Below are positions 1 through 64,000 of a stretch of DNA of 64,000 bases, one piece after another. The translations under genes and the position numbers were made by a program. The notes beneath the pieces were generated by a model, which was not told where the DNA came from, did no database searches, and saw nothing but the letters and a program-made list of their open reading frames with translations. The stretch is taken from the IMG/VR virus record IMGVR_UViG_3300042326_002445, positions 159,647 to 223,646 of that record, one strand, 5' to 3'. Every line of letters begins with the position of its first letter. Within the stretch, counting starts at the first letter, position 1.

Positions 1-2
1 TG

Positions 3-347
3 TCTAAAATAGACAGCCAGGCTGATTTCAGGACTGCACTATCTATCAGTTCTGCAATTGGAGACTTTTATCTTCGTTCACCATCATGCATAGATATTGT
101 AGAACTGAGAGAAAAATTTAGACACATTTACGAGCAGTACTTGCTTGACAAAAGTGGAATGGTGTGTAAGATACACGATACCTACTTGGCACGAAACGTG
201 TTTAGCGGTACCGTACAAGACATGAAAAAATCTCTCCCTGTCTATTCTGCTGCTTGGTCAAATTATCTGGAAGAAGAAATTTTCTTGAAGGATAAGCCTA
301 AGAAAAACAGTATCAATATTTTAGATGAAGAGATGGAAATTTTCTGA
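3..347 (+). CDS. hypothetical protein, 5'-partial
   Basis: Frame is open from base 3 to the TGA at 345-347; track ORF 141..347 is its 3' part. Confidence 0.6.
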   Translation, partial: SKIDSQADFRTALSISSAIGDFYLRSPSCIDIVELREKFRHIYEQYLLDKSGMVCKIHDTYLARNVFSGTVQDMKKSLPVYSAAWSNYLEEEIFLKDKPKKNSINILDEEMEIF

Positions 348-1278
348 TCTTCTTCAAAAAACAAAACACATAAGCTATCTTACTCAAATGAGAGTTTCGT
401 CATATGCTCTTGCATCGCTGACAGCTCTCATTTTTTCATTTGGAGTTTCTTGTTCATCTGAATATACTTGCCACGATGCATGGAGCGAACAGGCAGGCAG
501 TCGAAGAATTGTGGACTTGTCCGTTGCCATGCATCGTGGCGAGACGGTTTCTTTGAAAATTGATATCTACTTTGAAGTTGTAGTCTGTGAAATTAGAGAC
601 ATTGATAAAAAGCTTATATTGTCAAGTCTTGATCCTGATTTGATTGACAAAGAGATTGATCTATTGAGATCTTCTTTTGCTCCAATGAATGTTGATTTTT
701 TTGTAAATGAAGTTCACCCATTAGTCGAAAAGATTTGCGTCAATAATGCATCAGATATTGAAAAAGTGCTTTCTGAAAAAATCACTGAAGTAATGAATAG
801 GGACGATGAAGCTTCTTGCGATCAGAAAGCAATGAATAATAAAAGATCTTGTAGTATTTTCTTCCAATTTTCGATTGGAAAAAATTACGCAGGCTTGAGC
901 AAGATGCCCTATTGGGAAAATTGTCGTGGCATCCGAATCTGTGGGCCATCTATCCATGACTACTTGCTTGCACATGAAATGGGACATTATTTTGGCCTTC
1001 AACATACCTTCATGGAAGGAGGAGATAACATCCCAGACACTCCAAATGGACCCATTCTTGAATCAAACATTGGAACATTAGAGGATCCTAACTTTCACAA
1101 TATTATGACTTATTCTCCCAATGGGGTAGAAAGACATTTTACAAAAGATCAAATGGAATATATGAGAAAATGCATCCTTGGATTCAGGTATGATGAAATG
1201 TACATGTACATTGACACAAATTGGAAAAATAAAAAAGTGTCTGAAATGGTAGAAGATGCAATCTTTAATATTAAGTAA
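325..1278 (+). CDS. M43 (pappalysin/ulilysin-like) zinc metalloprotease, possible lipoprotein
   Basis: HEMGHYFGLQH zinc motif and NIMTY Met-turn; hydrophobic stretch ending FGVSC after an ATG at 388. Confidence 0.75.
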   Translation: MKRWKFSDLLQKTKHISYLTQMRVSSYALASLTALIFSFGVSCSSEYTCHDAWSEQAGSRRIVDLSVAMHRGETVSLKIDIYFEVVVCEIRDIDKKLILSSLDPDLIDKEIDLLRSSFAPMNVDFFVNEVHPLVEKICVNNASDIEKVLSEKITEVMNRDDEASCDQKAMNNKRSCSIFFQFSIGKNYAGLSKMPYWENCRGIRICGPSIHDYLLAHEMGHYFGLQHTFMEGGDNIPDTPNGPILESNIGTLEDPNFHNIMTYSPNGVERHFTKDQMEYMRKCILGFRYDEMYMYIDTNWKNKKVSEMVEDAIFNIK

Positions 1279-1963
1279 CAATAGGCTTTGTCTTTGCAAT
1301 AAACTCTATGCACGTATCCATGATAGATTTATGGTTTTCTTTGCTAAGACAAAATGCTCTTGAAGAGCTTGCAAACATACCAGCATTTTTAGTATCCATA
1401 AACATTATGATTTGATTGTTGTTTTTTTGAGAAGAATTTATAAGCGCTTTGATGTACTCCTGTGTTTCTGACTCGTTGAGTCCACGGCAGCAATTATCAA
1501 TTAGCAAGCAGCAATTTTGTATGGTAGAATCATGCAGGTCTGCAAGAGGTATTGCAGCGCTTGTTGCTATCTCTCCAAAATAAAGGTCTTGATCAACCAC
1601 ATTGTGTCTTTCTCCTGGGTAGTACAATATGGCATTTTTAATAACTTTTTCTATAGATATCTTAGATTGAATGGCAATTTTATTGGTTAATTTGGATGGC
1701 AAGCCAAAAGATATTGGTTGCATATCATAAAAATTGCCCTCTACACTTATGTGTCTATCCAGTGTTGATTTTAAAATGCCATTTTCCCCATGGAACAGAT
1801 TCATCTGCCATGCGTCGGACAGTAATTTTGATAAATAAGTTTTACCTGAATTGTGATCTCCATAAATAGCAAATTCGTTATATGGATTTCCGTCTGGTTT
1901 ACTTAAATTTATGAATATATTTTTACCGTCTCGGTCTTTAAATTCAATTTTACTTATCTTCAT
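1271..1963 (-). CDS. P-loop NTPase-like protein
   Basis: Walker A GDHNSGKT; Walker B-like LLIDN. Confidence 0.55.
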   Translation of the reverse strand: MKISKIEFKDRDGKNIFINLSKPDGNPYNEFAIYGDHNSGKTYLSKLLSDAWQMNLFHGENGILKSTLDRHISVEGNFYDMQPISFGLPSKLTNKIAIQSKISIEKVIKNAILYYPGERHNVVDQDLYFGEIATSAAIPLADLHDSTIQNCCLLIDNCCRGLNESETQEYIKALINSSQKNNNQIIMFMDTKNAGMFASSSRAFCLSKENHKSIMDTCIEFIAKTKPIVT

Positions 1964-2339
1964 GGACTATGTGATTGCTTGGAACTACAACAACCATCTT
2001 TTTGAGGCTGTGTGGTTCTTTTGTCGTCACAATTCTTGTTTTCATTCCACTATCATCTTGCTTTTGAGAAACACCGTCAACAATGTTTCCACAAAAGTTC
2101 ATCTTAACTCTGTTTAAGATGTCTTCTTTTTTATTTTGTACTTTGAAAACTTTTCTTATATTTGCTGGAAAGATGTTATGGCTTTTTTCACTCTTGTCTT
2201 TGATTACAAGTATGTAGCCTTTAGTAGGGCTTGGGGCTATAGCTTGAAAGATTCCGGTCACAAAGTTGCCAAGTTCTGTTAAACCAGATATGTGCTTGTC
2301 TTTAAAGCCGTTTTCCAAACCTTTAAGGTACCAATTCAT
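1950..2339 (-). CDS. hypothetical protein with MNWY N-terminal motif
   Basis: 129 aa ORF starting MNWYLKG, like ORFs 16437..16838 and 46503..47030. Confidence 0.7.
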   Translation of the reverse strand: MNWYLKGLENGFKDKHISGLTELGNFVTGIFQAIAPSPTKGYILVIKDKSEKSHNIFPANIRKVFKVQNKKEDILNRVKMNFCGNIVDGVSQKQDDSGMKTRIVTTKEPHSLKKMVVVVPSNHIVHEDK

Positions 2340-2399
2340 GATTAATCATTCTTTCTATATTTTGTCGGATATGAGTGTCCTCATGGATATATATACAAG

Positions 2400-2897
2400 A
2401 TGGAAGAATTTTTTCCTATGAAAAAAAGACTGACTGAAATTGCCGTAAATTTAATGAACGCGCATTTTTCATCCATGATCCAAATGGATGGGCAGAAAAA
2501 GCATTGCAGCGCTATAGTCTACGACGGAGATGTCATAGCTGTTGGCTTTAACAGATACAGAACAAGTCAAATAGCATTTGAGTTTGGATATCAGTATGGC
2601 GAATATCACGCAGAACTGGACGCCTTAATCCAAGTGCATCACTTTATTAGAGATTTGGAGTACGATAAACTTTCTCTTGTTAACTTTAGGATTAACAGGT
2701 TTGCCAATATAGGCATTTCTAGGCCATGCTGTAAGTGCATGAAATGGGCAGATGGAGTATTCGGAACAATGGTATATACAGATGCTCATGGAGGTTTGGT
2801 TATGGAAAATAAAATGTCAAAAGAGCATTCTGTAATTCTCGATTCAGTTCAGTTGAGAAGAGAGCTTGGATGGAAGGATGGTGTATGTCATGCTTAA
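2400..2897 (+). CDS. zinc-dependent cytidine/dCMP deaminase-fold protein
   Basis: HAE and PCCKC zinc-binding motifs. Confidence 0.8.
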   Translation: MEEFFPMKKRLTEIAVNLMNAHFSSMIQMDGQKKHCSAIVYDGDVIAVGFNRYRTSQIAFEFGYQYGEYHAELDALIQVHHFIRDLEYDKLSLVNFRINRFANIGISRPCCKCMKWADGVFGTMVYTDAHGGLVMENKMSKEHSVILDSVQLRRELGWKDGVCHA

Positions 2898-3678
2898 GGA
2901 AAGAAAAAACAAATACGCATCTATGGTGTTTTCTCGTTCTGGGATTTGCAGCGATTTTGTCTCATGCTTCTCCAATAAAGAAAGCAATATTCTTTTGGCG
3001 TGCAGTGGTGGCCCAGATAGCGCTGCTATGATGGGAATTTCGAGAGTTTTACTTAATAGAGGCCTTGTTAAAAAGGTTGAGGTCGTTCATGTAAACCACA
3101 ACCTTAGAGAAGAGGCTTTGAATGATGCTGAGATGTGCGAGTCTCAAGCAGACATGTTTGATTTGCCATTTTTTTACTATGATATTTATCCTGGGCTTTT
3201 TGAAAAAAACACATATGAAGCTGGTAGAGAATTAAGATACCAGATCCTTCAGCACCATGCCCTCAAACATCATAGCGATGTGATCATGACGGCGCATCAT
3301 GCAGACGACATTGCCGAAACCGTTATGATGCATTTGGCAAGAGGATGTGGCATCAACGGTCTTTGTGGTGTCAGAGAAAGAAACTCTTCATTTGGACATG
3401 TTGATGTTGTAAGACCACTACTTAAGGTCAGAAAGAAAAAATTAGAAGAATTGTGCAATAAGGCTAATGTCCCTTATTGTATTGATAAATCTAACTTCAA
3501 TACAGAAAAGTCAAGAGCATATGTTAGGCACTCTGTAATTCCAGTTCTTGAAAAATTAAACCCAGCTTTTGTTGAACATGTTGTTAAAACAGCAATGTTC
3601 ATGCAAGACATTGTCGAGAAAGAATCATATGGGAAAAACAATAGAACCAAAAAGCATACTTCCAGTATTGACGGCTAA
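2866..3678 (+). CDS. tilS: tRNA(Ile)-lysidine synthetase (alternative start 2890)
   Basis: SGGPDS PP-loop, HVNHNLR, TAHHADDIAET, LARG, VVRPLL, DKSN, RAYVRH motifs; lacks the long C-terminal domains. Confidence 0.9.
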   Translation: MDGRMVYVMLKERKNKYASMVFSRSGICSDFVSCFSNKESNILLACSGGPDSAAMMGISRVLLNRGLVKKVEVVHVNHNLREEALNDAEMCESQADMFDLPFFYYDIYPGLFEKNTYEAGRELRYQILQHHALKHHSDVIMTAHHADDIAETVMMHLARGCGINGLCGVRERNSSFGHVDVVRPLLKVRKKKLEELCNKANVPYCIDKSNFNTEKSRAYVRHSVIPVLEKLNPAFVEHVVKTAMFMQDIVEKESYGKNNRTKKHTSSIDG

Positions 3679-3691
3679 TCAGGAGCAGATT

Positions 3692-4741
3692 ATGCATAAT
3701 AAATTTGAGCCAGATGTAAAACTTGATTTTTGTGATGTACTAATTTTGCCAAAATCTACTTCTGTAAGTAGCAGAAAAGAAGTCAATCTTGAAGTTCCAT
3801 TGAACTTCAGAAAAGCCGGTTTTTCTTTACCATGCGTTCCTGTGTGTGCATCCAATATGGACGGAGTGGGAACCATTTCGATGGGCAACAAGTTGGCATC
3901 ATACAAAATGATAACAACTTTAACAAAGTATACAACAGCTGGCGTTTTTGAGAAAGAAGACTATAAAAAATCAGATTACGTTTTTGGAACGTTTGGGTTA
4001 GATGATTACAGCAAATCTCTTATCCTCAACGAAAATATAGAAAATTACTTTTCTACTATTTGCCTTGATGTCGCAAATGGTTATATGGGCAAATTTTTAG
4101 ATTTTGTTAGTCTCGTTAGGGAGCGTTGGCCGCACATTGGTATACTCGCTGGCAATGTTGTCACCCCAGAGGGAGTTATCGATACCGCTCGTGCTGGTGC
4201 TGACTTTGTCAAAGTTGGCATAGGAAGTGGCTCAGTGTGCACAACACGGCGCGTTGCTGGCATAGGTTATCCTCAACTTTCAGCTCTTTTAGATTGTCGG
4301 ATTGCTGCTGAGGAAAGTGAATGCGGCATAGTTAGTGACGGCGGATGTGTTCATCCAGGGGACGTGTCTAAGGCTTTTGCCGCTGGCGCTGAGATCGTTC
4401 TGCTTGGTGGGATGCTCGCTGGTCATGACGAGGGCGCAGACGATGCAGTGGTCATTGACGATGGAGAAAAGAGAAGATTTATTTTCTCAGGATCTTCTTC
4501 TTCACGTGCTTTAAAAAAGATAGGAAATAATTCTAAGTACAGAACTTCGGAAGGAAGAGTTGTGCTTATGGAAGCTAAGGGTTCAGTTGAAGAAACTGTA
4601 AATCACATTTTGGGAGGCTTGCGTTCAACTTGTTCTTACACAAACTGTTTTGATCTTAAAGATTTGTATATGAATTCGAAATTCATTCGTGTCAATAGAC
4701 AACTTAATGAGTACTTCGAACATCACACAATAGGTGTTTAA
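3692..4741 (+). CDS. guaC: GMP reductase
   Basis: [46 protein letters not shown]; AGGAG RBS at 3681-3685 before ATG 3692. Confidence 0.92.
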
Positions 4742-4841
4742 AGTGTCTACCTGTTTTGTGGTCACTCGTCTTACGCAAGGGATATATATAGGTGTGAAGC
4801 GTACTTTGTATGTCGCCTAAATTATCAAAAGGAGAAAAGAT

Positions 4842-5189
4842 ATGGAAGAAAGAGAAAAAGTAACGAATGGCGACATTGAGTTTGCCATGTTTTTAGCTGA
4901 TAGTGAAGACGTAAAAGAGCAGAAAAAAGAATTTCTTTTGCCAGGAAACATCTTTAAGATTTATGTTGAAACTTCTTATAACGATGATGAAGAGGGAGAA
5001 GAATTAGAAATCATTTACAATGTTTACACATGTGTAGATGGCATGTATTTTCCAATTGGCGTTTTCAAGAGTAAAAAAGAAGCTTTAAAATTTGCAAGAA
5101 ATTCATGCATTCAGCTCGAGAAGACGTTAAAGCAGAGAATGATTGATTGTGTCTCCAATCCCCCAAAGAAGGAAAAAGACTATGAATAA
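4842..5189 (+). CDS. acidic hypothetical protein
   Basis: 115 aa ORF with AGGAG RBS. Confidence 0.75.
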   Translation: MEEREKVTNGDIEFAMFLADSEDVKEQKKEFLLPGNIFKIYVETSYNDDEEGEELEIIYNVYTCVDGMYFPIGVFKSKKEALKFARNSCIQLEKTLKQRMIDCVSNPPKKEKDYE

Positions 5190-5346
5190 GACCGGAAGAA
5201 GAATGCTTAAAGTTAAGAAGAAGCGTAAGGAAAGAATCAAGGCAAAGCGCCAGCAGGCAATTACGCAGGCTCAGATGGAGAAAGAAGCAAGATCGCGTCG
5301 CCGCAAGGGGCTGACCAGTCAGTCTGGCAAGTCTGCGACAGGATGA
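5182..5346 (+). CDS. small very basic protein
   Basis: K/R-rich MNKTGRRMLKVKKKRKER; ATG overlaps the end of the previous gene. Confidence 0.6.
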   Translation: MNKTGRRMLKVKKKRKERIKAKRQQAITQAQMEKEARSRRRKGLTSQSGKSATG

Positions 5347-5795
5347 ATAGCTGATTGTGGTATAAACCATGCTTTTGGCCTCTCGTTATATGTCTTCATC
5401 TCATGAGCATATCTCTCTGAGCCTTTAAGCCAGCCAGCAATCCTGTATTTACAGCCGCTCCCGACTACAAGAACATATATCTTGTGGTCGGGATCGTCTT
5501 TTCTAAGTATTAAATCAAAATGATCTTCTCTTGCGGTTCTTACTTCGTATTTTTTAACGTCTGGAGATGACTTAAAAGTATTAGCTGTAAGCTTATCCTC
5601 AACGCCCAAAAACTTTTTAAAAGCGACTTCTCCTCTAGCTCCTAAAAGATGATAATCTAAGTTTTTTAAACTAGAAGCACCGTGCTTATCGTGGAGCCCA
5701 AGTTCTTTAACTCCTTCCATTCTTTTTTCAGCTATCTGACAAGCTTCTTGTAGGTCTTTTAGGTTCAAAACTACAGTATTTTCTTCTTTACCCAC
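5319..5795 (-). CDS. hypothetical protein, possible PD-(D/E)xK-like fold
   Basis: GEVAF...PDV..YEVRT pattern. Confidence 0.45.
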   Translation of the reverse strand: MGKEENTVVLNLKDLQEACQIAEKRMEGVKELGLHDKHGASSLKNLDYHLLGARGEVAFKKFLGVEDKLTANTFKSSPDVKKYEVRTAREDHFDLILRKDDPDHKIYVLVVGSGCKYRIAGWLKGSERYAHEMKTYNERPKAWFIPQSAIHPVADLPD

Positions 5796-5823
5796 TTGAC
5801 ACTCCTATCGTACACGCTATGAT
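5796..5823 (+). promoter_or_regulatory. sigma70-like promoter, predicted leaderless transcript
   Basis: TTGACA 5796-5801, 16-nt spacer, TATGAT 5818-5823; ATG at 5830 is 7 nt after the -10. Confidence 0.75.
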
Positions 5824-5829
5824 ACTGGC

Positions 5830-6063
5830 ATGAATCAGCTAGAGTCAATGCGTAAGATGTTATCGACAAAGTCTCAGGTCTGGGTGCGCTACAATCCAAA
5901 AGGAAGGGCTCCCCATCAGTCTAGGGCTAGGCTGCTTGAGCTACATGATTCTTATGCTTTGGTAAAACCAATCAAGCACGGAGGTCGTGTAGAAAAAGTG
6001 CCACTAAATACGATAAAGCTATGGCATAGTATGAATAATAAAATGAACAGTTTAAATGCGTAG
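5830..6063 (+). CDS. hypothetical protein
   Basis: 77 aa ORF directly behind the promoter. Confidence 0.7.
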   Translation: MNQLESMRKMLSTKSQVWVRYNPKGRAPHQSRARLLELHDSYALVKPIKHGGRVEKVPLNTIKLWHSMNNKMNSLNA

Positions 6064-6925
6064 AAACAAGCCTTGGATATTTTTAAACAAATCAGCTAAG
6101 TTATCTAACTCAAATTTTGAGTTAGGTTTTTGGCAAACTAATTTCATACAATTTACCCATATCTGTTTAGTTGATGAATCAACAGATAGCTTTAGCGAAA
6201 ATAACATTCATACAAGCATAGCAAGATTAGTTAATTCTAAAGATGCGAGTATGTTTAATTTTTTATGCTCCTTTCATTTTGGTGAATCTAAATTTCCACA
6301 AAATTCTTTTGAATTTTTTAAAATTAAAGATATTAAAAGAATTTGCGTTATAGTGAGTGACAAAATAAATGAAAGTCTTTACAGAGAAATATTGCTTGGG
6401 TTTTTTGACTTTATATTAGTTGATGAAGTAAGTGATCATTTTGGCGTAACTAATGTTATAAGAAACATTAATCCATTCGTAAAAATTTTTGTGTATAAGA
6501 ATTCAAGTTTAGATTTATTAGATCCAGTAAATAATAATTATAATATTATTGTGAATAGTTCATCAAAAAATGATGTAGTTTTAAAGAATCAAATTAAACA
6601 ACTTAATCTGAATGGGATTGAATGCGGTATAGAATGTTTAGAAAACTATCCAGTACACAAATCTTCAAATGGATGGATAGTCCTCCCGCAAATGAGAGAC
6701 AATAATGAGATTATAAGAAAATCAATTATTTTATATTCAAGTGGAGAAAAAGTGTTCGTTCCACAAGAAATATTTGATAATTTTCACTACGGGATACCTT
6801 ATAAATCTTTTAGAGAGATAAATGATTTGTCGATATATAATAAGTCAGATGACAAATGTGTTTTTGAATGTATTGCGCCATCAGATTTTGTAATAAAAAT
6901 ACTTTCTATTATTCATGGGAGTTAG
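6056..6925 (+). CDS. hypothetical protein, possibly a degenerate GT-B glycosyltransferase
   Basis: 289 aa; occupies the same position relative to 6915..7808 as the GT4 gene does relative to 42419..43231; no clear catalytic motifs. Confidence 0.4.
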   Translation: MRRNKPWIFLNKSAKLSNSNFELGFWQTNFIQFTHICLVDESTDSFSENNIHTSIARLVNSKDASMFNFLCSFHFGESKFPQNSFEFFKIKDIKRICVIVSDKINESLYREILLGFFDFILVDEVSDHFGVTNVIRNINPFVKIFVYKNSSLDLLDPVNNNYNIIVNSSSKNDVVLKNQIKQLNLNGIECGIECLENYPVHKSSNGWIVLPQMRDNNEIIRKSIILYSSGEKVFVPQEIFDNFHYGIPYKSFREINDLSIYNKSDDKCVFECIAPSDFVIKILSIIHGS

Positions 6926-7808
6926 TATGAGAGAGATAATTTGGTCAGTTTGTAGTGGAGACTCATGTTTGGCATTGCAGGGCTTTGTGCGTTCTTTAAG
7001 AGCTGCTGGTAATCAAAATGAATTTGTAGTATGGTCAGATTTTGAAATTGCAGGAGCTACAAGCATTCCAATCGATCAATCAATCAAGCTTGACTTTTTT
7101 GGAATGTGGAAGTTTGAATACCTTTCAAAACTTCACTCAATGCATCCAGATGCTCTTTTAGCATATTTTGGTCCTAATCATTATATGGTTTACAATTTTA
7201 CTAACTCTTTGAGTGAGTTGATGGGCGATGAACATTGTTTATCATTCTTAGAATCTAATTTGATGGGCGACAACTTGCAAAGACAAGAGTGGAATGAAAT
7301 AAATGTTCTTCAATTTTCTGACGCTGTAAGAAGCTTTGGCAATCTTTCTAATGATTGTTACAATCTAAACGCAAACCATTTTATGGTTCGTCCAAATTTT
7401 GTAAATGACTTTTACTCTATGACTAAGCTTGCTTCTGATCACTTAAGAAAAAGAAATATGAAAGTAAATGATGAACTTGTTCTTTCTGTCATAATGAATA
7501 CAAATATGCAAGATAAAAATAAGTATTTAATTTCAAATAATTCAGATACATACGGGATAGATGTGACTGGAGTGTTTACAGATAAACTTCCAGACGGCAC
7601 AGCATGGACATCGGAAGACTATTTTACTGGAGTAAAGTCTCAGGTCAATCCTAAACTTATATTCTGCCCTTTTAATAAGCACAATATAAAAAATATAGGT
7701 AGACAGCATCTTGGCAAGAGAATATCTAATATTGCTACTGGTCAGCCCGTAAATAAGGGCTGCGGAGCATGTCAGCGCTCAAAGCCTCCAGTCAAAGAGG
7801 TGCAGTGA
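6915..7808 (+). CDS. GT-A-like protein, paralog of 42419..43231, DxD absent, C-terminal GCGAC
   Basis: IIWSV...WKFEYL shared with the 42419 ORF; FGPNHY aligns with IDSDHY. Confidence 0.65.
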   Translation: MGVSMREIIWSVCSGDSCLALQGFVRSLRAAGNQNEFVVWSDFEIAGATSIPIDQSIKLDFFGMWKFEYLSKLHSMHPDALLAYFGPNHYMVYNFTNSLSELMGDEHCLSFLESNLMGDNLQRQEWNEINVLQFSDAVRSFGNLSNDCYNLNANHFMVRPNFVNDFYSMTKLASDHLRKRNMKVNDELVLSVIMNTNMQDKNKYLISNNSDTYGIDVTGVFTDKLPDGTAWTSEDYFTGVKSQVNPKLIFCPFNKHNIKNIGRQHLGKRISNIATGQPVNKGCGACQRSKPPVKEVQ

Positions 7809-7848
7809 TAAGAAAATTGGTATTATCTTGTAATAGGAGAATGACTAT

Positions 7849-8208
7849 ATGCTTATTAAAAGTTTTCTTACAATACAAAACCAATTAAGAATTTTACACT
7901 GGCAAACAACTTCATATGCCCAGCACAAGGCCCTTGGGTCTGCTTACGAAGACCTAGATGAACTTGTAGACGACTTTATTGAGATATTTGCTGGTGGCGA
8001 TAGGTCTATCTTGGAGGTAGGATCTTTTGAGTGTAAGTGTCACTCAATTGATTCCATATCTCCCTTAGACTTTATGAGTAGTGTAGAGAAGTTTGTTTCT
8101 GAAAGTCTTTCTGACGCTATCCCAGAGCATCGTTCCGATCTTCACAACATTAAAGATGAGATGCTGGCTGTGGTTAACAAAACTAAGTATTTGCTCAATT
8201 TAAAATAA
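7849..8208 (+). CDS. ferritin/Dps-like four-helix protein
   Basis: QLRILHWQTTSYAQHKALG..YE.L..LVD.FIE pattern of the phage Dps-like family. Confidence 0.7.
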   Translation: MLIKSFLTIQNQLRILHWQTTSYAQHKALGSAYEDLDELVDDFIEIFAGGDRSILEVGSFECKCHSIDSISPLDFMSSVEKFVSESLSDAIPEHRSDLHNIKDEMLAVVNKTKYLLNLK

Positions 8209-8306
8209 TTTATGTGCATAGAACGAGAAAACAACGAAAATTTACCAAGAGATTTTGCTATTCCGGTCATTGACAGCCACTCTTCGGATATAGATATAGA
8301 AGACTA

Positions 8307-8393
8307 GGACAGATGTCCGAGTGGTTGAAGGAGCAGCATTGGAAATGCTGTTTACGGGAAACCGTAACGTGGGTTCGAATCCCACTCTGTCCG
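8307..8393 (+). tRNA. tRNA-Ser (anticodon GGA)
   Basis: Acceptor GGACAGA/TCTGTCC, anticodon arm CAGCA-TTGGAAA-TGCTG, long variable arm, GTTCGAAT T-loop, G73; no encoded CCA. Confidence 0.95.
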
Positions 8394-8406
8394 CTATGGA
8401 GTTTCT

Positions 8407-8610
8407 ATGACCAGGAAAAGTACGATTTCTGCTTTATCAAAACTGGAAGTTCATTTGGTTGATAAAAGTGACTATCAAATTAATTCCGATGAACTTTATT
8501 TTTTGCCCATTCCAGATGAAATTATTAATAATTTAAAATGGAATGATGGAGATGAATTGAAAATGTCTATCAAAGATGGTAAAATTATATTAGTTAAAAA
8601 TAAGGTATAA
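8407..8610 (+). CDS. AbrB/MazE/SpoVT-family DNA-binding protein
   Basis: LPIPDEIINNLKWNDGDELKMSIKDGKIILVK. Confidence 0.75.
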   Translation: MTRKSTISALSKLEVHLVDKSDYQINSDELYFLPIPDEIINNLKWNDGDELKMSIKDGKIILVKNKV

Positions 8611-8634
8611 GTCTGCTGCTATAGAATTAATAGT

Positions 8635-8961
8635 ATGCGCAGGATTTTTAGTTTAATAAAAGATTTTGTAAAAACAGCATCAACGTCTCATTCTGTTTCT
8701 AGATTCCAATCAGCAGTTTTAAAATCTGGCAAATCTAGTTCCTCAAGAAAAAGCTTAGAGGTTAAGCTGCACTACAAGCGCTCATCTGAATTAGTGTCAG
8801 TAGACGTTGACGAATATACGAAGTCTGGGCATAAACATCGCAAGTATGAACTAGAAAACATATCGCCAAGCAATTTTTCTAGATTAGAAAAAATGATATC
8901 AAAAGGCCAATGGGGAATGTTTTTTGCGGTAGTTAACAAACACAGGGTTAAAGAAGACTAA
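8635..8961 (+). CDS. hypothetical protein
   Basis: 108 aa ORF; N-terminal FVKTAS. Confidence 0.7.
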   Translation: MRRIFSLIKDFVKTASTSHSVSRFQSAVLKSGKSSSSRKSLEVKLHYKRSSELVSVDVDEYTKSGHKHRKYELENISPSNFSRLEKMISKGQWGMFFAVVNKHRVKED

Positions 8962-11468
8962 ATCTCAGCAAATGCATCTGGACTAGTTCCCCTTGACAAG
9001 TTTCTTATGCCGGAAAGATGCTTAATGGCGTCCCATTTTTCTTTTCTTATTCTTGCTAGCTGTTCTTTAGCATCAGTAGAAGTAGATTCTGCTGCTTTCT
9101 TTTCTGCTTCCGATAGTGTTTGAATCTTTTCAGCTATTTTCTTCTTTTCTTGTAGTAAGTTATAGAATTTTCTGTCTAGAGTGTTATCCGCAATCATATA
9201 TGTCACATTGATTGATTTTCTTGAGCTTATTCTATAAAATCTTCCAAGAGACTGGTCGTCATCGCTTGGAGACCAATCAAAGTCATTGACAATTACGTCT
9301 GTAAGTATATTCGGAAAGTCTAATCCAGTTCCGCCTGCATCTATGCTTATTACTATTGCCATATATTGTGAGGTAGGGTTTTTAAATTCGTTGATTAGAT
9401 TCTGTCTTTCTGTTCTGTTCTGTCCACCGTATATGGCTGCTACTTGCTTATTCTGTCCAGGATACATAGCATCTAAATCTAGCTTCAAAAGTCTTTGTAT
9501 CTCTTTTAAAGAATCTGCGTGAGCTGTAAATATACCAACTTTATTACCTCTTTCCATGATAGAAATTGCATAAGCCACAGTATTTGGTACTTTGCTCATT
9601 GCAATTTTCTCTCTTATCTTACTCATTTCTTGAGCAGATGGTCTTTCTCTATTCCTAACACCCTGCATGATTTCATCAATTTCGTCTGAAGAAAGAGAAA
9701 TAGGACTTTCATTTACAGTCATTTCTGGTATGTTTGGATTAACTTCTTTTTTACTTCTTCTTATATATATTCCCTGATCTGTTAATAAGTCTCTGATCAT
9801 ATCAGCTTTTTGCATTTTCTCTTCTTCATCATCTGAAGACTCAAACCTTCTTTTGAATTCTCCGTATTCCATGTTGCCTAGTCCATGATTTACTGCCTGT
9901 AGCTGATTAAGAAGATCTCTTGGCTTGTTTGCCACGATTGTTGCAGAAGCTCCCCATACAAACGGTATATATTTAGTAACTTCTTGAACGTTAAATGTTC
10001 TGTGACTGTTTCTATGCTTTAGGAAACCGTTCAGGTTTTTATCTTCTGGGTTCCCATTTTTAACCATGTGTATTTCGTCCAATATGCATACGGTAAATTT
10101 CTTTTGTTTTGCATAATTTATTAAAGTTTCCGTTACAATTTCTCTTAATGGTTTTTTTGATCCGTCTGGACTGGAGAAAAGTGAATCTTCTTCAAAAAGC
10201 TGATATGGTAACACAGTCCATCGTGATGGTGCTTGCCAATTTTCAGATATGTCAGCATCGCTAGCTCCAGTAATTTTTTGTATTTCTACTACAAGTTGTG
10301 GCACAACTGCATTTTTTGTTATAATCAAGCAGCCAGGTCCGCTTGTTTTCATTCTTATATCTGCTGCGACTATGCATTGAATCGTTTTTCCTACACCAAC
10401 CTCATCTCCTAAAAGTGCACTTTGTCTGGAGTAAAGAAACTGTATCCCTTTTACTTGAGCAGGAAAAAACTTTTTATCTTCTTCTGGGATATTCAAATTT
10501 CTAAAAAACATGTTCTCGTACTGAGATATTAAATCTGTAAATTCTTTATTTGTTTTAAATCCATCTAGCTGTCCATCTACTCTAGTCTTTTTGATCTTTT
10601 TGCTTCTAATCAATTCATCAATGAGAGCACCCATTGCAGCTGTATTAAAATCATTTTTCTCAAGCATTTTTTGTAAATTTTTTAATTCTCTGAAGTCGCA
10701 TCTTAAATAATATATTGTTCTCATACTTGTATTTATTTGCGCAACTTTGTATTGAGTATCTATGTTGTTTGCAGTGTCTGCTTTCTTGGGAAATAAAAAT
10801 GTTATAACATCATCCATTTGTTTTGAAACGACAGAAGGGTCTCTGCTCCCCTGATTGACGGTGATTTTTAATAACCAATTTGGATTATCCGAAATTTCTG
10901 CCAACACCATTGGATTAACGTAGCCTTCTTTATCTTCTGGTGAGCCATTAAGCACAGGAGTTAATGGAGATGTTTCAAATCTGCTTGCTGCAAGAGCTTC
11001 CACAAATTGTCTCATTAGATTTTTAGTAACACTAGATATAACATATGTTGTGTCGCCAACTGGAGCAACTTTATTTTGGAATATTCTTTTTACTATACTG
11101 TAAAATATGGCGCTAAATTTGTCAGTATTTGTTCTCCTGTCTTGTGTTTTTATAGTAAGATCGCCAAATTTATCAAAAGATACAACTTTTATCATAGTAT
11201 CTTCATTATTTCTTACAGATTGAGGCACGTCAAATACAGTTGTGTCATGAGCATTTATACTTAATTCTGTTAGTATGTTTTCTATTGCCATTTTATATTG
11301 AAAATTAGACTGCATTGTCTTTCTAGACCCAAAAGACATTGTCATAATGAGAGGTATCTTTGCAGACGAAGCTTTATGGGCAAATCTACAAAATTCATTA
11401 GGAGTAATACCTATAAGGGTTACAAAAAGATTTCCTAATCTGTCGATATTAAATGTGTAAGTGCTCAT
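8958..11468 (-). CDS. SNF2-family (SF2) helicase/ATPase with a long uncharacterised N-terminus
   Basis: GDEVGVGKT, DEIH, SAT, IDAGGTGLDF, QSLGRFYRIS motifs. Confidence 0.9.
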   Translation of the reverse strand: MSTYTFNIDRLGNLFVTLIGITPNEFCRFAHKASSAKIPLIMTMSFGSRKTMQSNFQYKMAIENILTELSINAHDTTVFDVPQSVRNNEDTMIKVVSFDKFGDLTIKTQDRRTNTDKFSAIFYSIVKRIFQNKVAPVGDTTYVISSVTKNLMRQFVEALAASRFETSPLTPVLNGSPEDKEGYVNPMVLAEISDNPNWLLKITVNQGSRDPSVVSKQMDDVITFLFPKKADTANNIDTQYKVAQINTSMRTIYYLRCDFRELKNLQKMLEKNDFNTAAMGALIDELIRSKKIKKTRVDGQLDGFKTNKEFTDLISQYENMFFRNLNIPEEDKKFFPAQVKGIQFLYSRQSALLGDEVGVGKTIQCIVAADIRMKTSGPGCLIITKNAVVPQLVVEIQKITGASDADISENWQAPSRWTVLPYQLFEEDSLFSSPDGSKKPLREIVTETLINYAKQKKFTVCILDEIHMVKNGNPEDKNLNGFLKHRNSHRTFNVQEVTKYIPFVWGASATIVANKPRDLLNQLQAVNHGLGNMEYGEFKRRFESSDDEEEKMQKADMIRDLLTDQGIYIRRSKKEVNPNIPEMTVNESPISLSSDEIDEIMQGVRNRERPSAQEMSKIREKIAMSKVPNTVAYAISIMERGNKVGIFTAHADSLKEIQRLLKLDLDAMYPGQNKQVAAIYGGQNRTERQNLINEFKNPTSQYMAIVISIDAGGTGLDFPNILTDVIVNDFDWSPSDDDQSLGRFYRISSRKSINVTYMIADNTLDRKFYNLLQEKKKIAEKIQTLSEAEKKAAESTSTDAKEQLARIRKEKWDAIKHLSGIRNLSRGTSPDAFAEI

Positions 11469-11497
11469 TATTTATATTTTTCGAGGACTTTTGGTCC

Positions 11498-12256
11498 ATG
11501 ACCTCCATGTTTACTCTTTTAACAGCAAGTTATAATAATATTTCGTATCTTGAGCAGTGGATGCACAGTGTTTTATCTCAAGATTATAGACCTTTACGTG
11601 TTTCTTTCGTTGATGATTGCAGCAATGATGGGACTGACGTGAATTTTCATAAATATGCACAAAAATTAGCAAATCAAGACATACAAGTAGAATACGTAAA
11701 AAATAGCAAAAGACTTTTTTATGGAAATTGTCTAAAGATCGCTTATGACATGTCAAAGGGAGATTTTTTTGGCTGTTTAGACGCAGATGATGGCTTAACC
11801 TCAGACGCCGTCTCTTCCGTAATGGAACAATATTTAAAATATCCGCATATTGGTTACGTGTATACTCAGTTTAAAATGTGCGACATCAATCTTAATCCTA
11901 CGAAAAGAGGTTTTAGTTCATGTCCACCTATGGGTAGCAGTCTTTTAAATGAGGGCAAAAGGAATAAACATTGTTATAGTCATTTTAGAACTTTTTCTAA
12001 TAGGGTAGAAAGATTGGAAAAAATATGGGCAAAAGATATGAGGTGCGCTGTTGATAAATACATGGGATATCGTCTTGAGGAGCTCGCAGACGGCCTGTTT
12101 CTCGACAAAGAGTGTTATCTGTGGAGGACTGGCAGAAAAGACTCCATAGGACATACAGAGCCATCTAGGGCTCAGTGGACAAAGGTTATGATTGAAGCCC
12201 GTAAGAGACGCACTATGTGGAAATTAAGTCCAAGACCAATCATTCATATAAAATGA
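11498..12256 (+). CDS. GT2 glycosyltransferase
   Basis: TASYNN, FVDDCSND, LDADD. Confidence 0.85.
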   Translation: MTSMFTLLTASYNNISYLEQWMHSVLSQDYRPLRVSFVDDCSNDGTDVNFHKYAQKLANQDIQVEYVKNSKRLFYGNCLKIAYDMSKGDFFGCLDADDGLTSDAVSSVMEQYLKYPHIGYVYTQFKMCDINLNPTKRGFSSCPPMGSSLLNEGKRNKHCYSHFRTFSNRVERLEKIWAKDMRCAVDKYMGYRLEELADGLFLDKECYLWRTGRKDSIGHTEPSRAQWTKVMIEARKRRTMWKLSPRPIIHIK

Positions 12257-14613
12257 AAATATCTGTTGTCACTACACTTTTTAATTATAAATCATACATT
12301 GTAGACTGCATAAAAAGTGTAGTGACGCAAGATTTTTATGATTTAGAAATGATTGTTGTAGATGACGGATCAACTGACGGGGGTCCAGAGTGTGTTGAAA
12401 GAAAATTTGCAGAAGACTCAAGAGTAAAGCTGGTCCGTTTAAACAAAAATTATGGCTATTCAGTTGCCAAAAATGTTGGGATATCCATGTCTTCTGGAAG
12501 CTTTATATGCATGCTTGATGCAGACGACATGCTTATGCCCAGTTCGCTTTCAAAAAGATATAATAAGATTCTAGAAGGTTTCGACTTAGTGCATGGATGG
12601 GCTTACAACTTTCATAAAAATAAACGTTGGGAAAATGATTTAAGAAAAAAATGGATTGAAAATAAAAAACCAGTGTTTCAATGGAAGAATATCCACCCAC
12701 AATGCGTTCTTCTTAAAAAAGATTTGCATAATTCTATAGGCTTGTATGATGAAGATCTAAAATGCAAGAGTGACAGAGAAATGTGGGCTAGAATATTTAA
12801 CCACGGGTTTAAAATTGGTTTTATAGATGAACCTGTTGCTCTTTATAGGCAACATCCATCTCAGATGCATAAAAGCCCGTGGAAAATAAAGAATAATAAG
12901 CGTTTAGCAAGCGAGCTTTTGAGTCTTGTCGAAATAAGAAAGAGCGATATATCAGAATGCCAAATGCTATCTAATTATAATTGGAAAGATAAAATATTGA
13001 GCAAGCAAAAGTTAAATAATTCAGAAGCTGAGCCGATGGCTAGGGAAAATCCAGCATTGTTGTATGGAGAAGATTTTTTTTCTAAAAGAACTTCTAACAA
13101 GCATGATTGGGGCCTTGAGATGGGAAAGTATTTGTCAATGAAGTTGAATCTTTCGTCTGTTATAGATTGGGGATGTGGTATTGGATCTTTAATTTCTGGT
13201 GCAAAATTACAAGGTGTGGAAAAATTGCTTGGAGTAGAGGTTGGTTATGATGCGGCAAAGCCATATCTTGTTGAAAACGTAAAAGATAATATTGTGTACG
13301 GAAATGCTGCGCACAAATGCGATTTCGGCAAATTTGACGCAGCAGTATCTATAGAGGTAGCCGAACACTTATTGCCAGAACAGGCTGATGTTTTTTGTGA
13401 TAATTTAGCTAATAGCTCTTCAAGAATTATTGTTATTACTGCTGCAAGACCAGGACAAGAAGGTGTTTATCATTTTAATTGTCAACCAAAAGAATATTGG
13501 ATAAATAAGATACAAAAGCTTGGATTCACATACAGGCAAGATTTGTCGGATAAGATATCAAAGGGATGGAGAGAAAATGTCCCTGGGATTCCTTCGTATC
13601 TCACTCAAAATGTTATGGTATTTAAAATAGATTCTAAATGTCCAGATGATATAAAAAAAAAGAACATACATATAGGCAAATCAGCTGACATTATTAAAGT
13701 TAGTTTTGATCTTCCAGATAATGACTCTAGTGGCAAGCATAAATTTTTTCAAAGAGTAAGAGAGAATCTTCACTTTTTTAACTGCAAACCAGTTGGTTCT
13801 GCTGAAAAATCAGATATACATTTTTATATAAATAATCCAAGTAAAAAGTCTGTAGTTAACATTAAAAGATTAGATGGCGTATATTTTGATGGGACAAATA
13901 GTACAAAAGTAAAAAATTCTGGCATACTTAATTCTATGAAAATTGCAGATGGAATAGTATTTCAAAGTCAATACTGTAAGGATTACGGTTGTAAAATACT
14001 TAATTTTAATTCGCATAAACCTAATGCGGTTATATACAACGGTTGTGACCCGAGTGAATTTACGGTTGCTCCAAAAGAAATTGGATGTCCATATTTCTTA
14101 GCTTTATGTAAATGGCGTCGTCACAAAAGACTACGGGAATCTGTTGATGGCTTTATAAAAGCTAATATTGATGGTGTTAAACTTGTTGTGTGTGGACCCC
14201 CAGACTACAGAGTTGACCATCCTGGAGTTATATATGCTGGAGATTTGAACAGATCTGATTTAGCACGGTATATCGCTGGATGTATTGGTACAGTGCACCT
14301 TGCATGGATAGATTGGTGTCCCAATTCTGTTGTAGAAAGCATAGTCGCTGGAAAACAGGTAATACATACTAATTCTGGCGGAACATCAGAAATAGTAAAA
14401 AATAGGGGATATATGGTTTCTGATACTGTTTGGCATGGAGAGCAGGCGAGTCCTAAGAATCCACCGCAAATCAATTTAGACGAAATCGCATTGGCATACA
14501 TAAAGAGTTATCGCAATCCAATAATAAATTTTAATTATAATGATTTATTGATATCTAATTCAGTAAAGCAGTATATAGAATTTGGAATTTCCGTACTCAG
14601 GAGTAAAAAGTGA
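12253..14613 (+). CDS. three-domain fusion: GT2 + class I SAM methyltransferase + GT4
   Basis: VDDGSTD/LDADD (GT2); IDWGCGIG, SIEVAEHL (methyltransferase); CPNSVVESIVAGKQVIHTNSGG (GT4). Confidence 0.85.
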   Translation: MKISVVTTLFNYKSYIVDCIKSVVTQDFYDLEMIVVDDGSTDGGPECVERKFAEDSRVKLVRLNKNYGYSVAKNVGISMSSGSFICMLDADDMLMPSSLSKRYNKILEGFDLVHGWAYNFHKNKRWENDLRKKWIENKKPVFQWKNIHPQCVLLKKDLHNSIGLYDEDLKCKSDREMWARIFNHGFKIGFIDEPVALYRQHPSQMHKSPWKIKNNKRLASELLSLVEIRKSDISECQMLSNYNWKDKILSKQKLNNSEAEPMARENPALLYGEDFFSKRTSNKHDWGLEMGKYLSMKLNLSSVIDWGCGIGSLISGAKLQGVEKLLGVEVGYDAAKPYLVENVKDNIVYGNAAHKCDFGKFDAAVSIEVAEHLLPEQADVFCDNLANSSSRIIVITAARPGQEGVYHFNCQPKEYWINKIQKLGFTYRQDLSDKISKGWRENVPGIPSYLTQNVMVFKIDSKCPDDIKKKNIHIGKSADIIKVSFDLPDNDSSGKHKFFQRVRENLHFFNCKPVGSAEKSDIHFYINNPSKKSVVNIKRLDGVYFDGTNSTKVKNSGILNSMKIADGIVFQSQYCKDYGCKILNFNSHKPNAVIYNGCDPSEFTVAPKEIGCPYFLALCKWRRHKRLRESVDGFIKANIDGVKLVVCGPPDYRVDHPGVIYAGDLNRSDLARYIAGCIGTVHLAWIDWCPNSVVESIVAGKQVIHTNSGGTSEIVKNRGYMVSDTVWHGEQASPKNPPQINLDEIALAYIKSYRNPIINFNYNDLLISNSVKQYIEFGISVLRSKK

Positions 14614-15551
14614 TTAGTCATGTGATATTGCATTATAACAGACCTTGGCTTCTCAAAGCTCATATAGATTTAATTAGACATTTTTGTCCGTCTGTTTCTG
14701 AAATAATAATAGCTGATGATGGATCTGACAGTAGAGTTATTAACTATATAAGCAAGATAGGAGCAAATGATGTCTATGTGCAAAAGAATCACTTGCATGA
14801 ATGGGACAAAAGTTCTGCTTCTAATACTCTCATTAATAGTATTAAAAGATGCAAAAATAAATATATAAGTTTTTCCGAAGACGATTTTTTTGTTTGCCCA
14901 AGCGGGATAGATGACAGCTCTTTTTACAATAACGGAGAGTATCCCAGTGGAAAGATTTCAGGTGGTTGCGATCCGTTAGAAGATTGTCTATTTCTTTTCA
15001 AGAATCAAAGAGCAATCATAATTCAGCCTTCCAGAGATGCAAATGGATGGAAAGGAGTTCCATGTACTGGAAAAACCAGGGCAAATAAGTCTACTTGGTG
15101 CCAAATTGATCACGAAAAGAAGAAAAGATTTTATTATAGTAATTGGCCTTGGGTTATGCAGTATCAAGTGGCAAAGCACTTAGATATTCCAAGAGATTCT
15201 GGCATGTGGAGAGTCGAAAGTCATTTAAATAAGTGGATGACTAAGAATTTTGGAAATGGTAATTGGAATTGGTGTGCTCAAAAAAGAATGTTCATTCACG
15301 TTGGTCTGCCTTTTTCTAAAAAAGATATGAGATATTCAGATAATACTGAAAAGTCTATGATTAGAAATGAGCAGTCAAAAGCATTTGCCGACTCTATAGG
15401 TCATAAGCAAAATTTTGAAAATATTAATGATTTTAATAATATTTTTTTAGAAAAATGGCTTGAAAAGAAAAGCGAAATTTTAGTCCAATCTCTTTCAGAA
15501 AATGGCATAAAGAACACTTTTGAAAGGTTCGCAACCGAGGTTATGTCGTGA
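14610..15551 (+). CDS. GT2-like glycosyltransferase
   Basis: ILHYNRP, ADDGSD, SEDDF. Confidence 0.7.
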   Translation: MISHVILHYNRPWLLKAHIDLIRHFCPSVSEIIIADDGSDSRVINYISKIGANDVYVQKNHLHEWDKSSASNTLINSIKRCKNKYISFSEDDFFVCPSGIDDSSFYNNGEYPSGKISGGCDPLEDCLFLFKNQRAIIIQPSRDANGWKGVPCTGKTRANKSTWCQIDHEKKKRFYYSNWPWVMQYQVAKHLDIPRDSGMWRVESHLNKWMTKNFGNGNWNWCAQKRMFIHVGLPFSKKDMRYSDNTEKSMIRNEQSKAFADSIGHKQNFENINDFNNIFLEKWLEKKSEILVQSLSENGIKNTFERFATEVMS

Positions 15552-16447
15552 AGATAGATTATATTGTTTTACATTGGAATAGGCCTTATTTTGCAGAAAT
15601 TAATGTAAAATTGGCAAAGCTTTATTTCCCTTTCATTAGAAATTTTATACTTCTTGACGATGGCTCAGAACCAAATTGTATTGAAATTTTAAAGAAAGAA
15701 TTTACTGAAGTAATAACGAGTAAAAATAATAAAAATGAGTGGAAAAACGGCAGTGTTGGTTATTTGTTGGAAAATTTTTTTACACAATCAGATGCGGACT
15801 TTATAATATTTACAGAAGATGATTTTTTACCGTGTTTGAATTATTTTGATGATTCAGAAACAGAAAACACTCTAATATCTCCTGATGTCCTGTTTAAACA
15901 GTGTGTGGTTGCAGAGAATTTAGAAACACATATACACAACATAGGCAGTCCTTTTTTCTATTTAAATTTAGGAAAATCTAATTATGGATGGAAGTCTTTA
16001 GACGCATACGAGTACAATGATAATTTTTTAAGAGTAATTCCGCATAAAGAAAAAAGAATTTATAGCAATTGGCCTTGGATAATGGGTAAAAATGTGTTTA
16101 AAAAAGCTATGAAAAATTTGAAAGATGCACCCATTTGGCAAATAGAAAATATAATTGACGGTAACATGAAAAAAATATCTAGAGTTAAGCCTTTGTGTGT
16201 AAAGCAAAAAATGTTTATACATGCTGGCTTCATATGCACAACGAGAAAAGACGCATTTTCTCAAATAGGCAAATTTAATAAAAATAGACTCACTAGTGCT
16301 AGTAACTTTACTGGAGAGTCTCAGACTAGTCTAGATGCTTTGCGTAGTGAATATTTATCTAAATATTTTTCTGGAAAAAGAATAAGCATGGAAGATCTTT
16401 TTACAAAAGGACTTCATCATGCTTTGAAAAATTTTATCACTTCATAG
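15548..16447 (+). CDS. GT2-like glycosyltransferase, tandem paralog of 14610..15551
   Basis: VLHWNRP, LDDGSE, TEDDF, YSNWPW, MFIH.G shared with the upstream gene. Confidence 0.7.
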   Translation: MKIDYIVLHWNRPYFAEINVKLAKLYFPFIRNFILLDDGSEPNCIEILKKEFTEVITSKNNKNEWKNGSVGYLLENFFTQSDADFIIFTEDDFLPCLNYFDDSETENTLISPDVLFKQCVVAENLETHIHNIGSPFFYLNLGKSNYGWKSLDAYEYNDNFLRVIPHKEKRIYSNWPWIMGKNVFKKAMKNLKDAPIWQIENIIDGNMKKISRVKPLCVKQKMFIHAGFICTTRKDAFSQIGKFNKNRLTSASNFTGESQTSLDALRSEYLSKYFSGKRISMEDLFTKGLHHALKNFITS

Positions 16448-16838
16448 TAACTTCTGAGACAATACCGGCTAATGGAATTGGCTGACTGATTGGCTGCCAT
16501 CCAGATAGCATATTACTGTCTTTGGGCTTAGCGCCTATCTCAGCGTTTGTTGCTACAGTCACGTGAGGCTTTCTGCCGTCTTTAACATCGTATCCTTTTA
16601 CTCCAACTGCTATCACCTTTTCATCTTTTGCCCATTCAGTGGCAGTCAAATTTATAATTTGCCCAATTTCTTTTTTGTTTTTTGCTGGTCCCATATTTAT
16701 GGTCATATGATGTGCATAAATCTTCCAGCCTTTTGGGATAAACGTACTCATTCTTTCAACCAAAATTTGATGACTTGCTTGGTCTAGAATGATGCCCGTA
16801 TATGATATGTTTTGATTAGCTTTTTTATACCAATTCAT
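16437..16838 (-). CDS. 2H phosphoesterase with MNWYKKA N-terminal motif
   Basis: Two HxT motifs: HHMTI and PHVTV. Confidence 0.8.
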   Translation of the reverse strand: MNWYKKANQNISYTGIILDQASHQILVERMSTFIPKGWKIYAHHMTINMGPAKNKKEIGQIINLTATEWAKDEKVIAVGVKGYDVKDGRKPHVTVATNAEIGAKPKDSNMLSGWQPISQPIPLAGIVSEVTMK

Positions 16839-16916
16839 AATGTATAATTTTATTTTCCTATATGGATCATTCTTTCCTTTCTTATTGTCTCGAAGGATAC
16901 GATATATTTAGAGTAG

Positions 16917-16987
16917 TGCCCCGTGATGTAACGGTAGCATCGGAGCCTTTGAAGCTTTTTGTCTTGGTTCGAATCCAAGCGGGGCAG
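16917..16987 (+). tRNA. tRNA-Gln (anticodon TTG)
   Basis: Acceptor TGCCCCG/CGGGGCA, anticodon loop CTTTGAA, GTTCGAAT T-loop, U1-A72 and G73; no encoded CCA. Confidence 0.93.
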
Positions 16988-16992
16988 TTTTT

Positions 16993-17388
16993 ATGAATAA
17001 AAGCGATATTTCAAAAGTAGAATTTATTTTTCCAAAATTAATTCAAATATGGGAAAAAGCACCAGAGTCAAGGCCTGCATCTATGTCTGGCGTCAGATGT
17101 GCTCATGACCTATGGGATTGGTGTGATGAAAGACTAATGGATTTTGATGATCTTGAAACATATTTGAGTATGTTTATAATTGAAAAATTATCTAAATTTT
17201 TTGCTTTGTCTATTACCATTAAAAATGGAACTCAAGAAATAAAAAATGTAGATGAAAATATATCTGTTTCTGGTTTCAGCATTATTTCATCTCTATCTGA
17301 AATGATAAAAATTTCTGAGAATATGAATGAATTAAAGAATAGTTCTGTTGAGACTATTCGAAAGACAGTTCTTAAGGCTGCTCGCTAA
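16993..17388 (+). CDS. hypothetical protein
   Basis: 131 aa ORF. Confidence 0.7.
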   Translation: MNKSDISKVEFIFPKLIQIWEKAPESRPASMSGVRCAHDLWDWCDERLMDFDDLETYLSMFIIEKLSKFFALSITIKNGTQEIKNVDENISVSGFSIISSLSEMIKISENMNELKNSSVETIRKTVLKAAR

Positions 17389-17658
17389 TTATCGTAGCTT
17401 TAATACATAGACGCACATTTCAGCTCTTTTGCTGAATAATTCTATACTTTTTTTAATTTCTATACAATTAAGGTTTTCTATAAAATCTTTATTTTTAAGA
17501 GTATCGTCTATTAGCAAATTAAATTCTTTTACAGTTTTATCTTCTAAGTCTTGTTTTAAAGCTTCTTTCCATAAAGAAATATCCCAACCAAATATTTTGT
17601 TTACACCTAAAGCCTTGAGGGTGTCTAGGTTGTTCGATAAATGATTAGGTTCGCACAT
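17389..17658 (-). CDS. hypothetical protein
   Basis: 89 aa ORF; stop abuts the convergent gene. Confidence 0.55.
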   Translation of the reverse strand: MCEPNHLSNNLDTLKALGVNKIFGWDISLWKEALKQDLEDKTVKEFNLLIDDTLKNKDFIENLNCIEIKKSIELFSKRAEMCVYVLKLR

Positions 17659-18283
17659 GATTATGGAAAAACACCTACAGTTTAATTCAGAAAAATTTAA
17701 TAAATTCTTTTCTTCTCCTTTTGATTTTTCAAAACAAATTTCTCTTGAAAAGTATTTGATTACCTCATTAGGTCATGATTTTGTTACAGAAGAAGAAAGA
17801 TGTAAAGTGCTTTTAAAAACTTCATTTACAAAAAACGAAGCTATGGGGTATGCAAGCTATAGTGGCGGTCACCCTTCTCGAAAGTTTATAACAAAACTTA
17901 TGCAGATAATGAGATCGTTAGACACGGAAATTATCTTGTTTTGGATGAACTGCTTGCAGTCTGACGAATATCACAGAGCATTTTTGCAAAAGTGTTGGCG
18001 AGCAAGTGGGTGTAAGCTAAGCGAAAATTGGCAGACAAGAGCATTTCGCATTTGGGATTTTGTAAAAGTTAATAAATTTGTCGCAACCAATGCTGTCATA
18101 ATATTGCCTGATAAAAAGTCTTGTGAAGACCATAAAGACCTTGACGGAGCTATGAATAATTTTGGAATGGCTGGATCAAATTTTTTTGTAAGAAAAAATA
18201 GGTATAGTTTACCTTCTTTTTGTATGTGTTTAAACATTGATGTTTTGAATGAATGTATCATAGACATGAAAGACGGGATATAA
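17657..18283 (+). CDS. hypothetical protein
   Basis: 208 aa ORF. Confidence 0.75.
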   Translation: MIMEKHLQFNSEKFNKFFSSPFDFSKQISLEKYLITSLGHDFVTEEERCKVLLKTSFTKNEAMGYASYSGGHPSRKFITKLMQIMRSLDTEIILFWMNCLQSDEYHRAFLQKCWRASGCKLSENWQTRAFRIWDFVKVNKFVATNAVIILPDKKSCEDHKDLDGAMNNFGMAGSNFFVRKNRYSLPSFCMCLNIDVLNECIIDMKDGI

Positions 18284-18289
18284 TACAGT

Positions 18290-18883
18290 ATGAGCAATCA
18301 GAAAAAATCAAAGTCAAAAATTTCACAAAAGTCTAATAGCGTAAAAAATTTTAATAACTACCATTCTCATATGTGGAAAACTTATGCATCTAATGTTTCG
18401 ACTGGGAGTATTAATTCTTACCCATATAAGTGGGAAGACAAGTCGTTTGAGCCAGAAATTATTGATTTAGGCTTCGAAGGATGGACTTTTTCTCTTACGC
18501 ACAATGTTACTCAGACAAAGATTGAGGGAATAAAACATTTTGAAGCTAGTGGAATATCTATTGTTATTGCAGCTTCAATTTTAGATAGTAGCAAAAATGA
18601 TTGGTATAAAGTTTTTGTGTCCCTCAATACAGCAACTCCAAATGATTCAAATATAATTAATCAAGATGAAAATAATATAGATATAAAAGTTTCAATCAAG
18701 TCTAATGATGATGACTACAAAAATTGGTTTAAAAACTGGTCAATTAACCAAGACGGCATGTGCTTATCTTTTTCTTCAAAAGACAACATGTCTGTAATTG
18801 AAGAAATGTCTATAATAGGAAATATTATAGAAAAAATTAAGGGGAGACTAATCCTTGAAAAACTTTCGCAAAACAAATCTTAA
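18290..18883 (+). CDS. hypothetical protein
   Basis: 197 aa ORF. Confidence 0.75.
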   Translation: MSNQKKSKSKISQKSNSVKNFNNYHSHMWKTYASNVSTGSINSYPYKWEDKSFEPEIIDLGFEGWTFSLTHNVTQTKIEGIKHFEASGISIVIAASILDSSKNDWYKVFVSLNTATPNDSNIINQDENNIDIKVSIKSNDDDYKNWFKNWSINQDGMCLSFSSKDNMSVIEEMSIIGNIIEKIKGRLILEKLSQNKS

Positions 18884-19004
18884 AAACAATCAAGTACAAA
18901 TCGATAAATGTGCTTTTAAGATATGGCTTAGTGGTTTTGTTGTAGGCGTGATACTAACTTTTTCTTTTGTTAGTTTGGTTATGGTGCTTAATGCTTGGCA
19001 TTAA
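18855..19004 (+). CDS. small single-pass membrane protein (not in ORF track)
   Basis: TTG start after GGGGAG; 49 aa with IWLSGFVVGVILTFSFVSLVMVL. Confidence 0.5.
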   Translation: MKNFRKTNLKNNQVQIDKCAFKIWLSGFVVGVILTFSFVSLVMVLNAWH

Positions 19005-19379
19005 TTAGAAAGCTATTTGACGCATTTGCTCAAGTAAAGCTTTGCCTGATGTAAGCAATTCTATGTTTACATTTTTTTCTTTTGCTTTTGTCGCATTTTT
19101 TGGGTCTTTTACATATTCTATTGCTTCTTGAAATACATTTTTTAAAGCTATTAGTGCGTCGTTGTTATTAGACTGTTCTGCTTCTTCTATAAAACAATGC
19201 CAAGTGTTGTTGTGAGTTAATCCTCTAGGACCTGTATTACCACCTTGTATGTTTTTTATTGGGTTTACTTTAATAAAATTTTTATTAAGTATATCTACTA
19301 GGTCTTTACATTCTTGAGCTAGAACTGTAGACTGATTTTGTGAAATTTTATTAAAATGTTTGGTAACTATTTTAAGCAT
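19005..19379 (-). CDS. hypothetical protein
   Basis: 124 aa; N-terminal FNKISQ resembles YKISQ of ORF 46503..47030. Confidence 0.7.
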   Translation of the reverse strand: MLKIVTKHFNKISQNQSTVLAQECKDLVDILNKNFIKVNPIKNIQGGNTGPRGLTHNNTWHCFIEEAEQSNNNDALIALKNVFQEAIEYVKDPKNATKAKEKNVNIELLTSGKALLEQMRQIAF

Positions 19380-19397
19380 ATTGGTAATTACCGTTAT

Positions 19398-20015
19398 TTA
19401 TCTTATATTCCTATAGTCTTTAAATGTGTTTTCTATATCAGAATGATCTGCTCTTTGCCAAGCGAGGTGAGGCCTAAAGCCATAACACGGCATCTTTTTC
19501 TGCAAAAATGCTAAATGCAAATCTGCTGGCTTAGTAAATATCACGTTTTCACTAAAACGTTCCATAATCATTTCTAAGGCTGTTCTTTTGATGGCGTAGC
19601 AATGGGTCGTGTATGTCTTTCTAAGGCGATGTACGTGCCTGTTTATCATCATTATTGGATTATGTCTATGACTTCCACCTAGATAAAGCATTTGCCAATC
19701 TTTTGGCACCATAGGATAGTATTCCTGAAATCTTTTACCTACATTTCTATCGAATTCTACGTCATCTTCCATAATAAGTGCTGTTTTTATTGTCTTGTCT
19801 GCCAGTATCATCTCAAACACTTTTCTATGAGACATGCAGCAGCCAGCAGCTCCTGGTTTTAGTTCACCTATATTTGTCAGAGTGTGACCGTCAACTGCGT
19901 CTACAAAATGAACGTCTAATTGCAATTCTGAGAAGATTTGTGAGCATCTTTCTCTACGATCTGTTCGCCTCTGCAGATTAATGCAGTAAATTTTATTAAA
20001 ATCTCTTAGTAACAT
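19398..20015 (-). CDS. GT25 glycosyltransferase
   Basis: CINLQRRTDRR, DAVDG, GCCMSH, MEDD. Confidence 0.85.
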   Translation of the reverse strand: MLLRDFNKIYCINLQRRTDRRERCSQIFSELQLDVHFVDAVDGHTLTNIGELKPGAAGCCMSHRKVFEMILADKTIKTALIMEDDVEFDRNVGKRFQEYYPMVPKDWQMLYLGGSHRHNPIMMINRHVHRLRKTYTTHCYAIKRTALEMIMERFSENVIFTKPADLHLAFLQKKMPCYGFRPHLAWQRADHSDIENTFKDYRNIR

Positions 20016-20049
20016 ATATGATGTTTTGTCGAAAAAATATAACAATACT

Positions 20050-20793
20050 ATGGCTAAATATTTAATTAATTATGCAGCAACTGGAACAAATTGGGCACAA
20101 AACAATCCTAATGGTGGCTATTTTAATGCGCAAAAATTAAATAGCAAAACTGGATTAGAAGTCGCTGGATTTGATCATGTTATAAATTACGGGATCCATT
20201 CTTTATCAGAAGATTTTAAAAAAACGCATTCTAAGCATTTTCAATATACTAGAGGCGCTGGATATTGGGTATGGAAGCCTCAAGTAATAATAGACGCTCT
20301 AAGTAAAATAAAAAATGATGACATACTCATGTATTCTGATTCTGGATGTCATTTTATACACTCAATGAACCCAATTTTTGAGAAAATGGAAAATACATCT
20401 AAAAAATGCTTATGTTTTAATTTAGCTCAAAAAGAACATGAGTGGACAAAAAGAGATTGTTTCATTGCCATGGAGTGCGATCAGCCTGATATTGTTTACG
20501 GCAAACAAATTATGAGTACATTTTTCTTATGCAAAAAAAATGACTTTTCTACTTTCATTGCAAATGAATGGCAAAGATGGATAAGTGATTTCCATATGGT
20601 TGCAGACGAATTCGTATCTCCTAGTGTATCTCCTAATTATCCAGAATTTAAAGAACACAGGCATGATCAGTCAATTTTTAGTCTATTATGCAAAAAACAC
20701 AGAATTGATTTTATGGAAGACATTACAGAATGGGGCGATCCATCAGAAAGAAAAACTCCACAAATTGTTTCTCATACTAGGAAAAGAGATTGA
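20050..20793 (+). CDS. putative GT-A nucleotide-sugar transferase
   Basis: RGAGYWVWKP, YSDSG, EHRHDQSIFSLL. Confidence 0.6.
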   Translation: MAKYLINYAATGTNWAQNNPNGGYFNAQKLNSKTGLEVAGFDHVINYGIHSLSEDFKKTHSKHFQYTRGAGYWVWKPQVIIDALSKIKNDDILMYSDSGCHFIHSMNPIFEKMENTSKKCLCFNLAQKEHEWTKRDCFIAMECDQPDIVYGKQIMSTFFLCKKNDFSTFIANEWQRWISDFHMVADEFVSPSVSPNYPEFKEHRHDQSIFSLLCKKHRIDFMEDITEWGDPSERKTPQIVSHTRKRD

Positions 20794-21561
20794 ATGAAAA
20801 TAGATAAAGTAATACACGCATGTGATGATAAAGATTTTTATCTTGACTTTTGGCCTATAGTATCAAAAATATGGCGTCTCAAATTTAATGTAGAACCAAT
20901 ATTGTTGCATTTTGGCAACAAAAATCCAACACAAGAGTTTGGCACAGTCATTAAGATGCCAATAATAAAAGATGTGCCTGTAAATACATTGTGCCAAATA
21001 TCTAGGTATTGGATACCATCTACAGATCTGAGTGCGACTTGGATGACCTCTGATATAGACATGATTCCAATATCAAGGCATTATTTTACTGGTTGGTTAA
21101 ATGATGTACCAAATGACAAATGGGTGCATCTGAATTCTGACAAGGGAGAGTCTCATCCGTATATAGTTTATCTATGTTGCTATAATGTAGCAAAAGGGCA
21201 AACATTTAAAGACATATTAGAACTGCCTGATAGTTTTGAGGATTTTGTAAATTTAGGATTTTGGAAAGAAAATACTCATAATTATACTCCTCATGGACTA
21301 TCCGGTTCTCTTCCCCATTGGGGCGCTGATGAAATGTGGTCAAGTAGAAAGCTAAATCAATACTCAGACCAATCAAGAATAGTAAGAAAATTTAGAGATT
21401 GTGGACCTCATGAATGTCACAGAATAGATCGCATTAACTGGGGATGGAATGATTCTGGTGTTACTTCAGAAGACTACTATGACTGTCATGCTGCGCGCCC
21501 TTATGAAAAGCACAAGGGCTCTATAGATAGACTTGTGGAGCTAATACTTAAAAATGTTTGA
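20794..21561 (+). CDS. putative GT-A glycosyltransferase
   Basis: SDIDMIP DxD motif; W..DE; in the glycan operon. Confidence 0.55.
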   Translation: MKIDKVIHACDDKDFYLDFWPIVSKIWRLKFNVEPILLHFGNKNPTQEFGTVIKMPIIKDVPVNTLCQISRYWIPSTDLSATWMTSDIDMIPISRHYFTGWLNDVPNDKWVHLNSDKGESHPYIVYLCCYNVAKGQTFKDILELPDSFEDFVNLGFWKENTHNYTPHGLSGSLPHWGADEMWSSRKLNQYSDQSRIVRKFRDCGPHECHRIDRINWGWNDSGVTSEDYYDCHAARPYEKHKGSIDRLVELILKNV

Positions 21562-22303
21562 CTTCGATTTAAAGTATGAAGACTTTGTATGGGGAGATAA
21601 GTTTTCCCAACTATCTAATATAAAATTTTTAAAGATAGATGACGCTTTTAGTTTTATACAAAGCAATACATCTGATGTCAATATAGTAAGTCACAACGGA
21701 GACTACCCGATAGATGGTAAGTTTGAAAATTATCAAAACAATTTTCCAAGATGGTATGGACAAAATATTGTTACTGGTTGCAATAAGTTTAAGCCTATTC
21801 CCATAGGATTGGAAAATGATTATGTTGCTAACTCTGTTGAAAAAAAGCATATGCTTTTAAATTTATCTAATTCTTCCAAGTCTGTGCGGCCTAATAAAAT
21901 GCTATATATCAATCATAATATTGGCACTAACTCTCATGAAAGGCAAGCTCCATACAATATTTTCAGCAACAGCAGCTGGTGTACTGTTGAGCACTCTGGC
22001 GGCTTTTCTTATCAGAGTATTTATTATTCAAAAATACTAGACCATACTTTTATGCTTAGTCCGCCCGGCAATGGTATAGATTGTCACAGAACTTGGGAGA
22101 TATTATATTTAAGAAGAATTCCTGTTCTTAAAAAAGTTGGTAGATTGCAAGAGCTGTATTCAGAACTTCCAGTCGTTTTTATTGATGCTTATGATCAGTT
22201 AAATGAATCTTTTTTAAGACAAGAGTTAAACTCATTAAGTAATAAGACTTTTAATTTTGAAAAATTAAAGTTCTCTTATTGGAAAAGTTTGGTGCAATCG
22301 TGA
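21554..22303 (+). CDS. exostosin/GT47-like glycosyltransferase
   Basis: LSPPGNGIDCHRTWEILYLRRIPV. Confidence 0.7.
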   Translation: MFDFDLKYEDFVWGDKFSQLSNIKFLKIDDAFSFIQSNTSDVNIVSHNGDYPIDGKFENYQNNFPRWYGQNIVTGCNKFKPIPIGLENDYVANSVEKKHMLLNLSNSSKSVRPNKMLYINHNIGTNSHERQAPYNIFSNSSWCTVEHSGGFSYQSIYYSKILDHTFMLSPPGNGIDCHRTWEILYLRRIPVLKKVGRLQELYSELPVVFIDAYDQLNESFLRQELNSLSNKTFNFEKLKFSYWKSLVQS

Positions 22304-22926
22304 TCAACATTAACAATTTTAGTGAATTAAAAATTAATTTTTTGATGAATAATGGTGATCCTGGATTCCATGGGGATGTAAGAATGATCGAAACTATGGA
22401 TGACATAATTAAAAAATGCGATCATTTTATAGAGACTGGTACTAGATACGGTAACACTCTTTTCTTTGTATCTAGAAATTACAACATTAAATGTTGGTCA
22501 TGCGAAATAGGAGACATGACGCCGCAAAGCGTTTATAATCACGATAATGTTTATTTTCAACAAATTAAGTCTCCTGATTTTTTATATTTTTTAGAAAAAA
22601 AGCACTCACATATATGCGAAAAAACTTGTGTTTTTTATCTTGATGCTCATAGTGATACAGAATCAGTCTGGGAAGAAGAGCTTGCATTTATATTAAAGAA
22701 TTTTAGTAAATTTTATATTGTTATAGATGATTTCAATATTATGAATGATAGTTTTTCTCATAATGGTTATAGTTTAAGCGTAGCAAAATCAATAATAAAA
22801 AATAGAGCTAAAATATATGTACCAGATTACAGAGAACAAACATCTGAGTTTCATTCTCTTACGGGATGGATTTTGATAACCAACATAGATGAATCGTTCA
22901 GAAACGTAAAGGAGCTATATGAGTAG
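22279..22926 (+). CDS. class I SAM methyltransferase-like protein
   Basis: FIETGTRYGNT, FYLDAH, IVIDDF. Confidence 0.65.
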   Translation: MEKFGAIVININNFSELKINFLMNNGDPGFHGDVRMIETMDDIIKKCDHFIETGTRYGNTLFFVSRNYNIKCWSCEIGDMTPQSVYNHDNVYFQQIKSPDFLYFLEKKHSHICEKTCVFYLDAHSDTESVWEEELAFILKNFSKFYIVIDDFNIMNDSFSHNGYSLSVAKSIIKNRAKIYVPDYREQTSEFHSLTGWILITNIDESFRNVKELYE

Positions 22927-23500
22927 ACAATTAGGAAAAAAAGAAACTTTTGATTTTTGGTTTAATAACAGAGAGTTTGACGAACATGATCAGTTTGGCA
23001 GCAAATACTATGTTAATGAGTTTTACAGCAGAATAGTTTCAAAGCTAGACATACCTAAGAGTGGATTCATCGTAGTAGCTGGAACAAATAGAGCTGTTTC
23101 TTTTGAAATTTTGTGTGATATATTTGGAAAAGATAGGTGCATAGGGTTTGATTTGTATAATCCTAATGGTCACGAAAGAGTTGTAATAAAAGATTGCATG
23201 CTTTTGTCTAAAGAAGACGACATTCCCATAGCATTTGCGCACAACGATGTTGGAAGTCTTTCTCATACTCCAGATGTAAAAATACACGCCCACAAATGGT
23301 TAACTAAAAATATTGTACCTGGTGGTTACGTTATGGGGAACAATAACTTGAATAGAGCAAAATTTAAATTTGAAGAATTTATGAAAGAAAACGGTTTTGA
23401 AAATACTAATTTTTGTGAATTAGACAGCAGCAAATTTGACCTTTCTTCTTTTCCAATAGAGAGAATAGAGGGGTATATGCTTTCGAGAAAGAATTTTTAA
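22919..23500 (+). CDS. putative methyltransferase-fold protein
   Basis: CIGFDLY, IAFAHND, IVPGGYV. Confidence 0.5.
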   Translation: MSRQLGKKETFDFWFNNREFDEHDQFGSKYYVNEFYSRIVSKLDIPKSGFIVVAGTNRAVSFEILCDIFGKDRCIGFDLYNPNGHERVVIKDCMLLSKEDDIPIAFAHNDVGSLSHTPDVKIHAHKWLTKNIVPGGYVMGNNNLNRAKFKFEEFMKENGFENTNFCELDSSKFDLSSFPIERIEGYMLSRKNF

Positions 23501-23501
23501 C

Positions 23502-24131
23502 ATGAATGCCATAAACTTTGATAAGTCTATTATGCAGCTTGTTTCTTATCCAAGAACCGGTAGTCACTATGTTCGCATAGTAATAGAAGACATTACAAAA
23601 AGGCCTTGTGCTCCTACTTCTTTTTTGGGTTTTGATAAATTTGAACCATGGGGGTTTCACCTGCATGACAGAATTGTGGGAAATGGAGATGAGGGCATAA
23701 CTTCTGGATTTGATAAAGTAATATACTTATATAGGAATCCAGTAGATACCATTTATTCACACATAAAATATCAGAATGAGAGCGATTGGAGATCAATAGC
23801 AGAAGAGTATAAAAATCATCTCATGAGATGGCTTTACAATAATCACGATTGTAAAAAAATGATTTTTGTTAATTATGACATATTGCTAGATAAGCCGATA
23901 AAAGAATTTAAAAGAATTTTAGAATTTATGGATTTCTCAGTCAATGATGATGATTTGCAAAAATCTATAAGCAGAACAACAATATCTAGAGTTAGGGCAT
24001 TAACGGAAAAGTTAGATAATAAAGTAGTAAGTCAAGATCATTTTAATGGTCAGTACTTAATCGATAAGTCAATTTTTATTTCAGAAAATTCAGAAGAAAT
24101 AAATAAAATGTTTCAAGGCATTTATAAATAA
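23502..24131 (+). CDS. PAPS-dependent sulfotransferase
   Basis: 5'-PSB loop SYPRTGSHYVR and 3'-PB motif YRNPVDTIYS. Confidence 0.8.
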   Translation: MNAINFDKSIMQLVSYPRTGSHYVRIVIEDITKRPCAPTSFLGFDKFEPWGFHLHDRIVGNGDEGITSGFDKVIYLYRNPVDTIYSHIKYQNESDWRSIAEEYKNHLMRWLYNNHDCKKMIFVNYDILLDKPIKEFKRILEFMDFSVNDDDLQKSISRTTISRVRALTEKLDNKVVSQDHFNGQYLIDKSIFISENSEEINKMFQGIYK

Positions 24132-25097
24132 ATGAAAATATATAAAAAAATAAACTTTATTGACTACAATATATCTCATGCGGAAACATGGAAACACGCT
24201 AGTATAATGTGCGGTTGCAGAGTTCCTAAAGATTTGATGCACAATTATTATACACCTCCAAATAATATATGGTTAAAAAAATGTAATAATTTTTTTGAAG
24301 ATGAAGTAAATTCTGGAATATCTGTATTCACAGACCATGCAATTGTGGAAGTGAATAAATACAGATCGCAACATAAAGTTGCTTTAATTTTAGAACCCCC
24401 AATTGAGGCAAGGGGTATTTATGAAAAAGCCGTCAGTCTTCAGAATAAATTTGAGATTATATTTACTTTTCGAAAAAAATTAATAGAAAAAAATCCTGAA
24501 AAATTCAAATTCATGCCAGCTGATTTTGTTACATTAGAAGATGATGCGCATAAAATTCATACAAAAAATAAACTGATCTCTATGATATATTCTGGTATGA
24601 GAGGTCACAATAGAGATCTTAGGCATCAGGTTGGTAATATTTTGAGCGACAAAATTACATTATTTGGTGGAGGTAGTCCAAGCGGAGATGTGCCTTTAAA
24701 ATCTGATACTTTAAAAGACTATATGTTTTCTGTAGTAATAGAAAATTCAAAACCTTTTGACTACTATTTTACTGAAAAAATATTAGATTGTTTCATAACA
24801 GGTAATATCCCTATATATAATGGCTCTCCATCAATAGGAGATTTTTTTGACAAAAGGGGATTTCTCACATGGTCGTCTATAGACGAACTTGCAAATATTA
24901 TTGATTCTATTTCAGAAGATAAATATTATGAAATGCTGCCTTATGTAAAAATAAATTATGAATTAGCAAAAAAGTACGTTAGTGCTGATGACGTAATGAG
25001 TGATTTAATTTATGAAGCACTTCACAATAAAACGATAAATACTATGGAAAGATTTATATACAAAAATTGGAGTAATAATGAAAATAATCAATTATGA
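24132..25097 (+). CDS. GT10 (alpha-1,3/4-fucosyltransferase-like)
   Basis: YMFSVVIENS..YYFTEKILDCFITGNIPIY. Confidence 0.8.
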   Translation: MKIYKKINFIDYNISHAETWKHASIMCGCRVPKDLMHNYYTPPNNIWLKKCNNFFEDEVNSGISVFTDHAIVEVNKYRSQHKVALILEPPIEARGIYEKAVSLQNKFEIIFTFRKKLIEKNPEKFKFMPADFVTLEDDAHKIHTKNKLISMIYSGMRGHNRDLRHQVGNILSDKITLFGGGSPSGDVPLKSDTLKDYMFSVVIENSKPFDYYFTEKILDCFITGNIPIYNGSPSIGDFFDKRGFLTWSSIDELANIIDSISEDKYYEMLPYVKINYELAKKYVSADDVMSDLIYEALHNKTINTMERFIYKNWSNNENNQL

Positions 25098-25782
25098 TAC
25101 AAGCAAGTATGGATTTAGAGACTTAGTTCAATCAATATATGATGTTGATTTGTCTAATCTTGATACAGTTGATGCAAAAAAGAATTTAACTTTAGGTAAT
25201 GATACAAAAACTTCACTACATAAAGAGTTTTATAAAAAAATAGATGCTGGTTGGCCAGAATTTATGAACTTATATACTTCTTTTGTATCAGAAGTTGTGC
25301 ACCCTATGTTTGAGGATGACGTTCTTGTTTATCAAAAAACTCCAGGCATAAGGTTTTGCAGACCTGGAGCTAAGGCGGTATATAAGTGGCACTCAGATGG
25401 AGATGCTGACCATAAGCACCCTCTTGGAGAAGTGAATGTGTTTTTGCCTTTGAACAAATGCTTCGACACAAATTCTGTATGGTTTGAGACTATACCTGGC
25501 ATGGGAGATTGGCGTCCACTAGAAATGGATTATGGTCAATTGTTTATAGGTTATTGGAATCAGTGCAGGCATGGAAACAAAGAAAATTCTACGGGAAAAA
25601 CGAGAGTCAGTTTTGATTTTAGAGTTATTCCAGGTTTTGCTTACGATGAAAATTGTACATTGCAGAGTTGCACAACTAAGCAAAAATTTGTTATTGGAAG
25701 TTATTATGAAAAGATAAAAAGAGATCCGACACCATCTATGTATGACCCAGTGGAAAATGCAAAACTAGGAGCAGCATGCTAG
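25078..25782 (+). CDS. StrG-like Fe(II)/2-oxoglutarate oxygenase-fold protein
   Basis: WHSD HxD motif, HGN, TRVSFDFR. Confidence 0.65.
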   Translation: MKIINYDTSKYGFRDLVQSIYDVDLSNLDTVDAKKNLTLGNDTKTSLHKEFYKKIDAGWPEFMNLYTSFVSEVVHPMFEDDVLVYQKTPGIRFCRPGAKAVYKWHSDGDADHKHPLGEVNVFLPLNKCFDTNSVWFETIPGMGDWRPLEMDYGQLFIGYWNQCRHGNKENSTGKTRVSFDFRVIPGFAYDENCTLQSCTTKQKFVIGSYYEKIKRDPTPSMYDPVENAKLGAAC

Positions 25783-26441
25783 ACCCAAATCAGTACGAAG
25801 CCAGTCTTCTCAAGCATATGATGAATCGGTATGATTTGAATGATCCATGGGAAGTCGTTGATACTTTTGAAAATATTATTGCTAGTTACTCTGGAAGTAA
25901 ATATGCAGTATCAGTTGACAATTGTACTGATGCCATGTTTTTGTGTCTTAAGTATTTAAAGGCTGATGGAGTGATTGAAATACCCAAAAGAACATATGTA
26001 TCTGTTCCATGTACAATTATAAATGCTGGCTGCAAAGTTAAATTTATTGATATAGCGTGGAGTGGAGCCTACAAGCTTAATCCTTACAATGTTTACGATT
26101 CAGCAACAAGAATGAAAAGAAACATGTACGTAGAAGACTCTTATTATTGTTTGTCTTTTCATAGGAGAAAGCATATACCGATAGGCAAAGGCGGAATGAT
26201 ATTGACTAATAATAAAGATGCCTATGAATGGTTTAAGGTTGTCAGATACGAGGGAAGACACATGGACAGGTTATACAAAGATGATCATTTTGATCAAATT
26301 GGATGGAATATGTATATGACTCCAGAACAGGCGGCAAAGGGCATATATTTATTCGATAAACATGTAGTCGATGACAACCCAGATTTAGAAACTTCTGGTA
26401 TACATAAGGACCTATCAGAATATTCCATTTTCACAGCTTGA
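25776..26441 (+). CDS. DegT/DnrJ/EryC1/StrS-family sugar aminotransferase, short form
   Basis: AVSVDNCTDAMFLCL, LSFHRRKHIPIGKGGMILT, GWNMYM; only 221 aa. Confidence 0.75.
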   Translation: MLDPNQYEASLLKHMMNRYDLNDPWEVVDTFENIIASYSGSKYAVSVDNCTDAMFLCLKYLKADGVIEIPKRTYVSVPCTIINAGCKVKFIDIAWSGAYKLNPYNVYDSATRMKRNMYVEDSYYCLSFHRRKHIPIGKGGMILTNNKDAYEWFKVVRYEGRHMDRLYKDDHFDQIGWNMYMTPEQAAKGIYLFDKHVVDDNPDLETSGIHKDLSEYSIFTA

Positions 26442-27199
26442 GGTTTAATATGTTCTCTAAAAAAGATGTAATTAAAAAAATATTGTTGACTTGTAGTTCA
26501 GCAAAGGAAGGTCATGTTCCAAGTGCGCTTTCTATATTGGATATTTTATATGTTGTATATAGAGACTACGTATCCTTAGAAAAAGGAAGATTTGTACTAT
26601 CAAAAGGTCATGCATCAATAGGGCTTTACGCAATTCTTGATTATTTTAGCATGCTTGAGGAGCCTATTGAAAACTTTTGTAAGTTTGATTCAAAACTTGG
26701 AGGACATCCATCTTGCAGACTTAATCATGTTGAATGCTCGACTGGATCATTAGGGCATGGTATGCCATTCGCTCTTGGAATGGCAATGAGTGAGAAAATC
26801 AAAGGTTCTGATAAAAAAGTTTTTACTATTATTGGAGATGGGGAATCGAACGAAGGGACTATATGGGAAACAGCCCTTCTTGCTAGCCATCATAAAGTAA
26901 ATAATTTCTGTTGCATATTAGATCATAATCATTCTACCGACAGGGCTCTTGATATAGGCAACATGATTCAAAAATTTAAATCCTTTGGTTGGATGTGCAG
27001 TAAAGTGAACGGTCATGATTTGACAAACTTATCTAAAGTTCTTAAGAAATCAGATCCTGAAAAGCCGCACTTCATACTCGCTCATACGGTAAAAGGAAAA
27101 GGCATTAAATGCATGGAGAACAATCCAGAATGGCATCATAAGTCTCCAAGTCAAATAGATTGTGATAACATGATTAAGGAATTATATGAAAGCGTCTAA
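26438..27199 (+). CDS. transketolase, N-terminal (ThDP-binding) subunit
   Basis: GHVPSALS, LSKGHA, STGSLGHG, GDGESNEG, HTVKGKG, WHH. Confidence 0.9.
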   Translation: MRFNMFSKKDVIKKILLTCSSAKEGHVPSALSILDILYVVYRDYVSLEKGRFVLSKGHASIGLYAILDYFSMLEEPIENFCKFDSKLGGHPSCRLNHVECSTGSLGHGMPFALGMAMSEKIKGSDKKVFTIIGDGESNEGTIWETALLASHHKVNNFCCILDHNHSTDRALDIGNMIQKFKSFGWMCSKVNGHDLTNLSKVLKKSDPEKPHFILAHTVKGKGIKCMENNPEWHHKSPSQIDCDNMIKELYESV

Positions 27200-28031
27200 G
27201 AGTTTAATTATTAATACTAGAGAATATGGCATGTTTTCTAGTCTTCTGCAAATTATAGATAATTTAAAGTTTTGCGAGCTTAATAATATGAAGCCAATAT
27301 TAAATATTGGTGATAAATTTTTGTATCGCGATGGTCCAGAAAACCCTTGGAGTCATTATTTTAAGCCTATCAATGACGGAGTCGCAGAGGGAGAAGTTTA
27401 CGAAGTTTCTCAGTTAACAAAAACAGCTAACTTCTTTCTAGAAAATTATGTGATGACTCAGCCATCCATTCATGACTATAGGCTAAAATTGTGGAATATG
27501 ATTGCAGACAGAGACGATCTTCTGGCTCATCGCCAGGACATAAAAGCAATGCTTGATAAGTACGTTAAGCCATTGCCTGCAATTACAGATGAAGTAAAGA
27601 AATTTGCCAAAAAACATTTTAAGAAAGATAGTGTTCTCTCAGTTCACATCAGAAGTACGGATTATAAGTTTGTGAATCTTCCCTTGCTTATAGATAGAAT
27701 CAAAAAGATTCAGCAGCAAAACAATTACGACAAGATATTTGTAGCTTCAGATAGCTTAGAGGCTATTATGGGTATATACAACGCATTTCCTAATGTTTGT
27801 TACTATGAAACTAATTTAAGGTGCGAAAAAATTGATTCGCCCAAGCCCCTGTGCCACATTGTATTTGGTCAAGACAAAATAAGGCATGGGAGAGACGCTA
27901 TTGTAGAGTGCCTACTACTTTCTAAGGGTAAAGAAATAGTGTGTATTAATTCTAACGTTGCTGGAATGGCTTGCTATCTAAATCCAGAAATGAAAATACA
28001 TTTAATGCAAAGACAAGTGCATGGGGGATGA
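27186..28031 (+). CDS. NodZ/GT23-like O-fucosyltransferase
   Basis: GMFS, VHIRSTD, FVASDS, L.LSKG...CINSNV. Confidence 0.6.
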   Translation: MKASKSLIINTREYGMFSSLLQIIDNLKFCELNNMKPILNIGDKFLYRDGPENPWSHYFKPINDGVAEGEVYEVSQLTKTANFFLENYVMTQPSIHDYRLKLWNMIADRDDLLAHRQDIKAMLDKYVKPLPAITDEVKKFAKKHFKKDSVLSVHIRSTDYKFVNLPLLIDRIKKIQQQNNYDKIFVASDSLEAIMGIYNAFPNVCYYETNLRCEKIDSPKPLCHIVFGQDKIRHGRDAIVECLLLSKGKEIVCINSNVAGMACYLNPEMKIHLMQRQVHGG

Positions 28032-28662
28032 TAAATTGGAAATGAGTCAAATTGTAAGTATTTCAGAATCTATAAGAAAAAAATTTCCCACTAGATGGGA
28101 GTGTCAAACTCCAAGAGAATTTTTTTACATGTATCATTTAATAGATGAGTGCAACAATATTGATGGAGCTTTTGCAGAAATAGGTGCTTATCAGGGTTTT
28201 ACAAGTGAATTTATTTTCTTAATTAAGAAAAAAGAAAAACGTTTTTTTGTCTGTGATACGTTTACTGGCTTGCGAGACGTTGGAGAGCATGACCGTTATT
28301 TAGATATACCTAATGGTGGTTTAAGTGTTGGAGTTGAAGAATTCTGCAACATGAATGATTTTGTCAAAGAAGAATCAGTTGCATTAATAAATGGATATTT
28401 TCCAGATTCTGCAACAAGTGAAATGAATAATTCTACTTATTCATTTGTTCATATTGATACTGATACTCATGACTCTACAAAAAATAGTTTACATTATTTT
28501 TATCCAAAAATGGCTCACGGTGGAAAAATTTTAGTTCACGATTATAGAAATCATCAAGGAACAAAAGGTGTTGCAAAAGCGGTTGATGATTTTATGATTG
28601 ATAAAGAAGATTCGCTTATGACACACGAAGACAGTACTCAAGCAATTATAACGAAAATATAA
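28021..28662 (+). CDS. TylF/MycF-type sugar O-methyltransferase
   Basis: GAFAEIGAYQG, CDTFTG, GYFPDS, VHIDTD, GGKILVHDY, GVAKAVDDF. Confidence 0.85.
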   Translation: MGDDKLEMSQIVSISESIRKKFPTRWECQTPREFFYMYHLIDECNNIDGAFAEIGAYQGFTSEFIFLIKKKEKRFFVCDTFTGLRDVGEHDRYLDIPNGGLSVGVEEFCNMNDFVKEESVALINGYFPDSATSEMNNSTYSFVHIDTDTHDSTKNSLHYFYPKMAHGGKILVHDYRNHQGTKGVAKAVDDFMIDKEDSLMTHEDSTQAIITKI

Positions 28663-28663
28663 A

Positions 28664-29539
28664 ATGAGAAAACAATTTGTAAAATCAATGAAAGAAATAC
28701 TGTACGGAGATATTGATTCCGTACTGTTACTGGGAGACATTGGAGTCTTTGGTTTTAGAGAAGAATTAAAAAATCTATCCAATAGAGCATACAACATCGG
28801 GATACTGGAGCAAGCGACTATCAGCTTAGCTGCAGGCATGGCTCGTGGCGGCTTGATCCCTTTTGTCCACACCATAGCTCCCTTTATGGTTGAACGCGCA
28901 TTGGAGCAAATAAAGGTCGATTTTGGATATCAAGAATTAAACGGTAATTTCATAAGTGTTGGAGCATCCTATGACTATGCCGGATTGGGCTGCACTCATC
29001 ATTGTCCTGGAGACATTCAGGGGCTCATGAGTATCCCAAATATAAATATATTTACACCGGGTTCTTCTAAGGAATTTGATAATCTATTAAAATTTTATTA
29101 TAAAAATAATGGACCAAAATATTTCAGATTGAGTGAATACGAAAACAATCTTTCTTTTGAATGCGAACCGGGAAGGGCATGCATAGTAAAAGAAGGCAGT
29201 CTCGCAACTATTGTTTGCTATGGACCAATATGCGATTCTGTTATGAGTGCATGTGATAATTTGGATGTTTGCATTTTGTATTACAACTCTATTTTGCCAT
29301 TTGATTCAGAAACTTTGAGTAATAGTTTTAATGAAAAAATTATAATATGTGAGCCTTTTTATGCTGGTACAACAAATTATTTAATTACGAATGCTCTACA
29401 AGGCAAAAAATATAGCCTATTCAATATAGGCGTCCCAAGAAGATTTCTTCATAATTATGGCGATAAAAAACAACACGATCAACATTTGTCTTTAGATGTT
29501 GAGGGTATAAGAAAAAGGATCAAAGAATGCTTAGTTTGA
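28664..29539 (+). CDS. transketolase, C-terminal subunit
   Basis: NIGILEQATISLAAGMA, RALEQIKVD, GCTHH, GPKYFRL. Confidence 0.9.
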   Translation: MRKQFVKSMKEILYGDIDSVLLLGDIGVFGFREELKNLSNRAYNIGILEQATISLAAGMARGGLIPFVHTIAPFMVERALEQIKVDFGYQELNGNFISVGASYDYAGLGCTHHCPGDIQGLMSIPNINIFTPGSSKEFDNLLKFYYKNNGPKYFRLSEYENNLSFECEPGRACIVKEGSLATIVCYGPICDSVMSACDNLDVCILYYNSILPFDSETLSNSFNEKIIICEPFYAGTTNYLITNALQGKKYSLFNIGVPRRFLHNYGDKKQHDQHLSLDVEGIRKRIKECLV

Positions 29540-30558
29540 TAAAAGAAGAATGCAAAGATATTGTAAACAAAATTGATTTTTCTTCCTTAAAAGGAAAAAG
29601 AGTTCTTATCACTGGAGCATCTGGAATAGTTGGTGTCTACATGGTTGCATGTCTTAAGAATATTAGTAGGCAATATAATATAGATATTTTTTGCTGGATA
29701 AATAATGATGTAGACCCGGTGTTCGAAGATCTGTATGATGGGTGTGCGATTATAAAGGGTGATATATGCGATGATGGGCTGCTAGATTCAGTCTATAAAG
29801 ATTTGTGTGAAACTCTAAGTGGATTTGATCTTATAATACATGCTGCAGGGTATGCTCAACCCAATAAGTTTTTAGAAAATAAGATTAAAACTATACAGCT
29901 CAATACCACATCAACAGCAAAGCTATTCAAAATGTTGAATAAAGACGGTACTTTTGTATTTATGAGTACCAGTGAACTCTATAGTGGCATAGATCATGAT
30001 AACATATCTGAGGACGATATAGGAACATCGTCTACTAATCATCCTAGATCTTGTTATATTGAAGGAAAAAGATGTGGAGAAGCTATTTGCCATGCTTACT
30101 CGAAGGATCACAATATAAAAATTATGAGGCTTAGTTTAGCTTACGGTCCAGGCACAAAGCATAATGATCAAAGAGTGTTGAACTCATTATTTCAAAAAGC
30201 TTTTCAGACAGGTAAAATAAATCTATTAGATAGTGGGTCTTCAACCAGAACATACGGCTATATTTCAGACATCACTGAAATGATGTGGAACGTAATTTTG
30301 TTTGGTAAAGAATCAGTATATAATATGGCTGGAGACTCTAAGACTAGCATACGCGAATTGGCTGAAATAATAGGGAGTCTTACAGGCGTCCCAGTTACAA
30401 TACCTTCAAGTGACGACAATCAACTTTTAGGCACACCAAAAAATGTAAACTTAAGTTTAAATAGATATTTTAATGAATTTAATCACATCAATTTTGTACC
30501 CCTCCATGAAGGCTTAAGAAGAACAATGGAGTGGCAGAAAGGTCTATATGTCAAATAA
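29527..30558 (+). CDS. NAD-dependent nucleotide-sugar epimerase/dehydratase (SDR)
   Basis: ITGASGIVG, STSELY, CYIEGKR YxxxK. Confidence 0.85.
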   Translation: MLSLIKEECKDIVNKIDFSSLKGKRVLITGASGIVGVYMVACLKNISRQYNIDIFCWINNDVDPVFEDLYDGCAIIKGDICDDGLLDSVYKDLCETLSGFDLIIHAAGYAQPNKFLENKIKTIQLNTTSTAKLFKMLNKDGTFVFMSTSELYSGIDHDNISEDDIGTSSTNHPRSCYIEGKRCGEAICHAYSKDHNIKIMRLSLAYGPGTKHNDQRVLNSLFQKAFQTGKINLLDSGSSTRTYGYISDITEMMWNVILFGKESVYNMAGDSKTSIRELAEIIGSLTGVPVTIPSSDDNQLLGTPKNVNLSLNRYFNEFNHINFVPLHEGLRRTMEWQKGLYVK

Positions 30559-31465
30559 AATAAGCCCAGATCATTTTTCCAATATATTAGGTTTTAGCAT
30601 TGACACTACAGTTGCTAAAAAAATAGAGCAATTTGATCTTCAATATCAGGATCTGACAGAGCAAGAGATGAACGACTACCTAATTAGGGTCGTAGATGTA
30701 TTGACGGGAGATATCGTAAAAAGTGGAGCTCATAGAATAGATGATTGGGAAAAAGGCTGGGGTGAAAACTTAGATCTTTATAGGCAAACAAAAGATATAA
30801 ACTCTCTTGTGCCAAAATATCATTGTAAAAATAGATATGTAAGATGGATGGGAAAGATAGTCAATCCAATCACTCCAGCTTTCGATTATAAAATACATAT
30901 ATGCTTTATTGATGCAATCTTGCATCATTATTTAAAAGATGGATATACAAGTGTGTATGAATTTGGATGTGGTCCCGGATATCATCTTTTAAGGCTTCGT
31001 AATGATAGGCCAGATTTAGACCTTACTGGACTTGATTGGGCAAAGTCTTCACAAGACCTTATACGGGAAATCAGTACCTCTTTATCAAAGCCAATTAATG
31101 CACACAATCTGGATTTCTTTAAACCAGATTACAATTTTGATATTAATGAAAACAGTATCGCATACACTGTAGCTGCATTAGAACAAACGGGTAGCAACTA
31201 CATTAAATTCGTTGACTATTTACTTGATAAGAAGCCAGCTTTGTGTATAAATATGGAACCAATAGCTGAGCTTTTAGATGAAACTAAATTAATTGACAAT
31301 CTTTCTATAAAGTATTTTAGAAAAAGAAATTATTTACATGAATATTTAACTCATCTAGAATGGCTTGAGTCAATTGGTAAAATCAAAATAATTGATAAGA
31401 GAAGAATATATAGCGGTAGCTATTTTATTGAGGGTCATTCTCTAGTAGTTTGGAAACCAATTTAA
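30548..31465 (+). CDS. class I SAM methyltransferase
   Basis: YEFGCGPG, LTGLDW, YTVAALEQ. Confidence 0.75.
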   Translation: MSNKISPDHFSNILGFSIDTTVAKKIEQFDLQYQDLTEQEMNDYLIRVVDVLTGDIVKSGAHRIDDWEKGWGENLDLYRQTKDINSLVPKYHCKNRYVRWMGKIVNPITPAFDYKIHICFIDAILHHYLKDGYTSVYEFGCGPGYHLLRLRNDRPDLDLTGLDWAKSSQDLIREISTSLSKPINAHNLDFFKPDYNFDINENSIAYTVAALEQTGSNYIKFVDYLLDKKPALCINMEPIAELLDETKLIDNLSIKYFRKRNYLHEYLTHLEWLESIGKIKIIDKRRIYSGSYFIEGHSLVVWKPI

Positions 31466-32358
31466 CTCATAATATCTTGCATGATAATTTTGATTGGATT
31501 GTAAGAGTTAAGATAAAGATCTTTAGCATGATTAATGCTGTAGTCTTCTAAGCGTTTTTGGCTATTTATTATATCTTTTATCCTATCTATCTCTCTTCCA
31601 TCATATTCAATATATTCAAATGCATTAGGATAAAATTTTTCTATATCTCTATGCCCATTGTATATTGGTATTGTATTGCATAATATTGCATCTATAAATT
31701 TTTCACTTATGTTCCCACTTACGCAAGAGTTTTCAAGACATATGGAATATTTATATTCAGATAATCCTGAAATCTTATTCATCAAAGGTCCCCTGTATCG
31801 TTTATCGCTCAGGTTCCATCCTCTTCCATACATGTCAAATTCTATATCAGAATTTAAAAGTTTCGTTACTAGCTCTCTTCTTTTATTGTAATTTGTATAT
31901 GACCTATTGTCTACAGGCGCATTTGAAACAATAATGGAGAGTGTTTTTGTTTTATTAAATTGTGATGTTAATATTTTTTTAGTAGTTTCTGATGAAGGCT
32001 GAATTTCTCCACTGCCATCTGGATTTGCATCATAAAGTCTGTGAGTTCCAAGAAGAGGCGACCATATTGTTCTTCCGTTTTCGTATTTATTTGTTTCATA
32101 TGTAACAATCTTTTTGCAATAAGAAAGCATGTTTTTATCAAAATTTTCAGACCAATAAGGCTCTATTACAATTCCATAAGTTTTATCTTTTTCAATTCTG
32201 TATGATGGATTGTGCACATAGTTCATTATTACTAAATGAGTATAGTCGTCTTGATGAGTTAAAACATCGCTGTAGCTACCATCGTGGTTCCATATATCGT
32301 TGATAAAACGATATATGTTATAGTCACTATTCCAGTAGCCAGCAAATTTTATTTTCAT
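31462..32358 (-). CDS. GT10 fucosyltransferase-like
   Basis: YKYSICLENS..SGNISEKFIDAILCNTIPIY. Confidence 0.75.
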   Translation of the reverse strand: MKIKFAGYWNSDYNIYRFINDIWNHDGSYSDVLTHQDDYTHLVIMNYVHNPSYRIEKDKTYGIVIEPYWSENFDKNMLSYCKKIVTYETNKYENGRTIWSPLLGTHRLYDANPDGSGEIQPSSETTKKILTSQFNKTKTLSIIVSNAPVDNRSYTNYNKRRELVTKLLNSDIEFDMYGRGWNLSDKRYRGPLMNKISGLSEYKYSICLENSCVSGNISEKFIDAILCNTIPIYNGHRDIEKFYPNAFEYIEYDGREIDRIKDIINSQKRLEDYSINHAKDLYLNSYNPIKIIMQDIMS

Positions 32359-32990
32359 TCTTTTCCTTGTATCTCACTAACATATGTTCCGTTTTGCGAT
32401 CCTTGTGTCATTATTCCAGGCTCATACCAATACACAATAGTATTAAGTTTTATAAATCTATAATTTAAATCAAAATCTATTGGCAAGTGAGCTTTTCCAT
32501 TTTTCATGTCTTCATATACTTTTTGTGCAGCTTTTGGATGGACTATCATGCTATCTGTGCATTTTGTCTTCCACCTATTTGGACATTTTACAAAACCTTC
32601 GCCTTCTGTGCGTATCCCACATCCAGTACCAAAAAAACAAAATTCCCAGTCTTCTGGTATATTATTAAAATTATATACAAAATTATCTAATGTTTCTGGG
32701 TTAAATATTACGTCATCTTCTAGTATCATTGAAGCCTGTCCGCTGTCTGCAATCTTTTTAAATGTTCTAAATTGCTTATGTATGAGAGACTTATTTCCTT
32801 TGTTTATCTCTACAGCAGGAAAGTCTTCTGGAAGTATTGCTCTTTTTTCAGGTATGCTTGAAAATTCTATTTCACTGCTTTCTGACGTTACTACTTCCAA
32901 ATCTTCTAAAAACTTACATTGCATTAACAAGCCTGTGACTTTTAAGAATCTTTCAGTAAAACCTTTTTTGTGCATTAAAAAAACTTTCAT
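32355..32990 (-). CDS. GT25-like glycosyltransferase
   Basis: SLIHKQ, MILEDD, LPIDFDL, QGS. Confidence 0.65.
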   Translation of the reverse strand: MKVFLMHKKGFTERFLKVTGLLMQCKFLEDLEVVTSESSEIEFSSIPEKRAILPEDFPAVEINKGNKSLIHKQFRTFKKIADSGQASMILEDDVIFNPETLDNFVYNFNNIPEDWEFCFFGTGCGIRTEGEGFVKCPNRWKTKCTDSMIVHPKAAQKVYEDMKNGKAHLPIDFDLNYRFIKLNTIVYWYEPGIMTQGSQNGTYVSEIQGKE

Positions 32991-33111
32991 TATACTCTCC
33001 TTGATATTTTATAATGATTATATTATATTTTACGGCATTACTGATTTAAATACTGTTTGTTTTACTGCGCATTTAATAAAATATGACGAAATAGGTATGG
33101 GTGACTAAATT

Positions 33112-33945
33112 ATGCTTTTATCAATATTGGTTCCAGGCAAAAATGACAACTTTAGATACAATGGTTCAAAAACCATTGAATTTAATATTAATCAAACTTT
33201 AGATAATATAGAATATTCTGGGTTTAAAGATGTAGAACTCGTATTGTGCGATTGGGGTAGTGAGAAGAAAATAGTAGATGAAATAGTTAAAAGAAAACAT
33301 AAGAATTTTAAATGTGTTTATGTTCCCCCAGATATAGCACAAAAATATAATGGTCAGGCAAATTATTCTATAGTGCATCCAATTAACACTGCATTTAGGC
33401 ATAGCTCTGGTAAATATGTATGCTTCTGGGATTCTGATTGCTTTGTGCTTCAAGATAGCTTTGTAAAGCTTTATGAGTTTGTTCTTCAAATGGAAGCTAC
33501 TCAAGACATGCAATTTTATTGGGGTTCTAGATATCATATACCGTATGAATCCTATAATGATTTAAGAAGTCATAAAGAATTAGTTGCAAAAATAAATAAT
33601 GGTATGCAAGTTATGCATGATAAAATAGCTGGAGGAGGTAAATTTATGGGAGCCTCTATATCATTGTTAATGAACAGAATTTTATGGGAGGATAGTACTG
33701 GATGGTATGAAAATCTTCCGTATTGGGGATGGCAGGATATTGAGTTCCACCATCGCTTGATGAAGAGATACAGCTATGGCGGCGATCTGGAAGATTGGGG
33801 CATGAGTTTTTTTCACATGCTTCAGCCTGCCAGTAAAGACGGCACAAAAAATAAGCACTTGATGAATCCCTCAATAAACGCAACATTCTTTAAAGCTAAT
33901 CCTCCAAGTTGGGGTTTAGCAAATGAGAAATTGGAAATAATGTAA
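33112..33945 (+). CDS. GT2-like glycosyltransferase, tandem copy 1
   Basis: LCDWGS, WDSD DxD, WGWQDIEF. Confidence 0.7.
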   Translation: MLLSILVPGKNDNFRYNGSKTIEFNINQTLDNIEYSGFKDVELVLCDWGSEKKIVDEIVKRKHKNFKCVYVPPDIAQKYNGQANYSIVHPINTAFRHSSGKYVCFWDSDCFVLQDSFVKLYEFVLQMEATQDMQFYWGSRYHIPYESYNDLRSHKELVAKINNGMQVMHDKIAGGGKFMGASISLLMNRILWEDSTGWYENLPYWGWQDIEFHHRLMKRYSYGGDLEDWGMSFFHMLQPASKDGTKNKHLMNPSINATFFKANPPSWGLANEKLEIM

Positions 33946-34297
33946 TGATATTATCCATATTAATCCCTGGTAAAAATGATGATTTTCGATGCAATGGTAC
34001 AAAAACAATAGAATTTAATTTGAATCAAGTTTTGGATAATCTTGAATTTTTTAACTTTCCAGATTTAGAGTTAGTGCTTTGTGATTGGGGAAGTAAAAAG
34101 AAAATAGTAGGATCAATATTGGAAAGAAAACACAAAAACTTTAAATGCGTTTATGTCAGACCAAGCGTTGCTAAAAAATATAATGGTAAGGCGAATTATT
34201 CTATAGTACATCCAATTAATACTGCATTTAGGCATAGCTCTGGTAAATATGTATGCTTCTGGGATTCTGATTGCTTTGTGCTTCAAGATAGCTTTGT
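33388..34297 (+). repeat. 77-nt perfect direct repeat (33388-33464 and 34221-34297) between the tandem GT paralogs
   Basis: actgcatttagg...gatagctttgt is identical in both copies, 833 nt apart; a second identical tract of about 38 nt lies at the 3' ends. Confidence 0.9.
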
Positions 34298-34784
34298 CAA
34301 GCTATACGAGTTTGTTCATCAAATGAATATAAATTCTGATAAAAAATTTTACTGGGGATCTAGATGGCATATATCTTATGATGAATATACGTATCTATCT
34401 TCTCACAAAGATTTATTAGAAAAAATAAACAATGGTCTTCAGCCATCAAGAAAAGACTCATTTGACTATGGTCAAAATTTTATGGGTGGTTCTATATCGC
34501 TCTTGATGGACAGGTCAATATGGGAAGAAAGTACAGGTTGGTATGAGAAATTGCCCTATTGGGGATGGCAGGACATTGAGTTTCACAGAAGATTGTTGAC
34601 CAAATATGTTCAGGGTGAAGATCTTGTTTCGCATGGAATGGTATTTTATCATTTAAATCAACCAGAAAAAATGGATAAATTACAAAATAAACACAAATTT
34701 AATGAGCAAATAAATGCAAAATCTTTTAAAGCTAATCCTCCAAGTTGGGGTTTAGCAAATGAAAAATTGGAGATAATAGAATGA
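33945..34784 (+). CDS. GT2-like glycosyltransferase, tandem copy 2
   Basis: Same motifs; clear paralog of 33112..33945. Confidence 0.7.
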   Translation: MILSILIPGKNDDFRCNGTKTIEFNLNQVLDNLEFFNFPDLELVLCDWGSKKKIVGSILERKHKNFKCVYVRPSVAKKYNGKANYSIVHPINTAFRHSSGKYVCFWDSDCFVLQDSFVKLYEFVHQMNINSDKKFYWGSRWHISYDEYTYLSSHKDLLEKINNGLQPSRKDSFDYGQNFMGGSISLLMDRSIWEESTGWYEKLPYWGWQDIEFHRRLLTKYVQGEDLVSHGMVFYHLNQPEKMDKLQNKHKFNEQINAKSFKANPPSWGLANEKLEIIE

Positions 34785-35527
34785 GCGTTTTAGTGAATTA
34801 TACAGGAAGGCTTGGTAACAATATTCTGCAATATTGCATGGCAAGTTATTTATCCTATAAGTTTGACCTTTCTTTGCATAAATCTTTAGATTTAAATGAA
34901 GACTTTGAAATCAATCAGAAAGAAGGCGGAAGATCATTCGAAAATCATATTGAAGTAAATGATGATAATTTACAAGAAATACTCGCCAGAAAAAGTATAG
35001 ATTCTGGCATAAGAGTTAACGGCTGGTTTTCAAGCAAATATGTTTTTGAAAATGAAGAAATAATTTCTTATTACAAAAAGTGCATTGTCCCAAAAAAGAT
35101 AGACAATCCAACAGATTTATTTGTGCATGTCCGACTTGGAGACATCGACAAACAATTTAATCTGCCATATAAATACTACAAATATCAAATTTCTAAAATT
35201 GATTATAATGATTGTTTTTTAACTAGTGATAGCATAAGTCATCGCATAGTTAAAGATTTGCAAAAAAGATTCAAAAATATTCAGTTGTTTACTGGATGTA
35301 GTCCAAGTTTTACTATTAGGTACGGCGCTAATTGTGATAAGCTTGTCTTAAGTTCTGGTACTTTTAGTCTTTGTATGGCACTTTTTAATAGAGGTGCTCC
35401 AAATGTTTATTGCATAGATAATTATTCAATGGAAAAATATTTTAAAATAAAGCAATGGGATGGTGGGGGATTCTCTGCTTTTATTGGCAAGTCTAATTTT
35501 AATTTTTACAATGAGAGTAAAGCATGA
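34781..35527 (+). CDS. GT11-like (alpha-1,2-fucosyltransferase-like)
   Basis: GRLGNNILQY, HVRLGD, LSSGTFS. Confidence 0.7.
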   Translation: MSVLVNYTGRLGNNILQYCMASYLSYKFDLSLHKSLDLNEDFEINQKEGGRSFENHIEVNDDNLQEILARKSIDSGIRVNGWFSSKYVFENEEIISYYKKCIVPKKIDNPTDLFVHVRLGDIDKQFNLPYKYYKYQISKIDYNDCFLTSDSISHRIVKDLQKRFKNIQLFTGCSPSFTIRYGANCDKLVLSSGTFSLCMALFNRGAPNVYCIDNYSMEKYFKIKQWDGGGFSAFIGKSNFNFYNESKA

Positions 35528-36429
35528 ATACATTAATTACTGGCGGAAAAGGGTTACTTGGTAGCGCTCTTGATTTTGGCTTTAAGCCAAGCAAAGATGA
35601 GGTTGATTGCCTAAAATATGATCAACTTTCTAACTATATCAAGAATAACAATATTGACTCTGTTGTTCATGCAGCTGCAAGAGTCGGCGGCGTAAAAGCA
35701 AATACAGATTTTGTTTATGACTTCTTTTCTGAAAATATTATGATGAGCACTAATGTAATGAATGCTTGTAAAGAGTTTTCATTTAAAAAAGCAATATTCA
35801 TAGTTTCAACATGCGCCTTTCCAACATCGGCTCCATTGCCACTAAAAGAAGAGTATCTTCATACTGGAGAACCACATCATACAAACTTTGGCTATGCTTA
35901 TGCAAAGAGAATGCTTGAAGTTGGATCAAGGGCCTTGCGACAGCAGTATAAGATAAATAGCTCTTGCGTCATACCATGCAATCTATACGGACAAGACGAT
36001 AATTATAATCTGCAAAGTGGTCACGTAATCCCAAGCCTTATACATAAGTGCTGGATAGCAAAAAGCACAAATACAATATTAGAAATTTGGGGTTCAGGTA
36101 AAGCAGAGAGAGAATTTATATACATCAAAGATTTTGCCAATATTGTTGATGAGATAATGAATAAAGACATTAATGTTGCTGAAACAATGATAGTATCTCC
36201 TGGTCTAACTTACACTATAGAGGAAATAGTTTATCATATTATAAAAATACTTAAGTTTGAAGGAAACGTATTTTTTGATAAAAATAAACCCGAAGGCATA
36301 ATGAAGAAAAATTCAGATAACTCTACCTTCAAGAAACATTTCTCTGACTTTAAATTTACAGATTTAGACACTGGGCTTAACGCTACAATTGAATATTTCA
36401 TAAAAAATTATGAATCTTTGAGAAAATAA
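35524..36429 (+). CDS. fcl: GDP-L-fucose synthase
   Basis: HAAARVGGVKAN, STCAFP, HHTNFGYAYAKR, PCNLYG, HVIPSL, WGSGKAEREFIY, KPEG. Confidence 0.92.
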   Translation: MNTLITGGKGLLGSALDFGFKPSKDEVDCLKYDQLSNYIKNNNIDSVVHAAARVGGVKANTDFVYDFFSENIMMSTNVMNACKEFSFKKAIFIVSTCAFPTSAPLPLKEEYLHTGEPHHTNFGYAYAKRMLEVGSRALRQQYKINSSCVIPCNLYGQDDNYNLQSGHVIPSLIHKCWIAKSTNTILEIWGSGKAEREFIYIKDFANIVDEIMNKDINVAETMIVSPGLTYTIEEIVYHIIKILKFEGNVFFDKNKPEGIMKKNSDNSTFKKHFSDFKFTDLDTGLNATIEYFIKNYESLRK

Positions 36430-36433
36430 AATT

Positions 36434-37375
36434 ATGAAAGTACTTGTAACTGGTGGTGCTGGATTCATTGGATCTAATTTAGTAGACCGATTAGTTTATG
36501 ATGGTCACGATGTCACGGTGATTGATAACGAATCATCGGATGCCCATGATCAGTTCTATTGGAATCCCGCTGCCAAGAACTACAAGTATGACATCAATGA
36601 CTACACGATGGTTCGTAAACTGTATGAAGGCGTGGACACGGTTTTCCACCTTGCTGCTGAAGCCCGTATTCAGCCATGCATTGTTGATCCACTGAAGGCG
36701 GTGGAAGCCAATATGCTAGGAACCGCTACTGTATTGCAGTGCGCTCGTGTATGCGATGTCAAGCGTGTCATTTATTCATCTACTTCTTCTGCTTATGGTG
36801 TGAAAAATACACCTCCCCTTCACGAGGATATGCCAAATGACTGCCTGAATCCGTATTCGGTTTCAAAAGTAGGTGGTGAAGAATTATGCAAAATGTATTC
36901 AAAATTATATGGTTTAGAAACTATTATTTTTAGGTATTTTAACGTTTACGGAGAGCGTCAGCCGTTGAGGGGTCAGTATGCTCCAGTGATAGGAATATTC
37001 TTGCGTCAAAGAGCATCCGGGCAGCCTATGACTATTGTAGGAGACGGCAATCAGAGAAGGGATTTTACACATGTTAGCGATGTTGTTGAAGCTAATATTT
37101 TAGCGTCGAAATTTACAGCGCCTGAATATAATATTTCAGATTTTGGCAGTTGCAGTATTTATACAAATTGGCTATGGGGTCAAATATATAACATAGGAAC
37201 TGGAAGAAACCATTCAATCAATGAAATAGCTAACCTAATGGGTGGTGAGACAAAAAACATACCTCCAAGATTGGGAGAATCTCGTGTCACTTTGGCTAAT
37301 GCAGAAAAAGCAAAAAAGCATTTCGGATGGATCCCAAAAGTTAGTCTTGAAAATTGGATAGAAATGAGTAAATAA
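36434..37375 (+). CDS. NAD-dependent nucleotide-sugar epimerase
   Basis: VTGGAGFIGS, FHLAA, SSTSSAYG, PYSVSK, RYFNVYG, RDFTHVSDVV. Confidence 0.9.
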   Translation: MKVLVTGGAGFIGSNLVDRLVYDGHDVTVIDNESSDAHDQFYWNPAAKNYKYDINDYTMVRKLYEGVDTVFHLAAEARIQPCIVDPLKAVEANMLGTATVLQCARVCDVKRVIYSSTSSAYGVKNTPPLHEDMPNDCLNPYSVSKVGGEELCKMYSKLYGLETIIFRYFNVYGERQPLRGQYAPVIGIFLRQRASGQPMTIVGDGNQRRDFTHVSDVVEANILASKFTAPEYNISDFGSCSIYTNWLWGQIYNIGTGRNHSINEIANLMGGETKNIPPRLGESRVTLANAEKAKKHFGWIPKVSLENWIEMSK

Positions 37376-37377
37376 AT

Positions 37378-38076
37378 ATGAATGAAGAAAGATATGAACA
37401 TCCACAAATAAAGTTTATGAAAAATATAGATCCAAACTTATCAAGTTTGGAGCAATTTAACTTAATTAGGTCGTATCCTTGGGGCTGTGAACAACCTCAG
37501 GTAGACGTGTTTTGCGAATTGTTAAAAACAATAGATCACGACCATCCAAGCATGATTGAGCTTGGAAGTGCAGGTGTAGGCGGTTCTTTTTATTCAGTTC
37601 TTTTTGAAAAATGGTTTGATAAAAAATGCACTATTATCAATAACGATCCAAGACTTGAAATATTGCAAGAAATAAAAACATATTGGAAAAATCAGCATTT
37701 GACAAACGCAATACTTTGTCATGGATATGTTGGAACGCCAAAGCATTATCAAGCAAGCCCAGATTTTGAAGCAGAAAAAGTACCAAGATTAACGGTAAAG
37801 CAAATGATGGAAGATAACAACATTGTTAATCTTGATATCTTGCATGCAGATATACAGGGTTCTGAAATTTCCCTATGCGAAGAATTAGTAAGTCATAATA
37901 TAATAAAAAAAATACGTTACTATTTTATTAGCACTCATTCAGGAGAAAATCTTAATACTTATGATTTATGTTTAAATGTTTTTAATAATAGTATGAAATG
38001 TAAGTTTCATTTTTCGGATCCGCTTAAGGGTGGCTGGGGAGATGGACTGATAGTGGTAGAGAATATTGAATTTTAA
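37378..38076 (+). CDS. FkbM-like methyltransferase
   Basis: IELGS, LDILHADIQGSE, FISTHS. Confidence 0.7.
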   Translation: MNEERYEHPQIKFMKNIDPNLSSLEQFNLIRSYPWGCEQPQVDVFCELLKTIDHDHPSMIELGSAGVGGSFYSVLFEKWFDKKCTIINNDPRLEILQEIKTYWKNQHLTNAILCHGYVGTPKHYQASPDFEAEKVPRLTVKQMMEDNNIVNLDILHADIQGSEISLCEELVSHNIIKKIRYYFISTHSGENLNTYDLCLNVFNNSMKCKFHFSDPLKGGWGDGLIVVENIEF

Positions 38077-38093
38077 TTTAAGGTAATTATTTT

Positions 38094-38705
38094 ATGAAAC
38101 AAGAAATATTAGATTTATGGTATAAAAATAACGATGTACATGATTTTTTGCATAGACATAAACTTTCTAACGAAAGTTTAATAGTGGATGTGGGATCATA
38201 CAAGGGCAGCTGGCTGCATCATATGAACAAGCTTTACGGATGCAGATGCATCGGGGTGGAACCAGTGGCAGAATTTGTAAAAGAGTCTGTGAAATTAGAA
38301 TTCAATAACGATTGTCAAATTCATCATTTTGGATTAACTACTGACGATTTGTTAGAAGATTATATAAATATTGATGAAGATGCTTCTTCCATGTTTAAAA
38401 TACAAGGATTAGAAACAGGAAGAAAAATTGATCTTAAAAATGCAAAAGACTTTTTTTTATCAATAGGCGACCGCATAGATGTATTGCAAATTAATTGTGA
38501 AGGAATGGAATACAGCTTAATACCATTTATGATTGATAACGATCTATTTAAAAACGTAAATTTTGTTCAAATACAGTTTCATGACATATCTGAATCTAGC
38601 AATAGAGCCATGCATCATTGCATAGATATAATAGAAAAAAATGGGTTTAAAACTAAGTTTGAATACCCTTTTGTGTGGTACGGTGCAGAAAAGGTGAGCA
38701 AATGA
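38094..38705 (+). CDS. FkbM-family methyltransferase
   Basis: VDVGSYKG, GVEP, QINCEGMEY, QIQFH. Confidence 0.8.
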   Translation: MKQEILDLWYKNNDVHDFLHRHKLSNESLIVDVGSYKGSWLHHMNKLYGCRCIGVEPVAEFVKESVKLEFNNDCQIHHFGLTTDDLLEDYINIDEDASSMFKIQGLETGRKIDLKNAKDFFLSIGDRIDVLQINCEGMEYSLIPFMIDNDLFKNVNFVQIQFHDISESSNRAMHHCIDIIEKNGFKTKFEYPFVWYGAEKVSK

Positions 38706-39202
38706 TATCTTATTCGCAATCAGGCCAAGATTTATACGCATTTGAAAAATCTAATCAAAAGACGAACGGTTTTTATATTGAGATAGGAGCATTTCATCCC
38801 ATAGAAAATAGTAATTCTTATATGCTGGAAGAGCTTGGCTGGAAAGGTATTAGTTTTGAAATTAGCGATATTACAGATTTATGGTATAGTAAAAGAAAAA
38901 ATAAGCTTATAGTTTGTGATGCAACTAGTTTTGATTTTTTAAATTGTTTTAATCAAAATAACGTGCCTAATCAAATTGATTATCTTTCTTTAGACATAGA
39001 TGGTGAAACATTAAATTGCCTTAAAAAACTGCCATTAAGTCAATTTCGTTTTAAATCAATTACTATTGAACATGACGAATATCATAGGGGCAGTAGCATG
39101 AAAAATGAGATAAGAGATATACTTTTAGGCAATGGGTATTCATTGGATAGACCAGATGTGTCTAGCAATAATCTGATATACGAAGACTGGTGGACGGGTT
39201 AA
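38702..39202 (+). CDS. FkbM-family methyltransferase
   Basis: SQSGQD, YIEIGA, IDYLSLDIDG, TIEHD, YEDWW. Confidence 0.8.
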   Translation: MISYSQSGQDLYAFEKSNQKTNGFYIEIGAFHPIENSNSYMLEELGWKGISFEISDITDLWYSKRKNKLIVCDATSFDFLNCFNQNNVPNQIDYLSLDIDGETLNCLKKLPLSQFRFKSITIEHDEYHRGSSMKNEIRDILLGNGYSLDRPDVSSNNLIYEDWWTG

Positions 39203-39978
39203 GCGAATTGCCAATTAGCAGGAAATAGATCTTTAGTGCAATCTGATTGAGATGGATGTCTGTCTTGATGTGGCCATTTTTTTCCAAACCAGTTTTTAGG
39301 ACATATGACTACGTCTGGCTTGCCTAGCCATGCAGCCCACCAGCTAAAGGTACTGTTTGCCATTATGATGTGCTTGCAATTACTCATCAAGTACATGGAT
39401 GGCAAAGGTGCCATATCTACAAATGTGAAATCATGACCTCTAAGGTTGTTTTGACACCAATTTAAATCATCAGAAAAAACTAGAATAGAGCCTTTTTCAC
39501 TTATCCTTGAAAGGCAATGATTGTAATATTCTCCATTAAATTCTGGATATATATCTGGATACTTTAAATAATCAGTTCTTCTGATGTGCAAGGCAGTGGC
39601 AGTATCTCCATTAAAAAATCTTTTATATTTTCCACCATCGTGATTTTTGGCGGTATCCACCACGCTATGCTCAAAAGAAAAGCATTTCCTTACTTCATCT
39701 TCTGCAAAAGAGAAATATCTTTCTGATTGAAAATATCCATCAAGATGCGTATCGTTTTTTATGCCTTCAAAAGATGAGTCATAAGAAAACATGTTTTCAT
39801 TAAATTTATGTACTGCTTTTCTGTTTGCTTGATTTAGGCCTTTTAACTTAAATCCTCTTATATGAGAATTGTCTCCTATATAGTGTGCAGATGTACCATT
39901 TCTTTTTGCTGCACACATGGCTGCAGCAATCTGAAACATATTATTTCCAGTTCTTCCATATAGTTCTACTGTAATCAT
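39199..39978 (-). CDS. GT11 alpha-1,2-fucosyltransferase
   Basis: GRTGNNMFQ, GYFQSERYF, HIRRTDY, FSDD, ANSTFSWWAAWL. Confidence 0.88.
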   Translation of the reverse strand: MITVELYGRTGNNMFQIAAAMCAAKRNGTSAHYIGDNSHIRGFKLKGLNQANRKAVHKFNENMFSYDSSFEGIKNDTHLDGYFQSERYFSFAEDEVRKCFSFEHSVVDTAKNHDGGKYKRFFNGDTATALHIRRTDYLKYPDIYPEFNGEYYNHCLSRISEKGSILVFSDDLNWCQNNLRGHDFTFVDMAPLPSMYLMSNCKHIIMANSTFSWWAAWLGKPDVVICPKNWFGKKWPHQDRHPSQSDCTKDLFPANWQFA

Positions 39979-40760
39979 TTAAATATCTTCTCCACTATTT
40001 GATGTATACCGTCTATTGATTTAAAGTTTAAAGATTGAGCTATTTCTAGGTTCTTCAATACAGCATGCTTTCTGCTTTCGTATTCAGCTTCAAAGTTAAA
40101 TGAATTTTTTATTGGCATAAAGTCTTTTAGCCATATAATTCCAGATTTGTCAAATACATCAAAAACTTTTTTTGTTCCCCAATATATTGGAATAGTTCCT
40201 GTCAAAAAACAGTCTAATATTTTTTCTGTAAAATATGTATCCACACAGCTATTCTCCATAGCGACAGAAAATCTATAATCTTTAAGAGCATCTATCTTTG
40301 ATTCCACTGATCTCTCTCTTCCGTGACCAAAAAGATCAGCTATTGAAGACATTTCACCTGCAACTTCTTGCCTGTATTGATGTCCTTGGCACATCACTTT
40401 TGAAGATGCTATCATGCTGATATCCTTACTTTTTGGATATATTTTTTGGTCTATTAAATCTATCCAAGCTGGCACACACGGATGGATCTGAATAACATTA
40501 TTTTTTGTGATTAGTTTATTGCAATGAGTAATTACTGCATCGTAATTAACTTTTCTATGCTCTACTGCGTTGTATATATCTGGTTCTATTGCTCGTGGCT
40601 CTAAAAGCCATAGTGCTTTTTTGCATGGCTTATTAAAACTGTTTATTCTATTAACAGAAACTATCAGGTCCGCATTATCAATATCAGAGCTAATCCAATT
40701 ATGGTGCGAAAGAGCTTCAAGCTTGTAATCCCAGTCTATAAATACTTTGTATTTTTTCAT
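39975..40760 (-). CDS. GT10 fucosyltransferase-like
   Basis: YRFSVAMENS..TYFTEKILDCFLTGTIPIYWG. Confidence 0.8.
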   Translation of the reverse strand: MKKYKVFIDWDYKLEALSHHNWISSDIDNADLIVSVNRINSFNKPCKKALWLLEPRAIEPDIYNAVEHRKVNYDAVITHCNKLITKNNVIQIHPCVPAWIDLIDQKIYPKSKDISMIASSKVMCQGHQYRQEVAGEMSSIADLFGHGRERSVESKIDALKDYRFSVAMENSCVDTYFTEKILDCFLTGTIPIYWGTKKVFDVFDKSGIIWLKDFMPIKNSFNFEAEYESRKHAVLKNLEIAQSLNFKSIDGIHQIVEKIFK

Positions 40761-41371
40761 TTTAAAAAGTCATATTTTCTATGACCGCCCTCTATGTCTG
40801 AGTAGCCTTCTCTTTGCCAAGCAAGATGGTGACAAAATCCATAGCATGATATTCTTTTTTGTATTTTGTGCAAATGTACATCCGCTGGTAGGTTAAAGAT
40901 ATTGCTATCAGAAAATTGTTCCATTAAAACATTAACTGCATTTTGATTTATTGCATAGCAATGAGTGGTGAATGTCTTCCTAAGTTTGTGTACGTACTCA
41001 TTTATCTTTTTAGGCGGCTCATTGTGAGACCCCCCAAAGAAAAGTAAATTCCAATCTTCTGGCACATGTTTGTAGTATTGTGAAAAAAGATTTTTAAAGT
41101 TTGGATGAAATTCAATATCATCTTCAAGAACTAGTACTTTTTGCAAACTTTTATCATCAAACATTTTTTGATATATTTTTTTATGAGAAAGGCAGCAGCC
41201 TGCAGCTCCTTTCTTGAGCCCCTTAGTATCGGATATGGTATCGCCATCAATAGCTTCTATAAATTCAACGTTCAGTCCGTGTGTGCGGAATATTCTTTCG
41301 CATTCTGAACGACGATCTTTTCTTCTTTGCAAATTAATGCAGTATATTTTATTAAAATCTGATATGTGCAT
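40757..41371 (-). CDS. GT25 glycosyltransferase, paralog of 19398..20015
   Basis: DFNKIYCINLQRR, GAAGCCLSH, LEDD, TTHCYAI shared. Confidence 0.85.
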   Translation of the reverse strand: MHISDFNKIYCINLQRRKDRRSECERIFRTHGLNVEFIEAIDGDTISDTKGLKKGAAGCCLSHKKIYQKMFDDKSLQKVLVLEDDIEFHPNFKNLFSQYYKHVPEDWNLLFFGGSHNEPPKKINEYVHKLRKTFTTHCYAINQNAVNVLMEQFSDSNIFNLPADVHLHKIQKRISCYGFCHHLAWQREGYSDIEGGHRKYDFLK

Positions 41372-41374
41372 ATT

Positions 41375-42295
41375 TTATATTTTATGAGATTCTGCTGCTA
41401 TCCTATTGAGTACGGATTGTTTTTGTAACTGTAAAAAGTCTTCAAACATTCTTACCAGCTTTAACTTTTCCTCATTATTTAAATGAATAAAATATTTTTG
41501 TATTTTTAAACCTTTATTCCTTACTGGTAGCGGAGTCACTTTTTCATTACTTGGATGCCATAAATGGAACATTTCTATACGTGGATTGTCACATCCTACA
41601 AACTTTTTAAATAATTCAATTTTATCCACAAAGAACTGATCTTCTATTGAGTATGCCCAGAAGTAATATGGATCAAATCCACCAACTTTATTAAATAGCT
41701 CTCTTTTAATAACTATAGATCCTCCTGGAGCTCCTGGCCTTCCAGTATGAAAAGAGTTAGGTCTTACAATTGCTTGTTCTACACTTATATGATTAGAAAA
41801 TATCTCATTTGAGATCTGTTCATTTAAATAATTTACTCTTCTACCAGCAAATGACTGGACTATATCTTTTCCATTTAAGTTATCTCTTAACTGCTTCCAG
41901 AAATGCTTTGGCATCCATAGGTCAACGTCATGAAAATGTATGTATTTTGAATCATGTAAAAAACTTCCAATATTCATTGATAAGCATTTATTGAACAAGT
42001 CTTTGTTTTTGTTCATGAAAATATAGTCTATGTCATGTTGTATGCACATGTCTATTGCTTCTGGATTATTTGAGTGTTCAACAACAACCATTCTATGAGA
42101 ATTTTCACTCTCTTGTCTACATTCATTAAAGCATTTTATAAATTGAGCAAGATGCTTGTTTCTTCCACATACGGGAACAACTGTAAGAAAATCGTAGTAA
42201 GATCTTGGAACAGACCTATATCTTGCGTTTTCTAAACGTTCAATAATATTGCTTTTATTGCCAATAAAATTGTCTAATAAAAACTGCATGTTCAT
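41375..42295 (-). CDS. GT2/GT7-like glycosyltransferase
   Basis: HDVD DxD, GGFDP...IED, FHLWH. Confidence 0.7.
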   Translation of the reverse strand: MNMQFLLDNFIGNKSNIIERLENARYRSVPRSYYDFLTVVPVCGRNKHLAQFIKCFNECRQESENSHRMVVVEHSNNPEAIDMCIQHDIDYIFMNKNKDLFNKCLSMNIGSFLHDSKYIHFHDVDLWMPKHFWKQLRDNLNGKDIVQSFAGRRVNYLNEQISNEIFSNHISVEQAIVRPNSFHTGRPGAPGGSIVIKRELFNKVGGFDPYYFWAYSIEDQFFVDKIELFKKFVGCDNPRIEMFHLWHPSNEKVTPLPVRNKGLKIQKYFIHLNNEEKLKLVRMFEDFLQLQKQSVLNRIAAESHKI

Positions 42296-42315
42296 GTTTT
42301 ATTTATCGTCATTAT

Positions 42316-42343
42316 AAAAATAACCGCTGTCTTGCGACAGCGG
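42316..42343 (-). terminator. intrinsic terminator
   Basis: Minus strand CCGCTGTC-GCAA-GACAGCGG followed by TTATTTTT. Confidence 0.8.
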
Positions 42344-42418
42344 ATAAAAAGGGGTAATGGGGCGAAAATTGGCAAGGTGTTACGCCCATAGCACCTTGAT
42401 TAGTGGAGTAGGGAAGAA

Positions 42419-43231
42419 TTAGACGTATCGTCTGTCTGGATTCTTCTTCATGATCTCTTTGCCCATTTTGACGAGAGCGTTTTTGCTTCTCATCGCATGC
42501 ACGATAGCTGGATCAACAACCGACTCCTTATGAGTCATGTATTCAACAAATTTCCAAGGCATACCTTCAGGTATGTTGTCTTTTAATGCTCCAGTCCATT
42601 CACTTGCCCATATGTCCATGTAGTTTTTATGCATTCTTTTTTCGTAATCAAGACTGAACATATGAGACAATACCCCTATAGGGACCTCCTCTGGTAAATT
42701 AAGTCCTAATTTTGCTTGATATTGTCTGAAATTATTCACTACATATTTTGCGTGTTTGGCGAACTCTTTTTTACAAATCCAGAAACCACCATTTGTGTTG
42801 TACACCACTTTTTGAGACACTCCAAACTGTCTCCAAAGGTTGACCATATTTTCATTCTTCACGCTCCACCAGTCAGACCTTAGTGTTGTTGGGTCATTGA
42901 GCGGACTTTCCAGAAAGCTGTGCCAAACATCATTACCTATAATTTCTGAAAAATCTAGGATTGGTTTTCTGACAAAATAATGATCACTATCTATAAATAC
43001 TAGCAGATCGTAATCCATTTCTGCGACCTTGACAAGATACTCAAATTTCCAATATTGAGTTTGATCCATTTGTATCTCTTTTATCATAGCTCTTGTTTTG
43101 CAGCCATGAAGAGGCTCATCGCAGTAAACCACAATGTCATGTTCAATGCCGCAGTTCCTCATGCTTTGCACAAGAGATTGTAGCATATACCTATATTCAC
43201 CCCAAGCAACAGACCAAATCAATGTTTTCAT
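42419..43231 (-). CDS. GT-A nucleotide-diphospho-sugar transferase-like
   Basis: FIDSDH DxD, NGGFWI, PEE; paralog of 6915..7808. Confidence 0.65.
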   Translation of the reverse strand: MKTLIWSVAWGEYRYMLQSLVQSMRNCGIEHDIVVYCDEPLHGCKTRAMIKEIQMDQTQYWKFEYLVKVAEMDYDLLVFIDSDHYFVRKPILDFSEIIGNDVWHSFLESPLNDPTTLRSDWWSVKNENMVNLWRQFGVSQKVVYNTNGGFWICKKEFAKHAKYVVNNFRQYQAKLGLNLPEEVPIGVLSHMFSLDYEKRMHKNYMDIWASEWTGALKDNIPEGMPWKFVEYMTHKESVVDPAIVHAMRSKNALVKMGKEIMKKNPDRRYV

Positions 43232-44283
43232 GATTTTACCTCTATGTTTTGACCAGCAAGGTTTAAAAGATTATCCCATTTAGCAATATATTTATTCTTG
43301 TCACACCATATATCTTTGGCGTACTCACTAGCCTTTTTGCCCATAGTCTTTCTAGTATGCGTGTCACACATATGCCTTGCTGCGTCCTTAGCCTGATCAA
43401 GATTGTCCCATAAGAATCCGCATTCATTTTCTATGATCATGTTTGGAAAGTTCCATTTGCGTGGAGCTATTACTGGTGCTCCAGTAAGCTGGCTTTCCAT
43501 AATTGCCCTACTTTGATTTTCTACAAATTTAAAATTGCAGTTGTACAGAAATACGTCAAGGTCTACGAACCACTCATGAGTTGGCATAGCGTTAGTTGCG
43601 TACAGTCTCCATTTATCATTGAATTCATACCAGCTGTAAATGGAAGATAATGAGTCAGACCATCCTAGTATTGAATACTCACAGTTTAGCCCTTCGCAAA
43701 CTTGGTCATAAAAAATAGGAAAGTTATCGCCAAATTTCATTACGTCATCTCTGGAAACTTTTCCAAACACTGTTTTATTTCTTAAGGGTCTGTCTATATA
43801 CTTCCACATATCAGCTTCAAAGTAATTTTCTAATACAAATGTTTTTTGAAGACGATTTTGATTTGCTACTTCTTTATGCATCACAGACCTATGAAAGGGT
43901 GATGTGTATAGTACAACGTCTACTTGATTTTTCTTTATGGCGCTCAATTCCTCTGGAGTATGCCACATCATATCATTAGACCACATGAATTTTAGACCAG
44001 ATTCTTTTATGAAATTTATTCTTTGAAAATCAGCAAAAACACGGAAATTGCAATTGGAGTAGGCAAAACCTGTTAATTTTTTTGGCAAGCTTGACATCAT
44101 GCAATATTTTATGCCAAGTTTATCTAAAAAGTCTGTATTATGCTTTTCTCTCAGTCTAAATTCATCATTGGGAATACATGTAATATTATGAGTATCTTTT
44201 AATAAAACGAGCAATTCTTTCAGTCTTGTGTCTGCTCCACCAAGATCTGATATCCATTGAAATACATATAGGTTTTCTTTCAT
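43228..44283 (-). CDS. GT4 (GT-B) glycosyltransferase
   Basis: LGGADTRL, ENQSRAIMESQLTGAPVIAP, ENECGFL. Confidence 0.75.
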   Translation of the reverse strand: MKENLYVFQWISDLGGADTRLKELLVLLKDTHNITCIPNDEFRLREKHNTDFLDKLGIKYCMMSSLPKKLTGFAYSNCNFRVFADFQRINFIKESGLKFMWSNDMMWHTPEELSAIKKNQVDVVLYTSPFHRSVMHKEVANQNRLQKTFVLENYFEADMWKYIDRPLRNKTVFGKVSRDDVMKFGDNFPIFYDQVCEGLNCEYSILGWSDSLSSIYSWYEFNDKWRLYATNAMPTHEWFVDLDVFLYNCNFKFVENQSRAIMESQLTGAPVIAPRKWNFPNMIIENECGFLWDNLDQAKDAARHMCDTHTRKTMGKKASEYAKDIWCDKNKYIAKWDNLLNLAGQNIEVKS

Positions 44284-44336
44284 GTATCATTTATCGGTTA
44301 AAAAGTAAATCTGCTGATTAGACGAAGAACTATTAT

Positions 44337-44999
44337 ATGGAAAATACAGTAACATTTACAACTACAGCGATGGCTAGACCGGAGATACTTGAACAAACAT
44401 ATTATAATTTTCAAATATGCTTGAATATAAACATGAAAGATTTTGATTTACGAATAAATGTTGACCCATTGCCAAAAATAAATAAAGTTGATGAAGTAGT
44501 AAATGTAGCAAAGAAATTCTTTAAAAATGTTGACTATAACATATCAAAAGATGCCAATTTTCCTAGCGCAATCAAGTGGTGTTGGATGGACTTGCACACT
44601 AAATACACTTTTCACTTGGAAGACGATTGGGAGTTAACAAGGGGTATACCGCTCTATGAATTAGTAAAAATGCTTGAGAGCAATAAAGATATTAATCAAG
44701 TTTTACTAAGACCGTATCTTGAAACACATAAAGTAAGTTTAGTTCCTGGATTAATAAGAAGTGATGTCGCAATGTATTTAAGTAGGCATATGTTGCTTAA
44801 TAAAAATCCAGAAAAACAAATTCATTCAAATGAGCATACAGGAAAAGACGGAGATCCTGGCTTTGACGCCAATAAAGTCATAGTATATCCAGAAGATGTG
44901 TGCCTAAGGGACATCGGAAGAGTTTGGATGAAATCTCAATCTGTAATCAGGCCTGGCCCAGACTTCGTAAAATGGGAAAAGAAAAAAGATATTTACTGA
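44337..44999 (+). CDS. GT2-like glycosyltransferase
   Basis: TAMARP, INVD, FHLEDDW. Confidence 0.6.
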   Translation: MENTVTFTTTAMARPEILEQTYYNFQICLNINMKDFDLRINVDPLPKINKVDEVVNVAKKFFKNVDYNISKDANFPSAIKWCWMDLHTKYTFHLEDDWELTRGIPLYELVKMLESNKDINQVLLRPYLETHKVSLVPGLIRSDVAMYLSRHMLLNKNPEKQIHSNEHTGKDGDPGFDANKVIVYPEDVCLRDIGRVWMKSQSVIRPGPDFVKWEKKKDIY

Positions 45000-46003
45000 G
45001 CCATTTCGGGTGTAGCTACATTTTCCTTATGACCAGAAAACTGAATATTGACAATATCAGTATTGTCTCTAATAACGTCATCTAAAAATCTCTGCATCTC
45101 ATAAAGACTTGAGAATTCAACAAGTTTATTTTCAAACTTTAGTTTAAAAGTTCCAACAGCTTGCAGTATATCGCATTTATTAATGACTAGATCTGTGCAT
45201 CCAGATATCTTAATTGACTCCATAAGCTTGTCAACGTTTAGCCAATTCACCATTCTTTTTCTTCCGGTAGTAGATCCAAATTCTTCTCCTATTGTGATTA
45301 TCTTATTTAAAGTTTCATCATCCCAAAGAGATTCTGGGAATAGGGGGTCAACTCCGCTTTTAGTGTCATAAATTTTAGCAACACCAATCAGTCTGCGTAT
45401 TTTTTGAGGAGAGAAGCCAAGCGAGCAAGCACCATATGGCATAGTGGTACTACTTGTGACAAACGGATAGCAGCCATGGTCTATGTCGAGCCAAACACTC
45501 TGTGCCCCTTCGCAAAGTACCTTTCCCTCTAATTTTCCATCCCATAAGTACTCGCTCGGAAATAAGTCTTTTGCCCTGATCCCCTTGCGAAGCATTTTAT
45601 CTGCATAGCATGGAGCAATTCCCTGTCCAGTTGTTCCCAATCCTTTTTTTAAGTTATTTACATCAAACTGAATGTGTTCTTCAGTTATAATATGCGCATT
45701 AGGAGATACTTTTACTAAAGAAGTGTCAAAACCAGATGCCTTTAAGTATTCAATTTCTTCAAAAAACTTTTTCACATTTACTACACAACCTGGGCCTATA
45801 ATGCACTTTTTACCTTTAAAAATACCAGAAGGTATCATGTGTGTTTTGTATTTTTTGTCATTTAAATATACTGTATGTCCAGCATTTGGCCCACCATTCC
45901 ATCTGCAAACATAGTCATACTTTTCAGCAAGTGCGTTTGCAATTTTTCCCTTACCTTCATCGCCCCAAGAAAGTCCGTAAATAACATCAACAAATTTGAT
46001 CAT
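44993..46003 (-). CDS. purA: adenylosuccinate synthetase, short form
   Basis: WGDEGKG, RWNGGPNAGHT, IPSG, GTTGQGIAPCY, EGAQ, PFVTSS, TTGR. Confidence 0.93.
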   Translation of the reverse strand: MIKFVDVIYGLSWGDEGKGKIANALAEKYDYVCRWNGGPNAGHTVYLNDKKYKTHMIPSGIFKGKKCIIGPGCVVNVKKFFEEIEYLKASGFDTSLVKVSPNAHIITEEHIQFDVNNLKKGLGTTGQGIAPCYADKMLRKGIRAKDLFPSEYLWDGKLEGKVLCEGAQSVWLDIDHGCYPFVTSSTTMPYGACSLGFSPQKIRRLIGVAKIYDTKSGVDPLFPESLWDDETLNKIITIGEEFGSTTGRKRMVNWLNVDKLMESIKISGCTDLVINKCDILQAVGTFKLKFENKLVEFSSLYEMQRFLDDVIRDNTDIVNIQFSGHKENVATPEMAQ

Positions 46004-46144
46004 CTGATACCTTTCTTAAAAAGTTTATAAATAAATTTAAAAGACATGTGTCCAATTGCGAAAGCAACCGCAAGAACTGTTAGCATTGTCCAAGTATTTT
46101 CACTCATATATTTTCTACTTTTACTTTCTTTATTATCGACTTAA

Positions 46145-46227
46145 TGCGAGCGGAGGGATTCGAACCTTCGTAGACAAATGTCAGCAGATTTACAGTCTGC
46201 CCTCGTTGACCGCTTGAGTACACTCGC
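46145..46227 (-). tRNA. tRNA-Tyr (anticodon GTA)
   Basis: GCGAGTG/CGCTCGC acceptor, GCAGA-CTGTAAA-TCTGC, long variable arm, G1-C72 and A73 (bacterial type). Confidence 0.95.
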
Positions 46228-46230
46228 AAA

Positions 46231-46302
46231 AGCCACCTGTGGGATTTGAACCCACAACCTCTGCTTTACAAAAGCAAGGCTCTACCGTTGAGCTAAAGTG
46301 GC
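46231..46302 (-). tRNA. tRNA-Thr (anticodon TGT)
   Basis: GCCACTT/AGGTGGC acceptor, TTGCT-TTTGTAA-AGCAG, TTCAAAT T-loop. Confidence 0.92.
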
Positions 46303-46309
46303 ATTCAAA

Positions 46310-46382
46310 CTCCTCCGACTGGACTCGAACCAGTGACCCGGGAGTTAACAGCTCCCTGCTCTACCAACTGAGCTACAGAGGA
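46310..46382 (-). tRNA. tRNA-Asn (anticodon GTT)
   Basis: TCCTCTG/CGGAGGA acceptor, GGGAG-CTGTTAA-CTCCC, G73. Confidence 0.95.
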
Positions 46383-46386
46383 ATAA

Positions 46387-46476
46387 CGGATAGAGAGGGA
46401 TTCGAACCCCCGGATGACTTCTTGAGCCATCGGCGGTTTAGTAAACCGCAGCCTTAAACCACTCGGCCATCTATCC
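46387..46476 (-). tRNA. tRNA-Ser body with anticodon ACT (A34)
   Basis: GGATAGA/TCTATCC acceptor, GCGGT-TTACTAA-ACCGC anticodon arm, long variable arm, G73. Confidence 0.88.
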
Positions 46477-46502
46477 ATGAATTTTATATCGGCACTGGAT
46501 CT

Positions 46503-47030
46503 TCACATGCCTGGTGGATTATAGGTTTGTTCGTATTCTTTTTTTGCAATCCTGTAATAAGCGCCTTCGCCCTCTTTTACAAGATAGTCTCCTGGCTTAA
46601 GAACCATGTCTTCTCCCCAAGAAGCTTTAAAGGTAATTGGTTCTGTTCCTAAATATTCAGCTACCATTCTAGGAGATTGTTCTGGAGTTACATCTTCCCC
46701 CATATTACCTTCATACATCTTTGAAAACTTTGAGGACTTTATAACATATTTTTCCGAACTTGGGCCACTCATTATGACATCGCCATCTTTAGCGGTGTTT
46801 TCTGTTTCTTTTCCGTCAGAAGTCATTGTCACTACTCTTAAATCTTCCTTATCATTTACTCCATAACTCATTGGAGGCATGCTTTCTATATTGCCGCCAA
46901 TGATTTTAAAGAAAGAGTATCTTCTTGCTTGTTTGTGAGTAGGTAGAAATTTCAAGCTTGATGCTACGTCTTCAATCCCATGCGAATTTCTACCTTGATC
47001 TTCTGATTGCGATATTTTGTACCAGTTCAT
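46503..47030 (-). CDS. PGDYG-like domain protein with MNWYKISQ N-terminal motif
   Basis: ASWGEDMVLKPGDYLV...YRIAKKEYEQTY. Confidence 0.65.
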   Translation of the reverse strand: MNWYKISQSEDQGRNSHGIEDVASSLKFLPTHKQARRYSFFKIIGGNIESMPPMSYGVNDKEDLRVVTMTSDGKETENTAKDGDVIMSGPSSEKYVIKSSKFSKMYEGNMGEDVTPEQSPRMVAEYLGTEPITFKASWGEDMVLKPGDYLVKEGEGAYYRIAKKEYEQTYNPPGM

Positions 47031-47131
47031 TTTTTCTCCTATTGTGTAAAATTATTTACAAAAATAACTACTCCTGTACCTTGCTTGTATTTTATACGTT
47101 ATATATTTCCGAAATAATGCTTGGAGGATTC

Positions 47132-47335
47132 ATGAAGAATTTTAAAATCTACTATACAGTTGCCACTATCACCAGTTTAATATTGCTTACTTTAAAAGTA
47201 TTTAACTTTTGCGAAATAGGATGGTCTTGGATTTTGTTGCCAGTTGCCGCACCGCTATTACTTCTTATTGCAGCAGCTGCCTTTGCGATTTGCATAGCAA
47301 TTTGCATGGCTTGTTTGTTTTTGCTTTTGAAATAG
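47132..47335 (+). CDS. small membrane protein
   Basis: GGAGG RBS; LTLKV...WSWILLP and a long hydrophobic helix. Confidence 0.75.
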   Translation: MKNFKIYYTVATITSLILLTLKVFNFCEIGWSWILLPVAAPLLLLIAAAAFAICIAICMACLFLLLK

Positions 47336-47377
47336 TATATCGGCAGGATATGTTTGATATTTATAGAATTTAAAATT

Positions 47378-47869
47378 ATGAAATTTAAATTTAACAAGAT
47401 AGATTGGTTGCAAGTGGGGATTAACACTGGTTGGCTAAAAAAAGCTGACGTAAGTGCAGAAGATCAAGAGTTAATATCTCAAATATCGAATGCTCCACCT
47501 TACAGCGCAAAGCAGCCTTCTGATGCTCTCATAAGAGATGCATATCTTGTCCTTCAAGACGCAATAGATAGACTGTTGCATATATCCAATCAGTTTTACC
47601 AATTTTCAGATAGTGTCAGAGATTCAGAAGATGACGTGCTGGCGTTGACTAATTTTTTAGAAGAAGACTATACGCATGTAATGCAAGAATATCCAAATAA
47701 GCCAGTTCGTTTTGCCCAAGAGATGATTAATGTTGCGAATCAGGCACTCAGTCACCTTGATATGCTTACGGATGCCATGAAGCGCCAAAACTTAAAAACA
47801 AGTTCTTTGATTAATGATATTCGTAAAGATCTCATATTTGGTCGTAGAATTTTAGAAAGCATTACTTAA
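47378..47869 (+). CDS. hypothetical helical protein with N-terminal W-x2-hydrophobic-G-x3-GW motif
   Basis: DWLQVGINTGWLKKA. Confidence 0.7.
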   Translation: MKFKFNKIDWLQVGINTGWLKKADVSAEDQELISQISNAPPYSAKQPSDALIRDAYLVLQDAIDRLLHISNQFYQFSDSVRDSEDDVLALTNFLEEDYTHVMQEYPNKPVRFAQEMINVANQALSHLDMLTDAMKRQNLKTSSLINDIRKDLIFGRRILESIT

Positions 47870-48496
47870 TTATTTAAGATATCCAGCAAGTGCTTTATGG
47901 ATCTTGTCTGGAATTCTCTTATGAGTGTGAACTCTAAAATTATCAGGCATCAATGACAGTATATATTTGCTTGCCATTGGGTCTCTTCTAAAAGCCCAAA
48001 ACTTTTGTTCTTCTTCCATTATCCAATGCGAATATATGTATACATTTGCTCTTCTAGCATAACCATGAAGGTTTATTGGTAGCTTAAACTTTTTAGCTAT
48101 TCTGCAGGCCTTTATCTCGCAGTCTCTTTCCATTTCTCTCACGATATTAAATGCGTTTTCAAGTCTTTTCTTTTGTATCTTTTCTCTAGAAAACCACTTG
48201 TCTACATATATTAATGCAGAGTCTGATTTCTTATATATTTTAGACTTTTCAAGCCATTGTAAAAAATGGCCGTATTCATGAACTAAAGCCTCAAGCCACA
48301 GATTGTTCTTTTTTGCTACTCTAATTACTCTTTCTTGTTCAGAGAAGTAAGCACTGCTTGTATAGCCTCCGCAGTGCACCGTATATCCCTGACCCCATAT
48401 TAGAGTCATTTTGTATTCTTGCAAATGTTTTTTAACGTGCTTAATAAATCTTTTTACGGACTTATATCTTGCTAAGTGCTCACTTGTTTTTAGCAT
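47870..48496 (-). CDS. HExxH zinc metallopeptidase-like protein
   Basis: LVHEYGHFLQ with a downstream Glu (ERDCE). Confidence 0.65.
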   Translation of the reverse strand: MLKTSEHLARYKSVKRFIKHVKKHLQEYKMTLIWGQGYTVHCGGYTSSAYFSEQERVIRVAKKNNLWLEALVHEYGHFLQWLEKSKIYKKSDSALIYVDKWFSREKIQKKRLENAFNIVREMERDCEIKACRIAKKFKLPINLHGYARRANVYIYSHWIMEEEQKFWAFRRDPMASKYILSLMPDNFRVHTHKRIPDKIHKALAGYLK

Positions 48497-48626
48497 ACAA
48501 ACTCCTCCCTGCTTATATGTCGATTAAAGCGTGCCCGAAGCAGCTGTTATTATTTCTCTTTTAAGCAATCTTTCACCTTGAGGAGGAATATGTAAAAACA
48601 TCGATAAATTAAAAAATAGAGTTTTT

Positions 48627-49022
48627 ATGGAAAAAGAATCTTTAGAAAAATCGGCAGACCTAAGACAATGGCTCAAAGAAAAATGGGTGGATATATCTCG
48701 TACAGATAAAAGCGGCAAACACCCACCATGCGGTAGGTCGGATTCATCTAAGGGGGCCTACCCAAAATGTCGGCCCTCCAAGAAAGTATCCAAGAAGACC
48801 CCCACAACATCCCGTGGAATGTCAAAAAAGACTAAAAGCAAGGCTGTCAGACAAAAAAGAGATGCTGAAAAGTCTCCAAGAGTGGACAAAAAGCCTCATA
48901 TGACATCTCATCATGATTTAAAAAATAAAAAATCTTCCTCTGAAATCCGTATGACCAAAGAGGCTTGGTTTGAGATAGGCTTAAAAGCGGGGTGGATCAA
49001 TGTCAAAGACAGCTCAAATTAG
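48627..49022 (+). CDS. basic hypothetical protein
   Basis: WLKEKWVDISR..KHPPCGR...YPKCRP; ends with EAWFEIGLKAGWI. Confidence 0.75.
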   Translation: MEKESLEKSADLRQWLKEKWVDISRTDKSGKHPPCGRSDSSKGAYPKCRPSKKVSKKTPTTSRGMSKKTKSKAVRQKRDAEKSPRVDKKPHMTSHHDLKNKKSSSEIRMTKEAWFEIGLKAGWINVKDSSN

Positions 49023-49087
49023 CGAAGGCACTTGCAACTTAAAAGAAAAACTTAAATTTTTCTTTTGGTTTTGGACTGGCTGGATGC

Positions 49088-49115
49088 TTGCACTTATATC
49101 ATGCACTAGTATAAT
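49088..49115 (+). promoter_or_regulatory. sigma70-like promoter, predicted leaderless transcript
   Basis: TTGCAC 49088-49093, 16 nt, TATAAT 49110-49115; ATG 49122 at +7. Confidence 0.75.
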
Positions 49116-49121
49116 GCGTTA

Positions 49122-49352
49122 ATGTTCGCCATAAAAGTTGTCGGATATGACATTGACGGGGAGCCTCTTTTGCTTGCCGATGGCATTGGCGGTGAAGGGC
49201 GTAAAATTCTTGTTTTTTCATCTAAAGAATCTGCAGACAAAACATGCAAAGAGATGAATGTCATCAGTGGTCGCATGAAGACTACTGGTGGTTACGAAGT
49301 CATTAAGATTAAAAAAGAGTGGATTGAAGGCATGTCAGTCGAGCATCTGTAA
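49122..49352 (+). CDS. hypothetical protein
   Basis: 76 aa ORF; no RBS. Confidence 0.7.
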   Translation: MFAIKVVGYDIDGEPLLLADGIGGEGRKILVFSSKESADKTCKEMNVISGRMKTTGGYEVIKIKKEWIEGMSVEHL

Positions 49353-49388
49353 TCTTCGTATAAAAGTAAAAAAAGTTTCCGACAGCAC

Positions 49389-49416
49389 TTGACAAGGCTG
49401 TGCGCGCATGTATAGT
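49389..49416 (+). promoter_or_regulatory. sigma70-like promoter
   Basis: TTGACA 49389-49394, 16 nt, TG-TATAGT 49411-49416. Confidence 0.7.
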
Positions 49417-49553
49417 ACATGCACAAGGCGATTGCTTCCGTATACGCAAACGCTTTGTCTGCAGGCACTTACAAAAACTCTTTCATCAACTGAATCTGTT
49501 GTTTCAGTGATGCGAAGGAACAGTACTTGCTGAATTCTAGGAGAGTAAGCCAG

Positions 49554-50180
49554 ATGATCAACTTTATCGCCACTCAAGAGCACAAGACTACTACCGCAAG
49601 CAAGTCTATGACCCTCTACGAGATGTACGAGTACATCAGAGCGCACAGAGTAGAGCTTGCCTCAATGAAAAAGCAGGCCGCAAATACTCGAATTGAGCTT
49701 GAGCACATCGTTGCAGACATGACTTACAAGATTGCTTCTGTTGAAAGTGCTAAGAAGGCAAATAGACTGAGATCTGCTCTTGATGAGATGATCAAGAACA
49801 TTAGGGCAATTGAGGCATGCTCAAAAGAGATCGTAAGTCTTGAAGATCAGGCAAAATCTAAAAATTCTCAAAAGGACATCAGAAAGCCTTTCAGGGAATG
49901 TGTTGAGAACTTTGTTAAGCTTAAGGGTTCAGAGCCTTTTGAGCCCACCGAAGTAGCAAGGTTTGTTGCAGAGTCAAGAAATCAGCCTTTGACTAATTCT
50001 TTGCGAGTGTTTACTCACCGCATCATCAAAGACTTTGTGCTTGAAAAAAAGATCGTGCAGCTTGCTCATGGGCTTTATGAAAGCTCAAATGCTCCCACTC
50101 TCTTTTGTGAAGGATCTGTGATTATCGACAGTGCACAGATTACAGAGTCTTCTGTAGACCCAAAAGCAAATTGCGCATAA
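49554..50180 (+). CDS. coiled-coil protein with a possible C-terminal winged helix
   Basis: AGGAGA RBS; heptad-rich middle; KIVQLAHGLY wing-like end. Confidence 0.65.
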   Translation: MINFIATQEHKTTTASKSMTLYEMYEYIRAHRVELASMKKQAANTRIELEHIVADMTYKIASVESAKKANRLRSALDEMIKNIRAIEACSKEIVSLEDQAKSKNSQKDIRKPFRECVENFVKLKGSEPFEPTEVARFVAESRNQPLTNSLRVFTHRIIKDFVLEKKIVQLAHGLYESSNAPTLFCEGSVIIDSAQITESSVDPKANCA

Positions 50181-50229
50181 AATAGCAATATCGCCTTCTG
50201 TCTTTTTCTTATGTTGCCGATATAGGGGG

Positions 50230-50526
50230 ATGGACAACATAGAAAAAACAGAAGGCGATATTATTTCTATCTTCAATCAGATAGATTACATTTTGCAAAA
50301 CTTAGATGTAGAGCCACTACCTGGGCATGTGATTGCTACTTTATGTCAATCTAGGCGCTATATCAATTCACTTGAGCATGACTTGCAGTTTCTTGCCAGT
50401 GAAGAAAAATGGGTTTTGCAAAACGAATTCATAAATCAATTAAAAAATGAGAATTTAGATCTTAGACGACAAATGGACAATAACAATGAACCAGAAGTGT
50501 CCGACAATTTGAATAGTGAAATTTAA
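50230..50526 (+). CDS. hypothetical coiled-coil protein
   Basis: 98 aa ORF with GGGGG RBS. Confidence 0.65.
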   Translation: MDNIEKTEGDIISIFNQIDYILQNLDVEPLPGHVIATLCQSRRYINSLEHDLQFLASEEKWVLQNEFINQLKNENLDLRRQMDNNNEPEVSDNLNSEI

Positions 50527-50534
50527 CATCCAAG

Positions 50535-50882
50535 ATGGAGAAAAAAATAATGTCAGAAAATATTGTAAAACTTGATACTGATAATTTTGACAAAGAAATT
50601 TATCAGAGTGATACTCCTTGTTTTGTTCAGTTCAGCACGCCGTGGTGTGCTCCGTGCAGAACCTTTGCGCCTATCATGGCTTCTTTATCTGAGCAGTTTA
50701 ATGGCAAGTGCAAATTTGGAAAAATCGATGCAGAAGAAAATATGGAACTAGCATATAAGTTTAATATTTCTTCTGTTCCAACTATGCTAATATTTAAAAA
50801 AGATCAAGTGGTTGAGCGAATAAATGGACTGGTTCCTAGAGATAATCTAGTATCAAAAATAGAAAACGTTTTACAATCATAA
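50535..50882 (+). CDS. trxA: thioredoxin
   Basis: FSTPWCAPCR active site; SVPT cis-Pro loop. Confidence 0.9.
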   Translation: MEKKIMSENIVKLDTDNFDKEIYQSDTPCFVQFSTPWCAPCRTFAPIMASLSEQFNGKCKFGKIDAEENMELAYKFNISSVPTMLIFKKDQVVERINGLVPRDNLVSKIENVLQS

Positions 50883-50898
50883 GTAAGATTGGATAAAA

Positions 50899-51894
50899 AT
50901 GCAAAAAACAGCGATTATCACAGGCGTCAATGGTCAGGATGGATCTTACCTTTCAGAGCTACTGCTATCGAAAGGTTACAGAGTAATAGGGCTGAAGAGA
51001 AGAACTTCAACTATTAATACATCTAGAGTAGATCATTTGATGTCTCACCCAGATTTTATATTGCGTTATTATGACTTGCAAGATGGACCATGCATAACTC
51101 ACCTTCTTGGCTCATGTCATGTTGATGAACTTTACAATCTGGCTGCACAGTCTCATGTGGGGGTGTCTTTTGAAATTCCAGAATACACATCATACGGGAT
51201 ATGCCAAGGAACCTTAAAGATACTTGAGGCAATACGCGCATCAAGTCCTCATACAAAGTTCTACCAAGCATCTTCTTCTGAAATGTTTGGAGACAGTACT
51301 GATTATGATGACAATCAGGCTTTTAATGAGAATAGTAAAATGTTACCTGTATCCCCATATGCATGCTCAAAGCTGCATGCGCATCACATGACTCGTGTTT
51401 ACAGAAATGCATACGGTATGCATGCGTCTTCCGGCATACTGTTTAATCATGAAAGCCCTCGTCGTGGTGAAACTTTTGTAACACGCAAAATCACAATTGC
51501 TGCTGCAAAGATTAAGCTTGGCATGCAAAGAAAGTTGAGTCTAGGCAATCTTGATGCTAAAAGAGATTGGGGTCATGCAGCAGATTATGTTGAAGCCATG
51601 TGGCTTATGCTTCAGCACGATTTTGGCGATGACTACGTGATCGCTACGAATGAAACTTACACTGTACGTGACTTCTTGAAGGTAGTTTTTGATCACGCTG
51701 GACTAGGAAGCTATGAGCAATATGTAGTAATAGACCAAAGACTTTTCCGTCCAAATGAAGTTCCTTTCTTAAAAGGAAATCCCGCAAAGGCAAAGTCAGT
51801 TTTGGGATGGAAGCCGAAGTACAACATGGAATCGCTAGCAATCAGCATGTTTGATGAAGACATGAAAAATTTAACAGAAAAGGTTTTAAGATGA
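50899..51894 (+). CDS. gmd: GDP-mannose 4,6-dehydratase
   Basis: ITGVNGQDGSYL, YNLAAQSHV, YQASSSEMFG, SPYACSK, NHESPRRGETFVTRKI, LGNLDAKRDWGHA. Confidence 0.95.
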   Translation: MQKTAIITGVNGQDGSYLSELLLSKGYRVIGLKRRTSTINTSRVDHLMSHPDFILRYYDLQDGPCITHLLGSCHVDELYNLAAQSHVGVSFEIPEYTSYGICQGTLKILEAIRASSPHTKFYQASSSEMFGDSTDYDDNQAFNENSKMLPVSPYACSKLHAHHMTRVYRNAYGMHASSGILFNHESPRRGETFVTRKITIAAAKIKLGMQRKLSLGNLDAKRDWGHAADYVEAMWLMLQHDFGDDYVIATNETYTVRDFLKVVFDHAGLGSYEQYVVIDQRLFRPNEVPFLKGNPAKAKSVLGWKPKYNMESLAISMFDEDMKNLTEKVLR

Positions 51895-52298
51895 GTAAGA
51901 AAAAAGATAATTCGAAAAAAGTTAATGGGAAGAAGCATGCAAAGAAAGAGGTTAAGAAGAAGGAAAAGAAGACTTCAAAGACAGCACAATCTAAGCCTAT
52001 GAAACCTCAGTTTGTATGGCCAAAAGAACATGAAGTAAAAGACAATAAGCCATGCAATGTCTCTGAGGAAAAGAAGGAAGAAACTTTGATGCCCGAAGAA
52101 GCTGGTTTTGCTTCATTTGAGGAACCCAAGCTGAATGGTGATGAAACTCCATTTATATTTACAAGTCACGTTTCGGTTGGAACATCTGCAAACTTTGATG
52201 AAATTAAAAGCAAGACATCTGAAATTGTTGAAAAAACAAAGAAAGACATCAAGGGCATGTGGAAAACTTTCATACGAAGGATGAAAGGGCTGGCTTGA
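51891..52298 (+). CDS. K/E-rich hypothetical protein
   Basis: 135 aa; ATGA overlap with gmd. Confidence 0.7.
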   Translation: MSKKKDNSKKVNGKKHAKKEVKKKEKKTSKTAQSKPMKPQFVWPKEHEVKDNKPCNVSEEKKEETLMPEEAGFASFEEPKLNGDETPFIFTSHVSVGTSANFDEIKSKTSEIVEKTKKDIKGMWKTFIRRMKGLA

Positions 52299-52322
52299 TT
52301 AAAGTTTTTGCAGGTGTATAAT
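52295..52322 (+). promoter_or_regulatory. sigma70-like promoter with extended -10, near-leaderless
   Basis: TTGATT 52295-52300, 16 nt, TG-TATAAT 52317-52322; ATG at 52331. Confidence 0.6.
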
Positions 52323-52330
52323 AGCCTGTT

Positions 52331-52525
52331 ATGATTCTTAAAGCATACTTTCTTCCAGTTGCAGCAGCTTTCTGCGTTTTTGCAGTAACTGCTGCAATTT
52401 TTATTCACAGCAAATTAAAAAATAAAAAAGTAACTAGAAAAAGTTATTCTGGAAATTCTTTGTCTTCTCAAATGCTTGACGACATTAAAAAAATAGAGAA
52501 GATTCTCTATGATAGTCAGGGATGA
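52331..52525 (+). CDS. small membrane-anchored protein
   Basis: N-terminal hydrophobic helix followed by basic residues. Confidence 0.65.
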   Translation: MILKAYFLPVAAAFCVFAVTAAIFIHSKLKNKKVTRKSYSGNSLSSQMLDDIKKIEKILYDSQG

Positions 52526-52549
52526 TTTGAGAAATCTTTTGATTACCTG

Positions 52550-52578
52550 TTGACAAGTATAGACAACATCTCTATACT
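52550..52578 (+). promoter_or_regulatory. sigma70 promoter of csrA
   Basis: TTGACA 52550-52555, 17 nt, TATACT 52573-52578. Confidence 0.8.
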
Positions 52579-52621
52579 ACAAGAGAAGTCACGTGACTCA
52601 AACATCAAGCCAAGGAAGGTT

Positions 52622-52813
52622 ATGCAAAAAGAAAAAAACGAAAAGAAGGTTTTAGTTGTTTCTCGAAAAGTAGGAGAGATTGTGGTGATTGGCGACAGCG
52701 CCAGCCCTCTTGGAGAGATTGAAGTTGTTCGAATTGACGGGGGTAAGGTAAGAATTGCATTGAGGTTTCCTGAAGACATCAGGATCAACCGTAAAGAGAT
52801 TGCGTTAGCGTAA
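52622..52813 (+). CDS. csrA: carbon storage regulator CsrA/RsmA-family RNA-binding protein
   Basis: VLVVSRKVGEIVVIG...EVVRIDGGKVRIAL.FPEDIRINRKEI. Confidence 0.85.
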   Translation: MQKEKNEKKVLVVSRKVGEIVVIGDSASPLGEIEVVRIDGGKVRIALRFPEDIRINRKEIALA

Positions 52814-52837
52814 TAAGTTTTTTCATTTAGATTTTTG

Positions 52838-52868
52838 AAGGCTGCACATGAATATGTGCGGCCTTTTT
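52838..52868 (+). terminator. intrinsic terminator after csrA
   Basis: AAGGCTGCACAT-GAAT-ATGTGCGGCCTT plus T tract. Confidence 0.8.
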
Positions 52869-52913
52869 ATCTTTTTAGAACAGTGTTGGATATAGGTGTA
52901 TAGGAGATACTTC

Positions 52914-53543
52914 ATGGGAGCAAATGATCCTGTAGCCACATACCTTATCATTGAGCATTCTGGTGAAAAATACTATTCATACCGTGAAAGTAAGGAACAC
53001 TTTGCTGTTGCGGAAGAATCGAGAAGAGCCTCTGGGCTTAAAAGGCTTTCAGAAACTCTTTTAGATGAAGACTGTGATCTTTCACATCTTCCCGCCAATA
53101 CGTACATTGTGATTAATCTTGATTCTCAAAATGCTTGCATTGCTTCAAGAGAAGAAGTACTTATGAAAGATTTTTGGGGTGAAAAGTGTGAAGATTTTGA
53201 GGGCAAGTGTGCTGGATGTATCGCATGGCAGATTTTTGAGTCTACGGGCACTGTCCCCTTGTCAGATGAAGTTTCTGACAAAGTGAAAATGAATAAGAAT
53301 AATGGAAAGCTTGCCACATGGGACTACAGAGTTGTTAGATCAGTTTGTCCTACGAGTGGCGAAGAAAGCTTTGCAATTTATGAAGTCTACTATGACAAAT
53401 GCGGCAGACCAGAGAGTCGCACCGCAGATCCTGTCGCTGCATTTGGCAATAATTTGAAAGAATTGAAGAAAGACATGAAATACATGAAAAAGGCACTGAA
53501 AGAGCCTGTATTGGACGATTCAATCTTTAACGAGGAAAAATAA
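52914..53543 (+). CDS. hypothetical multi-module protein
   Basis: AGGAG RBS; DFWGEKC...CAGCIAW segment and WDYRV...YEVYYD...PVL segment. Confidence 0.7.
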   Translation: MGANDPVATYLIIEHSGEKYYSYRESKEHFAVAEESRRASGLKRLSETLLDEDCDLSHLPANTYIVINLDSQNACIASREEVLMKDFWGEKCEDFEGKCAGCIAWQIFESTGTVPLSDEVSDKVKMNKNNGKLATWDYRVVRSVCPTSGEESFAIYEVYYDKCGRPESRTADPVAAFGNNLKELKKDMKYMKKALKEPVLDDSIFNEEK

Positions 53544-53544
53544 A

Positions 53545-54009
53545 ATGGCTTTAAACTTTGGAACATTCGGAACTTCTAGACTTTACGGAACTGGTAATTT
53601 TTTACATCAGTCAAACGCAGAAGGCTCTACCTATCTAGACTTTGCGTATACACTTCCGCTTTCTTTTACTCCATCTTTTGAGCACCCAGTTCCAACTGAT
53701 GAAGGAATCTATCAGCCCACTGTAGGACATTCATATCCTAATGTGCTTTTTACTGGATTCGCTGACGGTTTTTGGGTGCACAGAGTTTTTCTTGAAGGAC
53801 GATTGGTAAAAACATTTACACTTGTTGATCAGCAGTTTGCAATACCAATACAGTTTGATTTTGTTGAAAGCGTGTGCTTGCAGACATCTACAGAATTAGA
53901 TGGAGGTGATATAGACGGAAAATGTCCCGATGTTCCAGGCCCTGCCAGTATTGTTACCTTGTGCGCAGGTCTAGCACTAATTATGGGTAAGCGCAGTAGA
54001 CGTTTTTAA
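53545..54009 (+). CDS. protein with a PEP-CTERM-like C-terminal sorting signal
   Basis: VPGPASIVTLCAGLALIMGKRSRRF: Pro-x-Pro motif, TM helix, Arg cluster at the C-terminus. Confidence 0.7.
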   Translation: MALNFGTFGTSRLYGTGNFLHQSNAEGSTYLDFAYTLPLSFTPSFEHPVPTDEGIYQPTVGHSYPNVLFTGFADGFWVHRVFLEGRLVKTFTLVDQQFAIPIQFDFVESVCLQTSTELDGGDIDGKCPDVPGPASIVTLCAGLALIMGKRSRRF

Positions 54010-54063
54010 TTAAACGCACCTTTCTGCTGTCACACACTGTGCGTAAAAAGTCGATAATTGAAT

Positions 54064-54189
54064 ATGGACCCGATACTGCAATTAGCAATTATTCTTGTTT
54101 GTGGCGCACTCGGAACTGTAATTATAATTAATGAAGTGCCAAGAAACGTAATAAAAGCAAAAAGAAAAAGTAAGGTAAAAAGCAAATGA
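54064..54189 (+). CDS. small membrane protein (not in ORF track)
   Basis: 41 aa MDPILQLAIILVCGALGTVIII plus basic tail; stop overlaps the next ATG. Confidence 0.55.
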   Translation: MDPILQLAIILVCGALGTVIIINEVPRNVIKAKRKSKVKSK

Positions 54190-54533
54190 AAGTAGTTATA
54201 GCTGGGTCGAGAGGTATTAACGACAAAAATGTCGTTAATCAGGCTATTAAAGACTCTGGTTTTAAAATCACAGAAATACTTTGTGGCTGTGCAAAGGGAG
54301 TGGACAGTCTAGGTAGAGATTACGGTCTGCAAAATAATATTCCAGTTGCTGAATTTCCAGCAAACTGGACTAAGTACGGAAATGCAGCTGGCATTATGAG
54401 AAATATCGTTATGTCTAAAAAGTGCGATGCTCTCATTGCTATTTGGGACGGCCACTCAAGAGGCACGAAGCACATGATTGAGTGTGTTGAAAAACTAAAA
54501 CTTCCTAGTTATGTAAAAATAATCGAAACATAA
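54186..54533 (+). CDS. YspA-related SLOG family protein
   Basis: IAGSR, GCAKGVDSLG, ANW.KYG.AAG..RN..M, IAIWDG.SRGTKHMI. Confidence 0.85.
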   Translation: MKVVIAGSRGINDKNVVNQAIKDSGFKITEILCGCAKGVDSLGRDYGLQNNIPVAEFPANWTKYGNAAGIMRNIVMSKKCDALIAIWDGHSRGTKHMIECVEKLKLPSYVKIIET

Positions 54534-54615
54534 TTTTTCATATTGTGGCACTGAAACAGTGATGCATGGATACTTAAATATGCACAATCAAATTGCGAAA
54601 GAAAGGAAGTGCATC

Positions 54616-54810
54616 ATGGAAAAAGTTTCAACACATTTCGTTGCCAATTTTTCGACTGAAGAAATTCCTCAAAGTGTAATCGGTCTTTGGAGAAACTGGA
54701 TTTTTTGTGGTTCTATAAGCCCGATTTTAGATTATGGTCACGAAAAAGATATAGCAAAGGCACTGGAAAAAAGTGCGAATGACGAAAACAAAATTTCAAG
54801 GAGAAAATAA
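54616..54810 (+). CDS. hypothetical protein (start uncertain; track start 54559)
   Basis: AAGGAAG before ATG 54616. Confidence 0.5.
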   Translation: MEKVSTHFVANFSTEEIPQSVIGLWRNWIFCGSISPILDYGHEKDIAKALEKSANDENKISRRK

Positions 54811-54977
54811 TGAACACAACTAAAAATGAAAACTCATCAGAAACTGAAGTAGCTCGCCTCAATTCCATCATATCTGAGGCACTGAATAAGCTTGAAAAAG
54901 CACCAAGCAACCTTTTTACAACTTCAAGGCACGCAATATTTATTTATGAATTAGAAGAGATTTTGAGAAAAGCGTAA
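54810..54977 (+). CDS. small hypothetical protein (not in ORF track)
   Basis: AGGAG RBS; TAATG coupling; 55 aa. Confidence 0.6.
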   Translation: MNTTKNENSSETEVARLNSIISEALNKLEKAPSNLFTTSRHAIFIYELEEILRKA

Positions 54978-54981
54978 TGAA

Positions 54982-55128
54982 ATGAAGTACATCAAAAGTC
55001 TGTTGGAAGCTAAAAAGGTAAGACCAATAGAAGTTGTTATGTCTGTCACGGACATAGCAATTGACGGATTTTTAACTATGTGTATTTTAGCTATCATATT
55101 GGCACTTATTAGTTGGACTTTCAAATAA
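54982..55128 (+). CDS. small membrane protein (not in ORF track)
   Basis: 48 aa with a C-terminal hydrophobic helix. Confidence 0.5.
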   Translation: MKYIKSLLEAKKVRPIEVVMSVTDIAIDGFLTMCILAIILALISWTFK

Positions 55129-55194
55129 TAACGTATTTTATGAAATGAAGATTGCATTGATCACGAATGTATTGTTTAATAACTGGTCAAAAAC

Positions 55195-55758
55195 ATGATA
55201 AATGCAAAAGAGACACGTAATATCATAGATCATTATGCATACTGGAAAGACGACGCTATTAGAGCTGATCTTAATGACAAGCGTTTTGATTATTCAGTTG
55301 TCTGCTGCAACATTGGGAATGATTTTAATATTGCAACCGTTATTCGTAACGCTAATGCGTTTTTGGCGAAAGAAGTAGTCATTTATGGAAACAAAAAGTA
55401 CGACAGGCGTGGGACCGTTGGAACTCATAACTACACTAATTTTCGTCATGTTAAGTCTGTTGACGATCTATCTGCTTACTTTTGCTCATTGGGCGGATTA
55501 CATGGTTGCAAAAAGATCAAAATAGTCGGTATAGACAATGTTGAGAATTCAGAAAACATAAACGATTTTTTATTTGAACCCTCAGTTTACTATGTTCTGA
55601 TTTTTGGCCAAGAGCAGATAGGTATACCTCAAGAGGTGCTTGAAGTGTGCGATAATGTCCTATACATTCCTCAGTATGGATCAGTTCGGAGCATCAATGT
55701 TGGCTCCGCAAGCGCAATCGCCATGAACGCATACTGCGCCGCCTGCGCCATCGTGTAA
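55195..55758 (+). CDS. SpoU/TrmH-family (SPOUT) RNA 2'-O-methyltransferase
   Basis: NIATVIRNANAF, IFGQEQIGI, YIPQYGSVRSINVGSASAIAM. Confidence 0.88.
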   Translation: MINAKETRNIIDHYAYWKDDAIRADLNDKRFDYSVVCCNIGNDFNIATVIRNANAFLAKEVVIYGNKKYDRRGTVGTHNYTNFRHVKSVDDLSAYFCSLGGLHGCKKIKIVGIDNVENSENINDFLFEPSVYYVLIFGQEQIGIPQEVLEVCDNVLYIPQYGSVRSINVGSASAIAMNAYCAACAIV

Positions 55759-55782
55759 TCTACAAAAAGTACAGTACGGGGC

Positions 55783-55811
55783 TTGACAAAGCCCGCCTCC
55801 TGCACTACCTT
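55783..55811 (+). promoter_or_regulatory. sigma70-like promoter, predicted leaderless; -35 embedded in an inverted repeat
   Basis: TTGACA 55783-55788, 17 nt, TACCTT 55806-55811; ATG 55818 at +7; GGGCTT-GAC-AAAGCCC. Confidence 0.75.
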
Positions 55812-55817
55812 GTAGTC

Positions 55818-56078
55818 ATGTCAATGGCACAAGTAATGGAGCGCATGTCCTCCAAAGGCTACAGGTTTGCGGTTGGGATGATGACGCCAACTGCTATTCA
55901 ATTACTTTTCCCTAATTTTAATCCTTGCACTGGGCCGACGATGGTTCCCATGTGGGTGCGAGAAGAAAAAGACGGGTATGTGTTCTGCGTGCTTGGCTCT
56001 GAGCCCACAGAGAATCATCCTGAAAAGAAATTGCCACGTAGTTACTTTCTTAATCTCAACATTTTGCCCAAGCAATGA
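55818..56078 (+). CDS. hypothetical protein
   Basis: 86 aa; no RBS. Confidence 0.7.
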   Translation: MSMAQVMERMSSKGYRFAVGMMTPTAIQLLFPNFNPCTGPTMVPMWVREEKDGYVFCVLGSEPTENHPEKKLPRSYFLNLNILPKQ

Positions 56079-56557
56079 GAAAACCATATACTGAGCAAGA
56101 ATGGATTGTAAGAGGCAGAGAGCTTCTTTCAAGCAAATCCATTCAAAGTGCTGACGGCTGTATCTTATGGAATGGCTATGTCCACAAGACTTGTGGATAT
56201 GGCGTTCAAAAATTCATGGGAATGCCACGAGATGTTCGTCGTGTTGCTCTTATCTGCGCTGGTATGCAGCACAAAAAAGGAGTAGTAATTCCGTCATGCG
56301 GCAATAGACTGTGCATTAATCCTGAACATTTGTCACTTGTGAATCGACAGGTGTGGCGCGAAAAAAGATTTCCAACTGTTTTCCCTATTGGGGCAGGAGA
56401 GAAAAATGGTCGTGCAAGGCTTAATGAAAGTCTTGTTCGCAAGATGAGAAAAGACCGTGATGTCGGCAAGAAAGTCTCTGAACTTTCTGAAGAGTACGGG
56501 GTTTCAGAAAGCACTGTGCGAGAAATCCTAAGTAAAAATCTTTGGAAGCATTGCTAG
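56075..56557 (+). CDS. His-Me finger (HNH-type) protein with a C-terminal HTH, likely catalytically degenerate
   Basis: CILWNG..GYG, CGNRLCINPEHL, GEKNGRARL...VS.STVR.I. Confidence 0.75.
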   Translation: MRKPYTEQEWIVRGRELLSSKSIQSADGCILWNGYVHKTCGYGVQKFMGMPRDVRRVALICAGMQHKKGVVIPSCGNRLCINPEHLSLVNRQVWREKRFPTVFPIGAGEKNGRARLNESLVRKMRKDRDVGKKVSELSEEYGVSESTVREILSKNLWKHC

Positions 56558-56569
56558 CAGGAGTAGATC

Positions 56570-57328
56570 ATGGAAGAACCTGATTTTGGCATCGAAGTCA
56601 CCACTTCTCCCTTTGATGGAATGCACGATGGTGATAAGATTTCCGATTGGATGGATCGTCGCGAGGACGGAGCCAGCATCAAGGAACTGTTGGAGGTGAT
56701 CTCTGACAGAACCTTTACGGCAATGGATTCTTATAGGAAAGAAAATAACCAAGATATGCCTCCACACGCGACTGCTTTCTACAGTGGTGGAGTTGCTTTT
56801 ATTTCTCCCAATAAGCTTGGTTGCATTGAAGAAAAAGACTTATTTTTTGAAGCCACTTCTCAGATCATCTATAAGGTCGCAGAAGACTTTGAAGATCAGC
56901 CGATTGTTGTTACTTTTGCATCAACAGCATGGTCTTGCTTTATGCGCAAGGAGCATGCGGAAGACTTGGATAAAATGTGTGCAGAAAAGAAAATTCCTAT
57001 CAGTTCTCAAGAATTGAAGAGCGCGCTTGTGGAGCAAGTTGTTAGAGATCATGGCTCCATGGAACAGGTCCCAGCAGATCATCCGTTCGTTTTGAAAATG
57101 GAAGTCATGGTTTTTACTTTTCATTTTCTTTCAATGGACGGGCCTATCTGTATCAGTCAATTTCGTCCCGTTAATCAGGGTGACGCAAGAATGATTGAAG
57201 ATTGTCATTTGCCGTTTTTCAACATCTTTCGTGTCGATAAGCACTTTGGGCACAATCGCGTAAACTTTGATGTGAGCAATTACGAGCCTGTCAACTTCAA
57301 GGATTCGGAGTTTTCAAATCAGGATTAA
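56570..57328 (+). CDS. hypothetical protein
   Basis: 252 aa; AGGAG RBS. Confidence 0.8.
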   Translation: MEEPDFGIEVTTSPFDGMHDGDKISDWMDRREDGASIKELLEVISDRTFTAMDSYRKENNQDMPPHATAFYSGGVAFISPNKLGCIEEKDLFFEATSQIIYKVAEDFEDQPIVVTFASTAWSCFMRKEHAEDLDKMCAEKKIPISSQELKSALVEQVVRDHGSMEQVPADHPFVLKMEVMVFTFHFLSMDGPICISQFRPVNQGDARMIEDCHLPFFNIFRVDKHFGHNRVNFDVSNYEPVNFKDSEFSNQD

Positions 57329-57330
57329 AA

Positions 57331-57657
57331 ATGCAGACGGAAAACAAAACTGTCAAGAAGAAGTCTCTTCCTCACTACGGCAAGAAGCTACCATTTGGTA
57401 TTTTTTCATTTAGAGTTTGCGTTTCCAAGGACAGGAAAGATGATCTAACCTCAGCAATCGGCGTGATGCATCATCACATTCGTGATGCATTTAGGTCTAT
57501 GACAGAAGAAGACGGTAATGTTTGTGCCGAGTTCCGATGTCAGGGAGCCTATCGAAGAAAAGCCATCATTAATCATTTTGCTGAAACGCTTCTTGATTTT
57601 GTTGTTCAACACTCCACGGACGGCATCCACTTTGGTGCTGCTGAAAGAAATGTCTAG
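57331..57657 (+). CDS. hypothetical protein
   Basis: 108 aa. Confidence 0.7.
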   Translation: MQTENKTVKKKSLPHYGKKLPFGIFSFRVCVSKDRKDDLTSAIGVMHHHIRDAFRSMTEEDGNVCAEFRCQGAYRRKAIINHFAETLLDFVVQHSTDGIHFGAAERNV

Positions 57658-58243
57658 TCAAACATGGCTGATTGGTTGCACTCACTTTGGACATGAAGCC
57701 ATGTACGGCTTCAGGCGATTCAATGGAGAGAAAGTGCGCCCTTTTTCAAGCGCAGCAGAAGGCGATGCAAAGATGGTGGAGAACTGGAACTCTGCCGTTA
57801 AGCCAGGAGACAAGGTGTATGTGCTTGGCGATGTTGCGTTCAAGCCAAAAGACATGGAGATTCTTTCAACTCTTCATGGCTCTAAGGTTCTCATCAAGGG
57901 TAACCACGACACCATGGACCTGTCCGTCTACAGGAAGTATTTTTACGACATTCGTGCCACTCATCAACTTGCTGATGAAGTGCTGTCGCACATCCCACTG
58001 CACCCAGGGTCTCTTTACAGGCACCGGAGCAAGACAAACTGGGTTAACATCCACGCACATCTTCACGCAGAAGCGGTACTGGAGAACTATGATGGCTCCC
58101 CAGACGACATTATGAGACCACATGTTTCAGAGGACTTAAGATATTTCTCTGTATGTGTAGAGAGAATTGGCTATACTCCGATATCTCTTGAAGAAGTGCG
58201 AGACAGGATTAAAAAGAGAGGCATAGTTGAAAAGAAGAACTGA
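57650..58243 (+). CDS. calcineurin-like metallophosphoesterase
   Basis: GCTHFGH, LGDV, KGNHD, LSHIP, HAHLH. Confidence 0.85.
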   Translation: MSSQTWLIGCTHFGHEAMYGFRRFNGEKVRPFSSAAEGDAKMVENWNSAVKPGDKVYVLGDVAFKPKDMEILSTLHGSKVLIKGNHDTMDLSVYRKYFYDIRATHQLADEVLSHIPLHPGSLYRHRSKTNWVNIHAHLHAEAVLENYDGSPDDIMRPHVSEDLRYFSVCVERIGYTPISLEEVRDRIKKRGIVEKKN

Positions 58244-58532
58244 TAGTTCCGAGCGCATGCACCTCATGGAAACTGGTATCCGTGAGAGAATGGAACTTGA
58301 TCAAGGTTATTCATTTAACCAGTTGATGTTTGCTGCTTCGGAGCACATTCCAGAAGGCATCAATTCAACAGAACTGAGCAAAGTAATTGACGACATGATG
58401 GCTCGCAGCATCATTATTGCAACGAGCAAAGGTGGTAAGAGTCGTTTCTTACCGTTTTTTCACGAAGAAGCAACTTACTTCATCAATCCTTTTGGAGAAC
58501 TGATGAACAAAGCAAAGGAAGCAAATGGGTAA
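58227..58532 (+). CDS. winged-helix-like hypothetical protein
   Basis: Three helices plus beta hairpin pattern; ends TYFINPFGELMNKAK. Confidence 0.55.
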   Translation: MKRRTDSSERMHLMETGIRERMELDQGYSFNQLMFAASEHIPEGINSTELSKVIDDMMARSIIIATSKGGKSRFLPFFHEEATYFINPFGELMNKAKEANG

Positions 58533-58788
58533 TTCTTTGAGTCGTTTGGAAGAAGACATCATTTGTGCTATCTCTCAGACAAGTAAGATTGATTACGATA
58601 CGCTGCAGAGATGTTTAATGAAAAAGCACAAAAGTTTGCTCAAGAGAGAGTTTGAGTACTCTGTCAACAACCTTGTCAGAGAAAATTACGTTGAAAAAAC
58701 ATGTGTAAGAGATGCTCTGGGCAAGGTGTCATGCATTGATTTTTCTCTCACGCCTTTTTACGATCTGCTGAGAGCGGCAAAAAACTGA
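58525..58788 (+). CDS. winged-helix-like hypothetical protein
   Basis: VNNLVRENYVEK...FSLTPFYDLLRAAK. Confidence 0.55.
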   Translation: MGNSLSRLEEDIICAISQTSKIDYDTLQRCLMKKHKSLLKREFEYSVNNLVRENYVEKTCVRDALGKVSCIDFSLTPFYDLLRAAKN

Positions 58789-58975
58789 AGTTTGCGGTCA
58801 CTCTGCCACTGGTCGGGATACTGATAGATAAGTATGCACCACGACCTGTTCATTTGGTTTTTTGTTATCGGACTCCCATCTGCAATTGCATTCTTGGGAT
58901 ACGCATACGCCAATGAAGTCTGGCCGTTTGATCCCAAAGTTCACTACAGCAACGATTGCTTGAGAAAGAGCAGCA

Positions 58976-59125
58976 ATGTCTACTCCAAAAGAAAAATCTG
59001 AGTACATCACTCTGTCGATTCCAGTTTCTGCCATCAAGTGCATTGTTCTTGCTGGCTTCACGGCATGGGGAGTTTGGATTCTCTTCCAGATGGTGAAAAT
59101 CATCCCCACGATCCCTTCGAAATAA
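58976..59125 (+). CDS. small membrane protein (not in ORF track)
   Basis: 49 aa MSTPKEKSEY...IVLAGFTAWGVWILFQMV. Confidence 0.55.
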   Translation: MSTPKEKSEYITLSIPVSAIKCIVLAGFTAWGVWILFQMVKIIPTIPSK

Positions 59126-59138
59126 AGGGGATTTTTCC

Positions 59139-59438
59139 GTGAATAAATCCAGTCCTTCAAGACTAGAGATTCAGGAAATGGCGATTGTTTTTTTGCGCAA
59201 AGGCAAATTGACCCTTGGCGAGATGTACGGTCTTTTTGAGGCTTATTACCGCACAAGTCACACCTCAAGAAGCAGTGAGTATTTTGCGGGAAGAATTATC
59301 AATGGTCTTAGTGCACTAGAAAAAAAGGGTGTTATTTTAGAAAGTCGCGCAGACAACCCGCATAATCCAACCTATGTCATCAACCCGATGTGGGAGATTT
59401 TAGACAAGGCTCGCACCGAAGCAGGCATCAAATCATGA
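59139..59438 (+). CDS. winged-helix-like hypothetical protein
   Basis: GLSALEKKGVI...TYVINPMWEILDKAR. Confidence 0.55.
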   Translation: MNKSSPSRLEIQEMAIVFLRKGKLTLGEMYGLFEAYYRTSHTSRSSEYFAGRIINGLSALEKKGVILESRADNPHNPTYVINPMWEILDKARTEAGIKS

Positions 59439-59842
59439 ATAGTGCCTCTTATACAGTTTTAGATGAATTGTACAGAATTTCTAAACTGCTTGATACAGAT
59501 GCGGGGGCTGTGGAGTTTGCCGTCTTACGTGAAGGCATCTCCAATCAGATTGAAGACATTGAAAGCGATGTTCTTGACTTTAAGAGAAAAGTCTTGAGCG
59601 ACTGCGATGATGTCTACGGCATCGTTGCCGGAATAGAGAAGATCAGGATGTGCTCATCTGCTCGTGACAGCATTATGTCTGTTGTTGAAAAAGCGCAGAA
59701 AGACCTTTATTCATGCATCTCTATACTTGATGATGCTGTCAGGAGCATAAACCGAGCAAGAAGTGCTGACTCTGCAAAGAGAGCTTCTTCTTATCTCTAC
59801 GACGCACACCAGTGTCTTTCAGAGGCACTTAGGCTCCTTTAA
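59435..59842 (+). CDS. helical hypothetical protein
   Basis: ATGA overlap with the upstream gene. Confidence 0.7.
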   Translation: MNSASYTVLDELYRISKLLDTDAGAVEFAVLREGISNQIEDIESDVLDFKRKVLSDCDDVYGIVAGIEKIRMCSSARDSIMSVVEKAQKDLYSCISILDDAVRSINRARSADSAKRASSYLYDAHQCLSEALRLL

Positions 59843-59864
59843 TGAATGAGGCGGGAGTATAAAA

Positions 59865-60374
59865 ATGGATAGCGATTCACGATCAGAAAAAGAGCAAATT
59901 GATTCTTTGGTCAAAGCGCTTTCCGAAAATGGAAAAGACGGCAAATCTATTGATGATTGTTTGCAAGAAGAAAAAGAAAACTTCAAGCAGAGTGCGGAAG
60001 ACTTTTGGAACAGACTTTCTAACGATGATCGTTTAAGGGCGTTCTATGAAGTCTGCAAGAGAATCCATGAAGGAGACCTTGTGCACCGTGGCTCTTACAG
60101 ATACGTTCTGTATCAGATATTTGGATTTGGTCCAGATGCGTACTTTGCAGGATTAGAGTGTGGATACATCGACATCCACAACTCCATCATGCCACCTGAA
60201 GACATAAAAAAAACAGAGAGCATTATTTCTGCCATGATGGAGGCAAGAGATGAGGCAAGACGCGAAGTGTGTGAGTTGAAGTCTCACAACTTTGAGGGAA
60301 AGATCTCTCCTCAAAGTTATGCAGCAATGAGGAAGTGGGACTGCTTCCCTGACGAATCACAGGGCCAGAAATAG
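59865..60374 (+). CDS. hypothetical protein with an RDEARREV...WDCF module
   Basis: 169 aa. Confidence 0.75.
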   Translation: MDSDSRSEKEQIDSLVKALSENGKDGKSIDDCLQEEKENFKQSAEDFWNRLSNDDRLRAFYEVCKRIHEGDLVHRGSYRYVLYQIFGFGPDAYFAGLECGYIDIHNSIMPPEDIKKTESIISAMMEARDEARREVCELKSHNFEGKISPQSYAAMRKWDCFPDESQGQK

Positions 60375-60470
60375 CGTCCTGTAATCGGTTCAGTACTTTT
60401 TTGAAATCTTGCCGTTTTCTGTGCTCTGAATCTTCAGATGTTGGACCTGTATCTATACGAGGCCACAACC

Positions 60471-60683
60471 ATGAATACTTGCAAAGCAATCGAACAGTTC
60501 ATGAAAGAAAACGGCTTTTTCATTTCAAGAAAAGGCAAACACTTAGTTTGGAAGAATCGTGATGGAGCAACTGTGGTGACAAGCAAAACTCCATCAGACC
60601 ACAGAACATTGAAAAACATAGAGTCATTAGTCAGAAAAATTAGACGGACAAACAGTTTGGCTAGTTTAAAAAATGCGGCATAA
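60471..60683 (+). CDS. HicA-like (dsRBD-fold) protein
   Basis: FMKENGF...KGKHLVWK...VVTSKTPSD, the HicA G-x-H pattern. Confidence 0.6.
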   Translation: MNTCKAIEQFMKENGFFISRKGKHLVWKNRDGATVVTSKTPSDHRTLKNIESLVRKIRRTNSLASLKNAA

Positions 60684-60724
60684 ATTTTCATTTTAAAAAG
60701 TGTCGGAAAAGTAGCATACACCTC

Positions 60725-60752
60725 TTGACAGCCCCCAACGGTTGCGTAAACT
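60725..60752 (+). promoter_or_regulatory. sigma70-like promoter, predicted leaderless transcript
   Basis: TTGACA 60725-60730, 16 nt, TAAACT 60747-60752; ATG 60759 at +7. Confidence 0.75.
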
Positions 60753-60758
60753 ACCTCT

Positions 60759-61049
60759 ATGACACTTGCCACTTCTACGAAAAAGCCATCGAAGCACCAC
60801 TACTTCATCCATTACAAGAAGGGTGACTACATCTCCACCAGAGATCTGCTGGAGGAGCGTTACGAAAGCGCCGTGTACGGATCAGGCATGTTCATCCAGA
60901 CGGGAGCATTCGACATCCACCTGTACTGCACTTCACAGAAGTTCAGAAACATCAAGCGGCTTCTCCATCGGAATGTCGTGAACAAGCTTGGGTCGCCCAT
61001 TAGTTTCAACTACACCCGCCAGACTGCTGCCGAATACAACAAGAGATAA
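60759..61049 (+). CDS. hypothetical protein, paralog of 63465..63734
   Basis: KKP.K.HY...Y..GDY...GSG....FD.H.YCT shared. Confidence 0.75.
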   Translation: MTLATSTKKPSKHHYFIHYKKGDYISTRDLLEERYESAVYGSGMFIQTGAFDIHLYCTSQKFRNIKRLLHRNVVNKLGSPISFNYTRQTAAEYNKR

Positions 61050-61070
61050 TTCTGAAACAAGGAAACCACC

Positions 61071-61901
61071 ATGCCTGCCAAAAAGAAAAACAAGATCAAT
61101 CCCATTCTTGCAAAGTTCTTTAAAGATGCTGTTCACAGCGACAACTTCTTAAAATTGATAGCCAAAAATTTTGCAGAGATTGATTTCTCCTATTACTCCA
61201 ACAAGCTGGATGAGCCTTTTGTGTTTTGCCTTCTGGACCTTGTGAACTGCAAGGACAAGAAGATGAAGGAGATCGCATACAATGTTGCTCAGCAATCGCT
61301 GTCGAAGCGGTGCATCGACAAGGCTCTTGCGTCCAAAGATTGCCGTCTCATGTGTATGGCTATCGAAAATGCTCGTCTGACAAAGGAGCAGGAACTCATT
61401 TGCATGACCTGCGAGTATGAGGATGTGCGGGGAACTGCTGCAGACAGTTGTCACGCGAGCAAGACGGTTTTGGGGCTTGCGCTTCAGGACGCTTCCCGGA
61501 GGGTCCGCATGGAGGCAGTAAGTAACTCCGAGATGCTCAATTACAGTGATTTGGCTGTTCAGGCTCTTAGCAGTCGTTCTCCAGATATTCGCACATCCAT
61601 CACAAAATACGCCTGTTGGAGCAAGACGGTGTGCGGTGCTGATGTTCACAAGGCTGCATTGGTCAGCAAATGGACCGATGTCCGCATTGAGATCGCTGAA
61701 AGTTCCGTGTACCTCACGGAGGGTCAGTGGCATACTCTTCTGGAAGACCCCAACAAAAATGTTCGCAAGGCAGCGCGTAAGCACCCGAACGCAAAGAAGT
61801 GGAAAGATCCTCTTCGCGCTCTTCTCCGCAAGGCTCGTGCTGCGCGCAAGGCGGGCAAAGTGGTCATCGAATCCCCCGCAGCAGAACCCATTGCCGACTG
61901 A
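61071..61901 (+). CDS. HEAT/LRV-like repeat protein
   Basis: Recurrent LxDxxxxVRxxA units (ALQDASRRVRMEA, LLEDPNKNVRKAA). Confidence 0.75.
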   Translation: MPAKKKNKINPILAKFFKDAVHSDNFLKLIAKNFAEIDFSYYSNKLDEPFVFCLLDLVNCKDKKMKEIAYNVAQQSLSKRCIDKALASKDCRLMCMAIENARLTKEQELICMTCEYEDVRGTAADSCHASKTVLGLALQDASRRVRMEAVSNSEMLNYSDLAVQALSSRSPDIRTSITKYACWSKTVCGADVHKAALVSKWTDVRIEIAESSVYLTEGQWHTLLEDPNKNVRKAARKHPNAKKWKDPLRALLRKARAARKAGKVVIESPAAEPIAD

Positions 61902-61909
61902 GGAGTCCC

Positions 61910-62131
61910 ATGGATTTCGACATGAACAGACCGACATCTTCCACCCGTGCAGATTTCATTCGTGATCTGCGAGAAATTGCTGCCGAAGCAAAAAATGGCG
62001 CAGATTTGGAAGACTGCCGTAAGCGAGCAGAAGAAGTTCTATGGAAATTGGCGAGGCTTGGCATCTACCCACATCCAACACACACCGAGTGGTTTCAGCC
62101 AATCTCCAAAGCATTGGGCTGGGATGATTAA
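61910..62131 (+). CDS. hypothetical protein
   Basis: GAGGAG RBS before ATG 61910. Confidence 0.7.
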   Translation: MDFDMNRPTSSTRADFIRDLREIAAEAKNGADLEDCRKRAEEVLWKLARLGIYPHPTHTEWFQPISKALGWDD

Positions 62132-62169
62132 ACATAAATATTCTTTTGAAGTGAAAGGAATCACGCAAG

Positions 62170-62547
62170 ATGGCACTTGAACCAAAGCCACAGGAAATAA
62201 GGCTGAGACACATCAACGAGTCACTTTCTGAGGCAATCAGATATTTTGATCCAGACAGATGGTATGAACATCGTCTTCTGATGCTTCAAATGAAGGACAT
62301 GATTGACGAACTCGTGTCTCAACGCGACGATGCGAGGGAGCAGGAAGAGCGCTTTTCCGATGATGCCCTGCGCCTGATGGAGGAGCGCAATCAGGCGCTG
62401 AAGGAGCGTGACGAGGCAAGACGAGAAGTTGCCCAGTCGCAAGCGCAGTACAACTCCCTCATGTTTGACAATTCTCGTTTACACGATCCTCATGCCATTG
62501 CTGAGTCAAGGGGCTGGGACTGCTTCAAGAAAGATGACGGTAAGTGA
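62170..62547 (+). CDS. coiled-coil protein with an RDEARREV...GWDCF module
   Basis: 125 aa; shares its module with 59865..60374. Confidence 0.75.
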   Translation: MALEPKPQEIRLRHINESLSEAIRYFDPDRWYEHRLLMLQMKDMIDELVSQRDDAREQEERFSDDALRLMEERNQALKERDEARREVAQSQAQYNSLMFDNSRLHDPHAIAESRGWDCFKKDDGK

Positions 62548-62687
62548 AGATAAGTCCCCAAACTCTTGATCTATTGGATTTGTTGTGGCTCAACTTCATG
62601 ATTCTGACCTTTATTGCTTTTCTGTGTGTCGGCATTGCCATCGGCATGACAGAGATTGAGATACACGAAATGAGGAATTTCAAGTGA
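62544..62687 (+). CDS. small membrane protein (not in ORF track)
   Basis: GTGA coupling at both ends; hydrophobic FMILTFIAFLCVGIAIG. Confidence 0.55.
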   Translation: MKISPQTLDLLDLLWLNFMILTFIAFLCVGIAIGMTEIEIHEMRNFK

Positions 62688-63058
62688 GCAAGAAGTATCG
62701 CAAGGCGACAAATGACATTGTGGAAGGCGCGTTTACTGCTTCTCACTCCCGTAGCGAACGAATGCTGTCAAAGTGCATGAGAGATCCGCATCCCTTGATC
62801 CGTTTTGCGGCGGCAGGAAATCCAAACGCCACGGCAAAAATACTCCGATTGGCAATGGCAGATCCGTGTCCAGAAGTTCGTGGAGCAGCCGCTTCCAATG
62901 GAAGGATCAGCCGTTCTCTGTGGAATGAAGCTGCCATTGACTCCAGCAAGCTTGTTCGCTCCGAAGCAGCAGCAAACGCCAAGGCAATCAGGAGTGGATG
63001 GAATGATCCACTTCACTCCTTGCTCTACAGTGCTAAAAAGAAAAAATTGAAGAAGTAA
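62684..63058 (+). CDS. LRV/HEAT repeat protein
   Basis: DPHPLIRFAAAGNPNAT, DPCPEVRGAAASN, DSSKLVRSEAAAN. Confidence 0.8.
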   Translation: MSKKYRKATNDIVEGAFTASHSRSERMLSKCMRDPHPLIRFAAAGNPNATAKILRLAMADPCPEVRGAAASNGRISRSLWNEAAIDSSKLVRSEAAANAKAIRSGWNDPLHSLLYSAKKKKLKK

Positions 63059-63101
63059 TCTTTATCTTTTATGTAATCTATGTCAAAGTAGCGTACTATA
63101 C

Positions 63102-63130
63102 TTGACGGCGCTAGCCTCTTGTGCTACCAT
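63102..63130 (+). promoter_or_regulatory. sigma70-like promoter, near-leaderless
   Basis: TTGACG 63102-63107, 17 nt, TACCAT 63125-63130; ATG at 63140. Confidence 0.7.
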
Positions 63131-63139
63131 ACGATGAGC

Positions 63140-63445
63140 ATGGCTAAGAACAGTACTCCTGAAGAACTCCTGAAAGACTTAGGCAGTAAGAATGGTTATG
63201 TCCGCTGTGCTGCTGCGGAGCATCCCAATGCTACTCCCGAAGTCCTGCTGAAGGCAATCGAAGACAGGTCTGTTCGTGTGCGCCGCCATGCTGCCCGGAA
63301 TCCCAATGCCACTCCCGAAGTACTCCTGAAGGCAATTGGAGACAAGGATTGGTCCGTTTGCAGCGCTGCTCAAGAGAGTTTACAAAACGATCCCCTTCTT
63401 CAACTCCAAGTCTCTGCTCTGAAGGCACAGAAAGCCGCCTCTTAA
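63140..63445 (+). CDS. 26-aa leucine-rich-variant (LRV) repeat protein
   Basis: PNATPEVLLKAI repeated at a 78-nt period. Confidence 0.85.
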   Translation: MAKNSTPEELLKDLGSKNGYVRCAAAEHPNATPEVLLKAIEDRSVRVRRHAARNPNATPEVLLKAIGDKDWSVCSAAQESLQNDPLLQLQVSALKAQKAAS

Positions 63446-63464
63446 GAAAATTAAGGAAAACAAA

Positions 63465-63734
63465 ATGACTAATAAAATCAAGACCAAGAAGCCGATCAAG
63501 TACCACTACATTTTCTTTTACAGCCGTGGAGATTATTTTGATATTTCTCATGCACTTGAAGATTTTTACCAGCCATATTTTTGCGGGAGTGGCTGTGGAG
63601 GGAGTGGATTTGATGTCCACTTTTACTGCACCGCCAAGGAATACAAGCGCATTGTAGCGTTTGCCCGTCGCAATTATGGCAAGATCAAGAGCGTCATTCG
63701 TTATACCGATGAAGCCTTTAATGGAGATAGCTGA
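63465..63734 (+). CDS. hypothetical protein, paralog of 60759..61049
   Basis: AAGGA RBS; shared HY/GDY/GSG/FD.H.YCT motifs. Confidence 0.75.
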   Translation: MTNKIKTKKPIKYHYIFFYSRGDYFDISHALEDFYQPYFCGSGCGGSGFDVHFYCTAKEYKRIVAFARRNYGKIKSVIRYTDEAFNGDS

Positions 63735-63735
63735 C

Positions 63736-64000
63736 ATGGCTACTTATACTCCTGAAGAACTCCTGAAAGACCTAGACAGCAATGATCGCGTTGTCCGCTA
63801 TTGTGCTGCCGGGAATCCCAATGCCTCTCCCGAAGTCCTGTTGAAGGCAATGGAAGACGATTATAAGGAAGTTCGCTGGAAGGCTGCCGATAATCCTAAT
63901 GCCACTCCCGAAGTCCTGATGAAGGCAATGAAAGACAAGGAATACAGTGTCCGCTATGCTGCTGCCGGGAATCCCAATGCCACTCCCGAAATTTTGCTTA
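63736..64000 (+). CDS. 26-aa LRV repeat protein, 3'-partial (not in ORF track)
   Basis: MATYTPEELLKDL...NPNASPEVLLKAM...NPNATPEVLMKAM...NPNATPEILL; frame open to the window end. Confidence 0.85.
   Translation, partial: MATYTPEELLKDLDSNDRVVRYCAAGNPNASPEVLLKAMEDDYKEVRWKAADNPNATPEVLMKAMKDKEYSVRYAAAGNPNATPEILL

What the first reader, a model, noticed from the sequence alone, without database searches (positions are those of the whole stretch)
1950..47030. Shared N-terminal MNWYK tag on three unrelated proteins
Seen: ORFs 1950..2339 (MNWYLKG), 16437..16838 (MNWYKKANQ) and 46503..47030 (MNWYKISQ) start with the same peptide but carry unrelated bodies (unknown, 2H phosphoesterase, PGDYG-like). Weaker K-x-(A/S)-(Q/S) leaders occur in 19005..19379 (FNKISQ) and 8635..8961 (FVKTAS). 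Known: T4 internal proteins share a short N-terminal capsid-targeting sequence that is removed by the prohead protease. Inference: this is a portable capsid-loading tag marking proteins injected with the DNA.
Basis: partly seen in the sequence, partly recalled or inferred. Interest (0 to 1): 0.72.

Follow-up and report, generated by a model that had tools for sequence, protein, structure and literature searches.

The report
Portable MNWYK leader in megaphage proteins
A short eight-residue start (M-N-W-Y-K-x-A/S-Q) is attached to well over a hundred unrelated small enzymes and regulators in a group of uncultured giant phages, and it most likely acts as an address label that loads these proteins into the virus particle for delivery into the host, though this has not been shown directly.

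Summary
In the 223.6-kb virus record holding the window, NWY occurs in only three real ORFs, each time right after the initiator Met (expected 0.008; P about 9e-8). Two of them (2H phosphoesterase 16437-16838; PGDYG protein 46503-47030) carry a canonical 8-residue leader, M-N-W-Y-K-x-[A/S/I]-[Q/K]. The third (1950-2339, MNWYLKG) shares only MNWY. The two "weaker" leaders are not members.

The leader is portable and widespread. I found 289 tagged ORFs in 132 unrelated body clusters, up to 10 per complete 460-548-kb phage genome, often in tandem islands. The motif gave 29 hits against 1 for a scrambled control, and all 29 lie at ORF starts. Codon usage shows the constraint is on the peptide.

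Capsid targeting is supported only indirectly:
- The same PGDYG body carries a T4-type leader (MKTFxEF...E) in phages with T4-type capsid and prohead protease.
- The two leader types are mutually exclusive.
- MNWYK tracks one capsid family (phrog_2522; 11/20 leader-bearing records versus 0/9).
- Tagged genes cluster near the capsid gene (p about 0.006).
- The cargo families (ART-PolyVal, GNAT, HicA, 2H/Acb1-like, kinases) match those predicted to be injected.

Removal of the leader by a protease is unsupported. No virion data exist.

The parts
16815..16838 (-). Canonical leader of P0002: codons 1-8, MNWYKKAN
   Evidence: Translation. The alignment shows an 8-residue leader, a short linker and then the conserved ISYTG core; untagged homologs start at the core. 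AF2 residues 1-7 have pLDDT <50 and the fold starts at residue 11.
16437..16814 (-). Body of P0002: 2H phosphoesterase (CNPase/LigT-like), stop codon included
   Evidence: Two HxT motifs, HHMTI and PHVTVA. Weak Pfam match to tRNA_lig_CPD. AF2 pLDDT 90.5. Foldseek to the CNPase catalytic domain: prob 1.0, TM about 0.7.
47007..47030 (-). Canonical leader of P0003: codons 1-8, MNWYKISQ
   Evidence: Translation. The nearest homologs keep MNWYK[SLI][SA]Q; about 115 more distant homologs have other N-termini.
46503..47006 (-). Body of P0003: linker plus the conserved FLPTxK segment and the PGDYG domain, stop codon included
   Evidence: Pfam PF14083 at 36.4 bits, cut-off 27, residues 78-170. Family alignment A2. 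The same domain sits inside about 1,400-aa multidomain proteins and is fused to a Zeta/AAA_33 kinase elsewhere.
2316..2339 (-). Non-canonical MNWY start of P0001 (MNWYLKGL)
   Evidence: Translation. MNWY is invariant in all 8 known relatives down to 36% identity, but K5/[AS]7/Q8 are not kept. A low-confidence AF2 model places residues 3-12 in a helix packed on a beta-sheet.
1950..2315 (-). Body of P0001: unknown, lineage-restricted family of about 129 aa
   Evidence: No Pfam or PHROG hit. Only 6 + 2 relatives in 5.8 billion and 1.8 billion protein libraries.
19005..19379 (-).
   Evidence: The motif is at residues 9-14 and has no W-Y. The 37%-identical relative reads FKKVSE.
8635..8961 (+).
   Evidence: The motif is at residues 11-16 and has no W-Y. 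It is conserved only as part of the body in the 74%-identical relative.

Best explanation
The eight N-terminal residues M-N-W-Y-K-x-[A/S/I]-[Q/K] form a portable, flexible leader peptide used by one group of uncultured giant phages. This group has a phrog_2522-type major head protein of about 290 aa. G000 belongs to the 0.4-0.55-Mb sub-lineage with a split DnaE polymerase.

The leader is attached to many unrelated small accessory proteins: ADP-ribosyltransferases, GNAT acetyltransferases, HicA-type RNases, 2H/Acb1-like phosphoesterases, AAA_33/Zeta-type kinases, HTH proteins, PGDYG proteins and small membrane proteins.

Most likely mechanism (inferred, not shown): the leader is an address label. 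During head assembly it docks on a component of the procapsid interior (scaffold, core or capsid protein of this head type). The tagged proteins are thereby enclosed in the virion and delivered into the host with the DNA, where they act before any phage gene is expressed. This would make it a functional analogue of the T4 internal-protein capsid-targeting sequence, but unrelated to it in sequence.

Shown here: N-terminal exclusivity, portability, constraint at the peptide level, the disordered nature of the leader, restriction to certain lineages, co-variation with head-gene type, and linkage to the capsid gene.

Inferred: docking in the procapsid, packaging and injection.

Unknown: whether the leader is cleaved off.
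For: (1) Portability.
- The full motif gives 29 hits in IMG/VR against 1 for the scrambled order. All 29 are at ORF starts.
- Complete genomes carry up to 10 tagged genes each; the reversed-pattern control gives 0.
- The pooled set is 289 ORFs in 132 body clusters, 92 of them singletons.
- In 147 bystander ORFs not selected by any search pattern, K5 is kept in 86%.

(2) Peptide, not RNA or DNA.
- Synonymous codons are used near background ratios, and N/S/T alternate at position 2.
- Upstream DNA is not conserved.
- Tagged genes sit in tightly packed operons.

(3) Add-on nature.
- Homologs of both canonical bodies exist without the leader or with a different leader.
- AF2 models the leader as disordered and outside the fold.

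(4) Same cargo, different label.
- T4 ipII/ipIII start MKTYQEFIAE and ipI starts MKTFKEF.
- In contigs G008 and G010, several unrelated proteins start MKTF/MKSFxE[FW]; in G008 one of them is the PGDYG homolog, and G010's PGDYG ORF has an internal MKKFNEWMLEN that fits the type.
- All five contigs whose PGDYG protein has such a leader encode an S77 prohead protease (E 1e-27 to 1e-30) and a gp23-type capsid (E 1e-86 to 1e-101).

(5) Mutual exclusivity.
- MNWYK genomes (1.70 Mb): 31 MNW[YF]K starts, 0 T4-type leaders, 0 S77, 0 gp23.
- T4-like genomes (1.09 Mb): 0 MNWYK starts.

(6) The leader tracks capsid type. The phrog_2522 major head protein is found in 5/5 of G001-G005, in 6/15 further leader-bearing fragments (11-53% complete), and in 0/9 records without the leader.

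(7) Linkage to the head module.
- In G003 a tagged gene is the next gene after the capsid gene (111 nt).
- In G001 four tagged genes lie 1-5 kb downstream on the same strand.
- In G004 one lies 0.9-1.4 kb away and others follow tail-fibre-like genes.
- Combined proximity p = 0.006.

(8) Cargo type.
- ART-PolyVal, GNAT, HicA, 2H/Acb1-like, AAA_33 and HTH bodies.
- ART, GNAT, kinase, RNase and nucleotide-signal-degrading domains of this kind are described in polyvalent proteins predicted to be packaged and injected; T4 Alt (an ART) is head-packaged (PMC5512222, PMC7824862).
- Here, PGDYG is also fused with an M78-type peptidase, a nucleotidyltransferase or a Zeta kinase in multidomain proteins.
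Against: - There is no direct evidence: no virion proteome, no cultured member, no binding partner identified.
- Co-variation with head type is confounded by phylogeny. The two phage groups differ in everything, not only in their heads.
- No conserved cleavage motif follows the tag. No S77, S78 or ClpP-type protease was found in the complete tag-rich genomes. So the T4-like 'target then cleave' scheme is not reproduced.
- The commonest alternative N-terminus of the PGDYG family (FRKYIDIINE) is single-copy in its genomes, so it is not shown to be a portable leader.
- The ART-PolyVal homolog of cultured phage CBB (CBB_455) is absent from the published virion proteome and lies in the predicted early region (PMC5259590).
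- In G002 the nearest tagged gene is 18.7 kb from the capsid gene. In G000 the three genes are scattered on the minority strand among sugar-metabolism genes and tRNAs.
- The cargo types fit equally well with ordinary early-expressed host-takeover genes.
Confidence: 0.55

Rival explanations
1. The leader is a docking or regulatory peptide for intracellular (not virion) use. It would be a shared handle by which a phage or host factor recognises a set of early host-takeover proteins. Examples: an N-terminal degron that times their removal (it loosely fits the polar-hydrophobic-hydrophobic-basic pattern of ClpX N-terminal signals, recalled from memory), a chaperone or hub-binding motif, or an import signal for a phage-built compartment.
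For: - The cargo is typical of early host-takeover and anti-defence functions.
- The CBB ART homolog lies in an early region and is not in the virion proteome.
- No cleavage motif and no recognisable prohead protease.
- The leader is disordered and exposed, as a recognition peptide would be.
- A papain-type C1 peptidase co-occurs with the tag-rich genomes and is adjacent to a tagged operon in G002.
Against: - It does not explain why the leader tracks the capsid family or why tagged genes cluster by the capsid gene.
- It does not explain why the same body carries a T4-CTS-type leader exactly in phages with T4-type head machinery.
- Only the provirus-flagged G003 encodes ClpP.
- No compartment-shell gene was looked for or found.
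Confidence: 0.25
2. The leader is an expression device. It would be an optimised first few codons or nascent peptide that boosts translation initiation or early elongation, copied between genes by recombination, with no targeting role.
For: - A-rich codons are mildly favoured within the tag: AAA 86% versus 77%, CAA 91% versus 72%.
- The tag is strictly at position 1.
- Many tagged genes lack an obvious Shine-Dalgarno sequence.
Against: - Synonymous and even non-synonymous (N/S/T) variation at conserved positions points to selection on the peptide.
- Conservation extends to residues 7-8.
- It is confined to about 2-3% of genes, all accessory, and is not seen on the capsid gene.
- It occurs both on genes with strong SD sites and on translationally coupled genes.
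- It does not explain the exclusivity with T4-type leaders or the link to capsid type.
Confidence: 0.07
3. There is no function. The shared start would reflect common ancestry of an N-terminal module or chance.
For: P0001's MNWY start may be part of its fold, and its family has no leaderless members.
Against: - Chance probability is 9e-8.
- 132 unrelated body clusters.
- 29 hits versus 1 for the scrambled control.
- Leaderless and differently-led homologs of the same bodies exist.
Confidence: 0.02

Closest known systems
T4 capsid-targeting sequence (CTS) of internal proteins IPI/IPII/IPIII and Alt
   Same: - A short N-terminal leader shared by otherwise unrelated, non-essential proteins of one phage.
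- The cargo includes host-modifying or anti-defence enzymes.
- The same PGDYG body is found with a T4-type leader in T4-like contigs and with MNWYK here.
- Leader genes are partly clustered, and one sits next to tRNA genes, as ipI does in T4.
   Different: - No sequence similarity (MKTYQEFIAE versus MNWYKxAQ).
- No L/I-x-E cleavage site.
- The genomes lack the S77 protease and the gp23 capsid.
- The cargo set is far larger (up to 10 or more per genome; 132 body clusters overall).
- Packaging and cleavage are unproven here.
Long N-terminal propeptides of ejection/inner-body proteins of phiKZ-like giant phages (SPN3US gp47, gp53/54; PMC5694885)
   Same: Giant phages that load many proteins into the head through N-terminal regions. 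The paralogs gp53/54 share an identical 15-residue N-terminus (MANFVKSKLARESVE), which that paper compares to a CTS.
   Different: Those propeptides are mostly 80-130 residues, end in A/S/G-x-E sites and are cut by a gp21-related protease. They are shared by paralogs rather than by unrelated families.
Polyvalent proteins of phages and conjugative elements (Iyer et al. 2017, PMC5512222)
   Same: Same kinds of domains (ART-PolyVal, GNAT, Zeta/P-loop kinase, RNase, nucleotide-processing enzymes) and the same predicted role as effectors delivered with the DNA. Here, PGDYG is found inside such multidomain proteins.
   Different: Polyvalent proteins join 2-15 domains in one polypeptide. Here each domain is a separate small protein with its own 8-residue leader, so a shared label would replace covalent linkage.
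Encapsulin cargo-loading peptides
   Same: A short, disordered terminal peptide that directs diverse cargo into an HK97-fold shell. The capsid protein here is a small HK97-type protein of about 290 aa without a delta domain.
   Different: Encapsulin peptides are usually C-terminal with a different consensus. The shells here are capsids of 0.2-0.55-Mb phages with tails. No homology was tested.

Membership tests
T4-type capsid-targeting sequence system | A short N-terminal leader shared by otherwise unrelated proteins of the same phage | tested here: met
   2-3 per G000 fragment, up to 10 per complete genome, 132 body clusters.
T4-type capsid-targeting sequence system | Leader sequence of the MKT[Y/F]xEF type | tested here: not met
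   T4 leaders were read from NC_000866. The T4-type pattern gives 0 hits in G000-G004.
T4-type capsid-targeting sequence system | Leader ends at an L/I-x-E site cut by the prohead protease | tested here: not met
   Acidic residues are excluded at positions 6-8, and there is no positional E enrichment at positions 9-30.
T4-type capsid-targeting sequence system | Genome encodes a gp21-type (S77) prohead protease and a gp23-type capsid | tested here: not met
   PF03420: 0/5. PF07068: 0/6. Positive controls: 5/5 in G006-G010.
T4-type capsid-targeting sequence system | Leader is sufficient to load a protein into proheads; the cargo is present in virions and injected | not testable with these tools
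   No cultured member and no proteome. Only indirect support: capsid-type co-variation and gene linkage.
2H phosphoesterase superfamily (P0002 body) | Two H-x-T/S motifs on a duplicated alpha+beta fold | tested here: met
   HHMTI and PHVTVA are invariant. AF2 pLDDT 90.5. Foldseek to CNPase/LigT-type structures: prob 1.0, TM about 0.7. The Pfam tRNA_lig_CPD match is only 17.6 bits, below the cut-off of 23.
PGDYG protein family PF14083 (P0003 body) | Match to the Pfam model above its gathering score | tested here: met
   36.4 bits against 27, residues 78-170. PGDY is conserved in alignment A2.
Polyvalent proteins (Iyer et al. 2017) | 2-15 effector domains in one polypeptide | tested here: not met
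   Tagged proteins are mostly single-domain with a median of 153 aa. They share domain families with polyvalent proteins (ART-PolyVal; PGDYG fusions).
ClpX N-terminal recognition signal (degron) | N-terminal polar-hydrophobic-hydrophobic-basic-hydrophobic pattern that confers ClpXP-dependent turnover | not tested
   The resemblance is recalled from memory only. ClpP is found only in G003. Turnover cannot be tested here.

The most novel reading that the evidence does not exclude
MNWYK-x-A/S-Q is a previously undescribed, cleavage-independent packaging label that defines the whole injected-effector arsenal of a large clade of uncultured megaphages. On this reading one could list every protein these phages deliver into the host simply by reading the first eight codons. 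The label would be recognised by a component of the phrog_2522-type head (capsid protein or the conserved ~180-aa 'MALIVE' protein) and could carry foreign proteins into capsids.
Probability: 0.35. Interest if true: 0.88.

Novelty: new variant of a known kind. Interest (0 to 1): 0.78.

Why it matters
If the leader is a virion address label, it gives a sequence-only way to list the proteins that uncultured giant phages inject into their hosts. The list is rich in ADP-ribosyltransferases, acetyltransferases, RNases, kinases and cyclic-nucleotide phosphodiesterase-like enzymes that probably disable host defence and gene expression in the first seconds of infection.

It would also show that the "one short label, many cargos" strategy of T4 arose independently, or was replaced, in a head lineage without the T4 protease, and that it can substitute for the covalent domain fusion seen in polyvalent proteins.

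In practice, an 8-residue tag could serve to load proteins into phage capsids. The tagged set is also a ready catalogue of candidate anti-defence proteins.

Even if the function proves different (a degron or a docking motif), a strictly N-terminal octapeptide shared by 132 or more unrelated families is an unrecognised sorting or recognition signal in phage biology. No description of it was found in the searchable literature.

Tried and rejected
- DNA-level repeat, promoter cassette or leaderless-mRNA explanation: rejected. Upstream DNA is not conserved, tagged genes sit in tightly packed operons, and promoter/terminator scans around the three window genes are at chance level.
Only frame and ORF-start fractions were used.
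- PHROG scans of ten G000 proteins next to the giant ORFs and of head-module neighbours gave almost nothing. G000 itself (CheckV 55%) has no recognisable capsid, protease or terminase gene, so the head link could not be tested in the window's own record.
- Head protease search: S77, S78, ClpP and Terminase_6N were not found in the tag-rich complete genomes. These are first-look searches, so absence is not proof.
- Cultured relatives: tblastn of tagged bodies against GenBank phages found homologs only from residue about 11 onward, with no MNWYK leader.
- CBB proteome: the ART homolog CBB_455 was not detected. The text of the XacN1 proteome paper gave no information on ORF211.
- The FRKYIDI leader variant is single-copy per genome, so it was not counted as a portable leader.
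- C1 papain-type peptidase as leader peptidase: its co-occurrence is suggestive but incomplete.
- Complex prediction of the G004 peptidase with a tagged cargo: 'no answer' (score 0.00; partner poorly folded). This is not evidence either way.
- The prokaryote-genome scan gave only about the number of hits expected by chance. Real tagged ORFs there lie on short phage-like MAG contigs labelled Halanaerobium, Flavobacteriales and Patescibacteria, so no host can be named.
- The AF2 model of P0001 was too poor (pLDDT 60) to identify its fold.

Full report
**1. The observation**

The three ORFs exist at the stated coordinates but on the minus strand. They begin as follows:
- 1950-2339 (P0001, 129 aa): MNWYLKGLENG
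- 16437-16838 (P0002, 133 aa): MNWYKKANQNI
- 46503-47030 (P0003, 175 aa): MNWYKISQSED

The window is the last 64 kb of a single 223,646-bp virus record, G000 (CheckV estimate 55% complete).

In that whole record the tripeptide NWY occurs 11 times in six frames. Only three occurrences are in long ORFs, and each follows the initiator Met directly. From the record's amino-acid composition:
- 0.008 MNWY starts are expected; P(>=3) = 9e-8, or 7e-4 after correction for all 8000 tripeptides.
- 3.2 internal NWY are expected and none is seen.

The DNA upstream of the three starts does not align, and the codons differ (AAT/AAC, TAC/TAT). So the similarity is in the first few codons only.

All three genes lie on the minority strand (30 of 186 crude gene calls).

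**2. The bodies are unrelated, and the leader is an add-on**

P0002 is a 2H phosphoesterase:
- two invariant HxT motifs;
- a confident AF2 model (pLDDT 90.5);
- Foldseek matches to the CNPase catalytic domain (prob 1.0, TM about 0.7).

Residues 1-7 of that model have pLDDT below 50, and the fold starts at residue 11. So the leader is a flexible extension outside the fold.

P0003 carries a PGDYG domain (PF14083, 36.4 bits).

P0001 has no known family.

Homolog searches show the leader behaves as a module.
- P0002: the 13 closest relatives start MNW[Y/F/L]K-x-[A/S]. More distant ones start directly at the ISYTG core. Two start MKE[Y/F]xEFDKVFEEN followed by a long linker.
- P0003: the five closest relatives (63-89% identity) start MNWYK[S/L/I][S/A]Q. 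About 115 relatives at about 60% identity start quite differently.

P0001 is a different case. All eight known relatives, down to 36% identity, keep MNWY. But positions 5-8 do not follow the consensus, no leaderless homolog exists, and a low-confidence model puts residues 3-12 in a helix packed on the domain. I treat it as a non-canonical member.

They are not members.

**3. The leader is widespread and portable**

- A scan of IMG/VR for M-N-W-Y-K-x-[A/S]-Q gave 29 matches, against 1 for the order-scrambled control.
- All 29 are at ORF starts, mostly with no alternative upstream start, on bodies of 28 to 1,235 aa.
- Whole-record scans found 10, 10, 2, 7 and 1 MNW[Y/F]K starts in five large contigs. 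Two of these are complete genomes of 548 and 461 kb. The reversed-pattern control found none.
Many short contigs carry 2-4 tagged genes.
- The 596-Gb prokaryote genome collection gave only the number expected by chance (16 found, about 17 expected). Genuine tagged ORFs there occur only on a few short, phage-like MAG contigs.

Pooling everything gives 289 complete tagged ORFs with a median of 153 aa. With the leader removed they fall into 132 BLASTP clusters, 92 of them singletons.

In 147 "bystander" ORFs chosen only for M-[N/S/T]-W-[Y/F] at an ORF start:
- K5 is present in 86%;
- position 7 is A/I/S;
- position 8 is K/Q.

Acidic residues are excluded at positions 6-8. From position 9 onward the composition returns to background.

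[N/S/T]WYK follows an initiator Met 312 times, and occurs 82 times anywhere else in 338,000 residues of open frame.

Synonymous codons inside the tag are used at about genome-wide ratios. Position 2 tolerates N, S or T. Tagged genes often sit in operons with gaps of 1-4 nt. So the constraint is on the peptide, not on the RNA, a promoter or a DNA repeat.

Tagged genes form islands. One 14-kb stretch (L273) has about 14 consecutive genes with the leader or close variants of it.

**4. What the cargo is**

Pfam identifies the following among tagged proteins:
- ART-PolyVal ADP-ribosyltransferases
- HicA toxin
- GNAT acetyltransferases
- 2H/Acb1-like phosphoesterases
- DUF5661
- AAA_33 kinases
- multi-HTH proteins
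- a nucleotidyltransferase

There are also small proteins with a transmembrane helix right after the tag.

ART, GNAT, kinase, RNase and nucleotide-signal-degrading domains of this kind are described in the polyvalent proteins of phages, which are predicted to be packaged and injected. T4 Alt, an ART, is known to be head-packaged (PMC5512222, PMC7824862).

The PGDYG domain itself sits inside proteins of about 1,400 aa, together with an M78-type peptidase and a nucleotidyltransferase. Elsewhere it is fused to a Zeta/AAA_33 kinase.

**5. Evidence on function**

(a) *Same cargo, different label.*
- T4 ipII/ipIII start MKTYQEFIAE and ipI starts MKTFKEF (read from NC_000866).
- Many non-MNWYK PGDYG homologs start MKTFREFVEMMQE-N, MKSFQEYYLMRE-N and the like, with an [LIVM]-x-E at residues 12-15.
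- In contigs G008 and G010, several unrelated proteins (172-aa PGDYG, 142, 386, 499 and two of 55 aa) start MKTF/MKSF-x-E-[F/W].
- All five large contigs whose PGDYG gene has such a start encode an S77 (T4 gp21-type) prohead protease (E 1e-27 to 1e-30) next to a gp23-type capsid gene (E 1e-86 to 1e-101).

(b) *Mutual exclusivity.*
- The five MNWYK records (1.70 Mb) have no T4-type leader, no S77 and no gp23.
- The five T4-like records (1.09 Mb) have no MNW[Y/F]K start.

(c) *The leader tracks capsid type.*
- G001-G005 all encode one major-head-protein family (phrog_2522, about 290 aa, E 1e-64 to 1e-74). This includes G003-G005, in which the search for G000's split DnaE found no match.
- The T4-like records tested lack this family.
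- Six of 15 further leader-bearing fragments (11-53% complete) have it. None of 7 control contigs does.
- Pooled: 11/20 against 0/9.

(d) *Linkage to the head module.*
- The head module is conserved: a large protein, then a ~180-aa "MALIVE" protein, then the capsid protein.
- In G003 the tagged gene is the very next gene (111 nt).
- In G001 four tagged genes lie 1-5 kb downstream on the same strand.
- In G004 one lies about 1 kb away, and others follow a tail-fibre-like gene and a 990-aa gene.
- The combined chance probability of these distances is 0.006.

G000 shares a 58%-identical split DnaE fragment with G001 and G002. It is therefore a fragment of that megaphage lineage. Its own head module is not on the contig.

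**6. What speaks against this, or remains open**

- Nothing here shows that the proteins are in virions.
- Co-variation with head type is confounded by phylogeny.
- There is no conserved cleavage motif and no recognisable S77, S78 or ClpP protease in the complete tag-rich genomes.
- The FRKYIDIINE variant of the PGDYG N-terminus is single-copy in its genomes.
- The ART homolog of cultured phage CBB was not detected in its virion proteome and lies in an early region.
- A papain-type C1 peptidase co-occurs with the three tag-rich genomes and directly precedes a four-gene tagged operon in G002. But it is absent from G003. A complex prediction with a tagged cargo gave no answer.

**7. Verdict**

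The leader is real, strictly N-terminal, selected at the peptide level, portable and restricted to certain lineages.

The best-supported reading is a virion (capsid) address label that works like the T4 CTS but is not a member of that system (confidence about 0.55). The rivals are:
- an intracellular recognition or degron peptide for early effectors (0.25);
- an expression-enhancing start (0.07);
- no function (0.02).

No description of the motif was found in the searchable literature.

Noticed in passing
G000:C1:371-84881 and 127234-152899 (outside the window; loci L001-L008): About half of the 223.6-kb record is taken up by giant ORFs (5,596, 3,965, 3,947, 3,286, 2,808, 2,671, 2,587 aa and others), all on one strand. 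The mid-sized proteins between them have no PHROG match. Their nature is unknown; fibres, a tail or a surface layer are possibilities.
   Followed up: partly
window 11453-45000: A block of about 35 genes of about 200-340 aa looks like sugar or polysaccharide modification. A family-25 glycosyltransferase at 19398-20045 is confirmed by Pfam. Several products start with Rossmann-type GxxGxxG motifs. There is a tandem pair of close paralogs at 33112-33945 and 33945-34784. This is unusually large for a phage.
   Followed up: partly
G000:C1:97192-100489 (L005:17192-20000): The DnaE-type Pol III alpha is split into two adjacent ORFs: PHP plus the start of the NTPase domain, then the rest plus the fingers. 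The first part has 58%-identical counterparts in frames of the same size in the complete 548-kb and 461-kb genomes. The split therefore looks conserved rather than an assembly error.
   Followed up: partly
window 46144-46477, 16917-16987, 8307-8394: There are six tRNA genes. A cluster of four (Tyr, Thr, Asn, Ser) lies immediately downstream of the tagged PGDYG gene, and tRNA-Gln lies just upstream of the tagged 2H gene. In T4, ipI also lies beside the tRNA cluster. This may be coincidence.
   Followed up: no
L256:2110-4191 (G002, about 4.2-6.7 kb): A papain-family C1 cysteine protease is interrupted by an intein with an HNH endonuclease. It lies directly upstream of four consecutive MNWYK-tagged genes. 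Intein-free C1 peptidases occur in G001 and G004.
   Followed up: partly
L256:8232-10489 (G002): Five tandem small genes all start MKIR[K/Q/N]GFVSNSSSSSF. This is a second shared N-terminus, but here the bodies look paralogous, so it is probably a gene family rather than a portable tag.
   Followed up: no
L366-L372 (G008, G010): Uncultured T4-like contigs (S77 protease, gp23 capsid) carry several unrelated genes that start MKTF/MKSF-x-E-[F/W], very close to the T4 internal-protein leader. This suggests the T4-type CTS system has a wider cargo range in environmental relatives, the PGDYG protein included.
   Followed up: partly
L334-L337, L353-L357, L360; L315/L316: PGDYG occurs as an internal domain of proteins of about 1,400-1,450 aa, with an M78/IrrE-type peptidase and a cytidylyltransferase-like domain. 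It also occurs as the C-terminal domain of a Zeta-toxin/AAA_33 kinase fusion. The Pfam family is annotated only as 'PGDYG protein'.
   Followed up: partly
L522:5814-6125 (G002:81813-82124): An untagged 103-aa protein starting MIFYHGTSEENW (an ART-like H-G-T start) lies two genes downstream of the capsid gene in G002. G002 is the one tag-rich genome with no tagged gene close to its capsid gene.
   Followed up: no
L279:1279-1515, L273:10736-11008: HicA-type toxin domains carry the MNWYK leader (Pfam HicA_toxin, E 2e-9). No obvious HicB partner is next to them in the stretches read.
   Followed up: no
window 44993-46003 (-): The product starts MIKFVDVIYGLSWGDEGKGK, which reads like the P-loop start of adenylosuccinate synthetase (PurA). 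This was judged by eye only and not checked with a profile.
   Followed up: no

What the first reader, a model, noticed from the sequence alone, without database searches (positions are those of the whole stretch)
5796..63140. Sigma70 promoters placed to give leaderless mRNAs
Seen: in four promoters the ATG lies exactly 7 nt after the -10 hexamer (ATG 5830, 49122, 55818, 60759). Two more have a leader of only about 2-3 nt (52331, 63140), and none of these genes has an SD. Known: transcription starts about 7 nt after the -10, and leaderless mRNAs are read by 70S ribosomes without SD pairing. Inference: the first genes of early operons are systematically leaderless, possibly to escape a translation shut-off aimed at leadered mRNA.
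Basis: partly seen in the sequence, partly recalled or inferred. Interest (0 to 1): 0.72.

Follow-up and report, generated by a model that had tools for sequence, protein, structure and literature searches.

The report
Leaderless first genes behind phage promoters
In an uncultivated freshwater jumbo phage, four host-type promoters sit so close to their genes that the messenger RNA should begin exactly at the start codon; related phages keep this spacing, so it is probably real, but it is a known kind of arrangement.

Summary
At 5796, 49088, 55783 and 60725 a -35/-10 pair is followed by exactly 6 nt and then the ATG of a 76-96 aa ORF. At 52295 and 63102 the gap is 8 and 9 nt. None of the six has an SD.

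It is more than chance under strict definitions. Among 400 first-ATG ORF starts, TTGACN-16/18-TANNNT-6 nt-ATG occurs 3 times, against 0.04 in dinucleotide shuffles. Loose mismatch-count promoter definitions show no enrichment.

The best evidence is comparative. All four exact sites have diverged relatives that keep the -35, the -10 and the ATG at the same 6-nt distance, while the spacer, the discriminator and the N-terminal codons change. Synonymous changes start at codon 2.

"Systematically leaderless" is too strong. Two equally conserved strong promoters in the same region (49389, 52550) have long leaders with canonical SDs. The -10 at 52295 is not conserved, and 63102 has no informative relative. 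No RNA data could be found, so start sites remain predicted.

The shut-off idea is untested. The phage does encode a CsrA homologue (52622-52813) and, outside the window, an IF3 homologue.

Verdict: a real, conserved, predicted leaderless design; a new member of a known kind.

The parts
5796..5829 (+). Promoter P1: -35 TTGACA 5796-5801, 16-nt spacer, -10 TATGAT 5818-5823, discriminator ACTGGC; predicted +1 is A5830
   Evidence: Relative L096 keeps TTGACA, TATGAT, ACTGGC and the ATG, with a 17-nt spacer of different sequence. The site abuts a divergent minus-strand ORF (5319-5795), so there is no room for a leader.
5830..6063 (+). Leaderless gene 1, 77 aa ORFan; overlaps the next gene (6056-6925) by 8 nt
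   Evidence: Codons 2 and 6 differ synonymously in L096 (AAT/AAC, TCA/TCC). The ENA pipeline did not call this gene in L096. No Pfam or PHROG hit.
49088..49121 (+). Promoter P2: weak -35 TTGCAC, 16 nt, consensus -10 TATAAT 49110-49115, discriminator GCGTTA; predicted +1 is A49122
   Evidence: L097 (70% aa relative) keeps TTGCGC, a 16-nt spacer, TATAAT, GCGTTG and the ATG.
49122..49352 (+). Leaderless gene 2, 76 aa ORFan
   Evidence: No other ATG in the first 40 codons. The gene callers used the same ATG in P0006 and P0007.
55783..55817 (+). Promoter P3: -35 TTGACA, 17 nt, -10 TACCTT 55806-55811, discriminator GTAGTC; predicted +1 is A55818. An A-tract AAAAAGT lies 12 nt before the -35
   Evidence: Four lineages (window, L084, L036, L097) keep the -35, the block CTCCTG(C/A)AC+TACCTT and the ATG at d=6. 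Their discriminators are GTAGTC, GTAGTC, CCGTGC and CACGGC.
55818..56078 (+). Leaderless gene 3, 86 aa ORFan; its stop overlaps the start of the next gene (ATGA; 56075-56557, HNH-endonuclease-like)
   Evidence: Ser2 is coded TCA/TCG/AGC and Val6 GTA/GTG/GTC across lineages, so the frame is coding from the first ATG. PHROG HNH hits for the next gene.
60725..60758 (+). Promoter P4: -35 TTGACA, 16 nt, -10 TAAACT 60747-60752, discriminator ACCTCT; predicted +1 is A60759. AAAAGT lies 12 nt before the -35
   Evidence: L086 keeps AAAAGTAGCATACAC, TTGACT, a wholly different 16-nt spacer, TATACT, 6 nt and the ATG.
60759..61049 (+). Leaderless gene 4, 96 aa ORFan
   Evidence: No ATG in the next 38 codons. 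L086 has a 5-codon in-frame deletion just after the start yet keeps d=6, and the JGI caller chose the same ATG.
52295..52525 (+). P5 (TTGATT-16-TATAAT, 8 nt) plus a 64-aa hydrophobic ORF starting at 52331; predicted leader 0-3 nt; doubtful promoter
   Evidence: The -10 is TATAAT here, TAGGCT in L036 and TTCTTT in L097. The -35 contains the stop codon of the upstream gene.
63102..63445 (+). P6 (TTGACG-17-TACCAT, 9 nt) plus a 101-aa HEAT/LRV-repeat ORF starting at 63140; predicted leader AGC (3 nt). AAAGT lies 12 nt before the -35
   Evidence: No orthologous relative was found; the homologues lie in other contexts.
49389..50180 (+). Contrast: leadered promoter TTGACA-16-TATAGT (49389-49416), about 131-nt leader, SD GGAG 49541-49544, gene ATG 49554-50180
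   Evidence: The promoter, the initial transcribed bases and the SD are conserved in L097.
52550..52866 (+). Contrast: leadered promoter TTGACA-17-TATACT (52550-52578), 43-nt leader, SD AAGGAAGG, CsrA-homologue gene 52622-52813, terminator-like hairpin 52837-52866
   Evidence: The SD block is invariant in three lineages. Pfam CsrA 40.6 bits (cut-off 27).

Best explanation
The window is the last 64 kb of a 224-kb record of an uncultivated lake-water jumbo phage. The record is about 55% complete by CheckV's estimate. Its small-gene regions (about 5.8 kb and 49-64 kb, + strand) are driven by one class of host sigma-70-type promoters: -35 TTGACA, a 16-17 nt spacer, -10 TAnnnT, and often an A-tract AAAAAGT 12 nt upstream of the -35.

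At four of these promoters the A of the initiator ATG occupies the 7th base after the -10, which is the canonical +1. In three of the four it is preceded by a pyrimidine. The transcript should therefore begin with pppAUG. Translation of the first cistron would then start by the leaderless route: 70S ribosome and fMet-tRNA binding a 5'-terminal AUG, with no SD pairing.

The following cistrons are reached in two ways. In two operons the stop and start overlap (6056/6063; ATGA at 56075). In the other two there are ordinary SDs (61071, and 49554, which also has its own promoter at 49389).

Shown here: the sequence anatomy, its enrichment over shuffles, the conservation of the spacing across diverged lineages, and coding from the first ATG.

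Inferred, not shown: the start site itself, recognition by the host holoenzyme, the early timing, and the translation mechanism.

The sites at 63102 (predicted 3-nt leader) and 52295 (0-3 nt, -10 not conserved) are weaker candidates of the same kind.
For: - Exact anatomy at the stated coordinates.
- Enrichment: 3 observed against 0.043 expected in shuffles. The strict pattern peaks at d=6 only.
- Conservation of the -10-to-ATG distance in every one of the four sites, despite changed spacer, discriminator and N-terminal codons and nearby indels.
- Synonymous substitutions from codon 2 onward.
- No SD, and at 49122 and 60759 no alternative ATG.
- P1 fills the whole 34-nt gap to a divergent gene.
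- Leadered promoters of the same class have a purine at the 7th base after the -10 and conserved SDs. This shows that the host uses SDs where a leader exists.
- Independent replication: in 46 non-redundant unrelated viral loci (787 kb), 6 of 45 TTGACN-16/18-TAnAAT promoters have an ORF-opening ATG at exactly d=6, and every other distance has at most 2 (P about 1e-6). These include a homologous pair at 32% identity that both keep d=6.
- Precedent: cluster O mycobacteriophages (PMC4351075), phiYS40 (PMC3594737), and leaders under 5 nt forming a distinct class in L. cremoris (PMC10986495).
Against: - No transcript data: no RNA run was listed for this DNA, so +1 is predicted from spacing only.
- The -10 boxes TACCTT and TAAACT are weak, and the -35 at 49088 matches only 3/6.
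- Loose promoter definitions give no genome-wide enrichment.
- Three of the sites (55783, 60725, 63102) follow a same-strand gene within 60-80 nt with no terminator-like hairpin. Read-through transcripts, on which these ATGs would be internal and without an SD, probably exist as well.
- The phage has its own sigma-like gene, so the holoenzyme that uses these promoters is not established.
- At least two of the d=6 hits in unrelated loci look spurious: L028 is probably an RNA gene and L043 lies inside an epimerase gene.
Confidence: 0.72

Rival explanations
1. The promoters are real, but translation starts at a downstream in-frame ATG, giving a short 18-27 nt leader. This is only possible for genes 1 and 3.
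For: In-frame ATGs exist at 5848, 5857 and 55845. ATG 55845 is conserved in all four lineages, and the Logan caller chose it in L097.
Against: No conserved SD precedes these ATGs. The codons between the first ATG and the internal ones show synonymous changes, including Ser TCA/AGC. The first ATG itself and its 6-nt distance are invariant while its neighbours vary. Genes 2 and 4 have no such alternative.
Confidence: 0.1
2. These genes are mainly expressed from read-through of upstream transcripts, and the ATGs are used by SD-independent internal initiation (coupling, 70S scanning, or S1 on an unstructured AU-rich region). On this view the -35/-10-like boxes contribute little.
For: No terminator-like hairpin lies upstream of 55783, 60725 or 63102. 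Many other genes in the region also lack a clear SD. The -10 at 52295 decays in relatives while the small ORF stays.
Against: The invariant -35 and -10 blocks and the fixed 6-nt distance across lineages are not explained by this model. P1 faces a divergent gene, so no same-strand upstream operon exists there. The pattern is enriched over shuffles.
Confidence: 0.12
3. Chance: promoter-like hexamers in an AT-rich genome happen to lie before ATGs.
For: The generic sigma-70 scan of 46-64 kb finds 39 sites against 34 expected. Loose definitions give no d=6 excess.
Against: The shuffle test gives 3 against 0.043. All four sites are conserved in relatives of about 43-93% protein identity. The pattern was replicated in unrelated loci.
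Confidence: 0.03
4. The design exists to escape, or to be timed by, phage-imposed control of translation. In one version the phage CsrA blocks GGA/SD-containing leaders and leaderless first cistrons escape. In another the phage IF3 later switches leaderless early messages off.
For: A CsrA homologue sits in the same region, on a leadered, GGA-rich, conserved SD message. An IF3 homologue lies at G000 92838-93332. CsrA blocks ribosome binding at GGA motifs near the RBS (PMC12038007). High IF3 inhibits leaderless translation (PMC9031893). phiYS40 couples leaderless messages to IF2/IF3 changes (PMC3594737).
Against: Nothing links these genes functionally to the leaderless messages. The downstream cistrons of the leaderless operons carry SDs with GGA (61071, 63465, 56570) and would not escape. 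The timing of IF3 and CsrA expression is unknown. Phage IF3 and CsrA genes are common in phages generally.
Confidence: 0.15

Closest known systems
Cluster O mycobacteriophage SigA-like promoters (PL1, PR2, PL2) predicted to give leaderless mRNAs (PMC4351075)
   Same: [quoted passage not shown] One case is a divergent intergenic region. The prediction rests on sequence and is conserved among related phages.
   Different: Those phages infect Actinobacteria, where leaderless genes are the norm. Here the host is unknown, the promoters have a strong TTGACA -35, and leadered genes carry canonical SDs. This phage is a roughly 400-kb-class freshwater jumbo phage.
Thermus phage phiYS40 (Sevostyanova et al. 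2007, as summarised in PMC3594737)
   Same: A large lytic phage in which a whole class of messages is leaderless, combined with a change in initiation factors.
   Different: In phiYS40 the middle and late messages are leaderless, and the host IF2/IF3 levels change. Here the candidates are presumed early first cistrons, only some promoters are leaderless, and the phage carries its own IF3 homologue. Nothing here has been measured.
Lambda cI mRNA from PRM (my own knowledge; cited as a model leaderless mRNA in PMC9031893)
   Same: A sigma-70 promoter with +1 at the A of the AUG, translated without an SD by 70S ribosomes.
   Different: Lambda has a single regulatory gene of a temperate phage arranged this way. 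Here there are four to six operon-first ORFans.
'-10 region adjacent to ORF' expression pattern in Deinococcus-Thermus (PMC12340547) and leaderless classes in gene finders (GeneMarkS-2; my own knowledge, seen here only as a title in reference lists)
   Same: A -10 box at a fixed short distance upstream of the start codon is used as the signature of leaderless transcription.
   Different: Those are genome-wide host features. Here the pattern is a minority feature confined to one promoter class of a phage.
Jumbo phages phiKZ and AR9 (PMC8244752, PMC5312081)
   Same: Jumbo phages whose early transcription has been mapped.
   Different: phiKZ has no leaderless transcript and AR9 has 26-491 nt leaders. 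Both use their own RNA polymerases and promoters. The present phage uses host-type promoters.

Membership tests
Bacterial leaderless mRNA | The transcription start coincides with the start codon, or lies fewer than about 5 nt before it | not testable with these tools
   No RNA run was listed. The start is predicted from the 6-nt distance between the -10 and the ATG.
Bacterial leaderless mRNA | A 5'-terminal AUG, not GUG or UUG, as start codon | tested here: met
   All six sites and all relatives have ATG.
Bacterial leaderless mRNA | No Shine-Dalgarno sequence or other leader signal | tested here: met
   No SD core of 4 or more letters lies 3-12 nt upstream. That space is taken by the promoter.
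Bacterial leaderless mRNA | The ORF is translated from that AUG | tested here: inconclusive
   Indirect support only: synonymous changes from codon 2, conserved full-length orthologues, and no alternative ATG in genes 2 and 4. There are no proteomic or ribosome data.
Sigma-70 (housekeeping) promoter | -35 TTGACA-like, 16-18 nt spacer, -10 with T1, A2 and T6 | tested here: met
   The -35 is 5-6/6 at five sites and 3/6 at 49088. The -10 is 3-6/6 with T, A and T kept.
Sigma-70 (housekeeping) promoter | Used by the host holoenzyme | not testable with these tools
   The host is unknown. The phage has a sigma-like ORF of its own.
phiYS40-type leaderless programme | A whole temporal class of phage messages is leaderless | tested here: not met
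   Two conserved promoters of the same class and region are leadered with SDs. No d=6 promoters were found elsewhere in the 224 kb.
CsrA/RsmA family (gene 52622-52813) | Match to the Pfam CsrA model above the curated cut-off | tested here: met
   PF02599, 40.6 bits against a cut-off of 27, residues 11-61.
Translation initiation factor IF3 (G000 92838-93332, outside the window) | IF3 N-terminal and C-terminal domains | tested here: inconclusive
   IF3_N scores 85.7 bits, over its cut-off. IF3_C is a partial match at 24.9 bits, below the cut-off of 34.8. phmmer against solved IF-3 gives E 1e-16 over residues 8-144.

The most novel reading that the evidence does not exclude
The leaderless first cistrons are one arm of a phage-run programme acting at translation initiation. 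Immediately after injection, host RNA polymerase makes pppAUG messages that idle 70S ribosomes can read without SD pairing. The phage's own CsrA homologue (on a GGA-rich leadered message) and its IF3 homologue then re-weight initiation between leaderless and SD-led messages, giving an early-to-late switch at the level of the ribosome. A wider corollary is that exact d=6 leaderless promoters are common in aquatic phage contigs and are under-called by gene finders.
Probability: 0.15. Interest if true: 0.75.

Novelty: new member of a known kind. Interest (0 to 1): 0.45.

Why it matters
If start-site mapping confirms the prediction, this is a clean case in a jumbo phage where host-type promoters and leaderless initiation sit side by side with SD-led messages of the same promoter class. 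The same genome also encodes an IF3 and a CsrA homologue. That combination makes the old question of why phages use leaderless messages testable with simple reporters.

There is also a practical point for annotation. Gene callers missed one of these conserved genes in a relative (L096) and picked a downstream start in another (L097). The same d=6 signature recurs in unrelated viral contigs. Short first genes of phage operons are therefore probably under-annotated in viromes.

Tried and rejected
- **RNA evidence.** Two searches for public runs found no RNA run, only lake-water DNA assemblies. Read laying was therefore not used, because DNA contigs cannot show start sites.
- **Phage collection.** The window has no nucleotide match. 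The SNF2 helicase gives only matches below 25% identity to assorted phages.
- **Host inference.** The IMPDH/GMP-reductase-like gene found only a 36% match in bacterial genomes. The host stays unknown, so the rival that the host is simply a leaderless-rich taxon could not be tested.
- **Loose promoter scoring.** Mismatch counts, with all ATGs or with a greedy gene set, give weak or no enrichment.
- **Relatives of the 63102 promoter.** Homologues of the HEAT/LRV protein in four other viral contigs are paralogues in other contexts, some with an SD.
- **Relatives by neighbouring genes.** Searches in the viral collection for 5796 and 49088 gave only identical copies. Diverged relatives came from the protein database instead.
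- **Ribosomal proteins.** No S21 or S1 was found in the 224 kb held.
- **Motif search.** The strict upstream motif GTAnnnTAC-N4-6-TTGAC is found only at three of the sites (plus one reverse-strand hit overlapping the 63088 site), so it is not a genome-wide signal.
- **Contig beyond the window end (L002).** It shows no further d=5-9 promoters.
- **Unrelated loci.** Two of the d=6 hits (L028, L043) look spurious on inspection.
- **Papers.** The phiYS40 primary paper is not held, so a review was cited instead.

Full report
**What the window is.** The window is the last 64 kb of a 223,646-base IMG/VR virus record that CheckV rates about 55% complete. The DNA occurs in many lake-water metagenomes. 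It has no close match among deposited phages.

The record carries giant ORFs, six tRNA genes and a large glycosyltransferase block. It also has a sigma-like ORF just upstream of the window, and bacterial-type promoters and SDs. It is therefore a jumbo phage of an unknown freshwater host. GC rises from about 33% to 47% towards the end of the window. The finding concerns two stretches of small + strand genes, near 5.8 kb and from 49 to 64 kb.

**The observation.** All six sites are as described.
- Four have exactly six bases between the -10 hexamer and the ATG, at 5830, 49122, 55818 and 60759.
- Three of these have a perfect TTGACA -35 at a 16-17 nt spacing. The fourth (49088) has only TTG in the -35, but a perfect TATAAT.
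- The base before the ATG is a pyrimidine in three of the four, and in all their relatives but one (L097 at 49088). This fits the usual pyrimidine(-1)/purine(+1) start preference (my own knowledge).
- At 52331 the gap is 8 nt and at 63140 it is 9 nt.
- None of the six has an SD.

**Is it more than chance?** The answer depends on how a promoter is defined.
- A generic sigma-70 scan of 46-64 kb finds no more sites than shuffles do.
- Loose mismatch-count definitions show no excess at the 6-nt distance.
- The specific pattern TTGACN-16/17-TANNNT has only 35 hits in the whole record. Three of them have an ORF-opening ATG at d=6, and no other distance exceeds two.
- I held the 400 first-ATG ORF starts fixed and shuffled their upstream 60 nt. 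This gives 0.043 expected against 3 observed (none of 300 shuffles reached 3). With TTGNNN as the -35 it gives 0.72 against 5.

**Comparative evidence.** This is the strongest part. The viral and metagenome collections and the protein database hold diverged relatives for all four exact sites.
- **P1 (5796).** L096, whose neighbouring protein is 43% identical, keeps TTGACA, TATGAT, ACTGGC and the ATG. Its spacer is 17 instead of 16 nt and of different sequence.
- **P2 (49088).** L097 (70% protein identity) keeps TTGCGC-16-TATAAT-GCGTTG-ATG.
- **P3 (55783).** Four lineages keep the -35, a 15-nt block ending in TACCTT, and the ATG. The six bases in between read GTAGTC, GTAGTC, CCGTGC or CACGGC.
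- **P4 (60725).** L086 has an unrelated 16-nt spacer, TATACT instead of TAAACT, a 1-nt insertion upstream and a 15-nt deletion just inside the ORF. The ATG is still six bases from the -10.
- **Coding from codon 2.** Ser2 of gene 3 is TCA, TCG or AGC, and Val6 is GTA, GTG or GTC. Codons 2 and 6 of gene 1 differ synonymously.
- **No alternative start.** Genes 2 and 4 have no other ATG for about 40 codons.
- **No room for a leader at P1.** It fills the entire 34-nt gap to a divergently oriented ORF.

**The same promoter class also makes leadered messages.**
- Promoter 49389 (TTGACA-16-TATAGT) is conserved in L097. It has a leader of about 131 nt and a GGAG 9 nt before ATG 49554.
- Promoter 52550 (TTGACA-17-TATACT) is conserved in L036 and L097. 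It has a 43-nt leader ending in an invariant AAGGAAGG block.
- Promoters 49389, 55783, 60725 and 63102 share an A-tract ending in AAAGT exactly 12 nt before the -35. I read this as an UP-like element.
- In both leadered promoters the 7th base after the -10 is a purine.

So one promoter class yields both message types. The host clearly uses SDs where a leader exists. "Systematically leaderless" is therefore too strong: four of at least six conserved promoters are leaderless.

**The two short-leader sites are weaker.**
- The -10 at 52295 is TATAAT here, TAGGCT in L036 and absent in L097. Its -35 overlaps the upstream stop codon.
- For 63102 I found only paralogues in other contexts.
- A 3-nt leader would still fall in the class usually counted as leaderless. 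Leaders under 5 nt formed a separate mode in L. cremoris, and none of 4-14 nt was seen there (PMC10986495).

**Mechanism.** The best reading has these steps.
- Host-type RNA polymerase starts at the A of the ATG.
- The pppAUG message is bound directly by 70S ribosomes with initiator tRNA.
- Downstream cistrons follow by overlap coupling (6056/6063; ATGA at 56075) or by their own SDs (61071, and 49554, which also has its own promoter at 49389).
- The first 40 nt of the six messages are no more structured than shuffles.

Only the anatomy, the statistics and the conservation are shown here. The start site, the polymerase, the timing and the initiation route are inferred. No RNA run could be found to test them.

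**The shut-off idea.** Two finds bear on it.
- Gene 52622-52813, on the leadered 52550 message, is a CsrA homologue. CsrA proteins block ribosome binding at GGA motifs near the RBS, and phage copies are known (PMC12038007, PMC11879866).
- Outside the window, G000 92838-93332 encodes an IF3 homologue. Huge phages are known to carry IF1 and IF3 (PMC7162821), and viral IF3 clusters exist.
- In E. coli, excess IF3 inhibits leaderless translation (PMC9031893). In phiYS40, leaderless messages go with lower IF3 and higher IF2 (PMC3594737).

These facts make control at the level of initiation plausible. They do not show it, and the direction is unclear. The SD-bearing downstream cistrons of the leaderless operons would not escape a block on SD-led initiation.

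**Comparison with known systems.**
- Leaderless phage messages are established for lambda cI.
- They are predicted in just this way for cluster O mycobacteriophages (PMC4351075).
- They were measured in phiYS40.
- One jumbo-phage paper even calls phage transcripts "often leaderless" (PMC5312081). The jumbo phages mapped so far, phiKZ and AR9, have none.

The present case is therefore a new member of a known kind. It is notable for the exact, conserved spacing in a host-promoter-using jumbo phage, next to leadered siblings and phage IF3 and CsrA genes.

**A wider signal.** In 46 non-redundant, unrelated viral loci fetched through a shared GDP-mannose dehydratase gene, 6 of 45 near-consensus promoters have an ORF-opening ATG at exactly d=6. 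No other distance exceeds two.
- Two of these hits look spurious.
- Others look real. A homologous pair at 32% identity both keep d=6. One locus has two divergent consensus promoters that both keep d=6.
- Gene callers failed on such genes in relatives: one gene was missed in L096, and a downstream start was chosen in L097.

Noticed in passing
window 52622-52813 (+), with promoter 52550-52578 and hairpin 52837-52866: A phage CsrA homologue (Pfam 40.6 bits). It sits on its own leadered message whose GGA-rich SD block is invariant in three lineages, and it is followed by a terminator-like hairpin. The GGA-rich SD could allow autoregulation.
   Followed up: partly
outside the window: G000:C1:92838-93332 (+) = L107:1258-1752: A 164-aa IF3 homologue. 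The N-domain match is strong, the C-domain is divergent, and the match to solved IF-3 has E 1e-16. Its start overlaps the stop of the preceding ORF.
   Followed up: partly
window 55769-55777, 60711-60719, 63088-63096: A partly palindromic GTA-N3-TAC, preceded by an A-tract, lies 5 nt upstream of the -35. It is conserved in L036, L084, L086 and L097. It could be an UP-like element or an operator for a dimeric regulator.
   Followed up: partly
window 49044-49065: An all-A/T palindrome (AGAAAAACTTAA.TTTTTCT) between the upstream gene and promoter 49088. It is conserved, and perfectly symmetric, in L097. It could be an operator or a weak hairpin.
   Followed up: no
window 56075-56557 (+): The second gene of the 55783 operon is HNH-endonuclease-like (PHROG hits) with a weak HTH/sigma region-4 match. 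It is 78% conserved in the other lineages and its start overlaps the stop of the leaderless gene (ATGA).
   Followed up: partly
window 12217-46003: A block of about 34 kb, mostly ORFs of 200-350 aa at about 33% GC. The one ORF tested in it is a fused family-2/family-1 glycosyltransferase with a methyltransferase region. GDP-mannose 4,6-dehydratase lies at 50899-51894. This would be an unusually large glycan-synthesis set for a phage.
   Followed up: no
window 46144-46477 (-), 8307-8394 (+), 16917-16987 (+): Six tRNA genes. Four are in a tight minus-strand cluster, one of them read as tRNA-Ser with anticodon ACT.
   Followed up: no
window 59865-63734: Repeated modules of HEAT/LRV-repeat proteins (61071, 63140; possibly 59865, whose relative in L086 resembles the 63140 protein), each with a small partner ORF. 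The 63465 protein resembles the leaderless 60759 protein at about 33% (through its L086 orthologue). GC here is 47%, against 33% in most of the record.
   Followed up: partly
L034:3484-3709 (an unrelated viral contig): A 225-bp intergenic region with two divergent consensus promoters, each with its ATG exactly 6 nt after the -10. It looks like a leaderless genetic switch.
   Followed up: no
L021:5712-5749 and L024:10431-10467 (unrelated viral contigs): Homologous proteins of about 370 aa (32% identity), each behind a consensus promoter with the ATG at d=6. The leaderless design is kept across deep divergence in another phage group.
   Followed up: partly
L096:606-866 and L097:8807-9067: Public gene calls mishandle these leaderless genes. 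The orthologue of gene 1 is not called at all in L096. The orthologue of gene 3 is called from codon 10 in L097.
   Followed up: yes
outside the window: G000:C1 about 157.4-158.3 kb (+) and about 120.1 kb (+): A sigma-70 region-2 match over the Pfam cut-off in a roughly 300-aa ORF, and a weaker second one. These are probably the phage's own sigma factors for later genes.
   Followed up: no

What the first reader, a model, noticed from the sequence alone, without database searches (positions are those of the whole stretch)
11498..44999. Glycan-biosynthesis island of about 33 kb in a phage-like genome
Seen: about 20 glycosyltransferase-like genes, about 7 methyltransferases, a sulfotransferase and nucleotide-sugar enzymes in alternating-strand, tightly coupled operons. 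Flippase, polymerase (Wzx/Wzy), ABC exporter and initiating phosphoglycosyl transferase genes were not recognised. Known: cyanophage P-SSM2 carries an LPS-like gene cluster, and some mycobacteriophages and giant viruses glycosylate their virions. Inference: the lack of export machinery favours cytoplasmic glycosylation of virion proteins over a host O-antigen or capsule.
Basis: partly seen in the sequence, partly recalled or inferred. Interest (0 to 1): 0.78.

Follow-up and report, generated by a model that had tools for sequence, protein, structure and literature searches.

The report
Giant glycan-building island in lake megaphage
A fragment of a very large freshwater phage carries about 33 kb of tightly packed sugar-transferring and sugar-modifying genes with no export genes; this is the largest example I found of a gene cluster type already known from big cyanophages, and its target (the phage's own proteins or the host's surface) is still undecided.

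Summary
Window 11453-44999 has 43 ORFs. Nineteen are glycosyltransferases (11 over Pfam cut-offs, 8 by weaker evidence). There are also 5 methyltransferase genes, a sulfotransferase and 7 sugar-nucleotide enzymes. 29 of 32 same-strand junctions overlap or lie within 10 bp.

The contig is an IMG/VR virus record judged about 55% complete, recurrent in lake-water metagenomes. No multi-pass membrane protein, phosphoglycosyl transferase or sugar nucleotidyltransferase was found on about 264 kb.

Glycan extension directly on lipid A-core needs no dedicated exporter, so the missing exporters do not separate the two readings. Nearly half the genome is unseen.

New findings:
- The island is hypervariable among relatives.
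- One gene pair, a GT4-like GT-B (43228-44283) and a GT6/GT8-like GT-A (42419-43231), is kept at 53-79% identity across divergent phages and is predicted to form a heterodimer (score 0.92, best control 0.00).
- Five giant ORFs on the contig carry poly-serine linkers, and glycosyltransferase genes bracket one block of giant ORFs.

Best guess (0.42): cytoplasmic glycosylation of phage proteins with fucosylated, methylated, sulfated glycans. Main rival (0.35): remodelling of host surface glycan. It is a new, larger member of the known phage "LPS cluster" kind.

The parts
11453..12256 (+). GT2 glycosyltransferase
   Evidence: Pfam PF00535, 69.7 bits
12217..14613 (+). Three-domain enzyme: GT2, methyltransferase-like, GT-B-like
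   Evidence: PF00535 100 bits at residues 16-144. Weak methyltransferase match at 312-385 and weak GT1 match at 638-735. PDB search: chondroitin synthase and GalT1 for the N-terminus, type-12 methyltransferase for 308-420
14610..16447 (+). Two paralogous GT2-like genes (14610-15551, 15548-16447)
   Evidence: PF00535 20.1 bits, below cut-off; the two are paralogs, E 6.6e-22
16437..19379 (.). Interruption: six small non-glycan ORFs and tRNA-Gln (16917-16987)
   Evidence: No glycan family hit; ARAGORN; conserved in relative L012
19398..20045 (-). GT25 glycosyltransferase
   Evidence: PF01755 66.8 bits; 52% identical to 40757
20026..21561 (+). Two GT-A-like genes (20026 GT34-like; 20794 GT8/GT6-like lead)
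   Evidence: ESM atlas scores 0.98 and 0.94; clusters mostly Uroviricota
21554..23500 (+). Three unassigned ORFs (21554, 22279, 22919)
   Evidence: No Pfam or NCBIfam hit. PF03016 tested and negative. 22279 has a homolog inside the glycan module of huge phage LR756508.1
23502..24131 (+). Sulfotransferase
   Evidence: PF00685 41.3 bits
24132..25097 (+). GT10 fucosyltransferase-like
   Evidence: PF00852 26.9 bits
25078..31465 (+). Modified-sugar module: 2OG oxygenase (weak), short DegT-like, transketolase N half, unassigned 27186, TylF methyltransferase, transketolase C half, SDR dehydratase-like, weak class I methyltransferase
   Evidence: Pfam and NCBIfam
31462..32990 (-). GT10 (31462-32358) and weak GT25-like (32355-32990)
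   Evidence: PF00852 40.5 bits; PF01755 16.8 bits plus paralogy to 40757
33112..34784 (+). Two tandem GT2 paralogs, 70% identical
   Evidence: PF10111 and PF00535; BLASTP
34781..35527 (+). GT11-like candidate
   Evidence: Matches the same gene of LR756504.1 as the GT11 at 39199; no direct Pfam hit
35524..37375 (+). GDP-L-fucose synthase-like SDR (35524) and GalE-like epimerase (36434)
   Evidence: NF047922 209 bits, below cut-off; TIGR01179 150 bits, below cut-off
37378..39202 (+). Three FkbM-type methyltransferase genes
   Evidence: PF05050: 18.9 (weak), 33.6 and 31.9 bits
39199..42295 (-). Operon GT11, GT10, GT25, GT2
   Evidence: PF01531 79.6, PF00852 41.4, PF01755 83.4, PF10111 31.2 bits
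42419..43231 (-). Conserved core: retaining GT-A, GT6/GT8-like, DxD motif present
   Evidence: Model pLDDT 84; BoGT6a Z 13.3, LgtC Z 12.3. 57-77% identical in relatives
43228..44283 (-). Conserved core: GT4-type GT-B, predicted partner of 42419
   Evidence: 229 homologs carrying PF13692/PF00534. Model pLDDT 92; BshA, MshA, TarM and SdgB folds. Complex score 0.92 against best control 0.00
44337..44999 (+). Unassigned ORF; homolog lies in the LR756508.1 glycan module
   Evidence: tblastn 32% identity, E 1.8e-19; no family hit
50899..51894 (+).
   Evidence: TIGR01472 414.2 bits, just under the 415 cut-off; PF16363 388.7 bits
6915..7808 (+). Paralog of the core GT-A with the DxD motif lost
   Evidence: BLASTP E 5e-32; alignment shows the DxD position replaced

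Best explanation
The island is a phage-encoded, export-free glycan assembly line that works in the cytoplasm of the infected cell.

Shown from the genes:
- It converts host GDP-mannose to GDP-fucose (dehydratase at 50899, synthase-like gene at 35524).
- It modifies other host NDP-sugars with an epimerase, a dehydratase-like SDR, an aminotransferase-like protein, a split transketolase, a 2OG oxygenase and O-methyltransferases.
- It encodes about 19 soluble Leloir glycosyltransferases, including three GT10 and one or two GT11 fucosyltransferases, three GT25 enzymes, a sulfotransferase and FkbM methyltransferases.
- The predicted product is therefore a fucosylated, methylated, sulfated hetero-oligosaccharide of ABH/Lewis-like flavour.

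Inferred:
- The conserved GT-B/GT-A pair (43228 and 42419) acts as a heterodimer on a conserved acceptor.
- The hypervariable remainder decorates that primer differently in different strains.
- The acceptor is phage protein. The leading candidates are the poly-serine linkers of the giant fibre-like proteins on the same contig, which would give the particle a glycan coat, as in mycobacteriophages, chloroviruses and mimivirus fibrils.
For: - All island proteins are soluble. There is no multi-pass membrane protein, Bac_transf or NTP_transferase on about 264 kb.
- The pair is present in every relative fetched. It is 53-79% identical there, while backbone genes are 28-42% identical, so the acceptor is probably conserved.
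- The pair is predicted to bind: score 0.92, best of 3 controls 0.00. That mark was reached by 58 of 80 solved complexes and 2 of 110 mismatched pairs.
- Five giant ORFs carry poly-Ser runs of up to about 45 residues. They also have a pectate-lyase-like beta-helix, RCC1 and Kelch propellers, and dockerin-like modules.
- A GT1 gene ends 1 bp before the 3286-aa ORF, and two glycosyltransferase genes follow the 3965-aa ORF.
- In relative L059 the pair and a small glycan operon abut an 885-aa poly-Ser protein and a 5102-aa PhageMin_Tail protein.
- The nearest protein clusters and folds are viral, including giant-virus glycosyltransferases, whose hosts have no LPS.
Against: - No glycoprotein has been observed.
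- The fragment is about 55% complete, and no capsid or tail hallmark was found on it.
- In G000 the island is at least 50 kb from the poly-Ser ORFs.
- A poly-Ser protein lies within 10 kb of the pair in 4 of 7 gene arrangements, which is not significant (my rough binomial p is about 0.14).
- GT25, GT8/GT6, GT10 and GT11 are classic LPS/LOS families.
- In several relatives the pair sits among nucleotide-metabolism genes rather than structural genes.
Confidence: 0.42

Rival explanations
1. Host-surface remodelling. The soluble transferases extend a lipid-linked host acceptor at the inner face of the membrane: lipid A-core, as in lipooligosaccharide synthesis, or an undecaprenyl-linked unit started by a host enzyme. 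The host's own MsbA/Lpt or O-antigen machinery then exports the product. The new glycan would block superinfection or stop progeny from sticking to infected cells.
For: - The family set (GT25, GT6/GT8-like, GT10, GT11, GT2, GDP-fucose genes) is the same as in the cyanophage 'LPS' or cell-wall clusters, which the literature reads this way.
- The island varies between close relatives, as surface-antigen loci do.
- Lack of exporters fits an LOS-type route (established knowledge).
- No structural hallmark lies next to the island in G000.
Against: - The core pair is far more conserved than expected for enzymes that act on variable host O-antigens, across phages of 26-52% GC.
- The host is unknown.
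- No lipid-binding or membrane-anchoring feature was seen.
- The closest clusters are viral, some from giant viruses.
Confidence: 0.35
2. DNA hypermodification. Some or all of the transferases attach sugars to modified bases of phage DNA to evade restriction, as in T4 and in the MT/5mYOX/GT clusters that add mono- to trisaccharides.
For: - In distant relatives the conserved pair sits among nucleotide-metabolism genes: ThyX, dNMP kinase, dCMP deaminase, RNR, IMPDH-like and PurA-like.
- Phage DNA glycans of up to three sugars are documented.
Against: - No ThyA-like hydroxymethylase, Tet/JBP dioxygenase or C5 methyltransferase was found on G000. The Tet/JBP search had no positive control, so it is weak.
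- About 19 transferases plus a sulfotransferase and O-methyltransferases far exceed any known DNA glycan.
Confidence: 0.08
3. Not a phage feature. The contig is a cellular or chimeric assembly, and the island is an ordinary bacterial polysaccharide locus.
For: - No capsid, terminase or portal gene was found on the fragment.
- GC jumps from about 33% to about 50% near the window end.
Against: - IMG/VR and CheckV class it as viral.
- It has a phage-type replication module and six tRNAs in the window but no cellular core genes.
- The same GC mosaic and gene order recur in relative G002.
- The same junction is assembled in a second record.
- A relative that carries the pair has a tail sheath gene.
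- The island is near-identical in 24 lake-water runs.
Confidence: 0.03

Closest known systems
'LPS' or cell-wall-modification gene clusters of large T4-like cyanophages (P-SSM2: 24 genes; S-SCSM2R: 22 genes including 13 glycosyltransferases)
   Same: - Same enzyme families: GT1, GT2, GT10, GT11, GT25, NDP-sugar epimerases and dehydratases, GDP-mannose dehydratase.
- Polymorphic between related phages.
- Function never tested.
   Different: - Larger: about 19 transferases in 33.5 kb, at least 23 on the contig.
- Different phage lineage: DnaE-type replisome, roughly 400 kb genome, freshwater.
- Adds a sulfotransferase, a split transketolase with a 2OG-oxygenase module, and several FkbM methyltransferases.
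- Contains a conserved, predicted heterodimeric transferase pair that has no tblastn match in 50,697 phage records.
GT25-GT10-(GT11)-GDP-fucose modules in huge phages LR756508.1 (484 kb) and LR756504.1 (636 kb)
   Same: Homologous genes in the same small-module order.
   Different: Those modules have 5-8 genes. Identity is only 24-49%.
Virus-encoded virion glycosylation (chlorovirus capsid glycans, mimivirus fibril glycans, mycobacteriophage capsid and tail-tube O-glycans)
   Same: - Soluble virus-encoded transferases.
- No lipid carrier or exporter genes.
- Multi-domain transferase-methyltransferase enzymes.
- Methylated and deoxy sugars.
- Fold neighbours among giant-virus proteins (the comparison systems are from established knowledge and PMC12619734).
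   Different: No virion glycan has been shown here. The acceptor is unknown. The host is a bacterium.
Lipooligosaccharide outer-core extension and Lewis/ABH mimicry in bacteria (Neisseria and Haemophilus Lgt enzymes, H. pylori Fut enzymes, E. coli O86, Bacteroides BoGT6a)
   Same: GT25, GT8/GT6, GT10 and GT11 act in series in the cytoplasm. BoGT6a is the best fold match of 42419.
   Different: Those loci are cellular and act on lipid-linked acceptors. Here the acceptor is untested.
GtfA/GtfB glycosylation of serine-rich-repeat adhesins and SdgA/SdgB glycosylation of Ser-Asp repeats
   Same: A two-protein transferase complex and Ser-rich acceptors in very large surface proteins. SdgB and TarM are among the fold matches of 43228.
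   Different: GtfA and GtfB are both GT-B, whereas here the pair is GT-B plus GT-A. There is no accessory Sec system. The resemblance is functional analogy only.

Membership tests
Phage 'LPS'/cell-wall-modification glycan clusters (P-SSM2 type) | Lies in a tailed-phage genome | tested here: inconclusive
   The contig is an IMG/VR virus record with a phage replication module and tRNAs. No structural hallmark was found on this 55% fragment. A relative that carries the pair has a tail sheath gene.
Phage 'LPS'/cell-wall-modification glycan clusters (P-SSM2 type) | Many Leloir transferases of several families plus NDP-sugar enzymes | tested here: met
Phage 'LPS'/cell-wall-modification glycan clusters (P-SSM2 type) | Sporadic and polymorphic between related phages | tested here: met
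   L012 is collinear at the left end. L019 and L020 have a reduced, rearranged island. Other relatives keep only the pair.
Phage 'LPS'/cell-wall-modification glycan clusters (P-SSM2 type) | T4-like cyanomyovirus backbone and cyanobacterial host | tested here: not met
   The polymerase is DnaE-like. The host is unknown. Only some relatives of the pair are binned with Cyanobium MAGs.
Wzx/Wzy- or ABC-dependent O-antigen or capsule locus | Initiating phosphoglycosyl transferase | tested here: not met
   PF02397 gave no hit, and no membrane protein of that kind was found on about 264 kb. The rest of the genome is unseen.
Wzx/Wzy- or ABC-dependent O-antigen or capsule locus | Flippase and polymerase, or an ABC exporter | tested here: not met
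   No multi-pass membrane protein was found by hydropathy scan. The one 3-segment candidate resembles a beta-propeller.
Virion protein glycosylation systems | Glycan covalently bound to virion proteins | not testable with these tools
   Needs particles and mass spectrometry.
Virion protein glycosylation systems | Transferase genes linked to genes of their substrates | tested here: inconclusive
   Transferase genes bracket a giant-ORF block. In L059 the pair abuts tail genes. The island itself lies among metabolic genes.
DNA sugar-hypermodification clusters | Route to a hydroxymethyl pyrimidine (hydroxymethylase, or C5 methyltransferase plus TET-like dioxygenase) | tested here: not met
   PF00303, PF12851 and PF00145 were absent from G000. 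The PF12851 search had no positive control.
CAZy GT6 | Retaining GT-A fold nearest GT6, with DxD (or NxN) motif | tested here: inconclusive
   The best matches of 42419 are BoGT6a and human GTA/GTB (Z 12.4-13.3), but GT8 enzymes score 12.2-12.3 and identity is 10-12%. The DxD motif is present.

The most novel reading that the evidence does not exclude
A conserved GT-B/GT-A heterodimer, widespread in large aquatic phages, primes O-glycosylation of poly-serine linkers in giant virion fibre proteins. A fast-evolving island of about 20 further transferases, methyltransferases and a sulfotransferase then builds strain-specific ABH/Lewis-like glycans on that primer. The tailed phage would thus carry its own glycan coat, comparable to mimivirus fibrils.
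Probability: 0.2. Interest if true: 0.85.

Novelty: new member of a known kind. Interest (0 to 1): 0.55.

Why it matters
What the large glycan clusters of big phages do has been open since P-SSM2 was sequenced in 2005, and it has never been tested. This contig is the most extreme case I could find. A 2025 paper called 13 glycosyltransferases possibly the highest number in a marine phage (PMC12801897).

The contig also offers a concrete way in. A two-gene core is conserved across many uncultured phages and is predicted to be a heterodimer. Candidate acceptors, the poly-serine linkers of giant proteins, lie on the same DNA. Both can be expressed in E. coli and tested without culturing the phage.

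If the glycan is on the particle, phage surfaces in lakes would carry blood-group-like sugars. That would bear on adsorption, grazing and lectin binding. If the glycan is on the host, it would be a large investment in superinfection exclusion by a lytic megaphage.

Tried and rejected
1. PurZ idea. The short PurA-like gene (44993-46003) is much closer to cellular PurA (224 bits) than to PurZ (46-74 bits). I did not pursue it as a sign of Z-DNA.
2. By eye I read 21554 as exostosin-like and 27186 and 34781 as O-fucosyltransferase-like. PF03016 and PF10250 gave nothing, and PF01531 hit only 39199. 21554 and 27186 stay unassigned.
3. 6056 as a degenerate copy of the GT-B partner: hhalign probability 0.1, rejected.
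4. Terminase_6N, HK97 capsid and tail sheath searches, plus PHROG scans of mid-size ORFs, found no structural hallmark on G000.
5. Association of poly-Ser proteins with the pair: 4 of 7 arrangements within 10 kb. The crude background is about 0.31 per locus, so this is not significant. I keep it as a lead only.
6. No RNA run holding the core pair was listed, so read laying was not used and expression could not be checked.
7. The look-up of encoding contigs on a window protein failed, probably because of start-codon choice.
8. Profile search of the GT-B against PDB sequences gave only generic GT4 matches.
9. The last NCBIfam scan of ten unassigned ORFs added nothing beyond a weak class I methyltransferase signal for 30548.

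Full report
**What the window is.** The window is the last 64 kb of a single 223,646-bp contig with 34.7% GC and no terminal repeat. The genome tool identifies it as an IMG/VR virus record, linear, with a CheckV completeness estimate of 55%. The whole genome should therefore be about 400 kb.

The contig has a phage-type replication module at 87-122 kb. PHROG matches there include a DnaE-like polymerase, DnaB-like helicase, UvsX/RecA-like recombinase, clamp loader and exonuclease (DnaE identity by tblastn). The window holds six tRNA genes. Ten giant ORFs of 1,776-5,596 aa fill contig positions 0-85 kb and 127-153 kb.

No terminase, HK97-type capsid or tail sheath gene was found on this fragment. 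A distant relative that shares the conserved glycosyltransferase pair does have a tail sheath gene. The island sequence is present almost word for word in 24 lake-water metagenome runs. No RNA run was listed. I accept "large freshwater tailed phage, incomplete".

**The observation.** It holds. The 43 ORFs between 11453 and 44999 break down as follows.

| Class | Genes | Evidence |
|---|---|---|
| Glycosyltransferases over Pfam cut-offs (11) | GT2: 11453, 12217, 33112, 33945, 41375. GT25: 19398, 40757. GT10: 24132, 31462, 39975. GT11: 39199 | |
| Glycosyltransferases by weaker evidence (8) | 14610, 15548, 32355, 43228, 42419, 20026, 20794, 34781 | |
| Methyltransferases | 28021, 38094, 38675 (firm); 37378, 30548 (weak); plus a methyltransferase-like domain in 12217 | |
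| Sulfotransferase | 23502 | |
| Sugar-nucleotide enzymes (7) | Three SDRs, short DegT-like, split transketolase, weak "sporadic carbohydrate cluster" 2OG oxygenase | |
| Unassigned | 21554, 22279, 22919, 27186, 44337 | |
| Non-glycan | Six small ORFs and tRNA-Gln in 16437-19379 | |

Of 32 same-strand junctions, 29 overlap or are at most 10 bp apart.

GDP-mannose dehydratase lies just outside the interval at 50899-51894 (414 bits). Together with the GDP-fucose-synthase-like gene at 35524 and the GT10 and GT11 genes, it points to a fucosylated product. No sugar-1-phosphate nucleotidyltransferase is present. The pathway must therefore draw on host NDP-sugar pools.

**Absence of export and initiation genes.** A Kyte-Doolittle scan found no multi-pass membrane protein anywhere on the contig. 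Bac_transf gave no hit. An identical IMG/VR record extends the contig 40.5 kb past the window end. It also has no transporter, and its one candidate resembles a beta-propeller. The absence therefore holds for about 264 kb. Roughly 40% of the genome remains unseen.

**What relatives show.** This is the most informative result.
- A 17.7-kb contig (L012) is collinear with window 4232-21491 at about 75% nucleotide identity.
- Two others (L019, L020) carry a reduced and rearranged island.
- More distant phages, with GC from 26% to 52%, share almost nothing from the island except two adjacent, 4-bp-overlapping genes: 43228-44283 and 42419-43231. These are 53-79% identical to their counterparts, while backbone genes such as the SNF2 helicase or the IMPDH-like gene are 28-42% identical.

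The island is therefore a conserved two-gene core plus a hypervariable extension.

Models of the two core proteins are confident (pLDDT 92 and 84).
- 43228 is a GT4-type GT-B. Its fold matches include BshA, MshA, TarM, SdgB and HepE.
- 42419 is a retaining GT-A, nearest to GT6 (BoGT6a Z 13.3, human blood-group A/B transferases) and then GT8 (LgtC, glycogenin, Z about 12.2-12.3).

A complex prediction scored 0.92 in three runs, against 0.00 for the best of three controls. That mark was reached by 58 of 80 solved complexes and 2 of 110 mismatched pairs. This supports binding but does not show it.

The top viral fold match of the GT-A is a 985-aa protein annotated with a GT1 domain. It may be a fusion of the two activities; I did not check this.

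A paralog of the GT-A at 6915-7808 has lost the DxD motif. It sits where relatives keep the pair, between PP-loop/IMPDH-like genes and DUF5856/SNF2.

**Candidate acceptors.**
- Five giant ORFs contain poly-serine linkers of up to about 45 residues, set between small Cys-containing modules.
- The giant ORFs also carry RCC1 and Kelch propellers, a pectate-lyase-like beta-helix and dockerin-like modules. Three neighbouring ORFs share N-termini, as fibre paralogs often do.
- A GT1 gene, cut by the contig start, ends 1 bp before the 3,286-aa ORF. Two glycosyltransferase genes follow the 3,965-aa ORF.
- In relative L059 the pair closes a small glycan operon (weak sulfotransferase, weak GT_PLOD, FkbM). 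It abuts an 885-aa poly-Ser protein and a 5,102-aa PhageMin_Tail protein.
- Other relatives have different poly-Ser proteins 4-6 kb from the pair.
- The tally is 4 of 7 gene arrangements. Against a crude background that is not significant, so it remains a lead.

**Mechanism.** The enzymology is read directly from the families. The acceptor is inferred. My best explanation (0.42) is cytoplasmic glycosylation of phage proteins. The core heterodimer would prime a conserved acceptor, and the variable enzymes would build strain-specific fucosylated, methylated, sulfated glycans on it.

The main rival (0.35) is remodelling of the host envelope glycan. By established knowledge, lipooligosaccharide-type extension on lipid A-core uses exactly these families. 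It needs no dedicated initiating transferase, flippase or polymerase, because host MsbA and Lpt carry the product out. Host-surface remodelling is also the published reading of the cyanophage clusters.

DNA glycosylation (0.08) is disfavoured. No hydroxymethylase, TET-like dioxygenase or C5 methyltransferase was found on G000, and the enzyme set is far too large. However, the pair's position among nucleotide-metabolism genes in several relatives keeps this reading alive for the pair alone. A cellular or chimeric origin is unlikely (0.03).

**Comparison with what is known.** The island belongs with the "LPS" or cell-wall-modification clusters of large cyanophages. P-SSM2 has 24 such genes (PMC1079782). 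S-SCSM2R has 22, including 13 glycosyltransferases of families 1, 2, 10, 11 and 25, described as possibly the highest number in a marine phage (PMC12801897). Small homologous GT25-GT10-GT11-GDP-fucose modules also occur in the 484-kb and 636-kb huge phages LR756508.1 and LR756504.1.

This one is larger, lies in a different phage lineage and comes from fresh water. It adds a sulfotransferase and a branched or modified-sugar module. Its conserved pair has no tblastn match in 50,697 deposited phage records, although it has at least 229 metagenomic homologs. I class it as a new member of a known kind and score interest at 0.55.

Noticed in passing
contig G000 371-84881 and 127234-152899 (loci L001-L008, L046-L051): Ten giant ORFs (1,776-5,596 aa) take up about half of the contig. 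Five carry poly-serine linkers of up to about 45 residues between small Cys-containing modules. Domains seen: RCC1 and Kelch propellers, a pectate-lyase-like beta-helix, dockerin-like and EF-hand-like modules.
   Followed up: partly
window 56000-64000, continuing in L056-L058 (G003 40001-83922): GC rises from about 33-38% to 47% at the window end and to 48-59% in the next 40 kb. Relative G002 has a syntenic block of about 50 kb at 42-54% GC inside a 29-36% GC genome. This compositional mosaic is conserved and unexplained.
   Followed up: partly
window 44993-46003 (-), with 2866-3678 and 3569-4741: A short (336 aa) PurA-like gene with an internal deletion, a PP-loop ATPase and an IMPDH/GMP-reductase-like gene recur near the glycosyltransferase pair in distant relatives (L061, L063). 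The PurA-like gene is closer to cellular PurA than to PurZ.
   Followed up: partly
window 8307-8394, 16917-16987, 46144-46477: Six tRNA genes, including two tRNA-Ser (anticodons GGA and ACT). The poly-Ser tracts use AGT, AGC, TCA and TCT codons, so the phage tRNA-Ser genes might serve them. Speculative.
   Followed up: no
contig G000 97192-98544 and 98537-100489 (L005, L053): The DnaE-like polymerase appears split into two ORFs of 450 and 650 aa that overlap by 8 nt. This could be a frameshift, programmed or not, or a real split.
   Followed up: no
L021 4839-5747 (-), L022 4255-5769 (-), L023 5004-5777 (-), L027 about 1175-1399: A conserved Cys-rich protein with a poly-Ser/Thr linker of very variable length (9 to about 110 residues) lies about 4.3 kb from the glycosyltransferase pair. 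The public gene call for the same sequence in L044 splits it and calls an opposite-strand gene over the linker.
   Followed up: partly
window 6915-7808 (+): This paralog of the core GT-A has lost its DxD motif, and so has its ortholog in L012. It could be an inactive or non-catalytic copy.
   Followed up: partly
window 25776-26441 (+): The DegT-family aminotransferase homolog is only 221 aa, against about 360 for the family. It matches in two pieces, so it may be truncated or repurposed.
   Followed up: no
L044, L060, L062 (relatives carrying the pair): The pair is followed by ThyX, an HldE-like PfkB/cytidylyltransferase fusion, PrkA, DUF444 and a SpoVR gene interrupted by an intein with a LAGLIDADG domain. 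L060 also has a TnpB/Cas12f-like gene.
   Followed up: no
window 46958-47335 (+): This 125-aa ORF is the only one on the contig with three hydrophobic segments. It overlaps the PGDYG gene by 73 bp, so it may be spurious or a small membrane protein.
   Followed up: no
window about 63700-64000, continuing in L056: The last ORF, cut by the contig end, has repeats of an NPNATPE...VR motif that look like leucine-rich-repeat-variant or HEAT-like repeats. Paralogous copies follow in the extension.
   Followed up: no
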